IMG/VR virus record: IMGVR_UViG_3300008261_000125
Location: 1 to 64,000 of that record
Source of the DNA: a virus
Strand: one strand, 5' to 3'
DNA length: 64,000 bases
Each line of letters begins with the position of its first letter. Within the stretch, counting starts at the first letter, position 1. This document shows, one piece after another, positions 1-64,000 of the stretch. Under the pieces are notes generated by a model. It was given only the letters and a program-made list of their open reading frames with translations, did not search any database and had not been told where the DNA came from. The translations under genes and the position numbers were made by a program.

Positions 1-34
1 CAGAAATTATCCCTAATTTTGATGAAAAATAAAA

Positions 35-247
35 ATGGTAGCTATTCATGAATTACAGCAAATAATGTGGGTTACAACACCTCATGGTGATGGACAAGTG
101 TTATTCCTTATGGACTATGGAGTTCATGAAAACACAATATTTGTTGTAGCACTTGAAGAGACAGGTATAATTAAACATTACAATAGTAATGATGTAAGGT
201 TATGTAAAAACAATACAATAAAAATGAATATTGATGAAAACACTTGA
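35..247 (+). CDS. hypothetical protein
   Basis: 70-aa ORF with an A-rich leader, overlapping the next gene; TAATTTTG at 14-21 upstream. Confidence 0.7.
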   Translation: MVAIHELQQIMWVTTPHGDGQVLFLMDYGVHENTIFVVALEETGIIKHYNSNDVRLCKNNTIKMNIDENT

Positions 248-557
248 AGAAATAGAAAACTTAATGTCTGATAAAAAATACACAGAGGAAGAGATGTTAT
301 TTATTTTTATGCAAGGAGCAGCCAAATTTGAGGAAAATAAAGATGTTGAAAATCTATCTAAAAACTTTAAACAGCTTATTAAAATTCTTGATTTGGCAAG
401 GCTTAAAATGTTAGTTATAGCTGAAAATGAATATACAGAAACAGATATAATAAATGCTATACATAATGTAGAATTAAAAGATAATAAAACTTCCTTTGAA
501 ATTTATAAAGGTATGAAAGAGTATTTGCACTCATTAAAAAAAGATGAAAAAAACTAA
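231..557 (+). CDS. hypothetical protein
   Basis: 108-aa ORF in a tight operon; internal repeat KYTEEEM / EYTETDI. Confidence 0.7.
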   Translation: MMKTLEEIENLMSDKKYTEEEMLFIFMQGAAKFEENKDVENLSKNFKQLIKILDLARLKMLVIAENEYTETDIINAIHNVELKDNKTSFEIYKGMKEYLHSLKKDEKN

Positions 558-1553
558 AGATCAAATACAAGAAGAAGCATTAACTGCTCTTAAATATGTA
601 AAAAGAGGAAGCATTGGAGTATCTGTTGGAGTTGGTAAAACCCTCATTGGATTAAAACATATGGCAAGTATGTATAATGATAGTTCATTCTTTTTAGTTA
701 TATTACTTTTAGTACTTATCTATCTCTTAATAAACAAGATTTGGACTATGATGCAGTGTATTTAGATGAGGCACATTCTATATTAGATTCTCATGATAAT
801 TGGTTGACTTGTTATAAAAACCACTTAATAGGACTAACAGGTACACCTCCTAAATACTCTACATCTCAGAAAGGAAAGCTCTTTAACAAACATATACCAA
901 TTGTATACAAGTATATTACAGATAAAGCAGTTAATGACAAAATTTTAAACGACTATGAAATCTTAATTCACAAGGTTAAACTAAACACAAAACAAAACAT
1001 AAAAGCAGGGAAAAGCCCCAAGCTATTCTACACATCAGAACATGCTAATTACCATTACTGGACTAATAGATGCAACTCAGCAACTTCTCCTAAAGAGCAA
1101 CAGATTGTGAGAATCATGAGAATGAAGGCATTAATGAGTTTTAAATCTAAAGAAGATCATGCTAAAAGGCTATTAGACTCTATAGATGATAAGGTTATAT
1201 TGTTTGCTAACACTCATGAACAAGCAGATAGTTTTGATATAGAAAGTTATCATAGTAAAAATATCAATTCTAAATATAATCTTGAGGATTTTAAGAAAGG
1301 TACAATTAATAAACTCTCTTGTGTATTACAATTAAGTGAGGGTATTAATATTCCTAATTTAAAACAAGGTATTATAATGCATGCTTATTCTGGTGGTAGT
1401 GCTAAGAGTCAACAAAGATTTGGTAGGTTGCTAAGGTTAAACCCTGATGAAAAATGTACTTTGCACATATTGTGTTATGAAAATACAATTGATGAACAAT
1501 GGGTTGCAAGTTGTTTAGAAGATCTAGATCAATCTAAAATTAAATGGTTATAA
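544..1553 (+). pseudogene. SF2 (DEAH) helicase split by a frameshift/deletion near 700
   Basis: ORF 544-765 has Walker A GVGKT. ORF 741-1553 has YLDEAH, LTGTP, EGINIPNL and QRFGRLLR. The second frame is open from 684 (ITFSTYLSLNKQDLDYD). No motif Ia lies between them. Confidence 0.8.
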
Positions 1554-1556
1554 ATT

Positions 1557-1874
1557 ATGACAAAACAATCAATAAAATCAGTGGATGTAATTGGAATTAA
1601 CATGATGATAGCTCATGTCAGATGTGTATCAGAACTAATTCATAATCTTCCTGAACATAAATATGAATTTAAAGCTTACTTTAAAGAATTATTTACAGTA
1701 GTAAAGAAATATGAAAAAGCTCTTAATACCATGACTGATTATGAAAAAGACCCAGGCTCAAGAGAGCAGCAGGAGCAAATATATGATGACTTAATGGATG
1801 TTACATATCAAATTAGAGAAATTATATTAAACAAACAAAAAGAAGAAGATGGAAGTAATGGATCCGGAAATTGA
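1557..1874 (+). CDS. hypothetical protein
   Basis: 105-aa helical ORF in the operon. Confidence 0.7.
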   Translation: MTKQSIKSVDVIGINMMIAHVRCVSELIHNLPEHKYEFKAYFKELFTVVKKYEKALNTMTDYEKDPGSREQQEQIYDDLMDVTYQIREIILNKQKEEDGSNGSGN

Positions 1875-2133
1875 TGTTCAGTTAGACTCTGAAATCAAAG
1901 AAATGATTGAACCACAAAGAGTAATTATGTTGTACAATGATGAAGTAAATACATTTGAACATGTAATAGAGTGTTTAATGAGCTATTGTAGTCACTCAGT
2001 AGAGCAAGCAACACAAATAAGTCTGATTGTCCACCATAATGGTAAGTGTGATATAAAACATGGTAGTTTTAAAACACTAGAGCCTATTTACCAAACTTTA
2101 TTAGAAAAGCAATTATCTGTAAAAATTAATTAA
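1849..2133 (+). CDS. clpS: ATP-dependent Clp protease adaptor ClpS
   Basis: VIMLYNDEVNTFEHVIECL...QATQISLIVHHNGKCDIK matches the ClpS signature (LxND, VHxxG). Confidence 0.9.
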   Translation: MEVMDPEIDVQLDSEIKEMIEPQRVIMLYNDEVNTFEHVIECLMSYCSHSVEQATQISLIVHHNGKCDIKHGSFKTLEPIYQTLLEKQLSVKIN

Positions 2134-2142
2134 TTTAGTGCT

Positions 2143-2391
2143 ATGATGACAAAACAAGAAGAATTGACTTTAATGCAAAATTCTCATTTGAGACCATTAA
2201 CAACTAATGTTAAAAACTTAAAACCTATTACTTGGTTAAATACATGGGATTACAAAAGTACACTACATGATGTTACATTTAAGACCACAACTCCACCACC
2301 AGTAGTTAATTCATTAATTAGTTCTGAAACTGTAGACTTAAGACCATTAAAAAATACTACATTCTACAAAATTAAAATTAAAAGAAATTAA
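2143..2391 (+). CDS. hypothetical protein with LRPL/LKPI repeats
   Basis: 82-aa ORF; LRPLTTN, LKPITW, LRPLKNT. Confidence 0.55.
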   Translation: MMTKQEELTLMQNSHLRPLTTNVKNLKPITWLNTWDYKSTLHDVTFKTTTPPPVVNSLISSETVDLRPLKNTTFYKIKIKRN

Positions 2392-2399
2392 TATATTTG
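2392..2399 (+). promoter_or_regulatory. Bacteroidota-type -7 promoter element (TATATTTG) 3 nt before an ATG
   Basis: Matches TAnnTTTG; ATG at 2403. Confidence 0.55.
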
Positions 2400-2402
2400 T
2401 GT

Positions 2403-2708
2403 ATGCCAGTTACAGCCTTAAAAATAGGAGAAGTCAAAATAAAGTTTATGACAACTCCAACTCAATATGTTCAGAAAGAAGATGAATATAAAGACTTTAC
2501 AAAAGTTGAAGTGTGTGTATGTAATGAAGAGTTTATACCTATTGGTACACCTTCAGTAAGTATCCATGAAGACCCTGAATCAAAGTTTCATGCTGATTTA
2601 AGATTAGAATCTTCTAAATACAATCATTTTATTCCTGAAGAATCAACCAATCCAGAATGGAATCCTGGATATAAAGAAGAAGAAAATGGAAGTGAAAGTA
2701 CCCTTTGA
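2403..2708 (+). CDS. hypothetical protein
   Basis: ORF 2397-2708; ATG 2403 preferred over the TTG start. Confidence 0.7.
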   Translation: MPVTALKIGEVKIKFMTTPTQYVQKEDEYKDFTKVEVCVCNEEFIPIGTPSVSIHEDPESKFHADLRLESSKYNHFIPEESTNPEWNPGYKEEENGSESTL

Positions 2709-3003
2709 AGTTACATGTGTAGATGCTAAAAACAAGCCTAATGATATTCCTAACAGTAAATGGTTAGTAGAAGGTCAGAAATACACAGTAGTTAAAGTTG
2801 CTAAGTTATTAATACAGGGAGGTATGATCGGTTTCAAATTAGAAGAAATCAATATTGATGATTACTTTCCTTACCAATTCTTTGCAGCCAATAGGTTTTC
2901 CATTCCATTAAATGATGCTTGGAACATAGAAGAAGAACTAGAAAGATTGTTAGAAGAAGCTAAACAAGAACATAGAGAATTAGAAATTGAGTATACTAAA
3001 TAA
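2686..3003 (+). CDS. hypothetical protein (small beta-barrel-like)
   Basis: 105-aa ORF, VTCVD...LVEGQKYTV pattern. Confidence 0.7.
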   Translation: MEVKVPFEVTCVDAKNKPNDIPNSKWLVEGQKYTVVKVAKLLIQGGMIGFKLEEINIDDYFPYQFFAANRFSIPLNDAWNIEEELERLLEEAKQEHRELEIEYTK

Positions 3004-3017
3004 TTAAACTAAAAATT

Positions 3018-3167
3018 ATGTCACAACCAACAACCCCTCAAAACCAACCTCAATCTCAACCAGTAAAAGGTGGTGAATTATTTAAAAAAACAGCTGAAGA
3101 AAGAAAAGCAGTTAAAGCAGCTATCTCCTTTTGGAAAAGATCACAAAGAACCAATAATGCAAAATAA
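3018..3167 (+). CDS. 49-aa small protein missing from the ORF track
   Basis: ATG after the A-rich leader aaactaaaaatt; MSQPTTPQNQPQSQPVKGGELFKKTAEERKAVKAAISFWKRSQRTNNAK; stop overlaps the next gene. Confidence 0.65.
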   Translation: MSQPTTPQNQPQSQPVKGGELFKKTAEERKAVKAAISFWKRSQRTNNAK

Positions 3168-3564
3168 AACAGACAACATGTTTACCTCTTCTTTAAAGAA
3201 AGAAAATGGTAAACTTGTCTATTTTAAACCTAGTGATAATCAGTTATATAAATTATTTGTAGATAGTCTTGCAGAAGGACAAACTGTAGAAGTATTTTTT
3301 GATGCCAATATTGATGATGGTACATTAGCCCAGCTGGCTAAAATTCATAAATGTATAAGAGAAATAGCAAAAGAAACAGGAGCAGGCTTTGAAGAAACTA
3401 AGAGATTAGTTACTAAAAAAGCAGGCTTATGTTTTGAAAAAGAAATAGATGGAGAGACAAAAGAATACTATAAATCTTTTAGTATTGCTTCTAAATCTGA
3501 ATTAAGTTCTGTAATAGAAACTATTATGGAAATATCAGATTTATTAGGAATTAATCTTTTTTAA
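3157..3564 (+). CDS. NinB/YbcN-like recombination protein
   Basis: TLAQLAKIHKCIREIAKETG...FEETK...SKSELSSVIETI resembles the NinB family; ATG 3157 chosen over GTG 3070. Confidence 0.55.
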   Translation: MQNKTDNMFTSSLKKENGKLVYFKPSDNQLYKLFVDSLAEGQTVEVFFDANIDDGTLAQLAKIHKCIREIAKETGAGFEETKRLVTKKAGLCFEKEIDGETKEYYKSFSIASKSELSSVIETIMEISDLLGINLF

Positions 3565-3853
3565 ACTCTTCCTCAGAAGGTAATTCATATTCTTCCTCAA
3601 CAGTTTTGTTTTGCTTTTCAGCTGAAGTTTCAATTTCATAAAGCAAAATTAATAAGTTGTACATGTTTTGATCTTGTAGATTCTCTGCTGGTTTTTGATT
3701 TTTAAAATTATCTAATAATTTTCTATAATCTTCCAATGGAGATTCTTGAGCTAATCCTAAACATGTGTTGCGTAATACTTTGTAAAATGCACCAGATACT
3801 TGAATATCAATAATTGCTGAATCTTGTATTGTTTTTAATTTAATTTTTTCCAT
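3551..3853 (-). CDS. hypothetical protein (only - strand gene in the early block)
   Basis: 100-aa ORF filling the gap between + genes, with its own TATATTTG element. Confidence 0.75.
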   Translation of the reverse strand: MEKIKLKTIQDSAIIDIQVSGAFYKVLRNTCLGLAQESPLEDYRKLLDNFKNQKPAENLQDQNMYNLLILLYEIETSAEKQNKTVEEEYELPSEEEFKKD

Positions 3854-3857
3854 GCAT

Positions 3858-3865
3858 CAAATATA
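3858..3865 (-). promoter_or_regulatory. Bacteroidota-type -7 element (TATATTTG) 4 nt before ATG 3853
   Basis: Reverse complement of caaatata matches TAnnTTTG. Confidence 0.55.
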
Positions 3866-3878
3866 CAAATAATATAAT

Positions 3879-4595
3879 ATGAATAAATTAGATGAAGTAG
3901 ACTTAGAAGAAGTTAAAACAAAACTGTATAATAACCTGAAAGAATCAGGATGGGGAGATAAGCTTAAAACTTTCCTACTAAGCAATGACTTTCATGTAGT
4001 ATTGGAAACATTACTTAATGAGGCTAGAGCAGGTAAAAGGTTTACCCCTGTAGCAAAACAAATATTTAGAGCATTCCAAGAATGTCCCTATGATAAATTA
4101 AAAGTAGTAATAATAGGTCAAGATCCTTACCCTCAGCCATATGTAGCTGATGGTATATCATTCTCATGTAGTAATACTAATAGAGCAGAAGCATCATTAA
4201 GGTATATGTTCAAAGCTATAGAGGATAACATCTACAAGGATGGGTATAACTGGGATCCAGATTTAGCAAGATGGTCTAACCAAGGAATGTTATTGATTAA
4301 TTGTGCATTTACAACTAACATTCACAAAGTTGGAGCACATTATGAATTATGGAAACCTTTTCTATCCTTCTTATTAGATCATCTCTCTACTACTAATAAT
4401 GGACTTATATATGTATTCTTAGGAAAAAAAGCTCAAGAATGGGCTGACCATGTATCAGATAGTAATTTTAAAATATTTGCCAGTCATCCTGCATCAGCTG
4501 CTTATAAAGAGCAACAAAAGTGGGATGGAGAGAACATATTTGCTGATATAAGTCAGTTAGTTCATAAACAATACAATGAAAAAATCATATGGTAA
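3879..4595 (+). CDS. ung: uracil-DNA glycosylase (family 1)
   Basis: KVVIIGQDPYP, GISFS, QGMLLIN and SHPAS motifs. Confidence 0.93.
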   Translation: MNKLDEVDLEEVKTKLYNNLKESGWGDKLKTFLLSNDFHVVLETLLNEARAGKRFTPVAKQIFRAFQECPYDKLKVVIIGQDPYPQPYVADGISFSCSNTNRAEASLRYMFKAIEDNIYKDGYNWDPDLARWSNQGMLLINCAFTTNIHKVGAHYELWKPFLSFLLDHLSTTNNGLIYVFLGKKAQEWADHVSDSNFKIFASHPASAAYKEQQKWDGENIFADISQLVHKQYNEKIIW

Positions 4596-5074
4596 ATGAA
4601 AGATTAGTAAAAATTAAAGAAGATGCTAGATATGATGTAGCTAAATTTTCCAAAGAGTTTAATAATAAGTATGGAGTATATCCTGTAGTGATGTATAAGA
4701 TTGTTAATGACAATCAAAACCTTAAAATTGTCCCTATTGATAAAGTTGAGAAGATTGTTGATAGATTAATTAAAGATTATTATGGTGAAAATTATTCAAT
4801 CTGGTTGAGAAAAAGATATAAGTTTCTTATGGAATATAAACAGGTGATGTTTAAAATTTTATATGATATGGGTTATACTTATTCAGTATTAAGTAAGTAC
4901 TTTAAGTATGCACATTGTACTATATTGTATTCTAATAACACAGTGAATGGTTATATTAAAATTAAAGATGAAAAAATAATTAACATTTATAATCAAATAT
5001 TATATGAAATCAACAAAGAATCTGGGACTTTTGACATTATTCAATGGGATGACCCAGGAAAAACTAACCCCTAA
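4589..5074 (+). CDS. putative HTH DNA-binding protein (DnaA C-terminal-like)
   Basis: MGYTYSVLSKYFKYAHCTILYS resembles the DnaA domain IV HTH (DHTTV.HA-like). Confidence 0.45.
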   Translation: MVNERLVKIKEDARYDVAKFSKEFNNKYGVYPVVMYKIVNDNQNLKIVPIDKVEKIVDRLIKDYYGENYSIWLRKRYKFLMEYKQVMFKILYDMGYTYSVLSKYFKYAHCTILYSNNTVNGYIKIKDEKIINIYNQILYEINKESGTFDIIQWDDPGKTNP

Positions 5075-5624
5075 CCAATTCTATCTTCTTTATTGTATGA
5101 AGACTGGGATATCTCCTACTGATATAAACATACATGTAGAATTAAGAGAACTAATTAATTCTGAATGGGTAAATAAAGTAGTAGATGAATATGTTCTTAC
5201 ACCAAAGAGTATTGCTATTGTTAACAAAATTGAATCCTATTTTAATACACAGCATAAGAAATCTAATAATGCTTTAATGGGAGAAGGTTTTGAAGAGAAT
5301 GCTCAGAAGTATAATGAACTATTTCCTAAGAGAAAACTTGGTAGTGGTAAGCCTGCAAGATCTCATATTAAGAACATTGTCACTGCTTTTAAATGGTTCT
5401 TTGAGAATTATGATTATTCATGGGATGTTATTCTTCATGCAACAGAGTTATATTTGGAAAAAGAAGAAGAAACTGGGTATAAATACACAAGAACATCACA
5501 GTATTTTATTAAAAAGCAAGATGTATCTGATAAAAGTATTAACTCAGAGCTGGCTAATTTTTGTCAATTATCTATTGATGGTGAAGAATTTGAGAAACCA
5601 CAATTTACAGAAAAAGTGTTTTAA
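5004..5624 (+). CDS. putative replication initiator/helicase loader-like protein
   Basis: wHTH-like N-terminus (LTPNQFYLL...LRELINSEWV...YVLT); directly upstream of DnaB. Confidence 0.4.
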   Translation: MKSTKNLGLLTLFNGMTQEKLTPNQFYLLYCMKTGISPTDINIHVELRELINSEWVNKVVDEYVLTPKSIAIVNKIESYFNTQHKKSNNALMGEGFEENAQKYNELFPKRKLGSGKPARSHIKNIVTAFKWFFENYDYSWDVILHATELYLEKEEETGYKYTRTSQYFIKKQDVSDKSINSELANFCQLSIDGEEFEKPQFTEKVF

Positions 5625-5627
5625 TGA

Positions 5628-5659
5628 TTTGTATGTAAACTGCTTTTTTTGTAAGTTTG
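5628..5659 (+). promoter_or_regulatory. Bacteroidota housekeeping-sigma promoter TTTG-N20-TAAGTTTG
   Basis: TTTG 5628-5631 and TAAGTTTG 5652-5659 at canonical spacing, upstream of dnaB. Confidence 0.7.
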
Positions 5660-5693
5660 GTATAGTTTAACCAACAAACCAACAATCCTACAC

Positions 5694-6683
5694 ATGACTA
5701 ACACTAAGTGGAAGACTCAAAGAGAGGCCTTCATAGAATCCTTATCTTATCTAGATGATAGGAGAAAAGGTAAGATTACAAGTTTAAAAACACCTTGGCA
5801 AGCCTTTAACAATGCAACTACTAATGGTATAGAATGGCACAGTACAACTGTTATTGGTGCTAGACCTGCTACTGGTAAGACAGCTGTTAAGAACTTGCTT
5901 GTTAATGGTGCTTTTAAACATAATCCAACAACTGACTTTAGAGTACTAGAGTTTCAATTTGAAATGGTAGGTAAAGTATCAGCAATCAGAGAGTATGTAA
6001 CTCATACAGAATTAAGTTACAAAGCTTTATGTAGTGCTGAAAATCCTTTAGATGATGATAATTTTGAGAAATGTAGAGTCTATGCTAAAGAGAAAATAAA
6101 GTTTCCTATAGACATTATAGAGGAGCCTTGTAATATTCTTGAATTTCAACAGATTATACATGATTATATGGCAATGCACATGTATACTGATAGTAATGGT
6201 GATAAGAAATATAGAAACACTGTTATTACATTGGATCATTCAATCTTATTAAAGAGAGCACCTTTTGAAAGAGATGTTTATGAAACATTATACTCTTTAG
6301 GAGAAGCAGTCACATTTCTTAAAAGAAAATATCCTATTGCTTTCATCATCCTCAGCCAGCTTAATAGAAATATTGATGCTCCAGAGAGGAATGAAGATGG
6401 TAAATATGGTAATTACATTTTAGAGTCAGACATATTTGGTTCAGATGCTTTACTCCAACATGCAGACACAGTAATTGGTCTTAATAGACCAGGTAAACAG
6501 AAAATAAACTATTATGGTGTAGATAGATATATTATCAACAAAGACCCTTTCATTTTAGTAATGCACTTTCTAAAGTCTAGAAATGGTGAAACAGGACTAG
6601 GTTTCTTTAGAACTGAATTTCACAAAATGAATATTGTTGAAATAGATGCACCACCAACACAAGAAAGAAGATTAAAAATATAA
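5694..6683 (+). CDS. dnaB: DnaB-like replicative helicase
   Basis: GARPATGKT, FEM, TLDH, ILSQLNR, SDALLQHAD and KSRNG motifs. Confidence 0.92.
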   Translation: MTNTKWKTQREAFIESLSYLDDRRKGKITSLKTPWQAFNNATTNGIEWHSTTVIGARPATGKTAVKNLLVNGAFKHNPTTDFRVLEFQFEMVGKVSAIREYVTHTELSYKALCSAENPLDDDNFEKCRVYAKEKIKFPIDIIEEPCNILEFQQIIHDYMAMHMYTDSNGDKKYRNTVITLDHSILLKRAPFERDVYETLYSLGEAVTFLKRKYPIAFIILSQLNRNIDAPERNEDGKYGNYILESDIFGSDALLQHADTVIGLNRPGKQKINYYGVDRYIINKDPFILVMHFLKSRNGETGLGFFRTEFHKMNIVEIDAPPTQERRLKI

Positions 6684-6685
6684 TT

Positions 6686-7240
6686 ATGGGAATATCAACA
6701 GTAGACAAAGGAAAAGAAACAGTAGTAGACAAAAAAGAAAATTTAAAGAAACTAAGAGAGTTTCACAAAGCAACATTAGATAGAATAGGAGTACCTGTTG
6801 AATATCTTACTGGTAAAATGGCTTATAGACCATATGGTAGAGCAGAAGTTTATGTTAGTTTCTTTGACAATGAAATTAACAAAGGTCATGACATCTTTTT
6901 AGAATTTACTAATAGAGATTATATACCTGAAGATGTAAACAGAGTATTATACATGTGGAAATTTAATCCTCACTTTGAGGAAGAGTATGAAAAAACAGAA
7001 TCAGCAACTGGTACAACTAGTCCTAGATATTTGATTCCTGTTGATGAATTAGTAGTGATAAAAAACTATGGTGACAAGAGTGAACCAGAAAAATCACAGA
7101 AAGAATTAAGTTTTGATCTACCTGATCCTAGTATTGATCCTCCTATTAATGAGTTAAGTATTAGAGATTTGGCAGCTATTCTCTTAAACAAGCCAGTAAG
7201 TAATAAACAATGGTTAAATGAATTAATTAAACAAAAATGA
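6686..7240 (+). CDS. hypothetical replication-module protein
   Basis: 184-aa ORF between the helicase and the annealing protein. Confidence 0.75.
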   Translation: MGISTVDKGKETVVDKKENLKKLREFHKATLDRIGVPVEYLTGKMAYRPYGRAEVYVSFFDNEINKGHDIFLEFTNRDYIPEDVNRVLYMWKFNPHFEEEYEKTESATGTTSPRYLIPVDELVVIKNYGDKSEPEKSQKELSFDLPDPSIDPPINELSIRDLAAILLNKPVSNKQWLNELIKQK

Positions 7241-7869
7241 TGGACAATACACCAGTACAACAAGGAGAAGAACTAAAACAATTTCTACAAACATTAATTG
7301 ATTCAAAACAATTACCAGGTCATGTAAGAACTATAGAGCAGGCATTTACTATTGCTCAAATGGGTAAAGAGTTAGGTTTTCCTACAATGCAGGCTTTTCA
7401 TTACATTATTCCTATTCAAGGTAAACTAAGTCTAAGTGCTAAAGCAGTAGGTGCATTATTGAGAAAAGGTAATATAAAATATATTACTAAAGAAGATGGT
7501 GTATTTGCATATCCAGATGGTAGTACAGAACAATTTGCAATAAAGAAACCTGATGGTTCAACTCCATTAGATAGAAGAACTACAATAGAATTTTACAGAG
7601 ATGGTTTAGTAGAATCTTGTTCTTTTACATGGAAAGATGCAGAAGGTCAAGGGTTAACTACTAAAGACAATTGGAAAAGAATGCCTAAAGAAATGCTTTT
7701 TGCTAGATGTTTAGCAAAGGGTGCTAATAGGATTGGTCCAGATGTGCTACTAGGTCTTTATACAGCAGAAGAAATGGCTGATACATTCTTAAGAGAATCA
7801 GATGTAAGAAGAAATGATGATGGTACTATAGCAGAAGTAATAAACATAACAGCAACAGAAGTAAAATAA
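7237..7869 (+). CDS. RecT/Redbeta-like single-strand annealing protein
   Basis: GKELG..MQA, IQGK.SLSA, NWKRMPKEML.AR and GLYTAEEM motifs. Confidence 0.75.
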   Translation: MMDNTPVQQGEELKQFLQTLIDSKQLPGHVRTIEQAFTIAQMGKELGFPTMQAFHYIIPIQGKLSLSAKAVGALLRKGNIKYITKEDGVFAYPDGSTEQFAIKKPDGSTPLDRRTTIEFYRDGLVESCSFTWKDAEGQGLTTKDNWKRMPKEMLFARCLAKGANRIGPDVLLGLYTAEEMADTFLRESDVRRNDDGTIAEVINITATEVK

Positions 7870-7904
7870 CTCAATAAATAAATAAACAAATAAAAACAAT
7901 AACT

Positions 7905-8618
7905 ATGAGCAAATTAGGAACAAAAAATGTAACAACAGGTGAAGGTTCAGTACAAAAAACATTAGAACCAGGAAACACAATAGCAAAAATTAATGGTATT
8001 TATTTAGAAGAAGCTAAATTTAAAGAAGGAGCATATAATGTAATATTATCTTTAGAAGGTGAAGACTTAGGAACTGCATTTGAAGGATTCTATATTAATA
8101 AAGATCAGCCAGAATTAGGAAGATTTAAAGGTAGAGTGGCTAATATTAAAGCTACATTATGGCCATTTGCTGATGGTATAACTAAATCAGGTGTAGAAAT
8201 TAGCCGTGACATGGAGATATTGAAAGTTATCAAACAGATTTGTGTTGGTACTGAAACTACTGAATGGTTTAATGCTCAAGATGAAAAGCATGATACAATT
8301 GAGCAATTAGTTGATGCTTTCAATAAAGAGAAACCATTTGCTAATTTATTCTATAATTTCTGTATTGCAGGTAAAGAATATAAAAACAAAGGTGGTTATA
8401 CTGCTTATGATTTATTCTTACCTAAGTTTACAAAAGATGCTTCTCCTATAGAGGTTTTAGCTCCAGCATCAAGCAAACTTTTAAAGTTTAATAGTGAAGA
8501 GCATATTGTTAAGAAAAAAGTTGAAGCTGTAACATCATTTGCACCAACAGCTGGTGATGCTTTTGCTACTACTCAATCAGATTTTATTACTGAAAGTGGT
8601 GCAGACTTTGATCTTTAA
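7905..8618 (+). CDS. putative ssDNA-binding protein
   Basis: Lies between the annealing protein and primase; flexible acidic tail ending ESGADFDL. Confidence 0.6.
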   Translation: MSKLGTKNVTTGEGSVQKTLEPGNTIAKINGIYLEEAKFKEGAYNVILSLEGEDLGTAFEGFYINKDQPELGRFKGRVANIKATLWPFADGITKSGVEISRDMEILKVIKQICVGTETTEWFNAQDEKHDTIEQLVDAFNKEKPFANLFYNFCIAGKEYKNKGGYTAYDLFLPKFTKDASPIEVLAPASSKLLKFNSEEHIVKKKVEAVTSFAPTAGDAFATTQSDFITESGADFDL

Positions 8619-8633
8619 TTATCAAATCAGTAG

Positions 8634-8655
8634 AGGGGAGGTAACTCCCCTTTTT
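8634..8655 (+). terminator. rho-independent terminator
   Basis: AGGGGAG-GTAA-CTCCCCT hairpin followed by a T run. Confidence 0.85.
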
Positions 8656-8668
8656 ATACAAAATAAAT

Positions 8669-9649
8669 ATGCTCAGAATAAAATCAATAATAACAGATAT
8701 TAGAGATATACCTAAAGAGTGGGTATATGAGTTTTATTTAGAACTTCCTGAAAAGTTAACAGGACAGGACTTAAAGATTAAATCAATATTTAATCCACAT
8801 GATAAAACTCCTTCTATGTATATTTATTACTCTAATGCTCAATATTATAAGTTTAAAGATTTCTCAACTGGTAAAGCTGGTGATCCTCTTGAACTTGTAT
8901 GTTTATTGTTTAATATAAAAACAAGAAGTGAAGCAGCTTTAAAAGTTATAAATGACTATAACAAGTACATAAGCATTCACGGTGTTGGAGAGTCTGCAGA
9001 AATTAAAGCTAAAACCAGATATCATATGACTGGTTATAACTTAAGATCTTGGACAAACATTGATCAAAATTATTGGACTAAGTTTAATATAGGCTCTGAA
9101 ATGTTAGAAGCTTATAATGTTAAACCATTTGCAAATTATACACTAGAGAAAGATGAAGATGGGCAATTAAAACAAATTGTAATATCTAATAATAGCATTT
9201 ATGGATTTTTTAGAAAAGATGGTAAGTTATATAAGATTTATCAACCATTTGTAAAAGACTATAAGTTTATTAAAGTTGCAGATTATACTCAAGGATTAGA
9301 CCAGTTAACACTGCAAAAGCCTTATTTAATAATATGCAGTTCACTAAAAGATATTATGTCTTTCAATTCTCTAGGTTACAACAATGCTGAAGCAATAGCT
9401 CCAGACAGTGAAAATTCTATAATACCTGAAACAACTATAATAGCACTCAAACATAAGTATAAAAAGATTTGTACTTTGTTTGATAATGATCCTGCAGGAA
9501 TAGAATCTATGAGTAAATACAGTAGTAAATATGAAATACCAAGTGTATTGCTACCTCTCTCTAAAGATTTATCAGACTCAGTAAGAGATCATGGTGCTCC
9601 AAAAGTAAGACATGTATTAACTCCTTTATTAAAAGAAAAACTAAAATGA
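8669..9649 (+). CDS. DNA primase (Toprim)
   Basis: DKTPS, FKDFSTG, SSLKD, LFDND.AG and KDLSD motifs. Confidence 0.85.
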   Translation: MLRIKSIITDIRDIPKEWVYEFYLELPEKLTGQDLKIKSIFNPHDKTPSMYIYYSNAQYYKFKDFSTGKAGDPLELVCLLFNIKTRSEAALKVINDYNKYISIHGVGESAEIKAKTRYHMTGYNLRSWTNIDQNYWTKFNIGSEMLEAYNVKPFANYTLEKDEDGQLKQIVISNNSIYGFFRKDGKLYKIYQPFVKDYKFIKVADYTQGLDQLTLQKPYLIICSSLKDIMSFNSLGYNNAEAIAPDSENSIIPETTIIALKHKYKKICTLFDNDPAGIESMSKYSSKYEIPSVLLPLSKDLSDSVRDHGAPKVRHVLTPLLKEKLK

Positions 9650-10071
9650 CTTGGATATACAAAGGTAATTCATTTACAGATGAACATATACCAGACAATG
9701 CTATAGGATTTGTATATGCAATGTCAGCCATAATTAATGGTAAATCTGTAATATATATTGGTAAGAAGAACTTTTATGCTAGTACTAAAACAAAACTAAG
9801 CAAGAAAGCTATGCCTACTGATAAAAGACTTAAAAAGTATAAAAGAGTCATCAAAACTGCATATCAAAACTATTACAGTAGTAATGAAGTATTAAAACAA
9901 GCCCATAAAGATGGGGTAAGAATTAAACGAGAAATCTTAAAGATATGCTTTAGTAAAAATGAATTGACTTACCAAGAGGTTAAACATCAATTTACACTAG
10001 GTGTATTAGAAAGTGATTATTATCTAAATGGTAATATACTTGGTAGATTTTATAAAAACAAAATAAAATGA
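9646..10071 (+). CDS. GIY-YIG-type nuclease
   Basis: GFVY...IYIGKK, YYSS, REIL...E and YLNGNI motifs. Confidence 0.7.
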   Translation: MTWIYKGNSFTDEHIPDNAIGFVYAMSAIINGKSVIYIGKKNFYASTKTKLSKKAMPTDKRLKKYKRVIKTAYQNYYSSNEVLKQAHKDGVRIKREILKICFSKNELTYQEVKHQFTLGVLESDYYLNGNILGRFYKNKIK

Positions 10072-10415
10072 GTTGGCAGAAAATAATATTAACTCTTAAA
10101 GACAGAAATGTAGATCAAATAATTGTAAATTATAGTGGTGGTGGAGATAGTGGTGCTATTGATGGGGTAGCATTTTTTATAGATGGTCATGGATATAATC
10201 CAAGTGAATTAAATATTGATCTTTCATTAATTGATGAGATAGAAAAATTAACTTATCCTTTATTAGATGATATAGAAGATTGGTATAATGATGAAGGAGG
10301 TTATGGTTCTGTAAATATTAATGTAAATAATTTTGAATATGAAATAGAAAATCATATACAATATACTTCCTATGAAGATTATAATCATTCTGGTAATTTG
10401 ACAGATTTAGATTAA
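10068..10415 (+). CDS. conserved hypothetical protein (DUF6878-like)
   Basis: YSGGGDSG...DWYNDEGGYG signature; family recalled, not searched. Confidence 0.6.
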   Translation: MSWQKIILTLKDRNVDQIIVNYSGGGDSGAIDGVAFFIDGHGYNPSELNIDLSLIDEIEKLTYPLLDDIEDWYNDEGGYGSVNINVNNFEYEIENHIQYTSYEDYNHSGNLTDLD

Positions 10416-10762
10416 TGGCACATCCATTTGACCATAGTAGAAGTTCAGCTAAGAAATATGGTGGTGAACCTGAAGAGTATTTAAAATATCATGAATGGTT
10501 TGATGAAACTAAAGGTTGGGTTGGTCATTCTTTACATAGAATGTTCAGACATCATAGTGAAGGTATATTTGAACTTGAAAAGATATTTGGTAAGTACTTT
10601 GTAAATTCAGTAGGAAAAAGAGTGTACACTAGGTACATAGGAGAACAACATGTAAAGGAAGATTGCAATGGGCATATTCCCTCAGCCAAAGAGTGGTTAG
10701 ATTGTATTACTAAAAATAAATTAGAAGTATGGATGACCAAAACACTAAAAATAGAAGATTAA
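10415..10762 (+). CDS. His-rich conserved protein (DUF6915-like)
   Basis: MAHP..H..SS.KKYGG, HEWFDETK, HRMFRHH and GEQHVKED; family recalled, not searched. Confidence 0.65.
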   Translation: MAHPFDHSRSSAKKYGGEPEEYLKYHEWFDETKGWVGHSLHRMFRHHSEGIFELEKIFGKYFVNSVGKRVYTRYIGEQHVKEDCNGHIPSAKEWLDCITKNKLEVWMTKTLKIED

Positions 10763-11169
10763 ATAAAACAAAATTAGATGATGAGATTTATAAGAATTTA
10801 AGTAAAATGCTAAATGCTACAGAAGAAGATAGAATGGTGGCATATGCTTGTTTAAATACTGTAAATCAAACAGAGTCTCTAATTTATACACTGTTCTTAA
10901 GAAAAGAATCAAAGTATTTATCAGAATGGGTTAAAAATTGCCCAAAGGTTGTAAGTTATCATAACTCATATGGGATTGCAAAAGATAGTAATATCATAAC
11001 ATTTCCAACTATTTACTCCATTTTAAAGAAAGTGACAAAAGAAAACAAAGATGAAAAGATCTTAAAGTTCTTCTTGTCAAAATTTGCATCATTTATAAAA
11101 GAGTCATTGATGTTTGATTTTATAGAAGATGTAGAAATAACCTATAAACTAAAAGATGATGAAAAATAA
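10729..11169 (+). CDS. hypothetical protein sharing a helical motif with 14676 and 15172
   Basis: EIYKNLSKMLNATEEDRMVAYACL. Confidence 0.7.
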   Translation: MDDQNTKNRRLNKTKLDDEIYKNLSKMLNATEEDRMVAYACLNTVNQTESLIYTLFLRKESKYLSEWVKNCPKVVSYHNSYGIAKDSNIITFPTIYSILKKVTKENKDEKILKFFLSKFASFIKESLMFDFIEDVEITYKLKDDEK

Positions 11170-13467
11170 AGCAGAAGAGCTTGCAAAAGCTAGTAAAGAT
11201 CTAATGTTAAAAGAAAGTTTTTATGGTCTATTTCTTATAATGTTAAATAAACAATGGAGTACTAAAGTTCCTACAGCAGGTGTAAGTAGAAATGGTGTAA
11301 ATTTTCAATTATATCTTAATGAAGAATTTTGGCAGAGTCTTACTCCAGATCAACATATAGGTTTACTGAAACATGAGCTCAAAGGGCTCCTTGTACAGTA
11401 ATGTACATGTAAAAAGGTTTAAATTGCAGGGAGTTCCTTAAGTTTTATCTACTAACTGATCATAGTAATATAGATCAAGGCACTGCTAACTACAGTGGTA
11501 TAGTAAAAATGATAAAAATTGGATAATCTGCAGCCAAATCTCTTGAATAATTAAAGAATTAGTGGTATATTGCAACATAATACTTTGCATATGACTACTG
11601 AAAAAGAAAAACAGCTAATAAACTATTATATAATGCAGAAACTATCTGCTGATAAAATAGCTAATCTTATGTGTATAAACAGAAAAACTGTATATGCTAC
11701 TTTAAAAAAGAATAATATAAAAGCAAGAACTATAGCTCAAGCAGCTATGAAATATTCTTGTAATGAAAACTTTTTTGAATTAATTGATACAGAAGAAAAA
11801 GCCTACTGGTTAGGTGCTTTATATGCTGATGGTAATGTTTCACAGAACAAAACAGGATCTGGCAAGATATTTTTATCTTCTAAAGATTATAAATGGATTG
11901 AAAGATTTATGAGAAGTATAGAATCTACAAACAAGCCTACTAGAGAGTTTCATAAAAAGTATCAAAAAGAGATATGGAAAGCTCAGATAACATCTACAAA
12001 GATGTTTAATGATCTAGTAAGATTGGGTTGTATACCTAGAAAATCAATGATAATAACCTTTCCTGAGTTACCTTCAAATTTAATATCCCATTTTATCAGA
12101 GGATATTTTGATGGTGATGGTACAGTAGGGATATATCAGAATCTTAAAAAGCATAACTGGAAGATCTTAAAATCTGGAATTTGTTCAGGTTCTGAGCTCT
12201 TTTTGAGAGAACTGGTGACATATTTACCAACAAAAAATAAGAATGTAGTTTTTAATAAGTCCTTGTATGTTATTCAGCTTTCTTTAAAAGACAGCATTTT
12301 GTTACATGATTATATGTATAAAAATGCTAATGTTTTTCTTATAAGAAAAGCTGTGATATTTACAACTTATTTAAGCAAATATTATTCAAGAGAGAGGTTC
12401 AACGACTATAATAACCTACCCTAATGGGGTAAAGGAATAGTCTGATCTTACATGAAAATGTAAGCTAACACAAATGATTGCATATAGCATTTTTTCATGT
12501 TACAGATTTTGAACATTTGACAAATAAAGAGATTGCTAACATAGCAATGGATATTGAAATTAATCAATATATTGATGAGAAATTTCTTCCTCCTGGACCA
12601 TGCTTACTAAGCACTTTCCCAGAGCTTAATTTAGAACCTAAGAAAGGTGCTAATTATTATTATGAGAAATTATTACAAGCATCTCAAAATCCAGAACAAT
12701 GTCCTAACTTAGATAAAATGCTTGCTAATGCTCCAGGTTATCAGGTTAAAGTAAGTATTGATGGTGATGGTGATATTGAAGTATCTGTTCCTGACCATAG
12801 TTCATGGGAAGAGTTTGAAGATTTAGATGAAGCTACTAAAAAGCTAATCAAATCACAAACAGAGCATATATTAAAAGAAGTTGCAGATCAAGTAGAAAAA
12901 TCTCGTGGACATGTTCCAGGAGAATTAAAAGAAATCCTAGAGAAAATTTCTCAACTAGAACCTCCTAAATTTAATTGGAGAGGATATTTAAGAAGATTTG
13001 TAGGAGGAAGTATAAAGACATTCACAAGAATGTCAAGGCACAAGCCTAATTTTAGATTTATTGAAAACCCAGGTTTAAAACACAAAAACAGAAGAAAAAT
13101 CCTGGTAGCTGTAGATACTTCAGGTTCAGTTAGTACTAATGAACTTAAAGAATTTCTTAATGAAATAAACCACATTCAGAGAACTGGTACAGAAGTTATC
13201 ATTGTTCAATGTGATTCAGCAATATCATATATTGGTAAGTTTAATCCTAAAGAGGACTTTAAAATACATGGTAGAGGAGGCACTAGCTTTCATCCTGTTA
13301 CTGATTATTATGATGAGAATCATAAAAAGTTTAATTGTTTGATTTATTTAACTGATGGTGAAGCATCTGCACCTGAAAAGTGTAAAGGTCCAGTATTATG
13401 GGTTATATCAAGTCAATCAAGAGAACTTAATCCAGACTTGAAAGGTCTACAAATTCAATTAAATTAA
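11156..13467 (+). CDS. HExxH metallopeptidase-like plus vWA protein (DUF2201-like), spliced 11156-11379 + 12477-13467 (404 aa)
   Basis: Splicing restores LKHELLHIAFFH; NIAMDIEINQ; vWA motifs VAVDTSGSV, GRGGTSF and YLTDGE. Confidence 0.9.
11380..12476 (+). mobile_element. group I self-splicing intron (1097 nt) with a homing endonuclease
   Basis: P1 GAGCU-CAAA-GGGCUC with a U.G splice pair at 11379; P4 TTGCAGG/TCTGCAG; P3 AGGTT/AACCT; P7 GACTAT (12404)/ATAGTC (12437); P8; P9 CTTACAT-GAAA-ATGTAAG; terminal G at 12476; exons join in frame. Confidence 0.93.
11591..12424 (+). CDS. intron-encoded double-motif LAGLIDADG homing endonuclease with an N-terminal HTH
   Basis: AYWLGALYADGNV and HFIRGYFDGDGTV; HTH LSADKIANLMCINRKTVY; TTG 11570 is an alternative start. 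Confidence 0.9.
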   Translation: MTTEKEKQLINYYIMQKLSADKIANLMCINRKTVYATLKKNNIKARTIAQAAMKYSCNENFFELIDTEEKAYWLGALYADGNVSQNKTGSGKIFLSSKDYKWIERFMRSIESTNKPTREFHKKYQKEIWKAQITSTKMFNDLVRLGCIPRKSMIITFPELPSNLISHFIRGYFDGDGTVGIYQNLKKHNWKILKSGICSGSELFLRELVTYLPTKNKNVVFNKSLYVIQLSLKDSILLHDYMYKNANVFLIRKAVIFTTYLSKYYSRERFNDYNNLP

Positions 13468-13485
13468 TATTAAAAACTAAAAATT

Positions 13486-14673
13486 ATGTCTACAACAAAT
13501 AACAAAATCAGCTTATCTTCAGAAGAATTAAAATCTTTCTTAACTTATATTTATAATAACAATAAAACATTACTAGAGAAAAACTTAGCAGTTCAAACTG
13601 TGAATGTTGAGGGTGAAGCTGGTGGTGGTAAGACTTCTACTATTTTACAATTAGCTGAAGAGTTAGGGTTGGAATTAGTAAGAAGAAACTTAGCAGAATA
13701 TGAAGATGTATCTGACTTAGTTGGTTATCCATGTAAAGAGCATGAAATGGTTGGTAAAGATGGTAATGTTAGATGGGTAGTAGAAGGTACTATGCCTCAA
13801 TATATTACTGCAGGGTATAAACCAACAAGTAATAAAAGAATGACTCATGCTGCTCCTGAATGGGCTCAAGGTAGAGTTAAGCCAGTATTGTTATTATTAG
13901 ATGATTATAGTCGTGCTAGTGAGAAATTCATTCAAGCTACTATGACTTTAATAGAAACTCAATGTTATAATAGCTGGTGCTTACCAAAAGGTTCATTTAT
14001 TATATTAACTTCTAATCCAGATAATGGTAATTACAGTGTATCAGCATTAGATGCAGCACAAAAGACTCGTACAATTAATGTTAATTATAAATTTGATATT
14101 AATGCATGGGCTAGATATGCAGAGAAAACAGGTATTGATGGTAGATGTGTTAACTTCTTATTATTACATCCAGAGTTAATGGAGAATGATAGTATTAATG
14201 CTAGAACTGTAACTATGTTCTTTAATTCATTAATGTCTATTAGTAATTTTTCAGATGAGTTACCATTGATTCAACAATTAGGTGAAGCAACTACCAATCC
14301 TGAGTTTTCTACTTTATTTACAACATTTATTAATAACAAGTTGGATAAATTAGTTACTCCTAAAGATATGTTATTACACCAAAATGAATCTTATATTATT
14401 GGAGAATTAAATAGTTGTATTGGTACTAACTCTGATTATAGAGCAGATATTGCAAGTGTATTAGCAACAAGGTTAATTAACTTTACTGTTAACTATGCAG
14501 AAAGCAATACTATTACTCCGGCTATTATTGATAGATTAACTAAATTCTGTACTGGAGAAGTATTTACAAATGATTTAAAATATATCATTGTAAGAAAGAT
14601 TATCAATAGTAATAAACAAAAATTCCAAAAGTTAATGTTGAATAGTGAAATTGTTAAAATGGCAATGAAATAA
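13486..14673 (+). CDS. MoxR-like AAA+ ATPase
   Basis: GEAGGGKT Walker A, LLLLDDYSR Walker B, TSNP and LDAAQKTR; adjacent to the vWA gene. Confidence 0.85.
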   Translation: MSTTNNKISLSSEELKSFLTYIYNNNKTLLEKNLAVQTVNVEGEAGGGKTSTILQLAEELGLELVRRNLAEYEDVSDLVGYPCKEHEMVGKDGNVRWVVEGTMPQYITAGYKPTSNKRMTHAAPEWAQGRVKPVLLLLDDYSRASEKFIQATMTLIETQCYNSWCLPKGSFIILTSNPDNGNYSVSALDAAQKTRTINVNYKFDINAWARYAEKTGIDGRCVNFLLLHPELMENDSINARTVTMFFNSLMSISNFSDELPLIQQLGEATTNPEFSTLFTTFINNKLDKLVTPKDMLLHQNESYIIGELNSCIGTNSDYRADIASVLATRLINFTVNYAESNTITPAIIDRLTKFCTGEVFTNDLKYIIVRKIINSNKQKFQKLMLNSEIVKMAMK

Positions 14674-14675
14674 TT

Positions 14676-15170
14676 ATGACTGATACACAAGAAAAAGTAC
14701 TAACAGCTTCTCCAATAAATGGGGAGGCTGTTGTTATTAATGAAGAGATTTATAATTCATTAATAACAATGTTTAAAAGCAGTAATGAAGAAGACCATCT
14801 TATGGCAAGACTTATCCTTAATACATGTGATATTAAAAAGTCTATTTATTGGATATGGTTATTAGCCAGAAGTGGTGGATGGAATGTGTTAAATAAAATG
14901 GTTTACTTAAGAACCAAAGCAAGTAGAAATTTTAGAGATTTAAGTAGAATTTTTCATATCTATTCTAAGTCTCCAAGAGAATTTGCAACTTTTTTAGAAA
15001 ATGAGAAGTGGTTAACTCCTGAAATTTATCAATATCTTGAAGAAGCTATTATAAACACTACATGTTCTCAAGTGAGAAATAGGTTTTATGATGTGACTAT
15101 CAAAATCAAAGATGAGTACAAACATTTAGCTAGTAATACAGAAATAATAACAAATATTAAAGAAGATTAA
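14676..15170 (+). CDS. hypothetical protein (vWA/AAA module associated)
   Basis: EIYNSLITMFKSSNEEDHLMARLILNTCD. Confidence 0.75.
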   Translation: MTDTQEKVLTASPINGEAVVINEEIYNSLITMFKSSNEEDHLMARLILNTCDIKKSIYWIWLLARSGGWNVLNKMVYLRTKASRNFRDLSRIFHIYSKSPREFATFLENEKWLTPEIYQYLEEAIINTTCSQVRNRFYDVTIKIKDEYKHLASNTEIITNIKED

Positions 15171-15171
15171 T

Positions 15172-16272
15172 ATGGAAAAACAAGAGTATTTATATTTAAA
15201 AAATTATAATAAAAATAATGTTGCATTTGAAAAAGTTTGTTTAGTAAATTCAAATTCAAACTTTATTATGCAGTATGCTCCTACTAAGGGAGATGTTATT
15301 TACATTCATCCTGATAGTGTTATTCCAAGATTTAAAATGAAACAATTTTGTGAAACTCATGAGGTTAAAGTAACTAGAGATGTTAAGAAAGCTAATATTA
15401 TATTTAGTTGTAAAAAGGCTTTTGAAAGTTTTACTATTAGTACACATTCACCACACTTGTTTAAAAAATCTTCATTTTATAATTTTGTATCTACATACAA
15501 TCTTCATTTTTATAATGAATTTGTAGAGGAATTAAAGAATGATCCTCAAGATTGTTTTATCATCCCTTATAATTTTGTATACAATTGTAATTCTAATTAT
15601 TATGGTAATGTTTTAGGTCCAGGTCAAAGTTATGAATTTAAAGAAGAAGGTGATTATGATGAAGATTATAAAGGCTATAAAAGAATAGACTATTTTGAAA
15701 TAGATGATGATAAAAATTTAATATTAATCTCTTCTACTGATTTTGATGAATATAATTTTTGGTTAAATAAATCATATGATGAAAAAGCTTTAACCTCAAT
15801 ATTAAATAACAGTTTGGTGTTGGATCAAGATATGTATGAGGGTTTATGTAATTTATTTGCTAGTTCTGATACATCAAATCATATTATGGCAATGGAATCA
15901 ATGGCTAATTGTGATTATAGAGAGTCTGCTAGTTATTTGTTATTATTATTTAGTGAATATTATAAACAAATGTATGCTAGTAAAACTAGAAATCATGTCA
16001 ACTTTAAAAGTTTGTTACAATTCTTTGATATAACATTACATAGATACATGGATTTAGATGGTATATTTAGAAGATTATTAGATTTAAAATTAGTTACTAA
16101 ATATCATATTGATATATTAACTCCTAAAGTAATAAAAGAATCTAAAGGTTATTTTCCTACTAAGTATTTTGAATTTTCTAAAGTTATACCTAAAACTGAA
16201 ATTCAAAATATATTAGATAAAGAACAAGAATTATTACAATCTAAAGAAGAAGAAACAAACATTACATGGTAG
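15172..16272 (+). CDS. hypothetical protein (vWA/AAA module associated)
   Basis: 366-aa ORF; DMYEGLCNLFASSDTSNHIMAMESMANCD. Confidence 0.8.
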   Translation: MEKQEYLYLKNYNKNNVAFEKVCLVNSNSNFIMQYAPTKGDVIYIHPDSVIPRFKMKQFCETHEVKVTRDVKKANIIFSCKKAFESFTISTHSPHLFKKSSFYNFVSTYNLHFYNEFVEELKNDPQDCFIIPYNFVYNCNSNYYGNVLGPGQSYEFKEEGDYDEDYKGYKRIDYFEIDDDKNLILISSTDFDEYNFWLNKSYDEKALTSILNNSLVLDQDMYEGLCNLFASSDTSNHIMAMESMANCDYRESASYLLLLFSEYYKQMYASKTRNHVNFKSLLQFFDITLHRYMDLDGIFRRLLDLKLVTKYHIDILTPKVIKESKGYFPTKYFEFSKVIPKTEIQNILDKEQELLQSKEEETNITW

Positions 16273-17279
16273 ATACAAAATTACAAAAGACTCCTGCTGA
16301 ATTAGAGCAGGAGTTTTACTCTAAACCTTATAACATAAGTTATTCAGGTTTAAACAAATTGGTTTATTCACCAACTCTATTTTATAATCATTACATACTC
16401 CAACAAAGAGAGGATAAAACAGATTCATATCTTGTAGATGGAAAAGTTATACATTGTTTATTGCTGGATGATGGAAGCTTTGACACTAATTTTGTTCTCT
16501 TACCCACATCTCTACCCACTGGCAACTCTAGACTTGTAATTGACAAAGTATTTGCTCAAGCAAATGACAACTCAGGAAAACTCTCAGATCATACTCAGGT
16601 TATATTGGATATTTTAAAAGAAATAAATCTACATCAATCTCTTAAGACTGATGAGCAAAGAGTTGCTAAAATAGTTACAGAAGAAAATGATAGCTATTTT
16701 GCATTTTTAGCTACAAAGGGTAATAGAGATATTATAGATTCAGAAACATTACAAAGATGTTCACAATCAGTTGATTTACTTAAGAAAAACAATAAAGTAT
16801 GTGATTTATTAGGTCTTTTCACATCTGGACTTGAAAACTTTCAAATGTTTAATGAGATAAGTTTATCTGTAGGAAGTGATGTAACAAATAGACCATTTGG
16901 ACTTAAAGGTGTAGCTGATAGTATTCAAGTTAATCATGATAAAAAAATAATTTTTATTAATGATTTAAAGACTACTAGTAAAACTATTACTGATTTTCCA
17001 GAAACAATAAATGTTTACAATTATAACCTGCAGGCAGCTATCTACTATTGGCTTGTTTCAGAAAAATTTAAGGATGTTATTACAGAAGATTGGGAGTTAA
17101 TTTTTAATTTTATTGTAATAGATAGGTATGATCAAGTATATTGTTTTGAAGTATCAAAAGAAACTATATTGAAATGGCATGATGAGCTATTAGATAAGTT
17201 AGATGAAGCCTCATGGCACTATAATAACCGTAACTACAAACTCCCTTATAGATTTGAAATTAGCCCAGTAATTTTGTAA
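16266..17279 (+). CDS. PD-(D/E)XK exonuclease (RecE/DUF3799-like)
   Basis: SYSGL, GKVIHCLLL, KGVAD...INDLKTT and YNLQAAIY motifs. Confidence 0.85.
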   Translation: MVDTKLQKTPAELEQEFYSKPYNISYSGLNKLVYSPTLFYNHYILQQREDKTDSYLVDGKVIHCLLLDDGSFDTNFVLLPTSLPTGNSRLVIDKVFAQANDNSGKLSDHTQVILDILKEINLHQSLKTDEQRVAKIVTEENDSYFAFLATKGNRDIIDSETLQRCSQSVDLLKKNNKVCDLLGLFTSGLENFQMFNEISLSVGSDVTNRPFGLKGVADSIQVNHDKKIIFINDLKTTSKTITDFPETINVYNYNLQAAIYYWLVSEKFKDVITEDWELIFNFIVIDRYDQVYCFEVSKETILKWHDELLDKLDEASWHYNNRNYKLPYRFEISPVIL

Positions 17280-17292
17280 CTTAATAATCACT

Positions 17293-17859
17293 ATGGCTAT
17301 AACATCATTGTACAAAGACTATTTCCAAAAAAGCAGAATTTTTGTTTATCCACAATTGGGAATAGAAAAAGGAGTAACTGCTACTCCAATCCAAACTTAT
17401 ATGTCCTGGAAGAACCAGTACACAATTCACGAAGTAAAATTAGTATGTGTTTATCACTTAAGAAATGATTTAGAATTTAGAACATTTGAGAAAGACAGAT
17501 TAATAAACAATAAGTTATTCTTTGATTTTAAAGAAATTGAAGATAATAAAGCTGTTTATGTATTTGATTTTTTTGAACATTCTGATGACTGGAATTATAT
17601 CATTAATGGTAAATATTCAAAATTGAGTGCATCTTATAAGAAAAGAATTGAACAGTTCATTGGTAAAAGAAACCCTAATTATGCTCATATAGAAAGTTTT
17701 CTTTATCCTGAAAAGTATTATAAGATGTATTCAGAAATTATGGATGTGAAAGAATCTTTATTAAAAGAGGTAGGAGAGTTATGCTCAATTATTGATTTTG
17801 ATAAAGAAACTTTAATTGCAGACATTAAAAGCTTGGAATTAAAAAACAAAATGTCTTAA
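17293..17859 (+). CDS. hypothetical protein
   Basis: 188-aa ORF; GKYSKLS motif. Confidence 0.75.
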   Translation: MAITSLYKDYFQKSRIFVYPQLGIEKGVTATPIQTYMSWKNQYTIHEVKLVCVYHLRNDLEFRTFEKDRLINNKLFFDFKEIEDNKAVYVFDFFEHSDDWNYIINGKYSKLSASYKKRIEQFIGKRNPNYAHIESFLYPEKYYKMYSEIMDVKESLLKEVGELCSIIDFDKETLIADIKSLELKNKMS

Positions 17860-17883
17860 TTTGTAAAAACAAACCAACAAAAA

Positions 17884-18291
17884 ATGAGTTCAGAAAAATC
17901 AATGATGGTAGTAACCTCCAGAAGAAATGGTGCTCCAACCTTTAGAATGTTGCCAATTAATAATGAATGTCCTTATATTGAGGTATGTTATATTCCACAA
18001 GCTGAAGCTTTAGTTATATTTCATAAACATCAAGTACAAGGATTTCATGCAGTTCCTCAATTAGACTCAAATGGTGATTCTGTAAGAGCATTAAAACCAA
18101 GACCTAATGGTAGTGAATTTAAAGAAGAAAGAAAAATGTTAACAACTTCTCATGAATTTTATATTACTGAGAAATCAGAAATTAAAGATTTTGTAAATTA
18201 CTTTGCATTTAATTCATTTAACTATGAAAAGTTTATGATTAAATCAACAATAATTACACCAGAACAACCTAAGATTATTCTTAATTCTTAA
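17884..18291 (+). CDS. hypothetical protein
   Basis: 135-aa ORF followed by a terminator. Confidence 0.75.
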   Translation: MSSEKSMMVVTSRRNGAPTFRMLPINNECPYIEVCYIPQAEALVIFHKHQVQGFHAVPQLDSNGDSVRALKPRPNGSEFKEERKMLTTSHEFYITEKSEIKDFVNYFAFNSFNYEKFMIKSTIITPEQPKIILNS

Positions 18292-18312
18292 TGTTTAACA
18301 CCTAACTATAAG

Positions 18313-18337
18313 AAGGGTAGAGAAATCTACCCTTTTT
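18313..18337 (+). terminator. rho-independent terminator
   Basis: AAGGGTAGA-GAAA-TCTACCCTT hairpin plus T run. Confidence 0.85.
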
Positions 18338-18353
18338 GTTTCAAAACTATTTT

Positions 18354-20147
18354 ATGTCAGAGAAAACCCATTGGGTAATGGATTATGAAACACTAATCAA
18401 TTGCTTTGTAGCATCTCAGATTACTCAGTTTATTCTGAATGATCATCAGAAATTAAAAGTATTACCAGTAAATGAAATTATTACAAAAATTTATCAGAAA
18501 GCTCAAACTACTATCAGAAAATCTAATGACAAAGAGTTTTTAGATTATCCTGAATGGAAATTGAGCATTGGTCAAATTGATGTTTTTAAAATTAATCATT
18601 GGGACAATGCAAATAAAAGAACTAGTTTAAAGTGGGCTGAGTTTGCTATTGATTCTGAAAATGTGCAAGACATGTCTATACACCATGAAACTGCTATTAA
18701 CAATAAAGAAGAGATTGAAATTGTATCTTCCTACTGCGTTAATGATGTCTTGGCAACAAAAGCAATATTGCATCTATCTAAACCATTGATTAATGTTAGA
18801 AATAGAATCAAGACCAAATATGGACTAAACTGCTATAATTTTTCTAATACTAAACTGGGAAGTGAATTGTTACTGAAACTTTATTGTAGTGCTACAGGAA
18901 AGAATGCATATGAGGTTAAGCAATTAAGAACACATAGAGATCACATCAATATTAAAGATATACTATTTCCATATATCAAATTTAAGTCTCTTGAATTTCA
19001 AGGATTTCATGAAATGTTAAAGACCAAGATTATCTATGATACTAAGAATGGTTTTAAATATACTATGAAGTTCAATGGTTATGAATTTGATTATGGTGCT
19101 GGTGGTATTCATCAATGTATTAAAACAGGAATATACAAAGCAGAAAATGGTATTATTATTAAAGACTTAGATGTAGCTTCTCTATATCCTAGTATTGCAT
19201 GTATGAATGAAATGTATCCTGCTCATTTAGGATCTGAGTTCTTTGGTGTATATAAGAATGATATTGTTGATGTAAGGTTAGCAGAAAAATCTAAACCAAA
19301 ACAAGATAGAGATATGGCTATTATTGAGGGGTTTAAAGAAGCTGCTAATGCAACTTATGGTAATAGTAATAGTGAGTATTCTTGGCTATATGATCCGCAG
19401 TATACTATGCAAACTACTATTAATGGTCAGTTGTTAATAACTATGTTGGTAGAAGAATTACTTCTTACTATTCCTGAATCTGTATTACTACAAACTAATA
19501 CTGATGGTGCTACTCTTATGTTTAATAAGTCTTATTTAGATGTTTATAATCAAATCTGTAGGAAGTGGGAGGAAGTCACCAAGCTCACTCTTGAATTTGC
19601 TGATTATAAAGCAATGTATATCTGGGATGTAAATAATTACATAGCAGTCTATACTGATGGTAAGACTAAATGCAAGGGTAGATTTGAATGGGAAGATTTA
19701 CAAAACCACAAGTATACACACTTACATAAGAACAAGAGCTTCTTAATTATTGCTAAAGCTATTTATGCATACTTTGTTAATGACATACTTCCTGAGACCT
19801 TCCTACTGAATAACAGAAACATATTTGATTATTGTGGTGGAGCTAAAATAAAAGGTGAGTGGGAGTTTCAACAAATATGTGTTGATAAAGATGGCATCCA
19901 TAAGAACAAACTACAAAAGACTCTAAGATATTATATCTCTTCTAAAGGTTGTAAGATTTATAAAGTCAACAAACATGATAAGAGAGAAATACAATTAGAA
20001 TCTGGAAGATGGATGCAAGAACTGTTCAACAAGTATGAAGAAAAACCTTGGGATGATTATCATATTGATGACTCTTATTATCTTGAAAACATATATAAAG
20101 AGATCAACAATATCATAATGAAAAAAACCCAGCTAACACTGTTTTAA
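18354..20147 (+). CDS. family B DNA polymerase (ExoII segment apparently missing)
   Basis: ExoI DYET, ExoIII YCVNDV, DVASLYPS, KEAANATYG, QTNTDG and KCKG; ATG 18354 preferred over the TTG inside the terminator. Confidence 0.92.
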   Translation: MSEKTHWVMDYETLINCFVASQITQFILNDHQKLKVLPVNEIITKIYQKAQTTIRKSNDKEFLDYPEWKLSIGQIDVFKINHWDNANKRTSLKWAEFAIDSENVQDMSIHHETAINNKEEIEIVSSYCVNDVLATKAILHLSKPLINVRNRIKTKYGLNCYNFSNTKLGSELLLKLYCSATGKNAYEVKQLRTHRDHINIKDILFPYIKFKSLEFQGFHEMLKTKIIYDTKNGFKYTMKFNGYEFDYGAGGIHQCIKTGIYKAENGIIIKDLDVASLYPSIACMNEMYPAHLGSEFFGVYKNDIVDVRLAEKSKPKQDRDMAIIEGFKEAANATYGNSNSEYSWLYDPQYTMQTTINGQLLITMLVEELLLTIPESVLLQTNTDGATLMFNKSYLDVYNQICRKWEEVTKLTLEFADYKAMYIWDVNNYIAVYTDGKTKCKGRFEWEDLQNHKYTHLHKNKSFLIIAKAIYAYFVNDILPETFLLNNRNIFDYCGGAKIKGEWEFQQICVDKDGIHKNKLQKTLRYYISSKGCKIYKVNKHDKREIQLESGRWMQELFNKYEEKPWDDYHIDDSYYLENIYKEINNIIMKKTQLTLF

Positions 20148-20148
20148 A

Positions 20149-20331
20149 ATGCACAAAGCAAGCAAAAAATCAAACACTAATCCTCCCCACAAACAAGGGG
20201 AGGACTCACTTAATAGGAAGAATGGTGAAAAACCAAAAGTTCAACAACTCTCACCAGGAAAGCAAATGGATCTCGAAGAACTAATCAAGATTGTTGAAGA
20301 AGAAGAAAAGAATAAACATTTAAACTTATAA
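20149..20331 (+). CDS. hypothetical protein
   Basis: 60-aa ORF in the operon. Confidence 0.55.
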   Translation: MHKASKKSNTNPPHKQGEDSLNRKNGEKPKVQQLSPGKQMDLEELIKIVEEEEKNKHLNL

Positions 20332-20336
20332 TATTT

Positions 20337-20540
20337 ATGGAAACAATTGAGAATAAAATATTAGATGATTATACAGCTGTAGGAATAGCTGAAGGATTTA
20401 TAGAATGTGATTCAGAAGAAGATATGTTAGCTGCATGGCAACACCTAGTTGACACAGGTTTAGCTTGGAGCTTACAAGGATGGTTTGGAAGAACAGCTAC
20501 AAGTCTTATAGAAAGAGGAATTATTAACCCAAAACAATAA
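20337..20540 (+). CDS. small conserved phage protein
   Basis: WQHLVDTGLAWSLQGWFGRTA motif. Confidence 0.75.
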   Translation: METIENKILDDYTAVGIAEGFIECDSEEDMLAAWQHLVDTGLAWSLQGWFGRTATSLIERGIINPKQ

Positions 20541-20545
20541 ATAAA

Positions 20546-20872
20546 ATGACAAGAGAAGTTTTTAATAACATTGTAGAAAGAAGATTAAGTTTAATTAAGG
20601 TTATCTTAGTAAAGAAAGGTGAAGAATACTCAACTGAGGATGATGTTTTTCACAACTTTAATGCAGCTACAGGTTTATCATTTCATAAAAGTAGAGAAAA
20701 AGTAGCTTGGGAATTTGCAGTAAAGCATTTTCAATCTATAAAAGATATACTTGATAAAACAGAAAATGAAGAATTTGAAGTATCTGCACCAATGATTGAA
20801 GAAAAACTAGGTGATGCTATCAACTATTTAATTTTAATTGAAGGAATGTTAAAAAACAGAATAAACAAATAA
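20546..20872 (+). CDS. dimeric dUTPase/MazG-fold nucleotide-modification-associated protein
   Basis: KGEEYS...FHNF...EKLGDAINYLIL. Confidence 0.6.
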   Translation: MTREVFNNIVERRLSLIKVILVKKGEEYSTEDDVFHNFNAATGLSFHKSREKVAWEFAVKHFQSIKDILDKTENEEFEVSAPMIEEKLGDAINYLILIEGMLKNRINK

Positions 20873-20873
20873 T

Positions 20874-21284
20874 ATGAAACAAGAACTAGACAAAGTAGCA
20901 AATTTCCACAGAGTTTTTAAACAAATTGATGGAACAGAACCACAGCTAATATCAATTAATGATGTTAGATTAAGACATAAGTTAATGGCTGAAGAGAATG
21001 ATGAATATCTTGAAGCTGCAACTCAAGGTGAAACACCAAATACAGAAGAGAGATTAGTAGGGATAGCTGATGCATTAGGTGATCAATTGTATATATTATG
21101 TGGTACTATTCTTAAACATGGTATGCAACATATTATTGTAGATGTATTTAATGAAATACATGAAAGTAACATGAGTAAGTTAGATGAAAATGGTCAACCA
21201 ATCTTTAGAGAAGATGGTAAAATCTTAAAAGGTAAAGACTACTTTAAACCAAATATTGGTGAAATTCTTAAAAGATTAAAATAA
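20874..21284 (+). CDS. MazG-like NTP pyrophosphohydrolase
   Basis: EENDEY...DALGDQLY...EIHESNMSK...DGKILKG. Confidence 0.85.
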   Translation: MKQELDKVANFHRVFKQIDGTEPQLISINDVRLRHKLMAEENDEYLEAATQGETPNTEERLVGIADALGDQLYILCGTILKHGMQHIIVDVFNEIHESNMSKLDENGQPIFREDGKILKGKDYFKPNIGEILKRLK

Positions 21285-21286
21285 TG

Positions 21287-21321
21287 AAAAAGGAGTGCTT
21301 CGGCACTCCTATTTTTTTTTT
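21287..21321. terminator. bidirectional intrinsic terminator between converging modules
   Basis: A run, AGGAGTGC-TTCG-GCACTCCT hairpin, then a T run. Confidence 0.92.
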
Positions 21322-24300
21322 AATTTCTACTGAACATGTCAAATGTCTGTAAACCTTTAACTGGATCAACTTGACTACCTGAGAAACCAACCATAGAGCC
21401 AAAATGATTCCATATTTTAGCTTCACCTTCTTTCTGCCAAGGATATGGACCTGCATCTCTTTTGTAATACAAGCTTTCATTTTCTCCTGGAGCAGCATGT
21501 AATGCTAAATCTGTCATAATCTTAGCATAAGATGTTACAGTAGGACCAAATGCTAATGATGTAGAACTAGATAAATCTAAATAGTTATCTAAACCAAACC
21601 CTGGTAATGGTATAAAACTTTGATTCTCTGCTTGAGTTTTAAGTAATAAAGTTAATGCATGGTTAGATAACCAACCATCTAAGTGAAAATCTTCTGCACC
21701 TAAAGCTCCTGATTTTTTTCTTAACTTTTCAAATCTGTCTTTATCATCTGGATCCCAACCAAACATTAATGCTACAGCTGCAGAAATAATAAATATCTGA
21801 GCAACATCAGCAATAACTTTAATCATAGCCATTTTTTCTGAGTTAGACATGTATGGTAATGATTTACCAAGACTTGTTATTGTTTTACCAACTGCTTTAA
21901 TAGCTTCAATATAGTAACCAGTTCTAATTTCATCTAATGGGAAGTTAGCTCTTTCACCACCAAATCTATACATGAACATACTTGTAAAGTATCTTCTCAT
22001 GAAAGCAAATAATCTATACGCAAAGAACTGTTGAGCTTGAGGTTGTTCAAACTTAGCAAATGCACCATTCAAATCTTTAAACTTTTCATGTACTGCATTT
22101 TGCATTTTGACAAACTCTTCTCCTAATTTAGCTTTACCATTTTGATCATAAGTAACTCCATAAGCTTCATCAATACCAGACTTAAGTGTTAACCTACCTT
22201 CTTTATCTAATTCAAAAGCATCAGCATAAGATATTTTAGTTTCATTACCATTTACAATTCTTGGTATTTTTTCATGGTACATCATAGCATAAAATACATG
22301 TAAAGCACCTTGCATTTCCATATACTTTCTAGGGCTATATACCCAGCTAATACTAGCTAAATCACTTGCAAATGTTCTAGAATAATCTCTACTAATAACT
22401 TCTTCAGCTTTACCTTGAGCAGGATCAAACATTAATATCATTTGAGTATTAACTGTGTTATAGTTAGCTCCCATGACCTTACTACTCCACTCAGGCATTA
22501 CTTCAAAGTTTACTTTAGTTCTAGCTTTAGCAAGAGATATAACATCACTTCTATCACCTGCAATTGCTTCTATATTACTTTGCCATATCATACCCCAGTA
22601 GTTTTTAATTGCTGAAGGTAAGTTTAATGCAAAGTAGTTGGTTGCAGCAGCACCGGTAATTGTATTAGTTACTTTGTTTAACCAATCTAAATGTTTATCA
22701 GAATACATCTCTCCTTTAAACTCTCTATTATATAAAGCTCTAAAGGCAGCTGTTCTAATTCCTTTATTTTTGTTACCAGTAAGATGTTTCATTGAATCTG
22801 TCATAGAGAAATTCTTTCTCTTAACACCTTCCATTTTCTTAAGCTCAGCATCAGTCTCATCAAGAGTAGCTAACATTGCTTTAGCCATAGGATTAATTTT
22901 ACTTAATACTCTTTGTCTTTCAGCTTGTAACATATAGAAGTTAAGTGAACCAACTATATCATAAGATACTTCATTAATAGGAATTCTACTTAATCCTTTC
23001 ATTGGTAACTTATCAAGTACAGGATCCATCAAACCATCTTTTACTATACTTAGTTCATCAGCAGCTTGTTGTAAATCAGGGTTTGCCAATCCTTCATCAA
23101 CATCACTGTCAATTCTAGAGGCTTCATTAGCTTCTTCTCTAGTTTTACCAGATATTGTTGCTGAAACCCCATTCTTAATACTCTTAAACCAATCACTCCA
23201 TCTTCTAGTTAATTCTCCTCTTTGAGCAGCTTCCAGTTGTTGTTTAATTCTTAGTCTAGGAATATCTAAATATAATTTATCAGCTGTTTCTAAACCTACT
23301 TGGTTTTGTATATGGTAGTTAGTTACTACTTCAAGAAGTTTCTTCTTGTTTTCATTTTGAATTACTTTGTAGTAATCTTCATTGATATAAGATTTAACTT
23401 CTCCATTCTTATCTACATAGGATGTTGGTACTCCTAGTTCTTCTGCTCTTTCTTTGGTAAGTGGTAGGAAGTTACCCTTATTGTCAATCACCTTTCCTAC
23501 ATAATCTCTAGCTTTTTGTTCTTCAGTTAATTTAAATGGAACAGTTCTAAAATTATTCTTAACTCTAGTATAAAAATATTTAGAGTTAGGGACTCCACTA
23601 AACTCAATAATTTCTTTACCTACATGTACTTTAGTTGTTTGATAGTATGCAGGTCCATCTTCTTCTTCTAGTGGTCTTGCTATACTCCATGCATGAAGTC
23701 TTTCATAGTTGTATTTTACTTCACCTTTTGCATTTTGATAGTATTTTTTAACATGATTTTTTTCAAACCATTTTTTAAATTCTTCATATTTCTTACCAGG
23801 AGTATTAAGTAATTTATCAATTTCTCTTGCATCTGTTAGAAAATCATTAGCACTTACTTCATCTAAAGTACTTTTATTTAAAATAATCATTTGATTATTT
23901 ATAGCTTCTAAGTAGTAAGAACTTGGCTCAGTATATCTTATCATACTAAGTTCAGCTAATGCTAATTTTAAATCTTCTTGAGCAGATCTTTCATCAGCTG
24001 TTAATTTAGAAGAATCAGATTCATATTGTTGTTTATAAATCAAATCATTAATGGTTTCTTGAATCTCTTTAATTTGAGACATCTTTTCATCCATTTTATC
24101 CTTCATCAATTCAGGATTAACTTGACCATTGTTATCTTTATATCCTAAGAATAAACTAGTTCTTTTTTCATATAATTTATCTAGTTTATAATTTTTAGGT
24201 AATCTTTTAGAAATATCTTCAAGTTTTTTAAAGATATCATTTACTTTATCATAATATGCTTGTGTATATCTTACTGCACTATTTTGTTGAATCCACTTTT

Positions 24301-27034
24301 GTACTATTTGATTAAACTCTGGTGTAAGATTACCATTTTCATCAAACTGTTTAATGTTAGCATATCTAGTATCATTATTTACTTTTTGAATGAAAGCATC
24401 TAGAGCTCTTTGGAAGGCGCCTTTTTTCTCTACAGATTCATAATACTTACCTGTTCTTTTTCTATGCTCTTTTAATGCAGTAGCAATTGCTAACCCTTCA
24501 TCATCTTTAAGAACACCATTCTCATCATATAAAGAAAACAATCTTTCTCTTTCAGTAAGTAAAATTGTTAAATCATCATAATGCTCAAAGAAGTCTAACT
24601 CATCAGCATTGGATGTTCTAAATTCAGATATTTTACTATCTATATTTTGTAAAGCTTCATATGCTAAAGGACTTTCATTAATTAATAGTGCTCTATCTGC
24701 ATAATATTTAGGTAAATATTCTCTATTAAATAAAGTTTCAATTTGTTCTTTCTCTTTATAAGCTTCTTCTAAAGCAGCTTTGTCTCCACTTTCTCTAGCA
24801 TCTCTAATTTTCTTTTTAATTAACTCTAAATCAAACCTCCAGTTTTTAACTGGTGTCATAAAAGAGATTACTTCTTCAGATTGTAACTCACCATTCTCAT
24901 CATAGTAAGCCTTCTTATCAATCATTGTTAAACCACTATCACTCCAATCACTTTTGAAGTTTACACTGTTCATACCTAAAGCAGCCATTAGTTCTTTAGT
25001 ATCTTTTGAGAACTGTTGAGCTCTAGCAAAAGCAGCTGCTGTAATTTGAGAAGTGTGAGATTTTAAATAGATTGCAAAGGTTGCTAAGATAGGATCAGGA
25101 TCACTTGTATAACTTACAAACATGTTACTCCAGAAATTAGAATCACCAAGTTTACCTTGATATAAAGCATTAACTTTCTCTTCAGTAAAGTTATACTTTT
25201 CTTTTCTTTCATTAAGTTCTTTTATTTTAGATCTTTTGTAGTTCTCATTACCAGCAATAGATTCTACTCTTTTTATTTCATCATCTATCTGTTTAACAAC
25301 TTTATCAGTAAATGATTTTAATAACTCAGTTGTTTGTTTAACAGAACCAATTCTTTTAATATCAGAAGTAATTTTTCTACCTTCTTTAGTTAAAGCATCT
25401 AATCTAGTAACAAACCCATATATGTAACTTGTTCTTTCTACCCCTGCATCTAGTAAGTTTTTTTCTGCTTCTTCAATGAAGTTAGCCCAACCTTTCAGTA
25501 AGTTCTCCATTGTAATAGCATCAACTATCTTATCCATTAAAGGCTCATTACTATTCTTTAATCTTTCTAAATATTCATTCATTTTAAAAAGATTAGCTTC
25601 TAATGTAAATAGTGTATTTACTAGATTTTGAGCTTTGTGAGTATCAGTTACTTTCTCTAATGCTTTCATTTGCTCTGGAGAAAGATTCTTTCTAAACATC
25701 TTTAAGTTCTCAGCCATACTAGTAAGAAAAGCTGACCCATCAGGATCAATTAATTCTTTTTTAATATTCTGTGATGTTCTTGCACTTTTAACTTCTTTAG
25801 TTTGTTTACCTACTATATCTAAGAAATTCTCAATAAAAGCTTGAAGTGTTTCATTGATTTTTTGTTTAGTAGGATTTTTCTTTAAAGTATCAGTAAGTTC
25901 TTTAGCACCTCTGTTTAAGTTTGAATTAAATTCATTAAAACTTTCAGCATCTACTTTTTCATTATCTACTTTAAAAGTTGCACTATTAAATAATGCTGCT
26001 ATTTCATCTAATGAACTATTAGTATTTAACTTACTTGTATTATCAGTATTAAACTTTCTTCTTATTTCAGTTCTTAATACTCCTAAATAATCTTTAATAA
26101 ATATGTTAAAGTCTTTAAGTCCTGGATTTGTACTACCTTCATTATTTAAACCTAATCTAGCATTTTTAGCATGTTCTTTTAAAGCTTCAGCAAGTACTTT
26201 TTCTTTAAACCCTGTTGTATCTCTATTTTTAACATCAGGATACCTAGCTGCTACTCTTTCAATTAGTGCTTGACCTATAGGAAGTTTCTCTAACTTTTCA
26301 TAAGCTTCATTAAATAATTTAGTAGCAGCTTTTCTTGATAATGCTATAATAGGCATAGCTAAATCTGCAAATTGAGTATTTAATGTTATCTTATCTTGTA
26401 CATAGTATATAGTATTTCCATAAGCAAATACTGCTTCTCCTCTGTAGGGGAAGACACCTTTAAGTAATATTTGAGCATCACTTGAGCTAATGATATTAAA
26501 CCTAATACCATAATCATTTTTATCAAACTTTAATGCATACTGGTGAAGGATTTCATTAGCTCTAATTTTATTTTGTAATTCAACAGGATCTATTTCAGTA
26601 TCATAAACTGGTACATCTGGTCTCTGTGCTGCCAACTCTTTAAGAGAATCAAACTTCTCTTCTACTGATTTCTCTAGTTCAGGTGTTCTGATAATCTTTT
26701 CATCTTGAAATATCTTTTCAGCATAACCTTCATCTTTTAACCAACTCTTAAACCCTGCATCCTGGAACATAGAATCATAAGAGTTATCAATCATATCAAA
26801 TACAGTAGTAGATATATTAAAACCAGCCTTAACAGTGGCTGGTATATTAGTATCTAGTAAAGCAGCAGCATCCTTTGGATTCTTTTCTGCATATAAGTAA
26901 AAAGCAGCTTTAACAGGTTCTGGTAATATTTCACTAGTTGAAGCTATGAATATTTTGTAAGCATTATCTTCACCCAAAGAACTCTCTAAAGCTACCCAAT
27001 CAGAATTTGTTTTTAAGGGACATGAACCTTTCAT
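21320..27034 (-). CDS. giant virion-associated (ejected) protein, 1904 aa
   Basis: Last gene of the RNAP cluster; helical; hydrophobic C-terminal segment; degenerate zincin-like N-domain; single Cys at residue 5. Confidence 0.8.
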   Translation of the reverse strand: MKGSCPLKTNSDWVALESSLGEDNAYKIFIASTSEILPEPVKAAFYLYAEKNPKDAAALLDTNIPATVKAGFNISTTVFDMIDNSYDSMFQDAGFKSWLKDEGYAEKIFQDEKIIRTPELEKSVEEKFDSLKELAAQRPDVPVYDTEIDPVELQNKIRANEILHQYALKFDKNDYGIRFNIISSSDAQILLKGVFPYRGEAVFAYGNTIYYVQDKITLNTQFADLAMPIIALSRKAATKLFNEAYEKLEKLPIGQALIERVAARYPDVKNRDTTGFKEKVLAEALKEHAKNARLGLNNEGSTNPGLKDFNIFIKDYLGVLRTEIRRKFNTDNTSKLNTNSSLDEIAALFNSATFKVDNEKVDAESFNEFNSNLNRGAKELTDTLKKNPTKQKINETLQAFIENFLDIVGKQTKEVKSARTSQNIKKELIDPDGSAFLTSMAENLKMFRKNLSPEQMKALEKVTDTHKAQNLVNTLFTLEANLFKMNEYLERLKNSNEPLMDKIVDAITMENLLKGWANFIEEAEKNLLDAGVERTSYIYGFVTRLDALTKEGRKITSDIKRIGSVKQTTELLKSFTDKVVKQIDDEIKRVESIAGNENYKRSKIKELNERKEKYNFTEEKVNALYQGKLGDSNFWSNMFVSYTSDPDPILATFAIYLKSHTSQITAAAFARAQQFSKDTKELMAALGMNSVNFKSDWSDSGLTMIDKKAYYDENGELQSEEVISFMTPVKNWRFDLELIKKKIRDARESGDKAALEEAYKEKEQIETLFNREYLPKYYADRALLINESPLAYEALQNIDSKISEFRTSNADELDFFEHYDDLTILLTERERLFSLYDENGVLKDDEGLAIATALKEHRKRTGKYYESVEKKGAFQRALDAFIQKVNNDTRYANIKQFDENGNLTPEFNQIVQKWIQQNSAVRYTQAYYDKVNDIFKKLEDISKRLPKNYKLDKLYEKRTSLFLGYKDNNGQVNPELMKDKMDEKMSQIKEIQETINDLIYKQQYESDSSKLTADERSAQEDLKLALAELSMIRYTEPSSYYLEAINNQMIILNKSTLDEVSANDFLTDAREIDKLLNTPGKKYEEFKKWFEKNHVKKYYQNAKGEVKYNYERLHAWSIARPLEEEDGPAYYQTTKVHVGKEIIEFSGVPNSKYFYTRVKNNFRTVPFKLTEEQKARDYVGKVIDNKGNFLPLTKERAEELGVPTSYVDKNGEVKSYINEDYYKVIQNENKKKLLEVVTNYHIQNQVGLETADKLYLDIPRLRIKQQLEAAQRGELTRRWSDWFKSIKNGVSATISGKTREEANEASRIDSDVDEGLANPDLQQAADELSIVKDGLMDPVLDKLPMKGLSRIPINEVSYDIVGSLNFYMLQAERQRVLSKINPMAKAMLATLDETDAELKKMEGVKRKNFSMTDSMKHLTGNKNKGIRTAAFRALYNREFKGEMYSDKHLDWLNKVTNTITGAAATNYFALNLPSAIKNYWGMIWQSNIEAIAGDRSDVISLAKARTKVNFEVMPEWSSKVMGANYNTVNTQMILMFDPAQGKAEEVISRDYSRTFASDLASISWVYSPRKYMEMQGALHVFYAMMYHEKIPRIVNGNETKISYADAFELDKEGRLTLKSGIDEAYGVTYDQNGKAKLGEEFVKMQNAVHEKFKDLNGAFAKFEQPQAQQFFAYRLFAFMRRYFTSMFMYRFGGERANFPLDEIRTGYYIEAIKAVGKTITSLGKSLPYMSNSEKMAMIKVIADVAQIFIISAAVALMFGWDPDDKDRFEKLRKKSGALGAEDFHLDGWLSNHALTLLLKTQAENQSFIPLPGFGLDNYLDLSSSTSLAFGPTVTSYAKIMTDLALHAAPGENESLYYKRDAGPYPWQKEGEAKIWNHFGSMVGFSGSQVDPVKGLQTFDMFSRN

Positions 27035-27039
27035 CTTTA

Positions 27040-30000
27040 TTAACAGTTTAATTTTTTGTCATCAATATCTTGTTTAGTAACAATAACCTGTCTATTTAAT
27101 ATGTCCAAAGGACTAAGTGCATCACTATTTCCAGGATTGTCATAACCAAACTCATCTTTAAGCTTGTTAGACAAATATACTGATAATTCACCACCTAAGC
27201 TAGTTGGTTGAGTAGTAGTTCTAGTAGTAAATTTCTTAAATCCTTCTATATCTTGTTTAGAACCTAATTCTTTGTACTCAGTAATAGGTTCATTTTTTAT
27301 ATCTTCAAGCATTTGCTTATAAGATTCAGCATGTCTATCTATTGTAGAATCTGGTACATTTGCCCTATTTTCTCCTCTTGCTATTTGTGTTTTAATTCTT
27401 TGTTTAGCTAATTCAGGATTTAATTCCATTAACTTATATTGAATATTAACAGTAGGTATTGCTTTTTTAATAGCTTCTATAAAAGGTAATCTTTTATCTT
27501 TAGTGAGATTAGTAGTATCAAATACAACTTGTTTACCTTGTTTAATTGCTTGTACAGCTCTATTAGCAGCTTCAATATAAATTTCTTTATCTTTAGATTT
27601 ATTATTTATATCACCTGTAAATTCAACTCTCATTGCATCAGGTTCTATAACTACTAAGTTTTCTTTAGGTAAAGATTTTATAAATGTAGATTTACCACTA
27701 CCACTTGTTCCTATAGGTAATATAACATTAGGTTGTTTAGTATCAAGATATTGAGAGTATTGTTCAGGTGTACCTATGTTAGCTAACTCAGGATTAGATT
27801 CAAATAGTTCTGATACTCCTTCTTTAACACTAGTAGATGGTTGAGTAGTTATAGGAGCTTGTTCTGATCTTATTTTTTGAAAAGGTAACTCATCTTCAAA
27901 CATGTCTGCTTTCCAGTTACCACTAGGTAAACCTTCTTCTATTCTTACAACTTCACTTCTAATTAAACTTCTAGGATACTTTTTAGCTACTTCTTTAAGT
28001 TTGGCTATTTTAGTATTGATTAAAGCTTGAGAAGTGTATTCTTTATTTACACTTTTTTTAGCTTGTTCATACTCTTCTTTTGTAATTTTAACCCAACTAG
28101 AAGATTTTGTAAAATCTTTATCTATTAATTTAGAATACCGACCTTCTATCATATCAAAAACATATCTAATATCTCCTATATTAAAAGCATTTACCCCTTC
28201 TTCACTATACTCCATTATTGAGTATTTCTTTTTAACACTATCAATACTCTCTTTTAAAGTTTCATTAGTTTGAGTTGGTTGAATACCTACTTGTTTACTA
28301 ATTTTAACTGAAAGATCATCAAATTGCCCCATATATTCTTTATAATCTAAAGCCTCTTTTTCTGTATTAAATATTGTACTTTTATTAAGATCTCCATAAG
28401 CAGATTCTACTTTTACTATATACTTAGTACCAAACTCTTTTTGTTTAATCTCAGGTTTAACTAATTTACCATATCTTTGGTCAAGGATAGAATTAATACT
28501 ATTTATAATCTTTTTAGTTTGATAAGGAATGTCTTCATCATATTCAAGTCTAAAATTACTTCCTGTTAAAGAAATACCCAGTTCATTATGGTGGTGATCT
28601 AAATTATCTACAATATTAGCTAAATTTGGTTGTACAGCATCAACATTCTTTAAAGAAGGATATTTAGAATAACTAACTCCTAATAATTCAGATTTTTTAT
28701 CTTTATTTATTTTTTCAGAAGCATCCCATACACTACCACTAAAAACATCAGCATTAGCAGCCCATAAAATGTCTTCTGATTGAGGGTAAATTTTAAATTT
28801 AATTTTACCTCCACCTCCTTCTAAATGACCTATTTTTTTATCAACAGGTTTAGTGTAAACAGAAATAGCAAACTTACCTCCAGCTTTCTCATTATCTTCT
28901 ATATGTTGCAATAAGTTTTGCATCATAAGATTTACATCAAATGAAGAATAAGCTCCTACAACAGAAACAAACTCTTGTCCTCTACTATATATTTCTTCAG
29001 GATTATATTGAATATTATTTACTTTTTTCCATTCTTCTATAATTTCTTTAGACTGTTCGTATTCTTTGTTTTTTGCTATAAAAGATTTAGCATTATGAGA
29101 TTCATTTGTTTTCTTTATCTCAATATTTGAAACATTATCCCTTTGATTTAAAGTTTCTACAAATTTTTCTGCTTCTTGTTTATTTATAAAATCTTTATTG
29201 TAATATTGAACATCATAAGGGTCTTCTGGAACATTTGGTCTAAAATTCATTTCTTCCCATGTTACCCAATGTGTTTCAGGTAATATCACGCTCTCTAAAT
29301 CAACATCTTCAACACTTTTAGCTAATTGACTAATATGATTACTAACTTCCTGATAAGTTTTAAACTTCATATTATCAGGAGTAGTATATTCTACTTCATA
29401 TCCTGGAAGTATAAGTTTAGAGTTAGAGTAAGCTAATAAATCAGCTATATCTCCAATAGTCATATTATCAGGTAATTTGTCTATTTCTACTTCTCTTTGT
29501 TTAAGAAGTGATTTAACAAACTGTTTTATTTCTTTAAGTAATCTTCTAAGAAGAGATATAAGTTTGCCATCTTTAACTGCATCAAGTTTATTAGCAGTCA
29601 TCATACCAAGAAGTTCTACAATAGCTTCTTCTTGTTGTTCTTCTAAAGAGTATCTTATAATTTCAGGACTATCCGGGTATTGCTCTATATATTCTTCTTC
29701 AGTAAAACCTTCATCCCAGTTGTCTTTTATTTTTTGAGATAACCCCTTTATATTGTAATCTCTCTTAACCCTATCTAATACTTCTTTACCTCTACCTGTT
29801 TCAAGTTCTTTGAGTAAATTTTTATATAGTGTAGGAATAGAAGCTAATTGTTGTTTAAATGTTATTTCTTCTTCTTTAGAAAATCCTTCCCATGCTTCTG
29901 CTAATTTATCTTTTTCAAATTGTGATAATTTGTTATTACTTAAAGTTTTAATAGCTCTAATAATAGGATGTCCTAATATTTCATGTATAGGAGTATCTAA

Positions 30001-30330
30001 TGTAGCATATGCTAAATTAACGACTGCTGATGTACCATCCATTAAACTTCCATATTTGTCTATATATCCATCTTGTAATTTACCTTTAAACTCTTGAGTT
30101 CTATCAGATATAAATCTAACAGGTATTCCTATTCTATCAGACATTCTAGCTGCTATATCTCTTAAAGTTTTTTCAGATGCAATTATTTCATCAGATGTAG
30201 CTAATTGATAATTTACTTTTGAATCAGATGCTGTATATCTTTTAGCATATTCTACTTCTGCATAAAGAGGATCACCTACTTCAGCTAATATTTGCTTGAA
30301 CTCTATACTATTTGGATTAACACAAATCAT
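27040..30330 (-). CDS. polyvalent virion protein: zincin-like domain plus PNK/AAA_33 kinase cassette
   Basis: TPIHEILGHP (29968-29985); PIGTSGSGKST, EPDAMR and VFDTTNL (about 27290-27735). Confidence 0.8.
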   Translation of the reverse strand: MICVNPNSIEFKQILAEVGDPLYAEVEYAKRYTASDSKVNYQLATSDEIIASEKTLRDIAARMSDRIGIPVRFISDRTQEFKGKLQDGYIDKYGSLMDGTSAVVNLAYATLDTPIHEILGHPIIRAIKTLSNNKLSQFEKDKLAEAWEGFSKEEEITFKQQLASIPTLYKNLLKELETGRGKEVLDRVKRDYNIKGLSQKIKDNWDEGFTEEEYIEQYPDSPEIIRYSLEEQQEEAIVELLGMMTANKLDAVKDGKLISLLRRLLKEIKQFVKSLLKQREVEIDKLPDNMTIGDIADLLAYSNSKLILPGYEVEYTTPDNMKFKTYQEVSNHISQLAKSVEDVDLESVILPETHWVTWEEMNFRPNVPEDPYDVQYYNKDFINKQEAEKFVETLNQRDNVSNIEIKKTNESHNAKSFIAKNKEYEQSKEIIEEWKKVNNIQYNPEEIYSRGQEFVSVVGAYSSFDVNLMMQNLLQHIEDNEKAGGKFAISVYTKPVDKKIGHLEGGGGKIKFKIYPQSEDILWAANADVFSGSVWDASEKINKDKKSELLGVSYSKYPSLKNVDAVQPNLANIVDNLDHHHNELGISLTGSNFRLEYDEDIPYQTKKIINSINSILDQRYGKLVKPEIKQKEFGTKYIVKVESAYGDLNKSTIFNTEKEALDYKEYMGQFDDLSVKISKQVGIQPTQTNETLKESIDSVKKKYSIMEYSEEGVNAFNIGDIRYVFDMIEGRYSKLIDKDFTKSSSWVKITKEEYEQAKKSVNKEYTSQALINTKIAKLKEVAKKYPRSLIRSEVVRIEEGLPSGNWKADMFEDELPFQKIRSEQAPITTQPSTSVKEGVSELFESNPELANIGTPEQYSQYLDTKQPNVILPIGTSGSGKSTFIKSLPKENLVVIEPDAMRVEFTGDINNKSKDKEIYIEAANRAVQAIKQGKQVVFDTTNLTKDKRLPFIEAIKKAIPTVNIQYKLMELNPELAKQRIKTQIARGENRANVPDSTIDRHAESYKQMLEDIKNEPITEYKELGSKQDIEGFKKFTTRTTTQPTSLGGELSVYLSNKLKDEFGYDNPGNSDALSPLDILNRQVIVTKQDIDDKKLNC

Positions 30331-33300
30331 TATTTATAACATTTATTTAGTATTTCTATAGTTTTATCTCTATCCTCGGTCATTAATCTGTTGTTGATTC
30401 TTTGGACAATTTCATCATCAGACAAATTTTTGTAAGCATTTTTATACTTATCTCTTAGTGCAACTAATATAGTAGTTCTTTCTTCATTATTGTAAAGTTG
30501 TTCAAAAGTTCTAGCTGTACCTTGTGACTTAGTAGTTATAGGAGCTTGAGTAGGTGTAGCAAGTTTAAACTCTATTTGCCAAGCTTTATCTAATTCCAGT
30601 CTTACCTTATTATTAAAATAGTCTACAGACCAACCTTCAAGCTTGGACCATTCCTTGGCTGTTTTACCAGAATCTTTTAGTGGATGAAGAGTTTTTGTTA
30701 CAACTACATCTACAGTTCTACCATCCCCAGAATCCCAAGTTATAATATCTCCAACCTTAGCAGATTTCCAATAGTCAAAAGCTTTATGATCAGAATATCT
30801 TGTAGTAGCTGTTCTTTCACCTTTAAGTATTGCATCAAATGTTGTAGAACTTGTAACATCAGATCTTTTATTTTTACCATAAGGCATTTTCATTTGACCT
30901 GATAGTTTATTAGGTGTAGTTACAGGAGCTTGTGGTTGAGAAACAGATGAATAAGCATCATTAAGTGTTTCAATAAACCAGTTTCTACCATTAGTTTCCC
31001 ATACTGTATTTTTACTAGTAGGTTGGTGGGTAGAACTTAATATCCAAGCTGATCCTCCTTGTTTGTTAATTTCAGTAACTAATCTAGGATGTTGTTGAAG
31101 TTTAGCTGTAATAATATCTACCATTAGATTATAAGTACTATTAGGACCATCATCTTTAGTAGCAGTAGATTTTAAAGCTTGATAAGCAGCTTCAGCATCT
31201 TTATAAGTTTTACCTCTAAATTCAACAGGATAAGATTTTGTAATATTTCCTTTAGATTTAGAAAGTTCAGTTGGATTAGTAAGTGCTCCTGCTAACCCTT
31301 TAGCATTAGAACTTATCTCTACACCTTTACTTACAGTAACTTGTGGTTGAGTAGACTTGCCAAATCCTTTATCAGATAAAACTATTATTTTACCTGATTC
31401 TTTGATCTTGTTAATAGCAGTGTCTATATCAGCTTTAGCTTGTTCTAATTCTGTCTCTGTTGATATATTAAGGTTTACTTGTAAGTCATTGTCATTTAAT
31501 ATAAATATTATATCAGGATTACCTTGTTTTAGCATTTGTAATTCACCTGCTGGTAAAGATTTAATTTGATTAGTAGAAGGATCCTCATAAGATTGACTTA
31601 TTACATAAACTCCATCATCAATTTTAGATACATAAGGTTTATCAAACAAGTAAGTATCTTTACCAGTAGCATCTGCTATTAATTGATTAACTGATCTTTT
31701 ATAGCTAATACCTCTACCTTTAAGTCTATTGTTTTCAGTTTGATTATTTTGTTTAAAGAACTCATAAAATCCTTCTAGTACCATGTTAGCTTTAGACTCA
31801 TTTTTATTTAAGAATGTATAGAATGCTTCAGAAGCTTTTTCCATTACAGGTCTATATCTATCATAAGGCATGATACTGTTTAATGAAAATTCACTAGAAT
31901 CCATACCACTCTGTAGGAAAGCAATCATAGGTAACTGAGCAAAGAACTCACTAATATATGCATTAGCTTGTGCTCTATTAGCTGTTTTCTCAGACACTTT
32001 CATTTCTTTAGGATTAGCTAACTTAAGCCACTCATTATAGTATTCTTCACTCAAGTTTTCATCTAACTCAGTTAAGTTTTTAATCTTAAAGTTAGTTCTT
32101 GACATGTGGTTCTTTTTACTACTTATAGAAGATGCAGAAAATTGTCTAACTAAATCAAATTGAAGTTTTAATTCAGGATAGCTTTCAATAATACTAATTA
32201 GTTTTCTAGCTGTAGTATGCTCACCAGATCTGAATAACTCATAGTTATTATAAGTATTACTTAATGCTTCATGCATTAATACATACTCATAAACTATTTT
32301 GTTTAATCTATTTGTATAATCTTCTTGACTTTCACCTTCTCTTTTAACAAATAAACTAACCCCACTATTTACAAGTCTGTTTTTAGCACTTTGAAATTCT
32401 TTTGTTCCTAATAAAGATTCTAAACTTTTTATCTTTCTTAAATATTCTCTTTCTAAACTGAACTCAATAAATGATTCAACATCATTTTGATTAAATGCAG
32501 ATGGATGAATATAAAATAATCCTCTTCTTAAATAAGCTTCATCAGATTTAGAACTAGATAAGTGATTTTCATTAGCAAAATCACTTCTTAATTGCTCAAT
32601 ACTTTTAACAGGACTGTTCTCATTAAGTAATTCACTAATAGGAGTTTGTTTGTATTCACTAGCACCTTGTTTATATTGTTTAAGAACATTAGTAAATATG
32701 TATAAACTTAAAGCATTTTTAAATCTGTTAATAAATGTTTCTTCATCTAAACCAGTTTCTTGTTTTAGAATAGCTCTTTCAATTGGATTCTCTAAAGTTT
32801 TTATTAAGAATTTATTTACTAAATCATTATCCCTTGTAGCAAATAAGTTTTTACCAAATAATGCTCTAGAAAATTCTTGAATAAAGAATGATGATATAGC
32901 ACTCTCTTCTTTGAAATGAACTTTAAGAGAAGAATCTAATGTTTTAAACTTATCAATTTTTTCAATGTCATGTATTTTAGCTTGAGCTGCAAAGTTATCA
33001 ACTGCTGATTCTGTATCTACATTAAGATATCCTTTAAGGTTATCAAACTCTTCAATTAAATCTTCAATATAAAAATACTGTAATAAACCAGCTATTTGTT
33101 CTTTATTAAATTTAAATGATTGTTTTGCTACTTCTTTTAAAGATTCTTTACTAAAAGATACATCTTTATATCTTGTATTTAATATTTTATAAAATCCAGC
33201 AATATTATTTTTTAATTGATTTCCATCAAGATCTACCATTACTCCTTTAAGTAATTCTTTTCTTGCTTTATTTTTAGCAGAAGTAGTTGTATTTCTATGT

Positions 33301-36300
33301 TTAGGACCATAGATTATTTTTGCTAAAGGTGATTTATAATTTATCTTAGATTCAACATATTTTCTAATCATAGGATTACTTACAAAATACGCTATATCCT
33401 CTATAGGAACACCTGCTTGTAATAAGAATAATGTTTTAGGAATTACTTCCATGTTACCTTGTAAGTAACTAATCCATGCATCTTTACCAACATCCACAGC
33501 ACCATTCATCAATTGAGATAAAATATCAGCTATATTATTAATTTTTTCAGCATCTGTTTTATTAGATAAAGAAATAACTTCAATCTCTTTTAATGTTTTA
33601 CTATCAATTTCTTTAGTTTTATTATAATTAAGTCTTAGTTTAATTGGAACTTTTACAGGTGATAAAACTTCACTATCACTATAGTATGGATTTTCTACTT
33701 CAAATGAATAATTCATTTTAGCACCAGCCATAGTTAACATATTAGCAAATGTATTATGTAAAGTAATAAGTCCTAAAATGTTTTTACCTGTAATATTATC
33801 TTGTTGTTTTTTAAGATTGTAAGCATACTCAGTCATTTTAGTAGGACTCACTCCACCACCTGGAGTTGATTCTCCAGTTTTAATAGATTTAGTATGATCA
33901 ACTTCATTATCTGCTTTTTGAATATCTTTTTTGAGTGTATTAGATAAAGGTTTAGTTAAATGAGTATCATTAGGTTGCATTAATGAGAAAGCCATCTCTG
34001 GCATTTCCATAACCCCAATAATATTATCTATAAATTTATTTTGAATAGCAGCAGTAAAGTTTCTCTTATGTTCTTTTAAATTAGAAAGTTCATTATAAGC
34101 TCTACTTAATTCACTATCTTTTGATATTAATTCAGTAATTAAATTTTCAATTTCAGGATATTTTTCTGAATCAAATCCTTTAATTTGTTTAGATAAAATT
34201 TGATAAGATTCTGGAAGATTCTTTTTAATAAACTCTTGTTCCTTTGGATTACTTAAAGTTTTTAATAACTCTTCATTATTATAAGTAGTATAAGCAAAGA
34301 ACTTTTCTTTAACAAGTCTTTTATGTTTACTTTCTTTTTTAATACTATTTCTAAAGTCATCAAGATCTTCTTTAATAGTTAATTTATCAGCTTTTAAATC
34401 TTTTAATTTAGTTTTTAATTCTTGAATTTTAGCATCTAATTCTTCTGGTGTTTTATAAGTATCACCTGCAGATGCTGGTAAGAATTCATGTATTTGAACA
34501 AACTCAACTGAGTTAGGTCCTTGTGTAGGAATCCTTACACCAGTCATTCTAATAGAGTTTTCATTTTCTTTTAACCAAGCTTCATTCTTAATCATTTCAT
34601 TAAGTCTTATGAAACTTGCATCATAGTCTAATACATATTTAATCTCAGATTCTGTATCAGGGTTCTTTACATAAACAGCTACTTTATCTGTAGTCTTTTT
34701 ACCATTAACATAGTAATTAGTAGAGAATAGATTTTGATAGTTATCTGTTAAGGCAACTTTAACCTTTGCACCTATAGTCTCTTTACTACCATTTGTACTA
34801 ACAATATATCCACTTAAACCATTAGTACCAAAGTCATCATATTCTTTTGTTTGTTCAATAGTAGGTTTTTTAAATGATTGTGTAAGAGCAGAAGAAACTT
34901 GTACTAAAGGTTCACCTTTAATTTTAAGTTTAATCAATCTATTATTAATAACAGACATTAAAAGTTTTTCAAGTCTAGCAGCTTGAGGACTTAAACTTAA
35001 ATCAATTTTCTTGTTAGAACTATATTGAACAAAGTCTATTTCATGATCACTATATCCTTGACTTTTTAATATATCAACAACATAAGTAATCATGTCATCA
35101 ATATTACCTTCTGGTAAACCATTTACTTCAGTCCAACCCATTTCTTCTAATAGGTCTTTTCTCATGTACTCAGTTAACCTTTTAAGTTGCTTATATACTT
35201 GTTGTGTATTTTTATAAGCATTACTGTTTTTTAGCTTTTCAGCTTTAGTTAAACTGTTCCATTCCTCTTTAGTACCTTTATAATCTATAGGGACACCATT
35301 ATCAAATAACCCAACATTAAACACTTTACGTAACTGAGTAGATAAAACACTCTTTCCTTTAAAGTATTTATTAACTTCTGTTTGATTTTTTAAGTATTCA
35401 AAGTAAATAGGATTAGGAGTAAAGTTAATATCTTGATATTCTTTGATATTACTTGTATCACCTTCATAAATACTATCACCATTAGTTTTGTCATCAGCTC
35501 TTAAGTAAGATCTCTTAGCTCCAGAATCAAATAATGCATAGTCAATGTTTTGAGCCATCATAGCTAAGTGCATTTTTTCTAAAGGTAATCCTTTAATTAC
35601 ACTAGGAATTAATGGTAATAAACTGAATTTATCAATACTTTGTATAGGATAGTTCTTTAATTCAGTTACTAATGGTCCTGCATACTGTAATTTATATACT
35701 GGGAATAAATCAGTTAACTCTTCAGGTGTAAGACTTTCTCCTCTAAGTTCTTTTTGGTAAGCAGCTTCTTGTTGTTCTGTCCAACTATTTTCAAGATTTT
35801 TTAAGATTCTATATGAGTCAAATGATATCCATCCTTGACCATCACCATCTTTAATTCCTGTATATGGTTGTAATAAACCTCCAGTAATATTAGTTTCAGA
35901 ACCACCTTTACCATATAAAGCTTCGTTAATATCACCTTGATATTTTTTTTCTTTTAACCAATGTCTGAACATTTCAGCATAATCATCTAAGTAAATACTA
36001 TCTACTTTACTCTCTTTGATTATTGCTTTGTTACCTTTACCTGTATATAATCTTGACTCAGTTTGATTTGGATCTCTTCTTACTAATTTACCACTCTTAA
36101 CTAGACTATCTTCATATGGTCTTTTTACATGAGTATTAATAAATAGTTTTGCTAGTTCATCAGTAGGGAAGATTAGACCAGAAGAGTTATAAGTAGGAAC
36201 CCTTTTTAAACTCTCGTCATTGATATGATTAAATTGAAATCCATCACCAAGCTCTAACAATATAACTTCATTAGCATGTAAAGAACTGTTTATAGCAAAT

Positions 36301-39300
36301 GAATATAATAAAGCATCTTTAATACTATCAGTTGTAGCTACTTGTCCTTCAGTAAGATGTTCTTCAGCAATTGATCTTAAGAAATTAGGAACATTATTAC
36401 CAAAAACTTTATTATAATTATTAACTTCTAATGATTTTTTTGAAGTTTCAAAATAGTTAATAATTTCTTTTTCAATTTCTTTTCTTAACTCAAGGTTTTT
36501 ATTTAATAAACTATTTAAAGTAGTTTCATCATTTAACTGACTAGCATACTCATTAATAAGTTTATTTTTTAATTCACCATCTTTAGTATTTAAGATATCA
36601 TCAAAATAATCAAACTTAATACCTTTTTCATAAAAGTCTTTAGCTTTAGAATAGTACTCTTTATTGTCTTTGATTTTTTGAATTCTTCTTAACTCACCTT
36701 CTAACTTAGGAATCATTATGTCCATTACTTTATCAAATGGATTATATCCTAATAAGTAATTACCATTAATATCTTTTAAGAAAGCTTGAGTATCTACATA
36801 TAAATGGTTATTCTTTTTAAGTGAATAAGTGTTAAGTCTTTTTACTTTAACTCCAGTATAAGTACTTTTTTCACCATGTCTTACAGCTTCAATATATCCA
36901 TCTTTTAACATAGAAGCAAAGTCAGTAATAAACTTATCAACTTTGGTCATTGAACCGTGTGAAACACCATTACTATCATCAGATAAATCTTCATATTGAG
37001 AACCAGTTAAATCTACTAATTCAATACCATTAAGATTATTTCTCTTACCTGTAGTGTCAAATAATGAATTCATTATAACACTACCTATAACATGAGGGTT
37101 GTTTTCTTTAACTAAATGAGGAACATAACTATAAGCACCACTTTTTAATTCATCTAAAGAACCTGCTTTCTTTAAAGCATATACAATTTGAGTTAAAGTT
37201 GTATTTAATGAGAATGCACTTTTCTTACTTTTTTCTGCAGTAAGTTTCATCCTACTAATGTTTTCTGTAGAGAACTCAGCATCAATCTTAGCTAATGTAT
37301 TAACATTAGAAGCTTGATTATCTATAGCACCCTCAATAAACTCACCAGTAGCTAGTTCAATTTTAATCTTATTATGTTTTTGACCTAAGAAATTAACTAT
37401 GTTAGTAATAGGTAATAGGTTTCTTTTTGCTAAGATGTCTTTGTTAGCTTCTGCTAAACCAATAGCATTAACAATATAATCAAAAGCTTTTGTAGTATCA
37501 TCATTAATAGCTTTTCTAACATCATAGTTATCTTCTAAATACATACCTATTGCATTTAAGAATGGAATCTTTAATGATTCATCTTTAATGAAATATTTAG
37601 TAATACCTTCTTTACCTATAGCAGAAGATGTTAAAAATTCTTTAACTACTTTACTTAAGTTAAGAGTATTTTCTTTATTAGCATTTACAGTAACAAATGG
37701 ACCTGATTCAGTAGAGAACTTAGCTGGCCATACTTTATTTTTAATTGCTGAGTGATCAGCTGATACTTTACCTACTACAAAACTAACTTGAGTTTGATTA
37801 TCAATGGTTTCTTCTTTAAATTTAGAAGTAACTAAATCTTCTCTTTCTAAGTTCAATGATCTGAATACACCCATCCAAATTTTAGATGCACCAGCACCTT
37901 TATCAGCACCCATAACCACAGTAGGATCACCTAGTTTTTCTAACAACTGAGCAAATAAAGGTGAAGTATTTTTAACTGATGCTAGTTTTTTGTATAACTC
38001 ATCAACTCTTTTTTCACCACCAACTTTATCTATTAAATTGTTAAAGAACTGTTTATGATTAATAGGCTCAGGAAATCCTAGACTATTTAATATATTAACT
38101 CTTTCTCCATTTACAACTTCTTGTTTTAATAAAGTCTTTAGGATGTATGTACAATCAGCAGTAGCAAGTTCATATGATTCAGTTTCATTACCACCTTCTC
38201 TTCCAGATTTAGATAATGGAGACTCATAGTTCTCATCAATCATTTCATTAAATGAACTGTTTTGTAAATGGTAAGTAATAAGATCTAACTTATCACCTTT
38301 TCCATTTAAAGAATTAGTTGCATCACCATAGTTATCTAAAGCTTTTATTAACAATAAAACATTGTTTCTTTTATATTTTCTTTCAATCTTATCCCACTTA
38401 GTTTTATTATTTTTATCTTTAGCATAATCTGCTTCAAACTCTTTTCTTAAAACATCTAATCTAGATGCTAATTTCTTTTTAATTGCAGAATTATATAATA
38501 AAGTTAATCTCTCTTGTCCTTTTAAGATATTAGCTGCAGCATCATATTTACCTTTTAATAAATAACCTGTAGTTATATCAGATATAATACCATCCATACT
38601 CTTAACAAGTAATGATGCTTCTACTGGAGTAAATATTACAGTACCATCTTTAGCAATTATACCAGAGTTTAATACACCAAACTCAGCATTGTCCATACTT
38701 GGAGTATACATGTTTAATTGTTCAGGACTTTCTGCTGTATATAACTGATTAAACATTTCAGATAATATACCTTGAGAACCAGGATTAGAATAAACATTAA
38801 TATCAGTTGTTCCTTTAAATAATGTTTTTAAGAATTTCCAAACTCTATCAAAGATTCTTGAGAATATATTTGATTTTTCATTTTCAGTTTTGAACTTACC
38901 ATTGTTCATGGCATATACTCTGAACTCTTCTGCTATAAATTCTTCTAACTCTTTTCTAGAAGCTTCAGTAAATTCTACTTTAACTGTTTGGATGTTATTA
39001 CTTTCATTCTTTCTGGTAACAGTGAAGGTGCCTGGTAATTGTCCTACAGCTTCATATAGTTTATTTCTATCAGCTTTAGATAAATATATCTGACTGAATG
39101 CATGCCAAGCCTCATGGTAATTATGAGTGTAATCTGAACCTGCAAACAAAGTAATAGTAGCATTACTAAAACTAGCCCAAGCATCTGAGTTAACTAAATT
39201 AAAAGCTTCTTTTAAAGTAATCAATGGTTTACCATTAGAGTCTTTAGCTTTAGATAATGCACTTTTTTCCCACCATGTTTTTGCTTTAGCTTTCTGTTCT

Positions 39301-41192
39301 GGAGTAGCAATACTTTCAATTAACTTAGATCTTAATAAACTTTCTAGTTTATCTTCTTCATCAGTATCTTCTTGTATAATTGTTTTAGCATTATTAACTA
39401 CTTCTTTTACTTCTTGTTCTACTACTGCTGTTTCATTAGTAGGTTCAAAACTGAAATATCCATTAGCTACTAATGGTCTTTCTGTTGTAGAATCAAAAGC
39501 AATTCTGGGGATCATGTTTTGTAAAACATAATCTTTAATGTAATTAATAGGTTGTACACTTACTACACCATCTTTAATATTAAATCTTTCAATGGTTACT
39601 TTATTTTTTAAATCAGTAGAGAAGTTAGCAAATAGTTTTGCACCCAAAGTTTTTACTAGCTGTTCTTTAGCTTGTACTTTATCTGATAAATCTAACTGCT
39701 GTCCATTTAAACTAATAACAATTTCATTGTTTACTATTGAAAGATTAAATACAGATCTATCTAATTTACTAGCATAGTTATTAAAATAACTTTGTCTATC
39801 AGCTGGAGATAATGGTTTACCATTTTCATATACTAAATCATCAATCAGTACAGAAATTAAACTATCAAACAATGATCTATCACCTGCAAGAAGGTTTCTA
39901 CCTTTTAATGATATAGGTTTATCAATATTGTTTATTTTAATAGATGGTAAGTTTAATGTTTTAACAACACCTTTTACCATCATATCAGCATATGCTATTG
40001 CAATACTTTCAATTTCAGTATCTGTAAGATTAAATTGACTTAGTGTTTTTTCAACTAAAGATTTGTATTGTTTTAATTTTTCAGGATCAGTTATTTTCTT
40101 AAATGTCTCATCAGTATTTTCATGATAACCTTTTTTACCACCTGTTATATCTAACAAAATTGGTTGGTTATCCATTACAGATTTGGATATAAGATCACTT
40201 TGTTTTTTTTCTTCATTAACCATTTGGTTAATTTTAGAAATAAGTTCATTTCTTAATCTTGAGTATTCAAGAGGATCATTTTTAGATTGCTCTCTTAAAG
40301 CTGTCTCATTACTTTTTAATAACTCTTCTTTAAGTGCTTTAACTTTAGCATCAGAAGAGTCTTTCATATAGAAGTAAACTATTTTACCATCTTCTTTAGA
40401 TGTAATCTCACCTTTACTATTAAAGTATAAAAACTCACCTTTGTTATTAGTTAATGCTAGAATTATTCTCTTAGAACTTAAAGTAGCTCCAGGATATATA
40501 TTTTTTTCTAAATCAGGTAATGTATTTTCTACTATTGGTTTTAATTTAAAACCTTTATGTCCACTATATTCTACATTAGAGTAATTAGCATTATCAGTTG
40601 TATTAGCTTCTAATACTTTAGTTAATACATTATAGTAAAAGTTTTTACCAGCATTTGTTTTAGTAAATATAGGAAGACCTGATACTTCTTCTAACTGTTG
40701 ACCTGTTGAGTTTTGTAAAGATAAACTAGTTAATATTTTATTAAGAACTAATTCTAATATTTGATTTTCATTAGATACTTCAGACTGAGTTTCAGGAGTG
40801 GTAACACTATTTTCTAATATGACTTTCATACTAGTTTTAGTACCAACTTTAATGTAATTAGCAATTTCTTTTAAAGGATCCTCTGACTTATTAACTAATA
40901 ACTCAAAATTTCTTACAGCTTTTAAATCAAAGTTTTTGTCTATTAACTGAGTTAGTAATTTAGGATTGTCTTCAATAACTTGAAAAAACACTGTAGGAAT
41001 AACTGCTGCTATTCCTAAAGACTTAGCTTGGTCTTTGTTTTTCTCATAAGCAACATAATAAACATCTCTTACTACTTCTAATATTTTAAAAGGTTTATCA
41101 GGAGTCTTTAAGTTGTTTAAAATCTTATTGTAGACCTGATTAGCAAGAACTTTAGCTAATTCTTTATTTTCATCTAAATTACAAATACTCAT
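30330..41192 (-). CDS. virion-packaged crAss-like DNA-dependent RNA polymerase with zincin, NADAR and ASCH domains
   Basis: About 3620 aa; DGQGWISFDSYR, STQLRK, RIPTQ...FLP...GD and SQLMNGAVDVGKD; YHEAWH (39102-39116); C-terminal NADAR and ASCH domains; catalytic DxDxD not found. Confidence 0.8.
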   Translation of the reverse strand: MSICNLDENKELAKVLANQVYNKILNNLKTPDKPFKILEVVRDVYYVAYEKNKDQAKSLGIAAVIPTVFFQVIEDNPKLLTQLIDKNFDLKAVRNFELLVNKSEDPLKEIANYIKVGTKTSMKVILENSVTTPETQSEVSNENQILELVLNKILTSLSLQNSTGQQLEEVSGLPIFTKTNAGKNFYYNVLTKVLEANTTDNANYSNVEYSGHKGFKLKPIVENTLPDLEKNIYPGATLSSKRIILALTNNKGEFLYFNSKGEITSKEDGKIVYFYMKDSSDAKVKALKEELLKSNETALREQSKNDPLEYSRLRNELISKINQMVNEEKKQSDLISKSVMDNQPILLDITGGKKGYHENTDETFKKITDPEKLKQYKSLVEKTLSQFNLTDTEIESIAIAYADMMVKGVVKTLNLPSIKINNIDKPISLKGRNLLAGDRSLFDSLISVLIDDLVYENGKPLSPADRQSYFNNYASKLDRSVFNLSIVNNEIVISLNGQQLDLSDKVQAKEQLVKTLGAKLFANFSTDLKNKVTIERFNIKDGVVSVQPINYIKDYVLQNMIPRIAFDSTTERPLVANGYFSFEPTNETAVVEQEVKEVVNNAKTIIQEDTDEEDKLESLLRSKLIESIATPEQKAKAKTWWEKSALSKAKDSNGKPLITLKEAFNLVNSDAWASFSNATITLFAGSDYTHNYHEAWHAFSQIYLSKADRNKLYEAVGQLPGTFTVTRKNESNNIQTVKVEFTEASRKELEEFIAEEFRVYAMNNGKFKTENEKSNIFSRIFDRVWKFLKTLFKGTTDINVYSNPGSQGILSEMFNQLYTAESPEQLNMYTPSMDNAEFGVLNSGIIAKDGTVIFTPVEASLLVKSMDGIISDITTGYLLKGKYDAAANILKGQERLTLLYNSAIKKKLASRLDVLRKEFEADYAKDKNNKTKWDKIERKYKRNNVLLLIKALDNYGDATNSLNGKGDKLDLITYHLQNSSFNEMIDENYESPLSKSGREGGNETESYELATADCTYILKTLLKQEVVNGERVNILNSLGFPEPINHKQFFNNLIDKVGGEKRVDELYKKLASVKNTSPLFAQLLEKLGDPTVVMGADKGAGASKIWMGVFRSLNLEREDLVTSKFKEETIDNQTQVSFVVGKVSADHSAIKNKVWPAKFSTESGPFVTVNANKENTLNLSKVVKEFLTSSAIGKEGITKYFIKDESLKIPFLNAIGMYLEDNYDVRKAINDDTTKAFDYIVNAIGLAEANKDILAKRNLLPITNIVNFLGQKHNKIKIELATGEFIEGAIDNQASNVNTLAKIDAEFSTENISRMKLTAEKSKKSAFSLNTTLTQIVYALKKAGSLDELKSGAYSYVPHLVKENNPHVIGSVIMNSLFDTTGKRNNLNGIELVDLTGSQYEDLSDDSNGVSHGSMTKVDKFITDFASMLKDGYIEAVRHGEKSTYTGVKVKRLNTYSLKKNNHLYVDTQAFLKDINGNYLLGYNPFDKVMDIMIPKLEGELRRIQKIKDNKEYYSKAKDFYEKGIKFDYFDDILNTKDGELKNKLINEYASQLNDETTLNSLLNKNLELRKEIEKEIINYFETSKKSLEVNNYNKVFGNNVPNFLRSIAEEHLTEGQVATTDSIKDALLYSFAINSSLHANEVILLELGDGFQFNHINDESLKRVPTYNSSGLIFPTDELAKLFINTHVKRPYEDSLVKSGKLVRRDPNQTESRLYTGKGNKAIIKESKVDSIYLDDYAEMFRHWLKEKKYQGDINEALYGKGGSETNITGGLLQPYTGIKDGDGQGWISFDSYRILKNLENSWTEQQEAAYQKELRGESLTPEELTDLFPVYKLQYAGPLVTELKNYPIQSIDKFSLLPLIPSVIKGLPLEKMHLAMMAQNIDYALFDSGAKRSYLRADDKTNGDSIYEGDTSNIKEYQDINFTPNPIYFEYLKNQTEVNKYFKGKSVLSTQLRKVFNVGLFDNGVPIDYKGTKEEWNSLTKAEKLKNSNAYKNTQQVYKQLKRLTEYMRKDLLEEMGWTEVNGLPEGNIDDMITYVVDILKSQGYSDHEIDFVQYSSNKKIDLSLSPQAARLEKLLMSVINNRLIKLKIKGEPLVQVSSALTQSFKKPTIEQTKEYDDFGTNGLSGYIVSTNGSKETIGAKVKVALTDNYQNLFSTNYYVNGKKTTDKVAVYVKNPDTESEIKYVLDYDASFIRLNEMIKNEAWLKENENSIRMTGVRIPTQGPNSVEFVQIHEFLPASAGDTYKTPEELDAKIQELKTKLKDLKADKLTIKEDLDDFRNSIKKESKHKRLVKEKFFAYTTYNNEELLKTLSNPKEQEFIKKNLPESYQILSKQIKGFDSEKYPEIENLITELISKDSELSRAYNELSNLKEHKRNFTAAIQNKFIDNIIGVMEMPEMAFSLMQPNDTHLTKPLSNTLKKDIQKADNEVDHTKSIKTGESTPGGGVSPTKMTEYAYNLKKQQDNITGKNILGLITLHNTFANMLTMAGAKMNYSFEVENPYYSDSEVLSPVKVPIKLRLNYNKTKEIDSKTLKEIEVISLSNKTDAEKINNIADILSQLMNGAVDVGKDAWISYLQGNMEVIPKTLFLLQAGVPIEDIAYFVSNPMIRKYVESKINYKSPLAKIIYGPKHRNTTTSAKNKARKELLKGVMVDLDGNQLKNNIAGFYKILNTRYKDVSFSKESLKEVAKQSFKFNKEQIAGLLQYFYIEDLIEEFDNLKGYLNVDTESAVDNFAAQAKIHDIEKIDKFKTLDSSLKVHFKEESAISSFFIQEFSRALFGKNLFATRDNDLVNKFLIKTLENPIERAILKQETGLDEETFINRFKNALSLYIFTNVLKQYKQGASEYKQTPISELLNENSPVKSIEQLRSDFANENHLSSSKSDEAYLRRGLFYIHPSAFNQNDVESFIEFSLEREYLRKIKSLESLLGTKEFQSAKNRLVNSGVSLFVKREGESQEDYTNRLNKIVYEYVLMHEALSNTYNNYELFRSGEHTTARKLISIIESYPELKLQFDLVRQFSASSISSKKNHMSRTNFKIKNLTELDENLSEEYYNEWLKLANPKEMKVSEKTANRAQANAYISEFFAQLPMIAFLQSGMDSSEFSLNSIMPYDRYRPVMEKASEAFYTFLNKNESKANMVLEGFYEFFKQNNQTENNRLKGRGISYKRSVNQLIADATGKDTYLFDKPYVSKIDDGVYVISQSYEDPSTNQIKSLPAGELQMLKQGNPDIIFILNDNDLQVNLNISTETELEQAKADIDTAINKIKESGKIIVLSDKGFGKSTQPQVTVSKGVEISSNAKGLAGALTNPTELSKSKGNITKSYPVEFRGKTYKDAEAAYQALKSTATKDDGPNSTYNLMVDIITAKLQQHPRLVTEINKQGGSAWILSSTHQPTSKNTVWETNGRNWFIETLNDAYSSVSQPQAPVTTPNKLSGQMKMPYGKNKRSDVTSSTTFDAILKGERTATTRYSDHKAFDYWKSAKVGDIITWDSGDGRTVDVVVTKTLHPLKDSGKTAKEWSKLEGWSVDYFNNKVRLELDKAWQIEFKLATPTQAPITTKSQGTARTFEQLYNNEERTTILVALRDKYKNAYKNLSDDEIVQRINNRLMTEDRDKTIEILNKCYK

Positions 41193-41194
41193 AA

Positions 41195-44100
41195 TTAACA
41201 AATGTTATCTTGTATATCTTTTTTAAGTTCATCTTCTGATTTCTCTGTGTAAGTTATATTAACATTTTTAATAGCTGATTGATTTTGTACTGCTGTATCA
41301 ATATCCTCTTTACTATTTTGTATTCCTTGGATGTCAATTATTGATTTAATTTCATTAGGAATGTTTTCTGTTTTTACACTGATATCACCAGATAATCCTG
41401 ATAAAGATACAGAATTTTCTTTTATTTCCTTTATTATATATCTACCATTTTTCTCTGGATTATCAACTGATTCATACATAACTTCATAATTTCTGTCTTT
41501 AGCAACCTGAAGACTGTTAATGTTAATATTCTGATTTAATGTTTCTATAGTAGCTTGTTTACTCTCTGGTACTTCTACTTTAGCTTTTTCATTTTTAGGT
41601 GTACTCTCTCTTATATATGTAAGAACATTTCCATTATATAATACTTCAATTACATCAGTAGAAGGTTTGTCACCAACTGCTTTTTTAATCTTTTGTATAG
41701 TAACCTTTTCTCCAATAGGTAACTTGTTATCTTTAAAGAATTGAGTTACTCTTACTACTCTACCATCATCTAACACTACATGATATGAACTCTCATCAGC
41801 TGCATTAGGATATACACCTTTTTGAAATACACCACTAAGTTGCTCACCTGGCTTAAGTTCATCAACAATAGTTTTAAATTTCTTTTCTATTGATAACTCA
41901 TTAAATTCTCCTACAGGTTTACCTTTTAAAGCTTTTAGTTCTGCATCATATCTAGTATTGATTTTAGTTACTTTGTTACCTAAGTGAGTACTTCTGTACT
42001 TTTCACCTTTTTCTTCATATCTTCTTTGGTCAAAAGTATTGTAACCTATTTTTGGTTCTAAAGATGTTTCAACTGTTTCAATAACTTTTCCATCTTTAAC
42101 AATAGCAAGTTTTACATCTTTCCCTTTTACTTGCTCATTAGTATCATAAACATTTCCAGCAGAATCAACTACATATAACTTTTTACCATCTTGCCTATTT
42201 TGTGCAGAAAGAAAATCTTGTTCTTGTTGTACATTTTTAAACTTAACAAATACAATTAAGTCATTAGGTTCATTTTGTTCTCCAGTAGCTGTTTTAAATC
42301 TTTGTGTTCTACCATCAGGTAACACAGTATAAACACTTCCTTTAGCTGTTTCAAAACTTTCTATATCAGCTTTCTTATCAGAAACAGTACCTTCTAAAGC
42401 AGCTAGTTCTGCATCGTAATCTCTATATGCAATAGCTTCTGCTTTTCTTATTCTATTACTAGCAAGATTTTCAAATAGTTCAGAATCAGTAAATCCTTCT
42501 GAACCCATTGCTTTTCCTGTATCTGACACCACAGCTATTATCCAAGTCCATAATCCATTTTCTTTTCTTTTAGCCCTCCCAACTTTTACAGTACCATCAG
42601 ATTGTTTTTTACTTATAAGAATTTCATCTTTTCCTTCAATATCTTCAATTTGAACTGGTCCAGAAGGTTTAACTTCTACAAATTGTCTATCAGACCCGTT
42701 AAAAAGAGTTGTTTTATTTAAATTTTTTAAATCTTCTTGTCTTCTCTCTTCTATATCAGCTTTCTTAGCTTTTAAATCTGTAGTAGTTTCGGTTCCAGTT
42801 GGTACTGGAGCTGCTACTTCTAATTTAGAAGGGATGTATTTATTTACAATCTCTTTAAATTCATTATAATTAATCTTTGTTTTACTTGCTCTTGGTTCTT
42901 CTGTTAATGAGGTAATATTACCATCTAAATCTTCTTTTGTTTTAAAAGCTATAAGTTCTAAGTTAGTTACTTTTATTCCTGTAGTATTCTCTAATAAGTT
43001 TTTATATAGAGAAAGCTGTAGGGAATATTTTTCTTTCTTAGCAGACTTATCACTTTTGTTTCCAAAGTATTCCCATTTTGAACTAGTTTTCATGTCATAT
43101 ATTTTGTATTCTCCACCAGGAGTAACTACAAGTAAATCCATTTCACCAGCTATAGTTTGAGGCTTACCATTTACTTCATTAGTTGTAACACCAGATAACA
43201 CTAATCCACTAGCAACTACAACTTCATTTTGTTCAGCTAATTGTTGATCAAATTCAATTAATTTAGTTCTTAAATTGTTAAAAGCTGTCTCACTCATATT
43301 TGATGGTTTTATAAGTTCAACACCCTCAAAATAATCACGGACTAATTTATCTACAACATTACCTCTAATTGTAGTTTCTTCATAAATATATTTTTCAAAT
43401 AGCTTTTTAAAATTATCATTTGAAGTATTAGACTTAAGTTCTTCTTTAAATAGTTTTAATTTTCTACCATTAAATTGTTTATTAAATAACTCTTGAGCTT
43501 TTTGTTTAGCTTCATTATCTTTATTATCTGCTAAATCTTTTTTAATAAATTCAAATATACTGTCTACATATGCTTCTCTATTTTTAGCATTTGCTTTAAC
43601 AGTATCATCTTCTTGAGCTTTTATATAAGCATCAAGAATAGGAGCAGCAGATTTTTCAAATACAGCAAACTTGCTATAATCTGGATAATTTTCTTCTAAG
43701 ATTTGATCAATAAGTTTTGTTACTCTAGTGTCTTTCTTTTCACCATTGATAATATAATTATTATCAACTTTATCTTTATTAACTGTTCTCTTAGATAAAG
43801 CTTTAACAAGAGCTAATGCATTTTCTTGTTCAGGTGTCATTTTAATTGACAATCTGATTTTATAGTTAAGTGCTTGTTTAACTTTATTTAATTCATTTAA
43901 AACACTAGGTTCAGTTTTATATTTTTCTAAAAGCTCTTTATGTTTATTTTCAAGTTCCTTAAGTGTTAAGTTTAAATACTCTTGAAACTCAGCTGTTTTT
44001 TCATTTAGTATTTCTTTTTCTAATTGTTTTTTGAAATCATCAACAATATTTTTACCAGCTGGAAACTGTGTAGAAAATTCTTCAATAGTCATTTCATCAC

Positions 44101-47100
44101 TAATATCTCCTGCTTTAATTAAAGCATTGTATTTTTCTTCTAGTTTAGCTTTAAGTTCATCAGGGTATTCTTCATACTTAGCAGAATCAAATGATTTTAA
44201 AGTTTGTAGTTTCTCATCTTTTTTCTTTTGCTTTTCTAATTCAGCTTTTACAGTTACAATATTTAAATGCATCTCCCATAACTCTAAAGCTTTATCAAAG
44301 TCAACACCTTGAGTTACTTGTTCATTTCTAGAAGGATCTATAAAATTAGTAGGAAGTATAGGTGTTTCCCCTTTATCCAAAGCTTTTTGATATTCAGCAA
44401 TGTACTCTGCAGATAATGTTAAACCAGTTTCTTTTGTAATCTCATTTAAAGCATCATTTTTTTCTTGAAGCTTTACTAACAGATCAAACATTTTTTTTGC
44501 TTGTTCTGCTTTTTCTTTATCATGTTCAGTAATAGCTTGTTGAAGTCTATACTGTAAATTCATAAAACCTTTAGGACTGCTTAGTACATTAATACTTTCA
44601 GCTAAACCTTGTCTGTCTTTTTGAATTTGTAATCCATCTTTTAATAAAGAAAATGCTTCATCCATGTCTTTATCAAAAACTATGGTATTATTTTTTTTAC
44701 TTAAATATTTAGCATATTTAGCAAAAACCTTTTTAGCATTTTCATGTATCTTTTCTTTTTCAATAGGATCAGTTGTTTTTTCTGCAGCTAATAACTCTTC
44801 TTGAAACTGTTCTAATATTTCAATTCTTTTTTCTTTATCTCTTTTAACATCAGCTTGTTCTGGTACATTACCTAAAACTTTTACCTCATCTCTTAATAAC
44901 TTAAGTTCTTTTTCTAAACTAGGAAGAGATAATACATTCATTAAAGATTGAGAATCTTCTTTAGCAATATTACTAGACAATTTAGAAAATGAGTTATACA
45001 TTTTCTCTAGTCTTTGACCATAATGCTGAAAAGTATTAGTAGCAAATACTAAGTTTTGTTGTGCTTTTCTCCAAGCAATGGATGAATTAACAGCTGCTAA
45101 ATAAGCATCACTACCATGTTCATATTGATTTGGATTAAATGGATTTGGATAATTAGTAGCTACTTCTTCATAAGTTTCTTTAATCTTTTTAGCTCTGGCA
45201 ATAACACCATCCATTGCTTTTAAAGCTTTACCTACATCTTCTTTAGCTACACCATATTTAGCAAATGCTTCAGCTGCTTCTTCTGGAGATAAGTTTTTAT
45301 AATCTTCTAACTGATCTACAAATAAATCAAACTTACTTGTTTCTAATGCAGTCATTATATGATTATATTCAATTTCTTCTTGAGCATCTTTAGCTTCTTT
45401 ATGCTTACCTTCTTTAATAGCAGTATATAAATCATCTGATAAAGTACCATTTCTTATAACATTATGAATTTCTGGAAAAAAATGTTTTAAATTATCTTTA
45501 GAAAGCTCATTTAATATCTTAACTTGTCTATCAATAGTTTCATCTCTTTTTCTCTTTGCTTCTTCAATTTTAGATTTATCACCTGCTAGTTTAGAAAGTT
45601 TTGTAAATGACCAAGCAGGTACTGCCATAATAGGTTGAGCAAACATACCCATTAAGAAACCTCCAGCAAAAGTCTCAGCTCCTTCAGCAGAAAACTGATC
45701 TTTCATACCTTCCATAAAGTGACCCATGTAACCATGATATGCACCCATCTTAGGATCTTTAAAAACTGCAAGTGCATGATTAATTGCACCTTTAGAAATA
45801 GCTTCTTGAAGATTCTCTTGAATACCTTCAGCAAAGTTGGCTTTTAAATAGTTCATACCAACTTGACCATATATTTTAGGTTGTGCTAATGACTTAGCAG
45901 CAGCTCTAGCTTTAGAACCAAAACCTTCACCTAATTTAGCAAAGCCTTCAGTTGTAGTTGCTTTTAATGGTTTTGATGCTATGATGTCATCAAGTAATTT
46001 AACTGAGCTACCTCTACCTACCATTTTACGAATAGGTGCAAGCATTGTAGCATAAAGTAATTTATTACTAGTCATGATTGCTGGTAAGTTCCAGAAAGCA
46101 GTTCTTCTAGCTTCTTCTCCTGATAATGCTTCTATTTTTGCAAGTTCTTTTTCATCAGGCTCTTGACCAAAATGTGTTCTTTTATATTCATCAATCAATG
46201 CTTTGTTAGCATCAATTTTAACCATACCACCTTCTAACTTAGCTTCTGATACAGCAGTTTTAATACTAATAATATCATCTGCAAAAGCTCCGAATGTTTT
46301 AGTAGTCTTAATAAGATCAGTTGCATAATCAGTTTTCTCTAAAGCTTGTAATGTATTTTCAAATGGGTTTAATGTTCTTAAAGTACCCATTGCTATTTGT
46401 TTAGCCCCTAACTCACCAGCTTTTATAGAATTATAAAAGTTTCTAGCATCATTAAAACTTCTAATACCCTTAATATTATCAGTAGCTTTTTTAACAGTCT
46501 CAGCTTCTTTAGCTAATCTTCCAGCAGCAGCAGCTTTTTCAGCACCTGCTACAGCTTCACCAAAACCCATTAATTTTCTAGTTGCCATACCTGCTTTAGC
46601 AGCCATTCCTGGTAATGTAACTTCACCAGCTAAACCACCTGTAAATGCAGTAACAGCTCCTAATGCAACCTCTTCTGCTAAGAAGTCAGCAGCAATACCT
46701 ATAGTGTAAGCAGAGTTTAAGAATGTATTAGTTACAAATCCACCTATACCACCAGAACTAGAGTTACCAATAGCCATAGCTTTTTGCATTTCTCTAGCAC
46801 TTTCAATATCCGGGGCTAATGGATCTGTGAATAAAGTACCCCATGCTTTAATACCTGATTTAAAACCAGTTAATGCTAAGTTATCCCATTGTGATGCAGC
46901 TCTTACAAACTGATCACCAAATGTCATCTTACTATTATATAGTGCTTCATTATCTCTAAAGGGGGAGAATCCTAAAGTTTTAAATTGATCAGTAGAGTAA
47001 TATCTTTCAAAGTTAGCACCATCCACATCACCATTGTATGTATATGGTCTCATCTTTACATAATCACTCTTAGAAGACTGAACATTTATATCAAATAGTT

Positions 47101-47329
47101 TTGCTTCATCTTTAGGACTAACAGCAGCAGTATTAATATCACTTAGTTTTGTTTTAGGATTAGTACCAGTTATTGGATTACCTACAACATTTTTATAAAT
47201 ATTTAAACTTGCAGGTTTTGCTGAATACTCTCCTAAGTCTGTAGTAACACCTGTGGTATTAATACTAGAAAAATCTTTAGGGGAAGCTGTGTTTACTGCT
47301 TCTTCAGATGTGTTTAATTCTTCTGCCAT
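41195..47329 (-). CDS. giant ejected protein with hydrophobic segments and a RecB-like PD-(D/E)XK nuclease domain
   Basis: Gly/Ala-rich hydrophobic N-terminal helices; RGNVVD...IAGEMDLL...IYDMKT...YSLQLSLY (about 42870-43400). Confidence 0.8.
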   Translation of the reverse strand: MAEELNTSEEAVNTASPKDFSSINTTGVTTDLGEYSAKPASLNIYKNVVGNPITGTNPKTKLSDINTAAVSPKDEAKLFDINVQSSKSDYVKMRPYTYNGDVDGANFERYYSTDQFKTLGFSPFRDNEALYNSKMTFGDQFVRAASQWDNLALTGFKSGIKAWGTLFTDPLAPDIESAREMQKAMAIGNSSSGGIGGFVTNTFLNSAYTIGIAADFLAEEVALGAVTAFTGGLAGEVTLPGMAAKAGMATRKLMGFGEAVAGAEKAAAAGRLAKEAETVKKATDNIKGIRSFNDARNFYNSIKAGELGAKQIAMGTLRTLNPFENTLQALEKTDYATDLIKTTKTFGAFADDIISIKTAVSEAKLEGGMVKIDANKALIDEYKRTHFGQEPDEKELAKIEALSGEEARRTAFWNLPAIMTSNKLLYATMLAPIRKMVGRGSSVKLLDDIIASKPLKATTTEGFAKLGEGFGSKARAAAKSLAQPKIYGQVGMNYLKANFAEGIQENLQEAISKGAINHALAVFKDPKMGAYHGYMGHFMEGMKDQFSAEGAETFAGGFLMGMFAQPIMAVPAWSFTKLSKLAGDKSKIEEAKRKRDETIDRQVKILNELSKDNLKHFFPEIHNVIRNGTLSDDLYTAIKEGKHKEAKDAQEEIEYNHIMTALETSKFDLFVDQLEDYKNLSPEEAAEAFAKYGVAKEDVGKALKAMDGVIARAKKIKETYEEVATNYPNPFNPNQYEHGSDAYLAAVNSSIAWRKAQQNLVFATNTFQHYGQRLEKMYNSFSKLSSNIAKEDSQSLMNVLSLPSLEKELKLLRDEVKVLGNVPEQADVKRDKEKRIEILEQFQEELLAAEKTTDPIEKEKIHENAKKVFAKYAKYLSKKNNTIVFDKDMDEAFSLLKDGLQIQKDRQGLAESINVLSSPKGFMNLQYRLQQAITEHDKEKAEQAKKMFDLLVKLQEKNDALNEITKETGLTLSAEYIAEYQKALDKGETPILPTNFIDPSRNEQVTQGVDFDKALELWEMHLNIVTVKAELEKQKKKDEKLQTLKSFDSAKYEEYPDELKAKLEEKYNALIKAGDISDEMTIEEFSTQFPAGKNIVDDFKKQLEKEILNEKTAEFQEYLNLTLKELENKHKELLEKYKTEPSVLNELNKVKQALNYKIRLSIKMTPEQENALALVKALSKRTVNKDKVDNNYIINGEKKDTRVTKLIDQILEENYPDYSKFAVFEKSAAPILDAYIKAQEDDTVKANAKNREAYVDSIFEFIKKDLADNKDNEAKQKAQELFNKQFNGRKLKLFKEELKSNTSNDNFKKLFEKYIYEETTIRGNVVDKLVRDYFEGVELIKPSNMSETAFNNLRTKLIEFDQQLAEQNEVVVASGLVLSGVTTNEVNGKPQTIAGEMDLLVVTPGGEYKIYDMKTSSKWEYFGNKSDKSAKKEKYSLQLSLYKNLLENTTGIKVTNLELIAFKTKEDLDGNITSLTEEPRASKTKINYNEFKEIVNKYIPSKLEVAAPVPTGTETTTDLKAKKADIEERRQEDLKNLNKTTLFNGSDRQFVEVKPSGPVQIEDIEGKDEILISKKQSDGTVKVGRAKRKENGLWTWIIAVVSDTGKAMGSEGFTDSELFENLASNRIRKAEAIAYRDYDAELAALEGTVSDKKADIESFETAKGSVYTVLPDGRTQRFKTATGEQNEPNDLIVFVKFKNVQQEQDFLSAQNRQDGKKLYVVDSAGNVYDTNEQVKGKDVKLAIVKDGKVIETVETSLEPKIGYNTFDQRRYEEKGEKYRSTHLGNKVTKINTRYDAELKALKGKPVGEFNELSIEKKFKTIVDELKPGEQLSGVFQKGVYPNAADESSYHVVLDDGRVVRVTQFFKDNKLPIGEKVTIQKIKKAVGDKPSTDVIEVLYNGNVLTYIRESTPKNEKAKVEVPESKQATIETLNQNININSLQVAKDRNYEVMYESVDNPEKNGRYIIKEIKENSVSLSGLSGDISVKTENIPNEIKSIIDIQGIQNSKEDIDTAVQNQSAIKNVNITYTEKSEDELKKDIQDNIC

Positions 47330-47331
47330 AA

Positions 47332-50145
47332 CTATTTATTTTTATTTATTTCTCTAATAGCATCTTCTGCTGCTAAATTTCTTGCTTCTTGGTCCTTGAG
47401 TATTTGAAGTAATTGCGATTCTACTGCATTAATGTCTTCTAGATTATAACTATTATATGGAATATCTTGAGTTCTTGGTTGACCATTAATATATACTTTT
47501 TTATGATAAACAACATTAACTTCATTAGTTTCATCATCATAACTAAGATTTATTTTTCCAGCTTTGGGAAATGAATCAATAGTGTAATTTTTTTGAACTT
47601 TAAGAATAGGTGTTATATTACTTACTTCAGCTTCTTTTTTGAATACTGTATTTAAACTATTATCATAAAACAAAGTAAATTTAGATATGTCTTGACCATA
47701 TAAAGGACCAGGATTTTCTTTAGTACCTACATATTTTTTAATATAATCTGGATCAAATCCACTAAAAGTAATAGCTGCCATATTTTTATTACCAGCAGCA
47801 TAAGGACTAAGTTTTACATTAAATACAGGTCTAGTTCCTTTTTCTTTAGATGATGTAGTATTAACATCATTTATTAATCCTGACATAAATTGTTTAACTA
47901 ACTCTGTGTTATCTTTTTCAAATGATTCTTTAGAAGCATCACCTAATACTCCAGTAAATGAACCAGGTGTATTAACTAATTGATTAGTAACAGATGTTAC
48001 ATTTTTAAGAACTTTAGATTTATTTTTAGCATCTACAGTTGAGTAGTTTAAAGTACTAGCACCAATAGAACCTGTTCCTTGATAATCAGTAATTAATCCA
48101 GTAGCTTGTTTTAAACTAACTCCAGGGGTTGTGTTGTATGTTCTGTAAAACTGAGTTTTTAATGCTTCATAAGCATCTTCAGCATCTCCTTTATCAACAC
48201 CATAATCCCCTTCAGAGTGTTTTTTTGATATATATTTTTGAATAAATTCTGCAGGTGCTTCTTTATCTGTATATAAAAATCCAGAAGAAGTTAATAATAA
48301 GTCTGCATATTTAGCTACAGGATTTTCTGAAGATACAGTTTTCTTGATTTCTCCTACTACTTTTTTATTTGATGTTGTTAAATGTTTTATAGATGCATAG
48401 TAAGCATCATTAGTAGTTTTAATATCATGAATTTGTGAACCATATTTTTGCAATACTGGTTGAGCCCATGCATAATCACCTTGAGGATTTTTACCTTCAG
48501 GAACTATTTTCATAGTAGCATCAAAAACAGATTTAGGAGAAGTTTTCTTTGCTGCCATTGCAGCAGTTAACTCTTGTTTGTTTGTAATTGATTTACTTCC
48601 TACTACTTGTTGTAAATATTGTTTAGCACCTACACTACCTTCTTTAGCAGCTTTTTGAGCAGCTATAACCATATTATATACATAGTCAGTAGACATAGCA
48701 TTTGCTTTAGCTTGATAGTCATGCATTTCTTTCCTAGTCATTTCAAATCCTGCTTCAGGATTATTGTCTAGATCTACTTGAACTTGAGTATTAGGGTCAT
48801 TCTCATCAACTGTTAATGATGGTTCTTCACCATCTTCACCAGCAGTACCTTCTTTTCTAAGTTTTGCAAACTCTTTAAACTCTTCTAACTTAATATCTAA
48901 ATCATGTTTTATTAACATTTTTTGTTTATCAAGTTCAAAATCTAAAAGTTTATTTTGTCTTGTAATAGCAGCTTGTTGTGCATTTACACCATAAGGGTTA
49001 GCCTTAACACTTTGTTTTTTTGTAATGTTAGCAAGTGATTCGCCTAAACTTCTAAAATCTTCATCTTTTAAAGTATTAGCTACAGCTATATCAACTCTAT
49101 TTCTAAAACTACTTAAATCAGCACTTTGTAAATTATTGTTAACATTATCTATATCTGATTGAATAGCAGTTCTTTGAGCAGCTAATGATTCTTTAGTTTG
49201 AGGAATATTTTCTAAATAAGCTTCTTCTTCAGGAGTTAATCCTTTACCACTATCTCTTTGTTTTTGCAATTGTAATTGTCTACTATTTAAATTTTCATAA
49301 GATTTATTTAAATAGTTATAATTACTTTCTAGTTTTTTAAGACCTCTTTGCATTTCAGTTTGTATGTAATGTTTTTCAGCTTCTTCTTCAGAACCAAATT
49401 GAGCAGCATTACCTTTAACAAAATCTTTTCTTCTAACATAAGATTGGGTATTATAGTTAGATTGAATTCTTGAATCATCCCCATAAATGTCTTTAAACAA
49501 CGAATGTAATCCCCCACTTACTAATTGACCATTAGTGTTTGTAACAATCCATTCTTTAGTAACTTCATCTTGAGAAACACCATAATTTAAATCTTTAGCA
49601 GCTTTAATAGCTTTAGTTTTCCAATCAAAGTATGGTGTATATTCTCCTATATCATATCTAAGAGCTTCATCATCACTTGCATTTTTAAACTCTTCCATTC
49701 TATATTGAAGAGATTTAACACCATCATCCCAATACTGACCTCCACATTTATCTGGATCTAAACATGATTTTAATGATTCAGCTTTATCTAATTCAGCATA
49801 AGCCTTCTTAGTTTTAACCATATCATTAATCATATTTTTATCTTCATAAAAACCTTTAAACACATTTTCAGCAGCATCTACATTTTGTTGTAGTGATAAA
49901 TCCATTCCAGATATTTTTTTAATATCTTCATCTATCACTTTGAAGAACTCATCCCTTCTTTTAACATTACCTTCTCTCAACATTGGAGAGTAAAGTAACG
50001 AACCATATAAATCACTTACTTTCTTCTTAGCAGAATCATACCTAGTTTGTCTAGTCTGCATTACATTTGCTAAGAAATTATAATCAGGTCTGAATGGTTG
50101 AATTTGAGGAATGTAATCTGTTACACCATTAATATAAGTAGCCAT
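47332..50145 (-). CDS. virion cargo/ejection protein
   Basis: 937-aa coiled-coil-rich ORF directly upstream of the giant-protein cluster. Confidence 0.7.
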   Translation of the reverse strand: MATYINGVTDYIPQIQPFRPDYNFLANVMQTRQTRYDSAKKKVSDLYGSLLYSPMLREGNVKRRDEFFKVIDEDIKKISGMDLSLQQNVDAAENVFKGFYEDKNMINDMVKTKKAYAELDKAESLKSCLDPDKCGGQYWDDGVKSLQYRMEEFKNASDDEALRYDIGEYTPYFDWKTKAIKAAKDLNYGVSQDEVTKEWIVTNTNGQLVSGGLHSLFKDIYGDDSRIQSNYNTQSYVRRKDFVKGNAAQFGSEEEAEKHYIQTEMQRGLKKLESNYNYLNKSYENLNSRQLQLQKQRDSGKGLTPEEEAYLENIPQTKESLAAQRTAIQSDIDNVNNNLQSADLSSFRNRVDIAVANTLKDEDFRSLGESLANITKKQSVKANPYGVNAQQAAITRQNKLLDFELDKQKMLIKHDLDIKLEEFKEFAKLRKEGTAGEDGEEPSLTVDENDPNTQVQVDLDNNPEAGFEMTRKEMHDYQAKANAMSTDYVYNMVIAAQKAAKEGSVGAKQYLQQVVGSKSITNKQELTAAMAAKKTSPKSVFDATMKIVPEGKNPQGDYAWAQPVLQKYGSQIHDIKTTNDAYYASIKHLTTSNKKVVGEIKKTVSSENPVAKYADLLLTSSGFLYTDKEAPAEFIQKYISKKHSEGDYGVDKGDAEDAYEALKTQFYRTYNTTPGVSLKQATGLITDYQGTGSIGASTLNYSTVDAKNKSKVLKNVTSVTNQLVNTPGSFTGVLGDASKESFEKDNTELVKQFMSGLINDVNTTSSKEKGTRPVFNVKLSPYAAGNKNMAAITFSGFDPDYIKKYVGTKENPGPLYGQDISKFTLFYDNSLNTVFKKEAEVSNITPILKVQKNYTIDSFPKAGKINLSYDDETNEVNVVYHKKVYINGQPRTQDIPYNSYNLEDINAVESQLLQILKDQEARNLAAEDAIREINKNK

Positions 50146-50213
50146 GTTTTAAAATCAATTTATGTTTAAATATACAAAATTTAAAAAGAGTGATAATACA
50201 CTTTAAAAGTTTA

Positions 50214-51710
50214 TTATGCTGTTGAACCTGGATATCCAGGAGGTATTGATCTTTCATTATCTTCACCTGTATTAACTTTTTGATTTTTTAAATAATCAAG
50301 AGCATCTTTTGGAGTTAAACCTGGTATATCTCTCATTAATTTTCTTACTTGTGCAGTAATATCATTATTAGTAGGGGAGGTAGGAGTAAAATTGTTTGTT
50401 GGATCAAAATTAATTAAACCACCACTTGAAGGATCTGTATAGTAGTTAGGATATAATGTATTTAAGTTAGCAGTATTAGCTCTATTAGTAATAGCATCCA
50501 TATATGATTGTCTGATATTTTGTCTAGCTTGAGCTTTACTATTATCAAACTGTTGATTAAGTACTGTATACTTATCCCATAACTGAGTATCTAAATTAGC
50601 TTTGTTTTGTGAAGCTTGATTTAAGATATTAGTTCTTTCTTGAGATAACTGATTAGATAGTCCTACATTTAAGTTATTATATCTGCTCATTATGTCTGCT
50701 GCATTCTTACCTGCTTGTCCTTGAGCTGCTGACATTTGGGCTGCTAGTTGTCTTGGATCAGTAAAGGAAGCTGCAGCTTGTGCTGATATATTAGCTTGTT
50801 CTGCATTAGCAGCAAGTTCTCTAGTTGGATCATAGAAGGTAGCTTCTGGCAATCTTACTTGAGGAGTAGCTTGCCAAGGCATGTATCTTTTAATTCTAGC
50901 TTTATCTCCTACAGCTCCAGCTACTTTAATAATATCTTGCAACCACCAAGGAGCTTGACCTTGTGGACCTAATGGTGGAGGAGGATTTCTTTGAAAATCA
51001 TCTCTAGTAATTTCTTCTTCAGGTTTTTCAGTTGGAGTTGTACTAGTATCTTTTGGTGTTTTTACTGGTTCATCAGTTATGTAAGTTGTATATTCATAAG
51101 GTTTGTCTAAATCTTCAACCCAATATTTTTTATTATCTTGAGAAACAAAATTCTCACGACTCATTAACTTATCATATTCATCTTTGCTAACTTTTTTAAC
51201 TTGAGGTACTACAGCTCTAAACCACCATTGTTGATCTTTGTAAGAATTTACAACATCATCTTTAGAAAGTTTACCAGATTTCACAGACTCATGAACATCT
51301 GACATTGTAGGTACTTTACTAGTCTTATTTAAAGATTGCCAAGTTTTAATTAATTTATTATTAGGTTTAGGATTTCTATATAACATAAAATCATAAACCA
51401 ACTCAGGAAGTTTACCACCTGAATATTGTTGAAGTTCATTAATACCTTGCCTCACAGCTTTGTCTATATCAGTAGAACTATTTGACTTAGGTTGGATAGG
51501 TGGTAGTTCAACTCTAGCTCTAAGCTCATTAAGTCTTTTTAAACCTTTTTCACCATAAGCTTCTTTTTCTCCATAACCTGCTTGCTTTTCAGCTTTATGA
51601 TATTCATAATCTTGTACTTCTTCGTCAGTTGCTTTTCTTAAGTCAGTATATGTTTTACCATCATCTGTACTTTTTTGAAGCATTCCATTATATATTCTAA
51701 ATTTGTCCAT
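50214..51710 (-). CDS. virion cargo protein
   Basis: 498 aa; Q/N/A-rich coiled-coil C-half after PWWLQD. Confidence 0.7.
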   Translation of the reverse strand: MDKFRIYNGMLQKSTDDGKTYTDLRKATDEEVQDYEYHKAEKQAGYGEKEAYGEKGLKRLNELRARVELPPIQPKSNSSTDIDKAVRQGINELQQYSGGKLPELVYDFMLYRNPKPNNKLIKTWQSLNKTSKVPTMSDVHESVKSGKLSKDDVVNSYKDQQWWFRAVVPQVKKVSKDEYDKLMSRENFVSQDNKKYWVEDLDKPYEYTTYITDEPVKTPKDTSTTPTEKPEEEITRDDFQRNPPPPLGPQGQAPWWLQDIIKVAGAVGDKARIKRYMPWQATPQVRLPEATFYDPTRELAANAEQANISAQAAASFTDPRQLAAQMSAAQGQAGKNAADIMSRYNNLNVGLSNQLSQERTNILNQASQNKANLDTQLWDKYTVLNQQFDNSKAQARQNIRQSYMDAITNRANTANLNTLYPNYYTDPSSGGLINFDPTNNFTPTSPTNNDITAQVRKLMRDIPGLTPKDALDYLKNQKVNTGEDNERSIPPGYPGSTA

Positions 51711-51721
51711 AAATAAATTTT

Positions 51722-53392
51722 TTAATCCCAGTTATGCAAAGGTTTACGTGAACTTGATGTTTTAACTTCTTCAACATCAGTTACAGCTTTAGCTGCAGGT
51801 TTTTTTATAATTTTTACATTTTCAACAACAGGTTTAGCTACAGGAGTTTTTCTAATATTAGTTACAACATTCTTTGTAGTTACTTTTGTTTTTGGAGTTA
51901 TTTTATTAACTTTTTTACTATTTAATGCATTAGGATGTTGAATAGCTTTTTCAGCTTCTTCTCTTAATATTTTATTTTGTAATTGAAGATTTTTAATTTC
52001 TTTATCTTTTTTTTGTTCTTGACCATATCCTTGTAAAGATCTTGTTCCAATATTAACAACAAATCCAGGAGGCATTTTTTCAGCAATTTTTGGAGCATTT
52101 TCTATAACATAGTCAATACCTTTTTTACCATATTTATTAATAGCATCTATACCAGCTTCACCATATTTTTGGACTAGCTCGTATCCTTTTGTACCATATT
52201 TTTGTAAAAATTTTCCTACTTCAGGGCCATACTTTAATGCTGCTTGACCTATTTGTTTAGCATACTGAACAGGTGCAGTATAGGCTTTTGCACCAAACCA
52301 AGTTGTAGGATCAGCAGCAACATCTGTATAAATGTTTCCTGTACTTTCCCATTCACCTGTTAATAAATTATTTACACCATATAATGGAGCATTTAACATA
52401 TTGGCTGCATAATCTATAACACCTTCTGAATTTGCTGGATTTAATTTAGCAACAAATTGATTAAGTTTTTTCTTACTTGGATTTTCTACTACACCTTTTC
52501 CTGATTTAGGTGGTGGAGCAAATTCATACATATCTCCTGACCATCTTTTCCCTACTTTTTCAGCGTAATCTTCTATAGATTTAAGATCAAAATAACCATG
52601 TTCTTGTTTAAGATTACCTTCTTCATCAAATCTATCACCAGAACCACTTACCCATTCAGACTCTTCAGCAATATTTAATTTAGGTTTACTTTTTCTAAAC
52701 TTATCTCTTTCTGCATATGTTTTACCATAATTTTCATTAATTAGTTTATTATTATTAGTATATTGATCTAAGAGATATTTAGGTATTTTTTCACCTGATT
52801 CATTATATTGCCCAAATTGTTTTAGTAAATTTCTTTCTTTAGTTTCTAAAATCTCTAAAGAAGGTATATAACTTTTTTTGGCTCCACCTTTTTGTTTTGT
52901 ATCAAACTGAGATATCATATTTCCACCATATCTAGCTTCACCTGTATCAGCATCTGGTTCTTCTTCTTGAGACTGAGTAGGTAAATAGCTAGAAGGATCA
53001 ATGTCATTCTCAATGATATATGGCATAGCAATAGCAGGTATACCTTGAGGGAAACCTTTCATTGATTCTTGAATTAAAGCAAGTTTAGCTAACTTTAAAT
53101 TGTAGTTAGATATCATTGCTTCTGCAGTTTTTCTTTGTAAATCTTCAGAATTAGGATCAGCAAGTATTTGTCTGAACTTATTAATATCAAACTTCTTAGC
53201 TATTTCAGCTGGAGTATATCCTGCTTTTTTAGGAACCATTCCAAACTGAGCTATTATAATAGGATCCTTTATTTTCATCTTAGCTGTATCACTAAAAATA
53301 AAAGAGTTATCAGGAAGGTTTAATGGTGTACCACCTTGACTATGTCTTTTACCACCAATCTTAAAATGAGCTGGTAATCCTCCTAAACTCAT
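51722..53392 (-). CDS. virion cargo protein (true start uncertain; frame open to 53449)
   Basis: GKRHSQGG, FIFSD; upstream in-frame KNIAREGANLEAEKGETAV without an ATG. Confidence 0.7.
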   Translation of the reverse strand: MSLGGLPAHFKIGGKRHSQGGTPLNLPDNSFIFSDTAKMKIKDPIIIAQFGMVPKKAGYTPAEIAKKFDINKFRQILADPNSEDLQRKTAEAMISNYNLKLAKLALIQESMKGFPQGIPAIAMPYIIENDIDPSSYLPTQSQEEEPDADTGEARYGGNMISQFDTKQKGGAKKSYIPSLEILETKERNLLKQFGQYNESGEKIPKYLLDQYTNNNKLINENYGKTYAERDKFRKSKPKLNIAEESEWVSGSGDRFDEEGNLKQEHGYFDLKSIEDYAEKVGKRWSGDMYEFAPPPKSGKGVVENPSKKKLNQFVAKLNPANSEGVIDYAANMLNAPLYGVNNLLTGEWESTGNIYTDVAADPTTWFGAKAYTAPVQYAKQIGQAALKYGPEVGKFLQKYGTKGYELVQKYGEAGIDAINKYGKKGIDYVIENAPKIAEKMPPGFVVNIGTRSLQGYGQEQKKDKEIKNLQLQNKILREEAEKAIQHPNALNSKKVNKITPKTKVTTKNVVTNIRKTPVAKPVVENVKIIKKPAAKAVTDVEEVKTSSSRKPLHNWD

Positions 53393-53449
53393 TACAGCTG
53401 TTTCACCTTTTTCTGCTTCAAGATTTGCACCTTCTCTAGCAATATTTTT

Positions 53450-56400
53450 TTAATAGCGTTGTACTGTGTATCCTAATTTTTGTAATCTATCAATCTCATC
53501 TTCATCAATATCTGCTTCATAATACTCATCATCTTCATCTGAGGAACCTCCCATAGCATAACCACCATATCTCATTGCTGGTTGCATTTGTTCTTGCTCA
53601 GGTTGTTGTTGTTCAGACATTTGTAATTGGTTAATTACAGTATCAATTATTTCAGAAGCTTGTTCTTCAGGTAAACCCATTTCAACAAGTTGTTCTAAAA
53701 TCTGTTCTGATTCAGCACCTTGTTGTAACATTTGTGCAACACCTTGCATGATTTGTTGTTCTCTACCATCTTGTTGTTGCATACCTCCATCTTGCATAAA
53801 GCCACCATAAGCTGCTACAGATTGTCCATGAAATTGTACAGGTGTATGATCCCGTGATCTTAACCTACCTGAATTAATTTCAGTATCACCTTGACTTATT
53901 GCATTTTCTGGAGTTTTTATTTTTGCATTATCTGCTACTGTAGATGCTTTAAGATTTCTTTTATTAGGTGCTACCTCTGATATTTGTTCTAAACCACTTG
54001 AAATCATATCTGCTCCGGTAATTTCCCAATTAGCCATAGCCTCTTGGTTAAATTTAGGTTTACTCTTTTCAGTTATTTCAACTTGTTTTTCATCTCTACC
54101 CATACCTTTCATTTCAATATTTTTATGTTGTAACCCAACTGATTCGGGTGTAGAGTATGCTGGTTGAGAAGCACCTTGATAAGATATATTTGAAGGTGCT
54201 GCACCTGGAGCATTACCAGATGGTTGAAAAGGAGAACCTTGATTAGAAAATAAAATAGGATTAGAAGATACTCCTAAATTACCAGTTGAAGATTGAACAC
54301 CAACTTGAGCTTTTGCTAATCCTCCATATTCTTTTTGTCTAGCTCTATTTTTAAATTTTTTAAGTATTTCTGCATCTAATGGATTTTTACTATCTAATAC
54401 CATTAATGTATCTGATGTAGGGAAAACTTTTGCTATATCATCATAAGAAGCTTCTGCTACATTAACACATCCATAAGAAGTACATCTCATGTTAGGATTT
54501 TGAGAGTTTAATTTTTTCATCCTTTCTACAAATACAGGATCTTTAGGATTAAATGCATTATCTGAATAGACTCTATGAAAACCTAAATCATTAGCAGCAG
54601 GAGCAGGTTGACCATAAGCAGATATAGGATTCATATCTCTTGTTTTTCCTTTATAAGCTTTTTTAATATAATTATAATATGAACCTGGTTTACCTAGACT
54701 TCCATCATCTTCCTCAAGAACCATTGTTTTTAAATCAGGGTGTGTTAAAGCAGGTTTTCCTAAAGTATAATAACCAACTGGAGTAGCTCTTAATGATGGG
54801 TTATTTGCTAATTGTATTAAATTATAAGGATTATAATTAGATTCAACATTTGAACCAGTTAATACAGGAAATGAACCTGCTTGTCCTTTGTCTCCAATAT
54901 AATAAGCTTGATTAGTTCTTTTATCAACTACTACTCCAGATTGAGGGGCTTTTCTTTTATCTACTTTATTTTGAGTTAATTTTTTAGCAGATGGACCAAA
55001 AGGATTTTGATAAATATGGTTTAAGTTATTAGTTACTGCAGGCATTGGAGAACTGCTTTTAACATTTGATTTTTCTGGTAATGTTCTTGGAGCAGGAACT
55101 GCTTTAACAGGAGTCTTTACTCCTTTTGTAGGTTTAGTTTCTGATTTAACTTTACTTACATTTTCTTTATTTACAACTTTTGGTTTATTATCAGATGTAT
55201 TTCTATAAGAAATTTTAGTAGGATTAGCAACATCATTCAATATATTTGCTAAATTAACTTCTGGTTCTTCTTGTTGCATTTGAAGTACTTTTGCTTGAAT
55301 AGCATTCATAATCTCAGGGTGATATGCTTCATCATTATTTTCATATGCTTCATCATTATTTTCAAAAGCATTACCATGATTAAATGGGTTCATCATCATC
55401 TCAACAGTCTGACCTTGAGGTCCTATTCTTGATGATTTAAATCCTCCATCTTGGTAGAATCCACCATATCTTTGTATTCTTGGGCCAGATTGAGGAATCA
55501 TTGCTTCTTTTTGGAAATTATAATTTGTTTCTACATTATTTACTGGATTAGCAGGGTTATTCTGATAAGCATTTATTTCATCCATTACTTGATCTTCATC
55601 AATATCTTTATATCCAAAATTATAATGACCTTGAACTGGTATATTATTTTGAACTGGTGGAGTGTATTGAGAATAAGAAGGATTTAACATATCATTTGCA
55701 TACTGTTCAAAATCCATATCTTTATAATTCTCTCTTTGTCTAGGTAAAGATTGTAATTTATTTTTTAATTCAGCTGCTCTTCTTTCTGGCATATCTTCTA
55801 CAGTATGCACTGCAGGGAATCCTTCAGTAAATCCTCTTGGTTGTACTTGTATAGGATCACCTTTATATTCACTATATGGAGTTTGATCTTTATAACCAAA
55901 TTTCATTTTAGTTTTACTCCATGGTCCAAAATGTCTATGACTAAACTCTCTAAGATTACTACTAGGGTTGTTAGCTAATTTCTTTAAAGCTTCTACATCA
56001 CTAGAAGAAATTGAATGTTTATATCCATAGTTCATTGGAAAATACCTCATACCATATCCTTGGTTATAGTAATGAGCTGGATAACCATATTGTTGAGGAG
56101 CATAGCCATAAGGATAATAATCTCTTTTTGGTTGTTTTTGTGACTCTTGATATTGAGATATTATTTGATCTAATAACTTTTCTCTTTCTGCTGCTTTTTT
56201 ATTAACCTCAGTTTCTTTAGTATCTTTTGTTTCAATACCTTCTTGTGCTTTAACTTCTTTAACTTTAGTTTTATCTTTAGTACCCATGGTGTTAAATACA
56301 TCCATAGTTGAACTACCTAAGTTAGCAGCTGCTTGACTTAATCCTGCTTGACCTTGATTAATGTTTTGTTGTAACATTTGTTGGTAAGCTTGATTTTGAG

Positions 56401-57745
56401 GATTAAGTTGTGGACCACCCATTTGCTTGTATTGTTCAAGCATGCTGTTTCCTTCTTCCTCTACTAATGAATTATGTAAATTAGTTTTAATAGCATTATC
56501 AAATTCTTCTCTTCTTTTACCTGGATAGTCTGTAGCATTACCTCCTTGCATTACTGTATCTCCACCTTTAGAGAATAGTTTCTTTTTAGCTTTCTTTAGG
56601 TTGTTTATTAAGCTGTAGAAGGATCCACCTTTCTCAAACTCATTACCACCTTCTTGAAATACAGGATACTCATCCATATTAGATTGGTCTAACATTCCAC
56701 CATATTCAGTATTAGGAAATGCACCATAGTTCATAGGAGAAGCAACATCACCTCCATCATCCATATATCCACCACAATTCATACATGGCATTTCATTAGC
56801 ACCATTAGGTAAACCTCCACCATAAGCAAAACCAGTAGAACCAGCCATTGTAATAGGATTATCTGTTGCTGAACCAATTGGTGTATTAATTCTTGTTTGT
56901 TTTAATGTACCTTCAGCACCAGGAGCACCTTGTATAAAATTAGCTACATAGTCTCCTTTATCAGTATATGATTTAGCAGGATCAATTTCTTGCCCTGTCT
57001 TTTTATCAAAGTATCTTCTTGTAGGATTTGCATAACCAGAATTAACATCAGGATACATATATGAATCATAATTTTGACTTTGATTACCTGGAGATGAAAA
57101 CCATTTTCTATCTATTTTATCTTGATCTTTTAAAGGAGTTGGTTGAGGTTTAGAAATAGAAGTTGCAGGAGTTGTTTGAGCTGTTTCAGTATAAACTGGT
57201 TTATAATATTGTTCAAAATCTTTAGCAGCATCTTTAGATATATGACCAGCTTCAACTAATGATTGAGGACTAACTCCAGATTGTAATCTACTTATCATTG
57301 ATTGCTTCCAATCACCACTTGTACCAGAACCACTTCCAGGACTACTAATAGCTTTATCAGCTTTCTTATCATAGAATGTTTTACTTCCTACAGAACCTAA
57401 CATATTATATCCTGGTTCTACAGTAGATACTTTAGTAGCACCTCTAGGTTCTTCTTTTAATACAGGAGGATTTGGATTATTCATCCCTCCTGGTTCAAAA
57501 TACCCACCATAAGCAAAATTACCAAATGGTATATTTAAATTACCATATGTAGGATCTCCAAAACTGAAGAACTCATCAGCAGTAGGTTGTCCATTGTGAG
57601 GAGCACCACTTAGTGATCCACCATGTTTCATTTGCTTATAACTTTCCCAATCTTCTTTAGTTGGAAACTCTTTATAAAAAGCAGCTTTGCCTTCTGGGGT
57701 ATTTGGAAACCCTGCTTCTGCTAAAATTTCATCTATCTTGCTCAT
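53450..57745 (-). CDS. Gly-Gly-punctuated cargo polyprotein with an L,D-transpeptidase (YkuD) domain
   Basis: About 20 xxxGG motifs; VVVDKRTN...TPVGYY...GFHRV...TSYGCVN (about 54340-54955); ATG 57745. Confidence 0.8.
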   Translation of the reverse strand: MSKIDEILAEAGFPNTPEGKAAFYKEFPTKEDWESYKQMKHGGSLSGAPHNGQPTADEFFSFGDPTYGNLNIPFGNFAYGGYFEPGGMNNPNPPVLKEEPRGATKVSTVEPGYNMLGSVGSKTFYDKKADKAISSPGSGSGTSGDWKQSMISRLQSGVSPQSLVEAGHISKDAAKDFEQYYKPVYTETAQTTPATSISKPQPTPLKDQDKIDRKWFSSPGNQSQNYDSYMYPDVNSGYANPTRRYFDKKTGQEIDPAKSYTDKGDYVANFIQGAPGAEGTLKQTRINTPIGSATDNPITMAGSTGFAYGGGLPNGANEMPCMNCGGYMDDGGDVASPMNYGAFPNTEYGGMLDQSNMDEYPVFQEGGNEFEKGGSFYSLINNLKKAKKKLFSKGGDTVMQGGNATDYPGKRREEFDNAIKTNLHNSLVEEEGNSMLEQYKQMGGPQLNPQNQAYQQMLQQNINQGQAGLSQAAANLGSSTMDVFNTMGTKDKTKVKEVKAQEGIETKDTKETEVNKKAAEREKLLDQIISQYQESQKQPKRDYYPYGYAPQQYGYPAHYYNQGYGMRYFPMNYGYKHSISSSDVEALKKLANNPSSNLREFSHRHFGPWSKTKMKFGYKDQTPYSEYKGDPIQVQPRGFTEGFPAVHTVEDMPERRAAELKNKLQSLPRQRENYKDMDFEQYANDMLNPSYSQYTPPVQNNIPVQGHYNFGYKDIDEDQVMDEINAYQNNPANPVNNVETNYNFQKEAMIPQSGPRIQRYGGFYQDGGFKSSRIGPQGQTVEMMMNPFNHGNAFENNDEAYENNDEAYHPEIMNAIQAKVLQMQQEEPEVNLANILNDVANPTKISYRNTSDNKPKVVNKENVSKVKSETKPTKGVKTPVKAVPAPRTLPEKSNVKSSSPMPAVTNNLNHIYQNPFGPSAKKLTQNKVDKRKAPQSGVVVDKRTNQAYYIGDKGQAGSFPVLTGSNVESNYNPYNLIQLANNPSLRATPVGYYTLGKPALTHPDLKTMVLEEDDGSLGKPGSYYNYIKKAYKGKTRDMNPISAYGQPAPAANDLGFHRVYSDNAFNPKDPVFVERMKKLNSQNPNMRCTSYGCVNVAEASYDDIAKVFPTSDTLMVLDSKNPLDAEILKKFKNRARQKEYGGLAKAQVGVQSSTGNLGVSSNPILFSNQGSPFQPSGNAPGAAPSNISYQGASQPAYSTPESVGLQHKNIEMKGMGRDEKQVEITEKSKPKFNQEAMANWEITGADMISSGLEQISEVAPNKRNLKASTVADNAKIKTPENAISQGDTEINSGRLRSRDHTPVQFHGQSVAAYGGFMQDGGMQQQDGREQQIMQGVAQMLQQGAESEQILEQLVEMGLPEEQASEIIDTVINQLQMSEQQQPEQEQMQPAMRYGGYAMGGSSDEDDEYYEADIDEDEIDRLQKLGYTVQRY
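55322..55363. repeat. 21-bp perfect tandem duplication (ENNDEAY x2)
   Basis: atatgcttcatcattattttc twice in a row. Confidence 0.9.
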
Positions 57746-57748
57746 ATA

Positions 57749-57756
57749 CAAATATA
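57749..57756 (-). promoter_or_regulatory. TATATTTG -7 element 3 nt before ATG 57745
   Basis: Same geometry as the elements at 2392 and 3858. Confidence 0.5.
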
Positions 57757-57765
57757 TTGAATTTA

Positions 57766-60189
57766 TTAAATATCATCAAGCCAATTAGTAGATTCCCCAC
57801 CATCTTGGTACTTTAAATTTGGTTTATATCTTCTTTTACCAGAAGGTCCATAAATAGTTTCATTTCTTAACATAATATCATTTATGCTAGTTTGAATATT
57901 TTTAGATGTAAATCTTTTTAAACCTTTTTGACCACCTTTTTTAAACTCATCTTCATACTCATCCAACCATTCTCCACCTTCTTCTTTCTTCATTCTTTTT
58001 TTAGCTTGATTTAAGAGTTTTAAATCTTTAGGTCTTTTACTATCAATTACCATAAGTGTATCAGGATTAGGAAACATCTTATTTATTTTATCATAAGAAT
58101 TATCTCCAACATTTACACAACCATAAGAACCACATCTTAATTTAGGATCTGCTTGTCTTAATAATTCTAATCTTTTATTATACTCAACATCATCAGCATT
58201 ATAAGCATCATCTGCATAAAGTCTGTGAAAAGCTAAATTAGCAGCACTAGGAGCTGCTTGCCCATATGCAGGAATTGGATTTAAATATCTAATTTTAGAT
58301 TTATAATTAACATCTTCATCATCACCTTTAACAGGAGTTAATTGTTTTTCTAAATTATAATAACCTACTGGAGTACCTCTTAATTTACGGTTTTGTGCTA
58401 GTTGCTCTACAGTATATGGGTTTACATTTAAATCAGGGTTAGCACCTGTCATTACATTAAAAGAAAGTGTTTTACCATTATCTCCTACTGCATAAGCAAT
58501 GTTAGTTCTTTTATCAACTACTACTCCAGATTGAGGTATCTTTCTATTGTCTTTATAAACTATAGGATATTTTTCTCCTGAAGCTAATCTGTTATCATAA
58601 TATTCAGGATGATAACCACCTCCTACTTGATACTCATCTAACCATCCTCCATTTTTAAAAGTTTTTGATAAACTTAAACCCTGATAATCTGGAGAAATAT
58701 TTGCCCCTATAGATATATCATTATTTAATTGATAATTTGCACCCACATATGGATTTATAATACCTGTTTGTTCAAATGTTTTAATAGGTATATAATTTCC
58801 AATATTACCTGTTAGTTTTCCTTTACCAAAAGATAATCCTAAATCTTTATATGATTCTCCTAACCAGTTCATATTTTCATTCCATCCTTCTAATAATTTA
58901 TTTTCTGAAAGGTTAAATTTTGGAATAATATCTATTTGTCTTGGTTTATTATGTATATTATTTATACCTCCTTTTTGCATATGAGTATGAGTCTTAGTGT
59001 TCTGTCCACCAAAAGGATAATGACCTGTTATGTTAGGTAGAGAAGGATCTCCACCATAAGCTACTGTATTTAAGTCTTTAGTTTGATTATTTTTAGCTAA
59101 AGTATTAAGCATATCAATAATGGTATCATCATCATAATAAAATCTAAGATCAGAAATAGGTAGTTTAATAGATTTATTATCAAGTATAGATTTATTTACT
59201 TTTTGACCAGGCTTTAAATTAAGAGTTCTTCTAATATCCATTATTCTAGGATACATACCATCTTTATCTAAATATTTTTTTTGTTTTTCAAACTCGCTAT
59301 AAATACCAGGATATTTTTGTTTTGCTTTATCAAAAGAATCATAGACTTTATTATAATTATCATCAAAATTATAATCTCCATACATCTCTACAAATTTTTT
59401 ATCAGAATTTTGTTTCTTATCTAAATAGTTGCTCAATATAACATCCTCCATAGTTTTTTGCAAAGGGCCTGCACCATGTGTTTGTTCATGAGTAATTACT
59501 CCTGGATTATTAAAAGTATTAACCATTGATACATGGTAATTAGGTATATAAACACCAAGTTCTCCAGGATCACCTGAAAAATAAGGATTACTTGAAGAAA
59601 TATTACTAGGTGTTTTCCATCCTTGTAAAGAGTTATTATATTCTATATCATTTTGACTAACATCAGCTTTTTTTACTAACTCTCTACTAAACATTGGTAA
59701 AGCATTAAGTTTGTTTATAACTTCTTTTGTTAAAATTTTTGGATTTATATCATTAGTAAGAATATTTGACTTTAAGTTTTTACTTAATCTTTTTTGTGTT
59801 TCTGGATGCTGCAACCAATTGACTAAAAAAGGATCTACATCAGGTGCCATCTTATATGTACTTTGTACATCATCTGTATTATTCCACCAGTCACTTATAG
59901 GATTACCTTTTTGCTTACCTTTCTGAGCCATAGGTATTTCAGTAACATACTGTCCTGGAAACTGATAGTCCATACCAGGATACATCATCTGACCATAACC
60001 TAAGTCATCTTCTCCATATACAGGGTAATTTACACCCTGCATTGTTATATCATTAGAAGGAATTTTAGTTACTTGTCCAGGGTATTTCCACTGACCTAAG
60101 TTAGTATATTGTACATCATCCTTATATGGATCTGTTTTACCTTTTGGTTTAACTATGTACTCATTTCTAGGTATCTTATTCTGTTTCAT
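57766..60189 (-). CDS. Gly-Gly-punctuated cargo polyprotein with zincin-like and L,D-transpeptidase domains
   Basis: THEQTHG (59476-59490); VVVDKRTN...AFHRL...GSYGCVN (about 57990-58540); WLDEY repeats. Confidence 0.8.
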   Translation of the reverse strand: MKQNKIPRNEYIVKPKGKTDPYKDDVQYTNLGQWKYPGQVTKIPSNDITMQGVNYPVYGEDDLGYGQMMYPGMDYQFPGQYVTEIPMAQKGKQKGNPISDWWNNTDDVQSTYKMAPDVDPFLVNWLQHPETQKRLSKNLKSNILTNDINPKILTKEVINKLNALPMFSRELVKKADVSQNDIEYNNSLQGWKTPSNISSSNPYFSGDPGELGVYIPNYHVSMVNTFNNPGVITHEQTHGAGPLQKTMEDVILSNYLDKKQNSDKKFVEMYGDYNFDDNYNKVYDSFDKAKQKYPGIYSEFEKQKKYLDKDGMYPRIMDIRRTLNLKPGQKVNKSILDNKSIKLPISDLRFYYDDDTIIDMLNTLAKNNQTKDLNTVAYGGDPSLPNITGHYPFGGQNTKTHTHMQKGGINNIHNKPRQIDIIPKFNLSENKLLEGWNENMNWLGESYKDLGLSFGKGKLTGNIGNYIPIKTFEQTGIINPYVGANYQLNNDISIGANISPDYQGLSLSKTFKNGGWLDEYQVGGGYHPEYYDNRLASGEKYPIVYKDNRKIPQSGVVVDKRTNIAYAVGDNGKTLSFNVMTGANPDLNVNPYTVEQLAQNRKLRGTPVGYYNLEKQLTPVKGDDEDVNYKSKIRYLNPIPAYGQAAPSAANLAFHRLYADDAYNADDVEYNKRLELLRQADPKLRCGSYGCVNVGDNSYDKINKMFPNPDTLMVIDSKRPKDLKLLNQAKKRMKKEEGGEWLDEYEDEFKKGGQKGLKRFTSKNIQTSINDIMLRNETIYGPSGKRRYKPNLKYQDGGESTNWLDDI

Positions 60190-63100
60190 TATCTTGGAGA
60201 ATTAAGGTTCTTAGTATTAGCTATCATTACCAACATTTTGTAATTCATAGATTGGTTTAACACAACTGCTTTTCTTAATAAAACAGAAGTAGTATAATGT
60301 CTGAATTTTTTTCTTTGAAATGGAGCTTTGTTATAATCTAGATTAAAAGTATTTAATACTCTATGGTATCCATTAGCACCTGTGTTCCAAATAGGTCTTT
60401 GAGCAAATCCAGGAATAGTTGGGTTATAATATTCCCCTCTATCTTTAGTAGTATCCCAGAATTGATTGAATCTATATTTGTTTTCTTCCTTAGAGAATAG
60501 AACATTTATGTTAGTTGGATTGATGATTGGATACTGAAGTATTGCAGTTGGATTCTGTTTAGGATTAAGAACTAACTTCAATAATCCTGAAGTTTGTTCA
60601 GTATTATATATAATAGCTTCATTAAAATTATAATCCAATACATGGAATCTATCATAACAGTTTGGTGCATATTTGTATGCTTCCATAATATATTCAATAC
60701 TTCTTAAAGATGTAACATCTTGAGCAGTATTAACCATAAACTCTACTTCAAATGGTTGATCAATATTGTAATAGTTACAATATAAATCACATCTTTGATT
60801 ATGAATCCATATACCTCTAAGATCATTAGGGTTAGTAGTCATGAAAGTATTTTTACCAGGAAGTGTTAATGATGGATGCCAATCATGGTACCCAATCCAA
60901 CCATCAGTTTTAGGATCATAACTTATAGTCCATGATGCATCATCAAAGTATAATTGCCATAAAGTATCTACAGGATCACCTAGTTTAAATAGTAATTGTG
61001 TAGAAAGTACTTTGAATACATTTGAACTACCAGTGTATTGTATTAAGTTTTTAAACTCAGGTTTGAGTTTGTAATCCTTCTTACTAAAGTATAATATACC
61101 ATCTTGATTATTATACATAGATTGACAACCAATACCAATAACAGGGTTATCAATAAGTTCAAAATCAGGAAAGTCTTTTGTTAATACATAAGGTAAGTAT
61201 TGAGCAAACCACCATTTCATATTCATGTTGGATACCTCTTTAATACCACCTTGTAAAGAGAATACTTTACCTTGGTTTTGACTAATCCAATACAATCCTG
61301 CTGGAGTATTTATTACACTTAATCTATTTTGACAAGATGCATACTCATGAGAACTATCTACATTAATAAGTGCTTGCATTGGTTGAGAGAATAATCCTCC
61401 ATCACCAATAGTAAGTTTAGTTCCTAAACCTGTTTCTAATTGATCTGTTCCTTGAAACTGAACTGGACTAGCAGCATCAAAGAATATCATAGCACCACTT
61501 TTATTTACTGGTTTAATACATGTTACTACATTGTCAAAATCATTATAGTTACTCGGTAGGAAGACCAACCATCCATCCTTTAAACTTTCATATTGAGCAG
61601 GTAAAGAATAAACAGCTCTTGTTGGTTTATATACATAACATGTTTCAGCAATATATGGATCATAACTAATAGGTTGACTACTAGCCCATGATACATAATT
61701 AGAAAACATTTTAGATATACTTAATGAAAAATCATATTTATAATAGTTACCTGATTTAATAATACTAGTTTTAAATAAATCTTTAGTATCACTTCCTTCA
61801 TATGGATCATAAAACTTTTGTTCTTCTAAAGCACCATAATCTCTATAGGCAGTATTAATTTCACTTTCAACAAAGAAATCTCTTACACCAGATTTAAATA
61901 AATAAAACCATCCTTTTACATCAAACCTAAACGAGTTAGGTGAAAAACCTGAAATTGCAGCATTAAAACCTTCACCATCTAGTACATAATAACTACTAGG
62001 AACAATTGAAGGTTCACTTTGTCCAAAAGTAGCTAATTGTGAAAAAAAACTACTAGTAAAATCACTTGTTTGAAACTGATTAAAGTTAGCCCAATACTTA
62101 GGATAAGGTATCATTACATGCTGCGTGTAATCTAACTGAGCACCATCTGGTTGACCCTCTAACCAATCATAAAAGTATAAGAAAGTATTTTTTTCTGTAT
62201 ATCTGTTTACATAAGTATCACCACCAAATAGTGTAGTTGTAGAAGATCCTGTACTATAACAAGGACTTACAGGTACTTGAACTATATTATTTAATTGACT
62301 ATACTGATTTTTAATTCTAACTTTTAAAGCACCATAATGAGAAGCACATCTGGTTTCAAAAATTTTATTAACCATGTCTTCTACTTTTGTAATATTACTA
62401 GGTTTTATAATACCAGATCTAGAATTATCTCCTGTTGGTACTGGTAGTTTATTAGTTGATATTGTTTCAAATGTAACAGTTCTTTGTCTATATAGATTGT
62501 TTATTTGTAAATTAGGATTTAATGATACTATTTCAGGATTAATATAAAATGCATTATCAATTTCACTTCTAAATGTATTAGCTTTATTTACATTGTCAAA
62601 TTCATTATAAAACCCATGAGAATGGTATCTTAATGCAAAGTCTCTATATCTAATAATTGCTCTAATTAATCTTATAATAGAATCAGTTCCTTCAGAAAAA
62701 TAGTTTAAAAACATTGGTATTTTGTATATTATTCCTGCTCCTCCTAAACCATCTAAATAACCATCAGTTTTATTAACTTCTAAATCTGGTATTGAAGCTG
62801 CTAAAACACCTGAAGCCGACATTGCAGCAGAATAATAAGCTATATTTTTTTGAGTAGCATTTGGAACTAATGGTACTAATGCACCAATTGTATTTGAAGC
62901 TAAGGCTTCATCAGCTAATATTGTTCCTACTAATCCTAAATTTACTCCAGTAACTGGGGGGTTTACTAATAAATAACTTGGTGATAATAACCCACTAGAT
63001 GTACCAGCTGCTAATACATCATTATAATGACCAGATGTAGAAAGAGTGGTGCTAAATTTTTTACTACTTTGTCCTTGAGCTGCTTGAGCTGCTATTACTA

Positions 63101-63998
63101 AACCACCTATAGCTGAAATTATAAAAGATAAATTAGTAATTAGTTTTTCTTTAGGATGTTCTTCAGAATATTCATATTTACCTCTTACACCCCCTTTTAT
63201 TGTACCATAGAGTTTAAATTCTTTAGCAGATAAAAATGGATTATTAAAGTTAGTTTCAGGAGAGTGAAAAGTATAATAAGGATTATCAAAACTAGAACCA
63301 GGTATTGGTATATTAGCATTTATATTTCCATTACTATAAGAAGTTAATGTTGAACTTAAAAATGGATTATTGCCTAAATCATTATATGGATAATTTGGAA
63401 ATAAACCATTTTTTGTACTATTTGGTATAGCATATCTACACATGTTATTAATCATACCTTTGGCAATAATTGTTCTATTACCATTTCTAGTACCTCTTAA
63501 TATTTCATATCCTATAATACCTGGAATAGGTTGACCACTATTATCTACAGGAGGTTTGACTTTTTCAAACTTAACTCCCATTATTCTTATTTTATCTCCA
63601 TTACCACTATTAAATAATACTGTATTTGAACTAGTATTATCTTCAGGAAACTTATGATGTCTTATAGGTTTTCCACATAAATCATAATCATCAATTTGAG
63701 TACTGCTGTAAGGAAAGCTAGTAACTGCTGACCAAGTATGAGCACTTGCATTCCAAATTTGTGGTTTGTTATCTGGGTAGTTTTCACTTGATTGCCAATA
63801 ACCCATATAACCTTCAGCAATGACTACACCACCATCTGGTAAAACATTAGCACCTAAAGGTGGAGGTAATGGAAAAGTAGCAGTTTCAGTAGCTGTATTG
63901 TAAGTTTCAAATACGTATTCATCTCCTTCTAATGCATTACTTGCTCCAAAACTCCAAGCTGAATCTTCTTTAGCAGAAGGTCCACCAGGAATTGAATA
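60189..63998 (-). CDS. large tail structural protein (crAss-like tail stabilization/muzzle type), 5'-truncated by the window
   Basis: Frame stays open to the window edge; beta-rich; PIRHHKFP, FGGDTY and WTISYD...WIGYHDW. Confidence 0.65.
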   Translation of the reverse strand, partial: YSIPGGPSAKEDSAWSFGASNALEGDEYVFETYNTATETATFPLPPPLGANVLPDGGVVIAEGYMGYWQSSENYPDNKPQIWNASAHTWSAVTSFPYSSTQIDDYDLCGKPIRHHKFPEDNTSSNTVLFNSGNGDKIRIMGVKFEKVKPPVDNSGQPIPGIIGYEILRGTRNGNRTIIAKGMINNMCRYAIPNSTKNGLFPNYPYNDLGNNPFLSSTLTSYSNGNINANIPIPGSSFDNPYYTFHSPETNFNNPFLSAKEFKLYGTIKGGVRGKYEYSEEHPKEKLITNLSFIISAIGGLVIAAQAAQGQSSKKFSTTLSTSGHYNDVLAAGTSSGLLSPSYLLVNPPVTGVNLGLVGTILADEALASNTIGALVPLVPNATQKNIAYYSAAMSASGVLAASIPDLEVNKTDGYLDGLGGAGIIYKIPMFLNYFSEGTDSIIRLIRAIIRYRDFALRYHSHGFYNEFDNVNKANTFRSEIDNAFYINPEIVSLNPNLQINNLYRQRTVTFETISTNKLPVPTGDNSRSGIIKPSNITKVEDMVNKIFETRCASHYGALKVRIKNQYSQLNNIVQVPVSPCYSTGSSTTTLFGGDTYVNRYTEKNTFLYFYDWLEGQPDGAQLDYTQHVMIPYPKYWANFNQFQTSDFTSSFFSQLATFGQSEPSIVPSSYYVLDGEGFNAAISGFSPNSFRFDVKGWFYLFKSGVRDFFVESEINTAYRDYGALEEQKFYDPYEGSDTKDLFKTSIIKSGNYYKYDFSLSISKMFSNYVSWASSQPISYDPYIAETCYVYKPTRAVYSLPAQYESLKDGWLVFLPSNYNDFDNVVTCIKPVNKSGAMIFFDAASPVQFQGTDQLETGLGTKLTIGDGGLFSQPMQALINVDSSHEYASCQNRLSVINTPAGLYWISQNQGKVFSLQGGIKEVSNMNMKWWFAQYLPYVLTKDFPDFELIDNPVIGIGCQSMYNNQDGILYFSKKDYKLKPEFKNLIQYTGSSNVFKVLSTQLLFKLGDPVDTLWQLYFDDASWTISYDPKTDGWIGYHDWHPSLTLPGKNTFMTTNPNDLRGIWIHNQRCDLYCNYYNIDQPFEVEFMVNTAQDVTSLRSIEYIMEAYKYAPNCYDRFHVLDYNFNEAIIYNTEQTSGLLKLVLNPKQNPTAILQYPIINPTNINVLFSKEENKYRFNQFWDTTKDRGEYYNPTIPGFAQRPIWNTGANGYHRVLNTFNLDYNKAPFQRKKFRHYTTSVLLRKAVVLNQSMNYKMLVMIANTKNLNSPR

Positions 63999-64000
63999 TG

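Follow-up and report, generated by a model that had tools for sequence, protein, structure and literature searches.

How does a phage keep several giant cargo proteins together, and in order, on their way from the particle into the host? The crAss001 atlas explicitly left open the packing and ordered delivery of some 1 MDa of giant proteins, an RNA polymerase among them (PMC10172136). The locus described here brings the question back. It lies in a viral DNA of 64,000 nucleotides (positions 1 to 64,000 of IMG/VR record IMGVR_UViG_3300008261_000125), which we call the window, and consists of four consecutive genes on the minus strand: A (41195..47329; 2044 aa), B (30330..41192; 3620 aa, a homologue of crAss-type virion RNA polymerases), C (27040..30330; 1096 aa) and D (21320..27034; 1904 aa). 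The length of B assumes the ATG that its homologues also use (MSIC...). Directly after D comes a bidirectional terminator-like hairpin (21291..21310, no strand assigned), so the minus-strand block ends with D. The open reading frame map of the window has more large genes upstream of the four on the minus strand, and a 1205-aa gene at 60189-63806 matches a virion structural protein family (1e-40). Immediately before A–D, on their strand, come the tail and cargo genes, and A–D close the structural block.

What are these proteins? B, the largest, resembles the crAss-type virion RNA polymerase. Its blastp matches to crAss001 gp50 (7e-8) and phi14:2 gp66 (1e-7) are weak but significant, tblastn connects it with cr108_1 (5e-14) and with the 'putative RNA polymerase' of cr85_1 (1e-4), and a representative library holds 305 of its homologues. 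A matches crAss001 gp47 (4e-20, again weak but significant), and its residues 1315-1505, approximately, form a PD-(D/E)XK nuclease domain. C combines a zincin motif, HExxH (H116, E117, H121), with a P-loop kinase domain of the AAA_33/Zeta-toxin-like kind (residues 862-1020); a tblastn search of GenBank phages with C returned matches to the P-loop kinase only, in Bacillus phages. A single-protein pattern search of IMG/VR with B gave no matches, and our search of solved structures turned up no sequence relative of A or B. Judged by their sequences, A–D correspond to gp47/gp50/gp49 of crAss001 and gp67/gp66/gp65 of phi14:2, and they probably travel inside the particles of a divergent crAss-like phage as its giant cargo, to be injected into the host. 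The cargo–RNA polymerase module of those two phages occupies the same genome position, after the tail and cargo genes. It has three genes, whereas the window has four, one of them an extra link with a cysteine at both ends. B also differs in having no DFDxD catalytic loop: at the very position where all 42 aligned homologues have DFDVD/DFDxD, about 37 residues are missing from B in frame, and a search throughout B found no DxDxD motif.

The answer we propose begins with cysteine, or rather with its scarcity. Together, the translations of A–D contain 7 cysteines in 8,664 residues (0.08%), compared with 1.3% for the plus-strand genes of the same window. The sole cysteine of A, Cys2044 (TGT, 41198..41200), is its final residue, with the stop codon adjoining. 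B has Cys4 near its N-end (41181..41183, MSIC...) and Cys3618 two residues before its C-end (30339..30341, NKCYK before the stop); C has Cys3 (30322..30324) and, as its final residue, Cys1096 (27043..27045); D has Cys5 (27020..27022) and no other. All these codons are on the minus strand, as is that of the one internal cysteine in the thousands of residues of A–D, Cys1014 of B (38151..38153, context ADCTY). Six of the seven are thus no more than 5 residues from one of the six ends facing the A/B, B/C and C/D junctions, and the probability that at least six of seven randomly placed cysteines would do so is 1.2e-14. A preliminary description of the sequence had counted seven cysteines with six at junction-facing termini, had found the outer ends (the N-terminus of A and the C-terminus of D) free of cysteine, and had named the ADCTY residue of B as the only internal one. 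The translations bear it out on each point, down to every cysteine coordinate.

Is this an accident of one genome? The same description took conservation in homologous clusters as the test of its idea, and homologue counts confirm conservation in all four families. The A family (n=120, identity down to 27%) has the C-terminal cysteine in 119 of 120 homologues and an N-terminal one in none (0/120), with only 121 cysteines in all its 225,515 residues. Among 127 full-length B homologues, representatives of 50%-identity clusters, 116 have the N-terminal cysteine and 126 the C-terminal one, while the position of the internal cysteines varies. For C the figures are 107/120 at the N-terminus and 89/120 at the C-terminus, despite variable C-terminal domains, and 196 of the family's 217 cysteines are terminal. 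D has its N-terminal cysteine in 13/13 homologues and a C-terminal one in 0/13. Read from these sequences, the rule is kept in hundreds of relatives. It has its exceptions. One expected cysteine is missing in 10-25% of homologues, in part because genes are truncated or their starts miscalled; the B homologue of locus L021 has no cysteine at its C-end; and in some C homologues the cysteine lies 13 or about 63 residues short of the terminus.

Cultured phages follow suit. The rule is obeyed in crAss001 gp47/gp50/gp49 and phi14:2 gp67/gp66/gp65, where it is identical to that of A–D, and also in crAss002, FpV4 and a p-crAssphage-like genome (LMMB). In phi14:2, a phage of an aerobic marine host, gp67 ends ...NTIC and gp66 begins (M)ACK..., while gp66 ends ...QECK and gp65 begins (M)SCK...; in crAss001, gp47 has ...LRCNS at its C-end and gp50 starts MSKRC..., while gp50 has ...ICGANT... 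near its C-end and gp49 starts MAKKC.... The cargo proteins of crAss001 and phi14:2 have been detected in virions by mass spectrometry, in papers that make no mention of their terminal cysteines (PMC10172136; bioRxiv 10.1101/2020.03.07.982082). In the crAss001 atlas these proteins are not resolved and their ends are not discussed (PMC10172136), and in the crystal structure of phi14:2 gp66 both termini are disordered (bioRxiv 10.1101/2020.03.07.982082). Our literature search found no paper describing terminal cysteines in crassvirus cargo proteins.

If the cysteines belong to junctions rather than to proteins, they should come and go in pairs. The preliminary description had asked whether they co-occur at adjacent junctions of related clusters, and they do: in 40 non-redundant IMG/VR loci, both cysteines are present at 48 of 52 junctions, the downstream one alone at 2 and the upstream one alone at none. 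All 31 last genes (31/31) lack a C-terminal cysteine. The chain open reading frames of these loci hold 99 terminal and 40 internal cysteines in 173,456 residues, an internal content of 0.023%. Gene fusions and splits were examined as well. Where A and B are fused (P0303, P0317, P0361 and P0384), the fusion has no cysteine at its N-terminus and none at the joint; exactly the C-terminal cysteine of A and the N-terminal cysteine of B are gone. The 4287-aa protein of FpV4 has a single cysteine, at 4286, and C–D and B–C fusions likewise lack the junction cysteines. Conversely, where a GIY-YIG endonuclease gene has split gene C, the two ends so created are ...KEC (then stop) and MACKY.... The cysteine pattern is conserved, and it is coupled to gene fission and fusion. 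The clusters also contain small proteins of 99-318 aa with exactly two cysteines, one at each end; by their sequences these would be extra links of the chain, and they back the earlier suggestion that the 1096-aa protein, C, is a 'plug-in link'. Inserted genes that are not cargo (endonuclease, ferritin, NinG, amidase, YkuD) have internal cysteines only.

A microbiologist might look at the DNA first. TGT adjoins a stop or start codon at all three window junctions and the A/B junction is flanked by ATTTGT on either side, so the cysteines might be a by-product of a nucleotide signal: translational coupling, a promoter or terminator, or the target-site duplication of a mobile element. But both codons are used, TGT (85) and TGC (15); paired genes are separated by anything from -17 to +1893 nt, sometimes with whole inserted genes in between; the cysteine drifts 0-8 residues from the end; and the rule survives in crAss001 and cr85_1, whose starter gene lies 4 kb from its partners on the opposite strand. 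With both codons in use, variable gaps and opposite-strand partners, the terminal cysteines are not a DNA signal, and we give this explanation practically no credence. Flanking residues are not duplicated; they differ, and target-site duplication was dropped on that account. Three other ideas were dropped too: split inteins and protein trans-splicing, for which the 0-8 residues past the cysteine leave much too little sequence; lipoprotein or CaaX-type lipidation, since a signal peptide is absent and the host is bacterial; and read-through of a single polyprotein gene, since the three window junctions are in different frames.

What, then, might paired end cysteines do? The one solved example comes from cyanophage A4, where cryo-EM shows gp27 inserting its C-terminal helix into a cleft in gp26, with a disulfide between gp27 Cys1715 and gp26 Cys5 as the staple; the paper does not generalise a terminal-cysteine rule (PMC12002296). 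In the Anabaena phage A-4L, the sole cysteines of gp27 and gp26 are the two disulfide partners. The likeness to A–D is close. In A4 the upstream giant has its single cysteine two residues from the C-end and the downstream partner has one at position 5; in A–D the upstream cysteine lies near the C-end and the downstream one at position 3-6, in proteins otherwise poor in cysteine. The two A4 genes are neighbours in the order of A and B, and the helix at the C-end of the first protein fits into the N-terminal part of the second, as it does in the predicted fold of A with B. A4 makes do with a single link, joining two proteins of a 42-kb phage of T7-like size, and its chain has no RNA polymerase, whereas the window would have three links over four proteins and its relatives one to five or more. 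The relatives also differ from A4 in their small plug-in links and in gaining and losing cysteine pairs upon fission and fusion. A blastp search of A-4L gp25-gp29 against A–D found nothing below E = 0.29.

Structure prediction points the same way at the A/B junction. Folding A 1905-2044 with B 1-220 gave a score of 0.85, against 0.01 for the best of 3 controls. The pair passed these controls, and a cognate interface, one check named in the preliminary description, is predicted at this junction. The calibration mark was reached by 58/80 solved complexes and 2/110 mismatched pairs, counts that are only roughly valid for the A/B fold because our own alignments were used for it. Contact agreement between runs was at least 92% and partner pLDDT at least 78. 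The predicted interface takes in A 2042-2044 and B 2-7, hence both cysteines, and the model thus supports docking of the tail of A on the head of B. The A/B fold may partly reflect the model's knowledge of A4-like structures.

The reading we favour, and consider likely, is that A–D form one head-to-tail, disulfide-joined cargo assembly of about 1 MDa, with A as chain starter, B as middle link, C as the link capped at both ends and D as terminator. It is supported by the missing N-terminal cysteine of A, the missing C-terminal cysteine of D, and the loss of pairs on fusion and their gain on a split. Internal cysteines would have been purged, as with other ejected phage proteins, and a single one retained wherever an end adjoins another protein. 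Each protein would dock by its C-terminal helix on the N-terminal domain of the next, and the two end cysteines would then form an intermolecular disulfide, so that A, B, C and D together would make a covalent assembly equivalent to the single fused polyprotein of some relatives. The preliminary description had proposed such a C-to-N daisy chain. Its pairing of ends gains support from conservation, the first/last asymmetry, fusions and splits, the small links, the fold and A4; that the bond is a disulfide we infer from the analogy with A4.

Cysteine arithmetic does not settle the topology by itself. The order of B and C is not derivable from the rule alone, which is also compatible with N-N or C-C pairings, and a search of about 50 junction pairs for matching tail and head types gave no clear pairing rule except at homologous split sites. 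The counts would fit just as well if B and C, which have a cysteine at both ends, cyclised through them and A paired only with D. Two-protein systems (A4, FpV4, the p-crAssphage-like genome and crAss002) can only pair between chains, however, as is seen directly in A4; the predicted fold puts the C-end of A on the N-end of B, not on D; and an A–B fusion would leave the partner cysteine of B and that of D unpaired. Cyclisation strikes us as very improbable.

Nor need the bond be a disulfide. Many crassviruses inhabit the anoxic gut, and the cytoplasm in which they assemble is reducing, which counts against one. The preliminary description offered a metal ion shared by neighbouring terminal cysteines as its alternative, and such a clasp would work in the reducing gut or in the cytoplasm during assembly. 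With one cysteine per end, though, and no recurring His, Asp or second Cys in the contexts we inspected, it looks unlikely, the more so as the sole solved example, A4, is a disulfide (PMC12002296). Virions of crAss001 do contain disulfides, which stabilise the tail and portal vertex (PMC10172136). A search of the window's own record, which is 80% complete, found no thioredoxin gene, and an Erv1 search of it gave no match, the control genomes being likewise silent.

The disulfides of crAss001 lend some weight to a more modest role, in which the links exist but only staple a folded, symmetric cargo core (a pre-ejectosome) that withstands DNA pressure within the capsid, the picture given for A4, with no part in threading, exit order or redox release. 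The A4 gp27-gp26 link itself sits inside a folded, five-fold pre-ejectosome ring around the portal axis, not in a thread (PMC12002296), and the predicted A/B interface is an extensive helix-in-domain one rather than two loose tags. A pure staple could lie anywhere in the interface, however, whereas the cysteines here are about 8 residues or fewer from the chain end, and the pairing of C-end with N-end, replaced by a peptide bond in fused genes, fits a linear, polyprotein-like topology. We think it less likely than not that the links are a staple and nothing more.

The head-to-tail assembly, by contrast, invites a bolder thought. Speculatively, the link might keep the proteins at a 1:1 ratio and fix the order, N to C, in which they exit, short overhangs (at most 8 residues) might let the joint through a narrow channel, and reductants of the host cytoplasm might separate the proteins. 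Capping would then be a modular code, with a starter that has no N-terminal cap, a terminator that has no C-terminal cap and cysteines within a few residues of the ends, by which any protein with both caps is disulfide-spliced into a polyprotein-like thread that leaves N-end first, in fixed order, and is dismantled by host reductants. We hold this only tentatively. Were it true, injected enzymes could be added or swapped as plug-in links, and homing endonuclease genes could split a giant gene without destroying it.

N4-like phages (Schitoviridae) offer a useful comparison. Their ejection proteins (gp50/gp71, gp51/gp72 and gp52/gp73) are nearly free of cysteine (0.00075% in gp71 homologues), which the authors attribute to passage through the envelope (PMC11445570). 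There too a giant virion RNA polymerase and the proteins ejected with it are poor in cysteine, and the internal content here is of the same order (0.01-0.07%). The difference is at the ends: the N4-like proteins have no cysteine at all and conserved terminal cysteines are unreported, while the window has six.

The rule is simple, and it predicts from sequence which proteins belong to the cargo, which come first and last, and where neighbours join. In annotation it is of practical use for picking out small injected effectors and for putting start codons right, as in crAss002 gp33, and it suggests a route to load foreign proteins into phage particles. A final detail concerns the heads of C and D, for which the preliminary description had given a shared motif, C-x-x-x-(x)-N-S-x-[DE]-[WF]. 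The spacing needs amending, since the head of C is C-V-N-P-N-S-I-E-F and that of D is C-P-L-K-T-N-S-D-W, with S directly before D. The recurring head is real, and in the form C-[PIV]-[NL]-x-x-x-[PS]-[DE]-[WF] it is found in about one third of C-family relatives and most D-family relatives.

The window comes from a 95.6-kb IMG/VR virus record (about 80% complete; 29% G+C) and carries four consecutive giant genes on its minus strand: A (2044 aa, 41195-47329), B (3620 aa, 30330-41192, counted from an ATG shared with homologues), C (1096 aa, 27040-30330) and D (1904 aa, 21320-27034). The block ends at a bidirectional terminator-like hairpin (21291-21310). By sequence comparison, B is distantly related to the virion RNA polymerases of crAss-type phages. 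A has a PD-(D/E)XK nuclease domain, and C combines an HExxH motif with a P-loop kinase domain. HExxH is invariant in aligned homologues of both B (YHEAWH, residues 692-697) and C (HEILGH, residues 116-121), so the set would hold two zincin-like domains. Together the four proteins have 7 cysteines in 8,664 residues, against a cysteine content of 1.3% in the plus-strand genes of the window. They sit at position 2044 of A, at 4, 1014 and 3618 of B, at 3 and 1096 of C and at 5 of D. Six of the seven lie no more than 5 residues from one of the six junction-facing ends (chance about 1e-14), and the outer ends, the N terminus of A and the C terminus of D, have none. Gene calls and cysteine positions in the window confirmed all the coordinates given for these residues in the preliminary description. 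The most likely reading, from sequence comparison and one model, which are our whole evidence base, is that the terminal cysteines form head-to-tail intermolecular disulfides atop a specific docking of tail on head.

The rule, one cysteine near each neighbour-facing end and none at the outer ends, is kept across the protein families. In 120 homologues of A, down to 27% identity, there are 121 cysteines in 225,515 residues; 119 of these are C-terminal, with 0-7 residues after them, and N-terminal cysteines are absent throughout the set. All 13 D homologues have a cysteine at position 3-5 and none has one at the C terminus. For B, full-length representatives of 50%-identity clusters carry the N-terminal cysteine in 116 of 127 cases and the C-terminal in 126. 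In the C family (n=120) the figures are 107 and 89, and 196 of 217 cysteines are terminal despite C-terminal domains that vary between homologues. The homologue sets include truncated genes and wrong starts, which explain part of the 10-25% without the expected cysteine; real exceptions are the B homologue of locus L021, which ends without a cysteine, and C homologues whose cysteine stands 13 or about 63 residues short of the end. Some C-family proteins (L016 5564-7237; P0006, P0052, P0058, P0086 and P0119) continue past the 'C-terminal' cysteine into a conserved, roughly 60-residue module (...KGYPSHxxGGVD...GLxxPK).

Cultured and classified phages behave likewise. crAss001 gp47 has one cysteine, 2339 of 2341; gp50 has 5, 1334 and 2404 of 2412; and gp49 has 5 only. 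In phi14:2, gp67 ends in its sole cysteine, those of the polymerase gp66 are at 3 and 2179 of 2180 only, and gp65 has just one, at 3. The rule is also kept in cr85_1, a p-crAssphage-like genome (LMMB), crAss002 and FpV4. That the terminal cysteines are an artefact arising at the DNA level is contradicted by the data: codons of both types are used (85 TGT, 15 TGC), partner genes are spaced from -17 to +1893 nt, and in crAss001 and cr85_1 the gp47-like starter gene is on the strand opposite gp50 and gp49, yet the rule holds. An apparent exception, cr108_1, was rejected, as its polymerase open reading frame is interrupted and the joined protein conforms. Its annotated 2967-aa and 798-aa frames are one gene, broken inside the DFDxD motif (...AKAGSD/YDIDK...) by an insert of about 290 nt (L042 21384-21673), which is probably a self-splicing intron. 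In crAss002 (L046 17088-17190) the start annotated for gp33 probably lies 32 codons too early; Met33 followed by SCTPSNP gives the usual capped head. Upstream of the chain are cargo-like proteins with a single terminal cysteine and no obvious partner, namely LMMB 861 aa (L047 5576-8161, ...QSCR), crAss002 gp30 (L046 6393-8066, ...FRCGGKKKIA) and FpV4 598 aa (L048 8054-9850, MKKKC...), which might pair between their own copies.

A C-family profile retrieved 40 non-redundant IMG/VR loci, in which 48 junctions between consecutive cysteine-poor giant genes have both cysteines, 2 have the downstream one only and none the upstream one only; 2 apparent junctions have neither, one spanning a sequence gap and the other involving a gene at a distance of 2 kb. 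No C-terminal cysteine occurs in the 31 complete last genes. Where genes fuse, the junction cysteines are lost: A-B fusions (P0303, P0317, P0361, P0384) retain the C-terminal one alone, C-D and B-C fusions have likewise shed theirs, and the 4287-aa protein of FpV4 has its sole cysteine at 4286, the next protein beginning MAC.... Where an inserted GIY-YIG endonuclease gene splits gene C, one half now finishes in ...KEC* and the other starts MACKY.... Such free-standing homing endonuclease genes lie between halves of split giant cargo genes at L013 11848-12588, L002 1715-2257 and in L015, L016 and L025, and the halves bear a new terminal pair. The 1096-aa C had been described as a plug-in link, and double-capped links do recur: small cluster proteins of 99-318 aa have exactly two cysteines, one per end, unlike the other inserted genes (endonuclease, ferritin, DUF5856, NinG, amidase, YkuD), whose cysteines are internal. 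By this rule the ferritin-like genes (L040 12992-13483, a Pfam Ferritin match; L021 8532-9023 and L018 9257-9745, with the same N-terminal sequence) and DUF5856 genes (L006 4383-4736, by Pfam; L022 7414-7767, similar), found between the cargo genes of several relatives, are probably not chain members.

A-type tails resemble a helix ending in cysteine (...[FI][LI]N[NK][LI]C), and B-type heads a cysteine just ahead of a capped helix (MxCxL[ST]x[EDK]Q). Folded as a complex, each with its own alignment, A 1905-2044 and B 1-220 scored 0.85, and the best of three controls 0.01. When the tool was calibrated, 58 of 80 solved complexes and 2 of 110 mismatched pairs had passed its mark, counts that hold only roughly here because our own alignments were used. 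Contact agreement between runs was at least 92% and partner pLDDT at least 78. The confident interface (A 2002-2044; B 2-26, 44-76 and 101-122) includes both cysteines, and the model supports binding of the A tail to the B head. Sequence searches with A and with B found no related solved structure. By the cysteine rule alone, either B or C could come next after A; the order A-B is favoured by the predicted fold only.

There is a precedent in cyanopodophage A4 (Anabaena phage A-4L). Its gp27 (1717 aa) and gp26 (1114 aa) have one cysteine each, and these, Cys1715 and Cys5, form the disulfide seen by cryo-EM in the pre-ejectosome, where the C-terminal helix of gp27 sits in a cleft of gp26 (PMC12002296); comparison of A-4L gp25-gp29 with A-D found no sequence similarity. 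Ejected proteins of N4-like phages are known to be cysteine-depleted (PMC11445570), and crAss001 virions have disulfides elsewhere in the particle, in a paper that left cargo exit order open and did not mention the cargo ends (PMC10172136). Our literature search found no description of the terminal pattern in crassviruses. Disulfide links would make separate gene products the covalent equivalent of a fused polyprotein, plausibly serving ordered N-to-C threading through the tail and a putative reductive release in the cytoplasm. A staple with a purely structural role, holding a folded cargo core together as in A4, would also fit most of the data. Intramolecular cyclisation and metal clasps are less likely.

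B itself is missing the DFDxD catalytic loop: about 37 residues (about 111 nt) are absent in frame at 34461-34466 (G2243/D2244), precisely where 42 of 42 aligned homologues share ...EIVAKSGxDFDVDK.... Candidate explanations are a dead polymerase, a defective genome and a deletion introduced by assembly. More large minus-strand genes lie upstream of the block, among them one at 60189-63806 with a match to a virion structural protein family. No cysteine is encoded by the 498-aa and 556-aa genes (50214-53392). The virion genes at 53450-57745 and 57766-60189 are likewise cysteine-poor, and the few cysteines present are closely paired (321/324 and 1088/1093 in one, 686/691 in the other).

Follow-up and report, generated by a model that had tools for sequence, protein, structure and literature searches.

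The C-terminal parts of two giant open reading frames (ORFs) of a crAss-like phage are built as strings of one-domain enzyme cassettes, with short in-frame linkers rich in T, Q and P between them, and such cassettes are probably exchanged in frame by homologous recombination at a portable linker, a DNA element common to environmental crAss-like phages. The window (the whole stretch of DNA analysed here, 64,000 nucleotides) belongs to a 95.6-kb genome with 29% GC from a distant, environmental crAss-like phage, and the two ORFs, P0001 and P0002, sit in its cargo / RNA-polymerase block. The linkers of the window would form one family, whose canonical form is the 21-nt ACTCAACCATCTACTAGTGTT, letter-identical across a large pool of environmental crAss-like phages. 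The cassettes are a NADAR-like and an ASCH-like domain in P0002 and a PNK-like kinase inside an ART-PolyVal shell in P0001; the giant proteins of relatives also close with Cys-ended tails similar to that of P0001.

27040-30330, minus strand: P0001, giant ORF of 1096 aa
27862-30330, minus strand: conserved body of P0001 (aa 1-823; contains HEILGH; last residues ELPFQKIRSE)
27844-27861, minus strand: QAPITT 18-mer, copy 1, at the end of the conserved P0001 body (3-nt overlap with the canonical element)
27826-27846, minus strand: canonical 21-nt element (TQPSTSV, T829-V835 of P0001)
27733-27825, minus strand: N-terminal shell of the ART-PolyVal module of P0001 (KEGVSELFESNPELANIGTPEQYSQYLDTKQ)
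27271-27732, minus strand: PNK-like P-loop kinase core (exact 462-nt cassette, aa 867-1020, Walker A GTSGSGKST)
27229-27270, minus strand: C-terminal shell of the ART-PolyVal module of P0001 (ELGSKQDIEGFKKF)
27199-27219, minus strand: linker TTTQPTS of P0001, between the C-terminal piece of the ART shell and the tail
27043-27198, minus strand: C-terminal tail of P0001 (52 aa, ending in DDKKLNC)
30330-41201, minus strand: P0002, giant ORF of 3623 aa
31329-31355, minus strand: linker STQPQVTVS of P0002 (has ACTCAACCA in common with the canonical element)
30951-31328, minus strand: NADAR-like module of P0002 (aa 3292-3417)
30912-30950, minus strand: linker SSVSQPQAPVTTP of P0002, NADAR-like/ASCH-like junction (QAPVTT variant at 30915-30932)
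30561-30911, minus strand: ASCH-like module of P0002 (aa 3431-3547)
30531-30560, minus strand: linker ATPTQAPITT of P0002, junction of ASCH-like module and tail (QAPITT copy 2 at 30531-30548)
30333-30530, minus strand: C-terminal tail of P0002 (66 aa, ending in ILNKCYK)

Repeats and linkers in the window

An earlier note had proposed that repeat-bearing linkers delimit the domains of these proteins. All four of its repeats are present where it had placed them, and every copy lies on the coding (minus) strand, in frame, inside the T/Q/P-rich linkers of P0001 and P0002 and at domain junctions. The 18-mer AGTAGTTATAGGAGCTTG, encoding QAPITT, is exact at its two positions in two different ORFs; CTTGTGGTTGAG is found at 30929 and 31340 (0.21 expected; 2 of 100 shuffles reach 2), and GGTTGAGTAGT at 27206 and 27839. 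The third, QAPVTT copy of the 18-mer, described as having one mismatch, does so over the 17 nt that the note had compared but has two over 18 nt; 0.02 would be expected for the 18-mer repeat with this copy included. Exact repeats of at least 18 nt in the gene block number 4, versus 0.5 in codon-shuffled versions. QAPITT occurs twice as a peptide, and the probability of identical codons is P = 0.023, so that the 18-mer alone is suggestive, not decisive. No other phage was seen to use it as a linker: it has 16 matches in IMG/VR, about the chance number, and they lie in unrelated proteins. The 18-mer is thus private to the window genome and not the general exchange handle that it had been taken for, a role that falls to the 21-nt TQPSTSV element next to it, together with degenerate forms of that element.

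The linkers are STQPQVTVS, SSVSQPQAPVTTP and ATPTQAPITT in P0002, and QAPITTQPSTSV and TTTQPTS in P0001. They comprise one canonical copy of the element, which is the sole perfect copy in the genome, and four degenerate ones; three of the linkers, that of the canonical copy included, have the private QAP(I/V)TT form that makes up the repeats first noticed. TTTQPTS is the canonical element minus one codon. In the loci L114/L131 and L027, the NADAR-like module comes directly after a canonical element, which in L114/L131 stands at the position of the STQPQVTVS linker.

Conservation of the element across phages

An exact-DNA scan of IMG/VR for the 21-nt element gave 85 sites in 67 phage stretches, all in one frame only and between domains of giant ORFs, with up to 7 per ORF at a spacing of 132-325 aa. 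Bacterial and archaeal genomes (596 Gb) hold 0 copies. Most of these sites were fetched by the DNA sequence itself, so that only a subset of 13, in loci fetched by protein queries, is unbiased for an argument from codons; there, 13 of 13 Q[PSL]STSV junctions have identical synonymous codons. Conservation at the sites is confined to about 24 nt. Judged from these sequences, the element is conserved at the DNA level and not as a peptide. The TerL proteins of its carriers are 57-66% identical to that of the window, and some only 25-30%; 14 carriers were judged to be at least 90% complete genomes, two of them with terminal repeats. Downstream of the element lie 48 module families, including ART-PolyVal, AlkB-like 2OG oxygenase, DUF7831, cpYpsA SLOG and NADAR, all of which belong to the repertoire of polyvalent proteins (PMC5512222).

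Exchange of cassettes at the element

In 21 IMG/VR contigs with a homologue of the P0001 body (about 55% identity), the match breaks off every time at aa 820-823, at the linker, and the sequence beyond this breakpoint is different in each contig. The PNK, NADAR-like and ASCH-like modules are each found singly elsewhere, with matches that end at the linkers. Among the element sites, 42 pairs share one flank at 75% identity or more and not the other, and no non-identical pair was found to share both; similarity ends where the element does. Divergent phages have also shared cassettes recently: single cassettes, compared from linker to linker, are 96-99% identical in contigs that agree at 70-77% in their backbones or have unrelated ones. 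In one pair of contigs (L129 and L168, 97% identical), one cassette in the first is matched by two different cassettes in the second between the same flanks, and the downstream break falls exactly at the element. Alignment of related loci thus bears out the expectation that domain content changes at linkers, both in these contigs and in the P0001 homologues. This evidence is comparative and comes from related IMG/VR metagenome contigs of other lineages than that of the window. It strongly upholds in-frame domain exchange at short conserved linker DNA in polyvalent-type proteins, but not the QAPITT handle, nor the idea that mobility is confined to linkers. The PNK core also occurs at linkerless places, within a zincin domain and within the ART shell, which points to a second route, by illegitimate recombination or by recombination that some other homology guides.

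In the proposed mechanism, homologous recombination would take place between two copies of the element, in co-infecting phages or within one genome. Because every cassette has the same frame relative to the element, whole domains could be replaced, added or removed with the ORF intact, and cassettes would move together with their flanking linkers. Repeated exchange may keep the linker DNA uniform (concerted evolution), and mutated copies would leave the exchange. That ordinary homologous recombination is responsible is what we infer from sequence comparison. The length of the element counts against this explanation, as 21 nt is short for RecA-type recombination. Two genes of the window form a candidate short-homology recombination function, which speaks for it as genomic context only.

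7237-7869, plus strand: RecT-like single-strand annealing protein
16266-17279: exonuclease VIII-like gene

The RecT-like gene is present in 1 of the 14 complete element-bearing relatives, so that no common recombinase was found among them.

Alternative explanations

It is quite improbable that the linkers are flexible T/Q/P-rich spacers, or a protease or modification site, whose DNA identity comes from peptide conservation and codon bias. Codon bias is indeed strong (CAA 88%, ACT 59%), the identity of the two QAPITT copies is not extreme given the peptide, codon shuffling of the block still yields about 0.5 repeats of at least 18 nt, and the 18-mer has no use in other phages. However, the non-preferred codons of the element (CCA 38%, AGT 35%, TCT 39%) are identical at all 13 unbiased sites, codon 3 can encode P, S or L whereas synonymous sites do not change, and the substitutions inside it are distributed as if coding did not matter (7 synonymous, or 27%, against 19 non-synonymous; random expectation 17/63). 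Peptides under real constraint, Walker A and LPFQK among them, are encoded in many synonymous ways; in a control comparison, 17 contexts of the Walker A peptide have 12 DNA versions, and 87 contexts of the linker have 4. Moreover, nearly identical cassettes (96-99%) break at the element, and the comparative data already contradict a peptide spacer.

A dedicated enzyme is also unlikely. On that view, a site-specific recombinase or homing-type endonuclease would recognise the 21-nt element, in an integron-like domain-cassette system, and in the homing-type version the endonuclease would provoke repair from a co-infecting phage. Such a site would suit the sharp-edged conservation of every position over about 24 nt, the presence of the element in phages with terminases only 25-30% identical, its absence from cellular genomes, the 6-nt palindrome ACTAGT within it and the two HNH endonuclease genes in the window (11570-13467). 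Yet, apart from ACTAGT, the element lacks dyad symmetry, no integrase-like gene came to light, short of a full search, and an HNH homologue, present in 10 of the 14 complete carriers, is missing from those with divergent TerL and so tracks phylogeny, not the element. There are also degenerate linkers and insertion sites outside linkers, and ordinary recombination with concerted evolution accounts for uniform DNA without a dedicated enzyme. It is very improbable indeed that the mosaic is a metagenome assembly artefact, with contigs misjoined at shared repeats. The related loci do all come from IMG/VR metagenome contigs, and assemblers could be led astray by shared cassettes of about 450 nt. However, a repeat of 21 nt is shorter than the k-mers normal in final assembly, the shared cassettes fall short of 100% identity, and the long ORF stays open in the same frame at 85 of 85 junctions. 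The same junctions recur across samples (L114/L131 and L009/L140, for example), and the 14 nearly complete carriers, including the two with terminal repeats, also speak against misjoined contigs.

Comparison with known systems

Exchange at the linker is best read as akin to the modular shuffling of polyvalent proteins and of tail-fibre genes. In polymorphic toxins (CdiA, Rhs and similar), a conserved pre-toxin motif is the swap point for C-terminal toxin cassettes. The phage proteins resemble them in having a conserved boundary followed by a variable payload that is probably replaced by recombination with other cassettes, but they have many internal junctions per protein instead of one C-terminal tip, immunity genes and silent orphan arrays were not seen for the phage cassettes, and the payloads are phage enzymes, whereas those of the toxins aim at rival cells. 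Polymorphic toxin systems are mentioned in the account of polyvalent proteins of phages and conjugative elements (Iyer, Burroughs, Anand, de Souza, Aravind 2017, PMC5512222). Polyvalent proteins are likewise giant phage proteins stringing small enzyme domains (ART-PolyVal, zincin-like, NADAR, SLOG, 2OG oxygenase, kinase), with extensive mosaicism among relatives, and presumably reach the host along with the DNA (PMC5512222). That account gives domain architectures only, does not contain the word 'linker' and raises recombinational cassette variability merely as a possibility, for one kinase system (PMC5512222); what is new here is a junction defined as DNA, with evidence that single cassettes were recently swapped at it.

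T-even tail-fibre and adhesin genes also have short conserved in-frame sequences between variable segments, namely the conserved boxes of gp37 and the glycine-rich motifs of gp38, with natural and laboratory exchanges in or near conserved motifs (Trojet et al. 2011, PMC3157838). However, these motifs make up the structural core of a single domain, with constraint on the peptide, whereas the 21-nt element is a spacer between independent enzyme domains, is constrained as DNA and is common to phages with terminases only 25-66% identical. The mobile promoter-stem-loop cassettes (PeSL) of T4-type phages similarly place short conserved DNA repeats beside exchangeable modules, and these repeats provide a portable homology by which modules are shuffled (Arbiol et al. 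2010, PMC2839356; Comeau et al. 2014, PMC4122927). PeSL are intergenic and regulatory and shuffle whole genes, whereas the 21-nt element is coding and in frame and separates domains within one ORF.

In gene position, P0001 and P0002 resemble the cargo and RNA-polymerase-associated proteins gp45-gp50 of the Bacteroides phage crAss001, as large ORFs that close the structural block, beside divergently transcribed replication genes (Bayfield et al. 2023, PMC10172136). A point of difference is that P0002 lacks a DxDxD motif. Proteins of the gp45-gp50 type were seen in the virion by mass spectrometry and their ejection was proposed (PMC10172136). P0001, P0002 and a 2044-aa ORF had no sequence match to solved chains except in the kinase domain. 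Their gene position, the crAss001 precedent (PMC10172136) and the domain types suggest that P0001 and P0002 may be packaged and injected, and that the cassette domains may act against host defences.

Identity of the enzyme modules

The PNK label given to the kinase core is solid (AAA_33, 4.5e-16; PHROG polynucleotide kinase; PDB C. thermocellum Pnkp kinase domain). This core recurs in 16 other host-protein contexts, always as 462 nt, with 81-91% nucleotide identity in 15 of them and 73% in the sixteenth. Its wrapper, described as VKEGVSELFESNPEL..QYSQYLDT / LGSKQDIEGFKKF, is real and corresponds to the N- and C-terminal shell of ART-PolyVal modules. The N-terminal shell is found in more than 50 contigs (79-93% nucleotide identity in the closest 5-10, 66-93% overall), where an ART-PolyVal core normally comes next; in the window, the PNK core takes the place of the shell's own core. 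For the NADAR-like module, Pfam gave no match to the window copy, but the label is favoured by the fold, which matches three NADAR structures (VIA Z 6.6, 6.2 and 4.5; next match 3.5); the module occurs alone in L024-L027 at 70-87% aa identity. The ASCH label is marginal (Pfam ASCH 22.0 bits vs a cut-off of 21.2). The ASCH-like module is found alone in seven loci (L028-L031, L067, L079 and L081) at 58-71% identity, and also in Suoliviridae cr272_1 and cr114_1.

Linkers in the giant-ORF block of the window

The phage is Crassvirales-like, as indicated by crAss-type PHROG matches to TerL (2e-58), portal (4.9e-87) and MCP (2.4e-30), a block of giant ORFs and a genome size near 100 kb (95,567 bp for the complete genome, in one contig), and its closest named TerL sequences are from Crassvirales at merely 24-26% identity. 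Ten large minus-strand ORFs form this block (21320-63806), which contains the cassette region and is faced by a plus-strand replication module encoding helicase, primase, DNA polymerase, a RecT-like protein, an exonuclease and two HNH endonucleases. The cassette region spans the final 340 residues of one giant ORF, P0002, and the final 270 of its neighbor, P0001. An earlier note had listed short DNA repeats in this region, and all of them were found in place, on the coding strand and in frame, within T/Q/P-rich linkers. The features used below are as follows:

27040-30330, minus strand: P0001, ORF of 1096 aa
30330-41201, minus strand: P0002, ORF of 3623 aa
P0001, minus strand, in frame: linkers QAPITTQPSTSV and TTTQPTS
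P0002, minus strand, in frame: linkers STQPQVTVS, SSVSQPQAPVTTP and ATPTQAPITT
27826-27846, minus strand: canonical copy of the 21-nt element (peptide TQPSTSV), in P0001
27844-27861 and 30531-30548, minus strand: 18-nt repeat encoding QAPITT
42359-42377 and 42749-42767, giant minus-strand ORFs: 19-nt direct repeat
54912-54946 and 58502-58536, giant minus-strand ORFs: 35-nt direct repeat
55322-55343 and 55343-55364, giant minus-strand ORFs: 22-nt direct repeat

Exact repeats of at least 18 nt number four, compared with a mean of 0.5 in the codon-shuffled gene block. For a peptide QAPITT that occurs twice, both copies would share all their codons with a probability of 0.023, so the 18-mer is suggestive and not compelling alone. 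It had been taken as the operative repeat, a role that belongs instead to the neighboring 21-nt element. As a linker common to phages in general the 18-mer was rejected, its 16 IMG/VR matches being about the number expected by chance and lying in unrelated proteins. The window holds one canonical copy of the element and four degenerate ones, and a private QAP(I/V)TT form is common to three of its linkers, one of which also bears the canonical copy; this sharing is consistent with a single linker version having spread locally in the lineage. The window's remaining exact direct repeats of at least 18 nt are the 19-, 35- and 22-nt pairs, which all lie in giant minus-strand ORFs and may work the same way as junctions.

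Domain content of related loci

Alignment of related loci shows that domain content changes at linkers, which supports the main idea of the earlier note, in-frame exchange of domains at these sites. An IMG/VR scan with P0001 returned 21 loci with homologues about 55% identical, and nearly all matches stop at residue 820-823. The common part ends in (D/E)ELPFQK and is followed either by a short tail or by hundreds to thousands of residues of differing domains. The end of the P0001 body (27862-27900), directly before the variable part, reads (D/E)ELPFQK(I/V)(P/S)S and is strongly conserved in 17 relatives. Among positional counterparts of P0002, the C-terminal domain set differs in every relative.

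Single cassettes are also found alone in other settings. The NADAR-like module occurs elsewhere at 70-87% identity (loci L024-L027) and the ASCH-like module at 58-71% (L028-L031, L067, L079, L081 and the Suoliviridae phages cr272_1 and cr114_1), in both cases with the match ending at linkers. The kinase core occurs in 16 other host-protein contexts, 81-91% identical at the nucleotide level in 15 and 73% in the sixteenth. In cr114_1 (L002, NC_055897.1, ~11900-12400) the halves of the ASCH-like module are in swapped order, C-terminal half first, and in cr272_1 (L001, NC_055903.1) the module lies among other domains; read with table 11, the giant ORFs of both phages contain in-frame stops, a pattern that stop-codon recoding would produce.

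A 21-nt element between modules

Many module flanks are bordered by TQPSTSV, the peptide that directly follows QAPITT in the window. Codon choice is identical at all 13 Q(P/S/L)STSV junctions and extends to non-preferred codons (CCA, 38% usage; AGT, 35%; TCT, 39%), and this set of junctions came from a peptide-level search in loci fetched by protein queries, hence unbiased towards any DNA. An exact-DNA scan of IMG/VR for ACTCAAYYATCTACTAGTGTT gave 85 sites in 67 stretches, every one of them in one reading frame and between recognizable modules of giant ORFs, with up to seven sites per ORF at a spacing of 132-325 aa, equivalent to one domain. An exact-pattern scan of bacterial and archaeal genomes (596 Gb) gave no matches, so prophages provide no clue to the host. 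Among 49 carrier records examined, each of the 14 with a completeness of at least 90% has a related terminase; compared with that of the window, carrier terminases are 57-66% identical in 19 records and merely 25-30% in seven. Because these terminases are only 25-66% identical to the window's, the 21-mer is common to deeply divergent phages.

The element is conserved at the level of DNA rather than of peptide. Information content drops to background within 2-3 nt on each side. In copies with up to three mismatches, distinct substitutions number 9, 10 and 7 at codon positions 1, 2 and 3, and the split into 7 synonymous and 19 non-synonymous changes equals the random expectation (17/63 synonymous); codon 3 varies between Pro, Ser and Leu. 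Control peptides, which are constrained as proteins, are encoded in many ways: 12 DNA versions in 17 contexts for the Walker A motif GTSGSGKST, 7 in 14 for LPFQK and 6 in 7 for ALTNPTEL. The linker has 4 DNA versions in 87 contexts, just one of them a synonymous variant. Conservation thus acts on the DNA, not the peptide.

Recent exchange of cassettes at the element

All pairs among 84 distinct element sites were compared, a shared flank being defined as at least 75% identity over 150 nt. By this measure 42 site pairs match in a single flank, no non-identical pair matches in both, and the similarity in one-flank pairs ends at the edge of the element. For many site pairs, identity over 420 nt is 96-100% to one side of the element and at a random level (~32%) to the other. 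In blastn comparisons of whole loci, individual cassettes running from linker to linker (430-610 nt) show 96-99% identity in pairs of contigs with backbones that are 70-77% identical (L127/L145, L112/L127) or not similar (L145/L168, L123/L159, L128/L159, L110/L138). Contigs L129 and L168, 97% identical over 12 kb, carry one cassette and two different ones, respectively, between the same flanks; of the two breaks, the downstream one coincides exactly with the element and the upstream one with another T/Q/P linker, so junctions are provided by more than one linker family. The two comparative hallmarks of homology-mediated modular exchange of the tail-fiber box, GRM or PeSL type, a short conserved flanking sequence and natural breakpoints located at it, are both found here. 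At the upstream swap point (L129:756-1206, L168:11293-12298) the linkers are NQPTQPPINGNK and TGQPTQPPVSGDR, respectively, and IQPTQT in the window (P0001 aa 683, ~28267-28284) resembles them.

All related loci are metagenome contigs, and a mosaic of junctions could in principle be produced during assembly. Such an artefact is unlikely, however, given that the 85 junctions all keep long ORFs open, that cassettes held in common are similar and not identical, and that identical junctions recur in contigs from separate samples. The simplest account of the exchange would be ordinary homologous recombination, with the two participating copies of the element in co-infecting phages or in a single genome. 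With each cassette in phase with the element, every exchange would leave the ORF open. Cassettes would bring their own linkers, exchange would homogenize the linker, and drifted copies would stop participating; DNA-level conservation would thus arise without any selection on the peptide. RecT and exonuclease pairs of the RecET/Red type work with short homology, and genes for a RecT-like and an exonuclease VIII-like protein are present in the window. The RecT-like gene is found in just 1 of 14 complete element carriers. The replication module includes a pair of neighboring genes for HNH endonucleases (PHROG 4645 and 1314; 11570-13467), the second of which has homologues in 10 of these 14 carriers, tracking phylogeny and not the element. 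Neither RecT-like nor HNH protein tracks the element, and both were rejected as the common enzyme of the carriers.

It could also be hypothesized that the element is the site of a dedicated, integron-like site-specific system. This is improbable: beyond a 6-nt palindrome, ACTAGT, the element has no dyad symmetry of the kind that marks integron sites, and across the 14 complete carriers none of the enzymes tested (RecT-like, HNH) co-occurs with it. In its widest form, with the element as target of a dedicated phage nuclease, recombinase or template-switching activity, an in-gene "domain integron" or homing system, the proposal is again one to which we give little credence. If it were true, a dedicated function would drive domain cassettes in frame into any element-bearing protein across the environmental crAss-like phage pool.

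Comparison with known systems and implications

In polymorphic toxins, tip exchange occurs at a conserved motif. T-even tail fibers and gp38 adhesins are known to undergo exchange at conserved in-frame motifs (PMC3157838), and PeSLs provide portable intergenic homology (PMC2839356). Polyvalent proteins and their mosaicism have been described in a study that never discusses linkers and raises cassette recombination merely as a possibility, for one kinase system (PMC5512222). Compared with these systems, the present one differs in a spacer constrained as DNA, in many junctions per protein, in a connector common to a wide environmental crAss-like pool and in single-domain swaps at 96-99% identity. 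A literature search found no published description of such an element, of TQPSTSV, of conserved-linker domain shuffling or of polyvalent proteins in Crassvirales.

Among phage proteins, polyvalent and cargo proteins are thought to encounter host defenses first, and their domain make-up changes fast. To our knowledge, this change has so far been described only as "mosaicism". The element suggests a concrete rule, in which whole enzyme domains are exchanged between otherwise dissimilar phages through a standard 21-base connector, conserved as DNA and not as peptide, with swaps recent enough to be detected at 96-99% identity. It provides a handle for discovering payload cassettes in metagenomes, by scanning for it and reading between copies, and a natural collection of module families, at least 48 in number, that can be tested for counter-defense activity. 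Selection for exchangeability as the keeper of short coding repeats becomes directly testable, and the element suggests a ready-made route to chimeric cargo proteins in laboratory phage-host pairs.

Identity and repertoire of the cassettes

The domain labels proposed earlier for the three cassettes fared unequally: the kinase is solid, ASCH lies just above the cut-off, and NADAR was not found by Pfam in the window copy. The kinase core matches AAA_33 (4.5e-16; 59.9 bits, cut-off 27) and PHROG 505 polynucleotide kinase (1.8e-13), and carries the Walker A motif GTSGSGKST, making it a solid prediction as a polynucleotide kinase-type P-loop kinase. Among solved structures, the Pnkp kinase domain of C. 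thermocellum is closest to it (PDB 4JST, 1.9e-5). It also resembles Zeta-toxin (1e-7), so substrates other than a 5'-OH polynucleotide are possible. The ASCH profile (PF04266) is matched marginally, at 22.0 bits with a curated cut-off of 21.2, and by 2 of 7 homologues. The NADAR profile (PF08719) has no match in the window copy, and 2 of 10 homologues reach just E = 0.024. A structure model of this module built on 10 homologues (pLDDT 74.8) gave YbiA as the best Foldseek match at a non-significant E = 0.45. In VIA, compared with 48,161 chains, its top three matches are the three NADAR structures, 8BAU (Z 6.6; 113 aligned residues, rmsd 3.6), 2B3W (6.2) and 8BAT (4.5), followed by a next Z of 3.5; the ranking is suggestive of a NADAR fold for the model, though every Z is below 8. 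NADAR-like motifs in the family alignment include E-x-A-Y-Q-x-x-K, H-P-x-L, G-G and W-E..G-x-N-x-F.

The sequences said to wrap the kinase proved to be the two parts, N- and C-terminal, of a shell that belongs to ART-PolyVal modules. In relatives the core of these modules resembles Pfam ART-PolyVal (PF18760) at 6.7e-6 and 27.4 bits, under the cut-off of 31.2. More than 40 contigs have an ART core inside this shell, whereas the window, L033 and L034 have a 462-nt kinase core there; the ART-PolyVal signature of polyvalent proteins is thus present through the shell, with the window's ART core replaced by the kinase. Shell peptides (27733-27825 and 27229-27270; more than 50 IMG/VR loci) are unusually uniform as DNA, FESNPEL having 6 versions in 26 contexts (the commonest 20 times) and DIEGFK 8 in 32 (the commonest 19 times), and the shell DNA may provide additional homology handles.

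The 122 modules downstream of junctions represent at least 48 families. Those recognized by Pfam include ART-PolyVal, AlkB-like 2OG-Fe(II) oxygenase, DUF7831 (several families), a circularly permuted YpsA SLOG and NADAR, and these belong to the polyvalent-protein repertoire (PMC5512222). The kinase core is always exactly 462 nt across contexts. In L039 it forms a simple cassette with a linker at each end, TQPSISV and TQLSTSV, which make up a 22/24-nt direct repeat. It also occurs inside other folded domains, 85-87% identical in nucleotides to that of the window (L046:5998-6459, L038:6004-6465, L041:6004-6465, L035:6112-6573): in a P0001-like HEILGH zincin, exactly where P0001 of the window has a different 45-aa segment (L046); between GWFRSDE and TRRILEVQSDLFQK (L038, L041); and within the first helix pair of the ART-PolyVal shell (L035, L036). 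At the insertion sites in L046, L038, L041 and L035 no linker element was found, so a second, linker-independent route of insertion exists.

The giant proteins as candidate cargo

Both cassette-bearing ORFs have the multi-domain composition of polyvalent proteins, P0002 with HEAWH zincin-like, NADAR-like and ASCH-like parts and P0001 with a HEILGH body and a PNK-like kinase in one polypeptide. By positional analogy with the cargo genes of crAss001 (PMC10172136), the giant proteins may be packaged and injected with the DNA; we infer counter-defense roles for the cassettes solely from their domain types. Whole-protein Pfam and PHROG searches gave no match for P0002 or P0003, PDB sequence searches none for P0002 or the 2044-aa ORF, and blastn of the region against named phages a sole match of 105 nt, to cr114_1. 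The idea that P0002 is a virion RNA polymerase found no support here, with no DxDxD motif and no match to solved RNA polymerases. A short tail (~50-70 aa), acidic and helical and with a Cys within the last 1-6 residues, closes the giant proteins of this phage group. In the window (27043-27198 and 30333-30530) the endings are ..KKLNC and ..LNKCYK, and in relatives (L004, L006, L007, L012, L016, L018, L023 and others) ..LRTC, ..AKNC, ..NNCK, ..ENCL, ..FLKCN and ..KKCL; this Cys-bearing tail may be a packaging or anchoring signal.

Follow-up and report, generated by a model that had tools for sequence, protein, structure and literature searches.

Cargo-position genes of a distant crAss-like phage

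The window analysed here, a 64,000-nt stretch of DNA, belongs to a distant crAss-like phage, represented by a 95.6-kb genome record with an estimated completeness of 80%. The genes and modules of the cargo region described below are on the minus strand. The muzzle protein gene (60189..64000, running off the window end) matches the Pfam family crAss_MUZ (PF25731; E = 1.1e-11, 44 bits against a cut-off of 27) and phrog_37948. It anchors the synteny of the region, and the cargo-position genes come next. These three genes correspond in position to the cargo (ejection-protein) genes of crAss001 and encode proteins of 807 aa (W807, 57766..60189), 1433 aa (W1433, 53450..57751) and 556 aa (W556, 51722..53392). 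The three products are mosaic "polyvalent" proteins, in which interchangeable modules are set on long disordered linkers. One module is zincin-like and two resemble L,D-transpeptidases, and there are also small helical and beta domains; in relatives, SLT, LysM, ADP-ribosyltransferase or phosphatase modules take their place. Most likely, two or three of these large mosaic proteins are carried in the particle and injected. The AlphaFold models of W807 and W1433 have low overall confidence (mean pLDDT 53-55) and predict disorder over more than half of each modelled protein, low pLDDT being a mere proxy for disorder. No transmembrane segments were found in W807, W1433 or W556 (maximum Kyte-Doolittle 19-mer score 0.64).

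W807 consists of a conserved N-terminal handle, a helical HExxH module, a motif-rich linker, a YkuD-like module and a conserved C-terminal tail. The beta-rich N-terminal domain (residues 24-89, 59923..60120, pLDDT 85-95) is approximately 85% identical in homologues that differ in the remainder of the protein, and is followed by PMAQKG; 76 BLAST alignments of W807 with homologues stop at residues 90-99. The helical zincin-like payload module (residues 101-340, 59170..59889, pLDDT 70-94) contains HEQTH at residue 234, and its HExxH is retained in 13 of the 13 homologues that share the module. The zincin-like assignment is tentative, since the module has no match in Pfam. The disordered linker (residues 367-535, 58585..59091, pLDDT<50) carries VAYGG, YPFGG, MQKGG and FKNGG-WLDEY-QVGGG, and includes a conserved island at residues 370-409 and homology break points at 370, 400 and 510. 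The L,D-transpeptidase-like module (residues 550-730, 58000..58542), with the catalytic-motif strings FHRLY and SYGCVN, is a paralogue of the W1433 module (51% identity; 209-nt direct repeat D1). The conserved C-terminal frame (residues 735-807, 57769..57987) holds KEEGG-EWLDEY and FKKGG and terminates in YQDGG-ESTNWLDDI; 41 BLAST alignments with homologues begin at residues 730-739.

W1433 is arranged as a motif-dense disordered N-terminal third, a Tyr/Gln/Asn-rich segment, a YkuD module, a small helical domain and an acidic C-terminus. The motif-dense region (residues 41-450, 56402..57631) holds 12 of the 19 GG sites of the protein, and pLDDT is below 50 at residues 234-376, 393-407 and 425-448 (the model covers residues 234-1433). 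Gly, Gln, Asn, Tyr, Pro and Ser together make up 44% of the protein, with a Tyr/Gly/Gln-rich stretch at residues ~544-578. A direct-repeat family, D2, comprises five 33-nt copies with DNA identities of 62-73%: the doublets AYGG-YFEP-GG-M (57482..57514), NCGG-YMDD-GG-D (56747..56779) and RYGG-FYQD-GG-F (55439..55471), the doublet-family copy AYGGG-LPNGAN (56795..56827), and the reference copy AYGG-FMQD-GG-M (53780..53812), which is directly before the small helical domain. The L,D-transpeptidase (YkuD) module (residues 933-1143, 54323..54955, pLDDT 85-97) matches PF03734 at 24.4 bits against a cut-off of 23.4 and contains FHRVY and SYGCVN. It is closed by KEYGG-LAKAQVG, and 15 BLAST alignments with homologues stop at residues 1140-1149. 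The small helical domain (residues 1329-1381, 53609..53767, pLDDT ~95) is flanked by AAYGGFMQDGG on one side and MRYGGYAMGG on the other. W556 has a conserved N-terminal domain (FKIGG-KRHSQGG-TPLNLP...FSD), which relatives have fused to a W1433-type protein, followed by the linker motifs ARYGG and KQKGG.

Enrichment of Gly-Gly motifs in the cargo-position proteins

All of the xxxGG pentapeptides listed in the initial annotation were found in the translations. W1433 contains 19 GG sites, W807 contains 8 (or 9, by another count) and W556 contains 5; three of the W556 sites are inside its conserved folded domain, which leaves the two linker copies originally described. The pattern [FYMW]xxGG occurs 13 times in W1433 against 1.43 in shuffled sequences (none of 5000 shuffles reached 13) and 6 times in W807 against 0.70 (one of 5000 reached 6), while the 2 copies in W556 against 0.36 are not significant. 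Plain GG is raised just ~1.8-fold. Relative to the rest of the 95.6-kb genome, which has 10 motifs in 27,864 aa, W1433 and W807 together have 19 in 2240 aa (odds ratio 24, p = 3e-15). The excess is above that expected for Gly-rich disordered regions, as shuffling only the AlphaFold low-confidence segments still gave 6 observed against 0.5 and 9 against 1.1, an 8-12-fold enrichment matched by none of 5000 shuffles in either case. The corresponding syntenic genes in four relatives from IMG/VR are likewise enriched for [FYMW]xxGG, and 108 homologues contain 497 motifs where 90 were expected. Each of the phage's RNA-polymerase-type cargo proteins (2044, 3623, 1096 and 1904 aa) contains no copy of the motif or a single one. 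These observations confirm that the motif pattern is real and that it is a specific feature of the cargo-position proteins. In its longer versions the motif reads x-Y-G-G-aromatic-x-x-G-G or aromatic-K/Q-x-G-G-W-L-D-x-aromatic, and (K/M)-A-Q-x-G often comes after it. We found no published description of this pattern.

Motif position and conservation in a mosaic family

The claim that the motifs cluster in linkers and bracket folded modules held when they were mapped onto predicted disorder and module borders from pLDDT. All GG sites of W807 are in pLDDT<50 segments adjoining confident modules, as are 16 of the 17 in the modelled part of W1433 (residues 234-1433), so that linkers of this kind contain 25 of the 26 sites in the modelled parts of the two proteins. 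BLAST alignments with mosaic homologues mostly start and end at motif blocks. Across homologues, aligned with MAFFT (rough for mosaic proteins such as these), motif positions are 0.70 and 0.59 identical, versus 0.32 and 0.29 for other disordered positions. On these sequence comparisons, the motif is under selection at the protein level, given the conservation of its positions and the modest DNA identity of the D2 copies.

The family consensus runs from the N-terminal handle through YGG...GG...GGWLD...GG to a variable payload (SLT, ART-PolyVal, His_Phos_1, LysM or YkuD) and then GG...RGG...TSKNI...GGWLDxxx. Approximately 80% of W807 homologues end in GG(G)WLDxxx. The C-terminus is 5-11 residues past the last GG in 88 of 108 family members, typically as ...KxGGWLDNLD, and at the GG itself in 2 of 108. 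The functional unit, as seen from the C-termini of those 88 homologues, reaches beyond the Gly-Gly. Position -3 is Tyr in 26%, Phe in 11% and Met in 11%; additional specific residues are Gln or Lys at -2 and, after the GG, Trp-Leu-Asp (+1 to +3), in which Trp is enriched 16-fold. The motifs are often paired as doublets, 6 residues apart. Taken together, they are conserved short linear motifs at inter-module seams and at the C-terminal end.

Comparison with crAss001 gp45

One of the closest parallels, and a structurally solved one, is the crAss001 cargo protein C1 (gp45; crAss_CARG1, PF25725; PDB 7QOG and related entries), whose gene lies directly after the muzzle gene, like that of W807. This virion protein is likewise long, rich in Gly and mostly disordered, and the aromatic-GG peptides that edge its ordered segments (209, 427/434 and 562) include a GG-W-L-x-x-x-GG doublet. 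SAYGG at 209 is right before the tail-barrel-bound helix 214-245; the ordered part of the portal-bound domain (residues 425-552) opens with NAFGG-WLNTQ-GG at 425-435, and FAYGG at 562 is right after that domain (Bayfield 2023, PMC10172136). The Pfam CARG1 model begins at residue 424. In mature virions residues 425-436 form an unbroken, ordered stretch, and no processing is reported in the paper (PMC10172136). GG-x-L-x-T-x-GG was present at the equivalent position in all 40 C1 segments inspected by eye, of 149 aligned (untallied), and a stricter regular expression matched 18 of the 149; over 150 C1 representatives the motif is 3.8-fold enriched overall. The crAss001 structure bears on this phage by analogy of motif and position alone, since there is no detectable homology between the W proteins and gp45 (PF25725 absent from this phage; hhalign probability 0.7%). 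A further difference is that gp45 lacks enzyme modules and has a predicted transmembrane helix, whereas the window proteins have zincin-like and YkuD modules and no such helix, and the C-terminal GGWLD tail of the W807 family is missing from gp45.

Discussion

In our interpretation, to which we give a probability of about one half, the motif stays uncut and acts as a docking or hinge peptide, and it also marks the seams of module exchange. Each copy would combine an anchor (an aromatic residue or Met, and Trp-Leu) with an adjacent Gly-Gly hinge. The anchor may reversibly dock the largely unfolded cargo chain to repeated sites in the particle, putatively the portal wing, the lumen of the tail barrel or muzzle, or neighbouring cargo, which would keep the modules in register for loading and for ordered N-to-C ejection. 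The seams may also be where recombination swaps, adds or removes modules with the frame intact, because the same peptide flanks every payload. The second suggestion of the initial annotation, a repeated loading signal, fits better than cleavage, although it cannot be a tag that serves for capsid loading in general, since the motif is missing from the RNA-polymerase-type cargo proteins.

The first suggestion was that a maturation protease cuts these proteins as polyproteins and releases the modules as separate payloads; we consider such processing, with cuts after Gly-Gly as made by the adenovirus protease or ASFV pS273R, unlikely, whether by an unrecognized phage enzyme, a zincin-like phage protein or a host enzyme, and whether before packaging, in the head or after injection. 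The sites are in exposed inter-module linkers, and the Met-x-Gly-Gly variants fit the adenain consensus, but -3 is mostly Tyr or Phe and less often Met. Elsewhere in the genome, a basic ORF of 58 aa terminates in ...MKMGGSKKSC, reminiscent of adenovirus basic core precursors. However, no Ulp1/adenain-like or other head protease, as the initial annotation envisaged, was found in the genome: six-frame searches for the known families C48/Ulp1, C5/adenain, C39, S78, S77 and ClpP-type gave no match at E<=1 in this ~80% complete record, C48 and S78 were absent from the records of four relatives, and Pfam and PHROG scans of all ORFs of at least 100 aa revealed no protease. Iyer et al. 2017 (PMC5512222) predict that zincin-like metallopeptidases process polyvalent proteins, and cite phage P1 DdrB as processed. 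Candidates of this kind here are the W807 HExxH module, a DUF2201_N/VWA protein at 12478-13467 and a weak SprT-like match, but the zincin-like and YkuD modules are variable payloads and cannot be the general protease of the family, because they are missing from most motif-bearing homologues. Cutting the 6-residue doublets would yield useless hexapeptides, natural C-termini retain 5-11 residues after the GG, and the equivalent gp45 block is uncut in mature crAss001 virions (PMC10172136).

Still less probable is a role confined to the host envelope after injection, in which the motifs would attach to one another, to peptidoglycan or to a host factor in the periplasm or membrane, and position wall-acting modules or build a trans-envelope conduit. 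The payloads of the family are largely cell-wall enzymes and binders (YkuD, SLT, LysM, PG_binding_1), the motif is confined to first-ejected, tail-proximal proteins and absent from the cytoplasm-bound RNA polymerase cargo, and gp45 and gp46 are expected to form a channel (Bayfield 2023, PMC10172136). Against this, the three proteins lack transmembrane segments, Pfam shows no similarity to known wall-binding repeats, the single copy seen structurally is bound inside the virion, and the ART-PolyVal and His_Phos_1 payloads suggest cytoplasmic targets. We give little weight to the possibility that the aromatic-Gly motifs serve as cohesive "stickers" of a generic kind, with no specific partner, within low-complexity linkers of prion-like character, and let unfolded cargo fill the cargo zones as a condensate that is dense yet fluid. 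The composition of W1433, its Tyr/Gly/Gln-rich stretch and the extent of predicted disorder agree with this, but generic stickers would not need the positional conservation of the copies, and the additional specific residues at -2 and +1 to +3 and the fixed C-terminal location also argue against it. Finally, it is very improbable that the motif is a functionless flexible linker hitch-hiking as microhomology in module shuffling. The homology break points do match motif blocks in a highly mosaic family, but DNA homology is not what is kept, because copies in the same genome differ in codons; moreover, the motif is retained at the very C-terminal end, away from any junction, and is conserved from this clade to the C1 proteins of Steigviridae.

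The seam motif shares features with several known systems. Gly-Gly-specific processing of viral polyproteins is carried out by the adenovirus protease, ASFV pS273R and Ulp1-like enzymes of clan CE. The likeness consists of exposed x-x-G-G sites between functional parts of virion proteins, with Met at -3 in a minority; here, in contrast, no clan CE or other protease was detected, Tyr and Phe dominate -3, the sites form doublets, conserved residues continue past the GG and an uncut copy is seen structurally in gp45. Polymorphic toxins have junction motifs, such as VENN in CdiA and DPxGL in Rhs, and similarly place a short conserved peptide at the border between a constant frame and a variable cassette, coinciding with recombination break points. 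They differ in that here a phage particle delivers the protein, there are several seams per protein and there is no evidence of autoproteolysis.

The polyvalent proteins of phages and conjugative elements (Iyer, Burroughs, Anand, de Souza and Aravind 2017, PMC5512222) are likewise virion-delivered and built of shuffled effector modules, including peptidoglycan-attacking domains, zincin-like peptidases and ADP-ribosyltransferases, of which ART-PolyVal is also found in W807 homologues. Neither a Gly-Gly or linker motif nor any crAss-like phage is described there ("glycine", "linker" and "crAss" have 0 occurrences in the paper). A further difference is that the payloads of the proteins described here lie between a conserved N-terminal handle and a conserved C-terminal tail. 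Encapsulin cargo targeting peptides work like the favoured reading: peptides such as NTGGDLGIRK and DGSLGIGSLKG combine Gly hinges with hydrophobic anchors in flexible, often C-terminal tails that bind to the luminal side of an HK97-fold shell (Altenburg et al. 2021, PMC7925596). There is no sequence relationship, and the motif described here is also internal and multi-copy, and is missing from the largest cargo, the RNA polymerase. In crAss001, moreover, the motif block is bound to the portal rather than to the capsid protein.

Gene order and relatives of the phage

The window has a G+C content of 30% and derives from a 95.6-kb virus record. An ORF at 60189-64000, running off the window end, encodes a muzzle protein with the crass fold (PF25731, 44.1 bits, cut-off 27). 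The rest of the genome encodes the crassvirus major capsid protein and ring proteins 1 and 2 (PF23898, E = 7e-31; PF25702, E = 7e-24; PF24228, E = 8e-11), and the portal and terminase (PHROGs). With the muzzle, capsid and ring proteins of a Crassvirales-type virion module, the phage belongs with the crAss-like phages. It is distant from anything cultured. Neither tblastn with the proteins W807 and W1433 nor megablast with the locus gave a match among GenBank phages, and the muzzle protein is the sole link to known phages (Leptolyngbya, Cellulophaga, Flavobacterium and csAssE-Sib, 24-28% identity).

The muzzle gene is followed on the minus strand by ORFs of 807, 1433, 556, 498, 937, 2044, 3623, 1096 and 1904 aa, in this order. 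The first three encode W807 (57766-60189), W1433 (53450-57751) and W556 (51722-53392). In Bacteroides phage crAss001, the same position is occupied by the cargo proteins gp45 (C1) and gp46 (C2), then the virion RNA-polymerase proteins (PMC10172136). The crAss001 order is gp44, gp45, gp46, and here the W807 gene comes right after the muzzle gene and shares its strand. By this synteny, and by analogy with distant Cellulophaga relatives annotated by mass spectrometry, the window proteins, known here from a metagenomic record, are probably virion cargo. Elsewhere in the window, a DUF2201_N metallopeptidase-like/VWA gene (12478-13467, plus strand) directly follows a LAGLIDADG-type ORF (11570-12424, plus strand). 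The profile match of the VWA gene does not begin until model position 69; its start may have been split or displaced by a homing endonuclease.

A Gly-Gly motif is enriched in W807 and W1433

The initial annotation listed xxxGG pentapeptides in the three cargo-position proteins, and every one quoted was found in the translations. The motif [FYMW]xxGG (aromatic/Met-x-x-Gly-Gly) occurs 13 times in W1433 against a shuffle mean of 1.43 (0/5000 shuffles reach 13) and six times in W807 against 0.70 (1/5000 reach 6); the two copies in W556 (shuffle mean 0.36) are not significant. Enrichment of plain GG is merely ~1.8-fold. Relative to the remaining proteome, 19 copies in 2240 residues compare with 10 in 27,864 (odds ratio 24, p = 3e-15). 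When shuffling was restricted to the AlphaFold low-confidence segments of W807 and W1433, 0/5000 shuffles reached the observed number in each case (6 vs 0.5 and 9 vs 1.1). The motif is thus commoner than Gly-rich disorder predicts, and the refuting condition on this point in the initial annotation does not hold.

The muzzle, the 498-aa protein and the RNA-polymerase-type giants contain 0-1 copies, as does the structural module. Within that module, outside the window, a 58-aa ORF (G000:C1:80838-81014 of the full record, minus strand; 26% Lys+Arg) ends ...AKMKMGGSKKSC and has one motif copy near its C-terminus (...MKMGGSKKSC). Four IMG/VR relatives show this enrichment too, confined to the corresponding two or three genes, and the motif is weak or absent in the distant Leptolyngbya, Cellulophaga, Flavobacterium and csAssE-Sib relatives. 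Across 108 W807 homologues, we counted 497 motifs against 90 expected. Conservation across homologues is about twice as high at motif positions (0.70 and 0.59) as elsewhere in the disordered segments (0.32 and 0.29).

The motif follows a grammar

We characterized the motif in 854 unique GG contexts from the 108 W807 homologues. Position -3 is Tyr, Met or Phe, enriched 3-5-fold (26%, 11% and 11% of the 854 sites, respectively), position -2 is Gln or Lys, and position -1 is often aromatic. Downstream of GG follow Trp (16-fold), Leu and Asp, with Tyr at +5. The motif occurs as a doublet, x-Y-G-G-aromatic-x-x-(D/P)-G-G, as aromatic-K/Q-x-G-G-(x)-W-L-D-x-aromatic, and as a single aromatic-x-x-G-G. 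The five 33-nt copies of the doublet detected by a DNA repeat finder are merely 62-73% identical and use mixed Gly codons, indicating that conservation acts at the protein level. A (K/M)-A-Q-x-G element often comes after the motif and accounts for the MAQKG, KAQEG and KAQVG variants of the initial annotation. The C-terminus lies 5-11 residues beyond the last GG in 88/108 homologues, typically as ...YKDGGWLDNLD, and at the GG itself in just 2. One W1433 doublet, AAYGGFMQDGG, contains the Met-enkephalin string YGGFM (53795-53809, minus strand; residues 1315-1319), which we read as chance, given its internal position and the lack of processing signals around it.

Motifs lie in linkers and at the seams of exchanged modules

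The AlphaFold model of W807, built on a 57-sequence alignment, shows first a beta-rich N-terminal domain of high confidence (residues 24-89) and a helical module (101-340) whose HExxH is at residue 234. A long stretch of low confidence (367-535) follows, then a YkuD-like (L,D-transpeptidase-type) module that is poorly modelled (550-730) and a tail, again of low confidence (735-807, pLDDT<50). The W1433 model covers residues 234-1433 and contains two confident modules, a YkuD domain at 933-1143 (pLDDT 85-97; PF03734, 24.4 bits vs cut-off 23.4) and a small helical domain at 1329-1381 bracketed by two doublets. All nine GG sites of W807 and 16 of the 17 modelled sites of W1433 are in low-confidence segments, and the 17th (KEYGG at 1143) closes the YkuD module. 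In these models, both of low mean confidence, the motifs bracket folded modules, in agreement with the initial annotation.

HExxH at 234 is kept in 13/13 homologues that have the helical module. This candidate zincin-like module is missing from most family members, has no Pfam match and gave uninformative fold searches. Foldseek and VIA searches with the whole W807 model returned only generic helical or cupin-like matches with scores below meaningful, and an ESM Atlas search with residues 1-100 was likewise uninformative. The two YkuD-like modules carry the catalytic His ... Ser/Thr-x-Gly-Cys strings as FHRVY/SYGCVN and FHRLY/SYGCVN. In the adjacent W1433 and W807 genes, they are paralogues, with a 209-nt direct repeat of 73% identity (54754-54962 and 58344-58552) and 51% protein identity.

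Most W807 homologues match the query just in the first ~95 residues (~85% identical) and the last ~70. Their differing middles contain SLT, LysM, PG_binding_1, ART-PolyVal, His_Phos_1, YkuD or unknown domains. From N- to C-terminus, the family consensus is handle, YGG ... GG ... GGWLD ... GG, payload (the variable enzyme module), GG ... RGG ... TSKNI ... GGWLDxxx. BLAST alignments with family members begin and end mostly at motif blocks, breaking at residues 90-99, 370-409, 510 and 730-739 of W807 and at 80-89, 300-330 and 1140-1149 of W1433. The handle itself (59923-60189, minus strand; W807 residues 1-89) recurs, ~95 aa long and at ~85% identity, in dozens of proteins from metagenomes that are otherwise unrelated. 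It is far more conserved than any payload and is a candidate plug or anchor domain.

W1433 has further features of its own. A prion-like Tyr/Gly/Gln/Pro-rich stretch (YYPYGYAPQQYGYPAHYYNQGYG...) lies mid-protein (56018-56122, minus strand; residues ~544-578), where alignment occupancy falls to ~0.1-0.3 at residues 553-564 vs 0.6-0.7 on either side. A perfect tandem 21-nt repeat (55322-55363, minus strand) encodes ENNDEAY twice in a region without homologues. At the 3' end of the gene (53387-53457, minus strand), the stop codon TAA is in frame with the W556 ORF, and the first ATG comes only after the conserved ANLEAE-x-GET block that belongs to the downstream domain. The W1433-type and downstream parts are one protein in two relatives' records (L001 and L004), and in two others (L002 and L003) the downstream gene starts ~60 codons earlier. 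The break between W1433 and W556 possibly reflects read-through, a non-ATG start, a recent nonsense mutation or a sequencing error.

Comparison with crAss001 gp45

We compared these proteins with gp45, which has motif copies at residues 209 (SAYGG), 425-435 (NAFGG-WLNTQ-GG) and 562 (FAYGG). The copy at 209 lies just ahead of the tail-barrel-binding helix 214-245, and the ordered portal-bound domain spans residues 425-552 (Bayfield et al. 2023, PMC10172136). The Pfam CARG1 model (PF25725) begins at residue 424. Thus, one gp45 doublet is the first ordered part of a continuous chain in mature particles. Cleavage or a protease is never mentioned in that paper. A word-indexed homologue search with gp45 gave near-identical sequences only, and an exhaustive representative search was used instead. 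This yielded 3934 C1-type proteins, whose 150 best representatives show a 3.8-fold enrichment of the motif. At the gp45-equivalent position, GG-x-L-x-T-x-GG was seen in 40/40 segments inspected by eye, untallied, out of 149 aligned, and a stricter regular expression (aromatic/aliphatic, GG, two hydrophobic residues) matches 18/149.

PF25725 has no match at E<=1 in W807, W1433, W556 or the relatives and none at E<=10 in the six frames of the genome, and profile comparison with the gp45 domain by hhalign gave a probability of 0.7%. The link of gp45 to the present phage is therefore an analogy of motif and gene position only. The W556 N-terminal domain, which by eye resembles the gp45 portal-binding domain, was dropped as a candidate, being unsupported by hhalign, PDB profile and Pfam.

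Cleavage sites or docking peptides

The initial annotation offered two readings, a polyprotein cut by a maturation protease or a loading signal. For Gly-Gly processing of the adenain, pS273R or Ulp1 type, the site consensus is (M/L/I)-x-G-G-x; the sites counted here have Tyr (26%), Met (11%) and Phe (11%) at -3. We searched the six frames of the genome for Peptidase_C48, C5, C39, S78, S77 and ClpP (PF02902, PF00770, PF03412, PF04586, PF03420 and PF00574) and found no match at E<=1. PF02902 and PF04586 had none in the four relatives' records, and no maturation protease emerged when every ORF of at least 100 aa was scanned against Pfam and PHROG; the screen covers known families in a record ~80% complete. 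Family scans and the literature searched likewise contain no maturation protease for the crAss-like virus order. The only peptidase-like items are the W807 HExxH module, the DUF2201_N/VWA protein (12478-13467) and a weak SprT-like match. The HExxH module, a variable payload absent from most motif-bearing relatives, cannot serve the whole family. Doublets six residues apart and the conserved Trp-Leu-Asp after GG are odd for a cleavage site, and the strongest point against cleavage, and the only structural one, is the uncut, portal-bound motif copy in the gp45 425-552 structure. Maturation cutting is thus not supported, and we consider it unlikely that the motifs are cleavage sites. A true processing code, by which an unrecognised protease would cut the small basic protein as well as the cargo polyproteins after aromatic/Met-x-x-Gly-Gly, seems quite improbable; the protease could be a new fold, a conserved zincin/VWA protein or a host enzyme.

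We favor, with a probability of about 0.5, uncut docking or hinge peptides that double as module-exchange seams. In this model, each peptide on a disordered linker pairs a Gly-Gly hinge with an aromatic or Trp-Leu anchor and would hold the tail-proximal cargo chain at repeated sites within the particle; the motifs would also define seams for payload-module exchange. We infer a binding step, a partner and a role for the motif in ordering ejection. The suggested loading signal survives as this docking peptide but not as a universal capsid-loading tag, since the RNA-polymerase-type cargo has no motif. A role confined to the host envelope once the cargo has been ejected would suit the wall-acting payloads, but there is no transmembrane segment and such a role has little likelihood. 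Generic sticker-spacer packing appears very unlikely, and a functionless recombination scar extremely so.

Relation to known systems

Crassviruses are the most abundant human gut phages and are common in water, and the crAss001 structure raised the question of how megadaltons of protein cargo are loaded and ejected. In the tail-proximal cargo, all seams and ends carry a short conserved peptide, which matches the first ordered residues of the crAss001 portal-bound domain. As a candidate docking or ordering signal, it could explain cargo loading, ejection order and the free exchange of payloads among phages. Should the motif suffice for loading, foreign proteins could be tagged with it for packaging into these particles; cutting would instead imply a protease that is still missing. 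Both cargo proteins and polyvalent proteins were already known. The literature searched contains no description of the seam motif, and the string GGWLD is in no phage paper searched. Four results are added here: the shuffle test within disordered segments, the break-point analysis, statistics on the C-terminal tails and the comparison with 150 C1 representatives.

W807 combines the HExxH helical module with a YkuD-like module, and W1433 combines YkuD with other modules. Having at least two unrelated modules per polypeptide, they qualify as polyvalent proteins as defined by Iyer et al. 2017 (PMC5512222), who propose that zincin-like peptidases process such proteins and mention neither a glycine or linker motif nor crAss-like phages. 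A processing code, if real, would be a phage counterpart of adenovirus and ASFV core maturation. For the preferred docking peptides, a precedent, in mechanism only, is offered by the encapsulin targeting peptides NTGGDLGIRK and DGSLGIGSLKG, which use hydrophobic anchors with Gly hinges to load cargo into an HK97-fold shell (PMC7925596). These are likewise short C-terminal peptides of Gly and hydrophobic residues on a flexible linker, resembling the WLDxxx ends of the W807 family.
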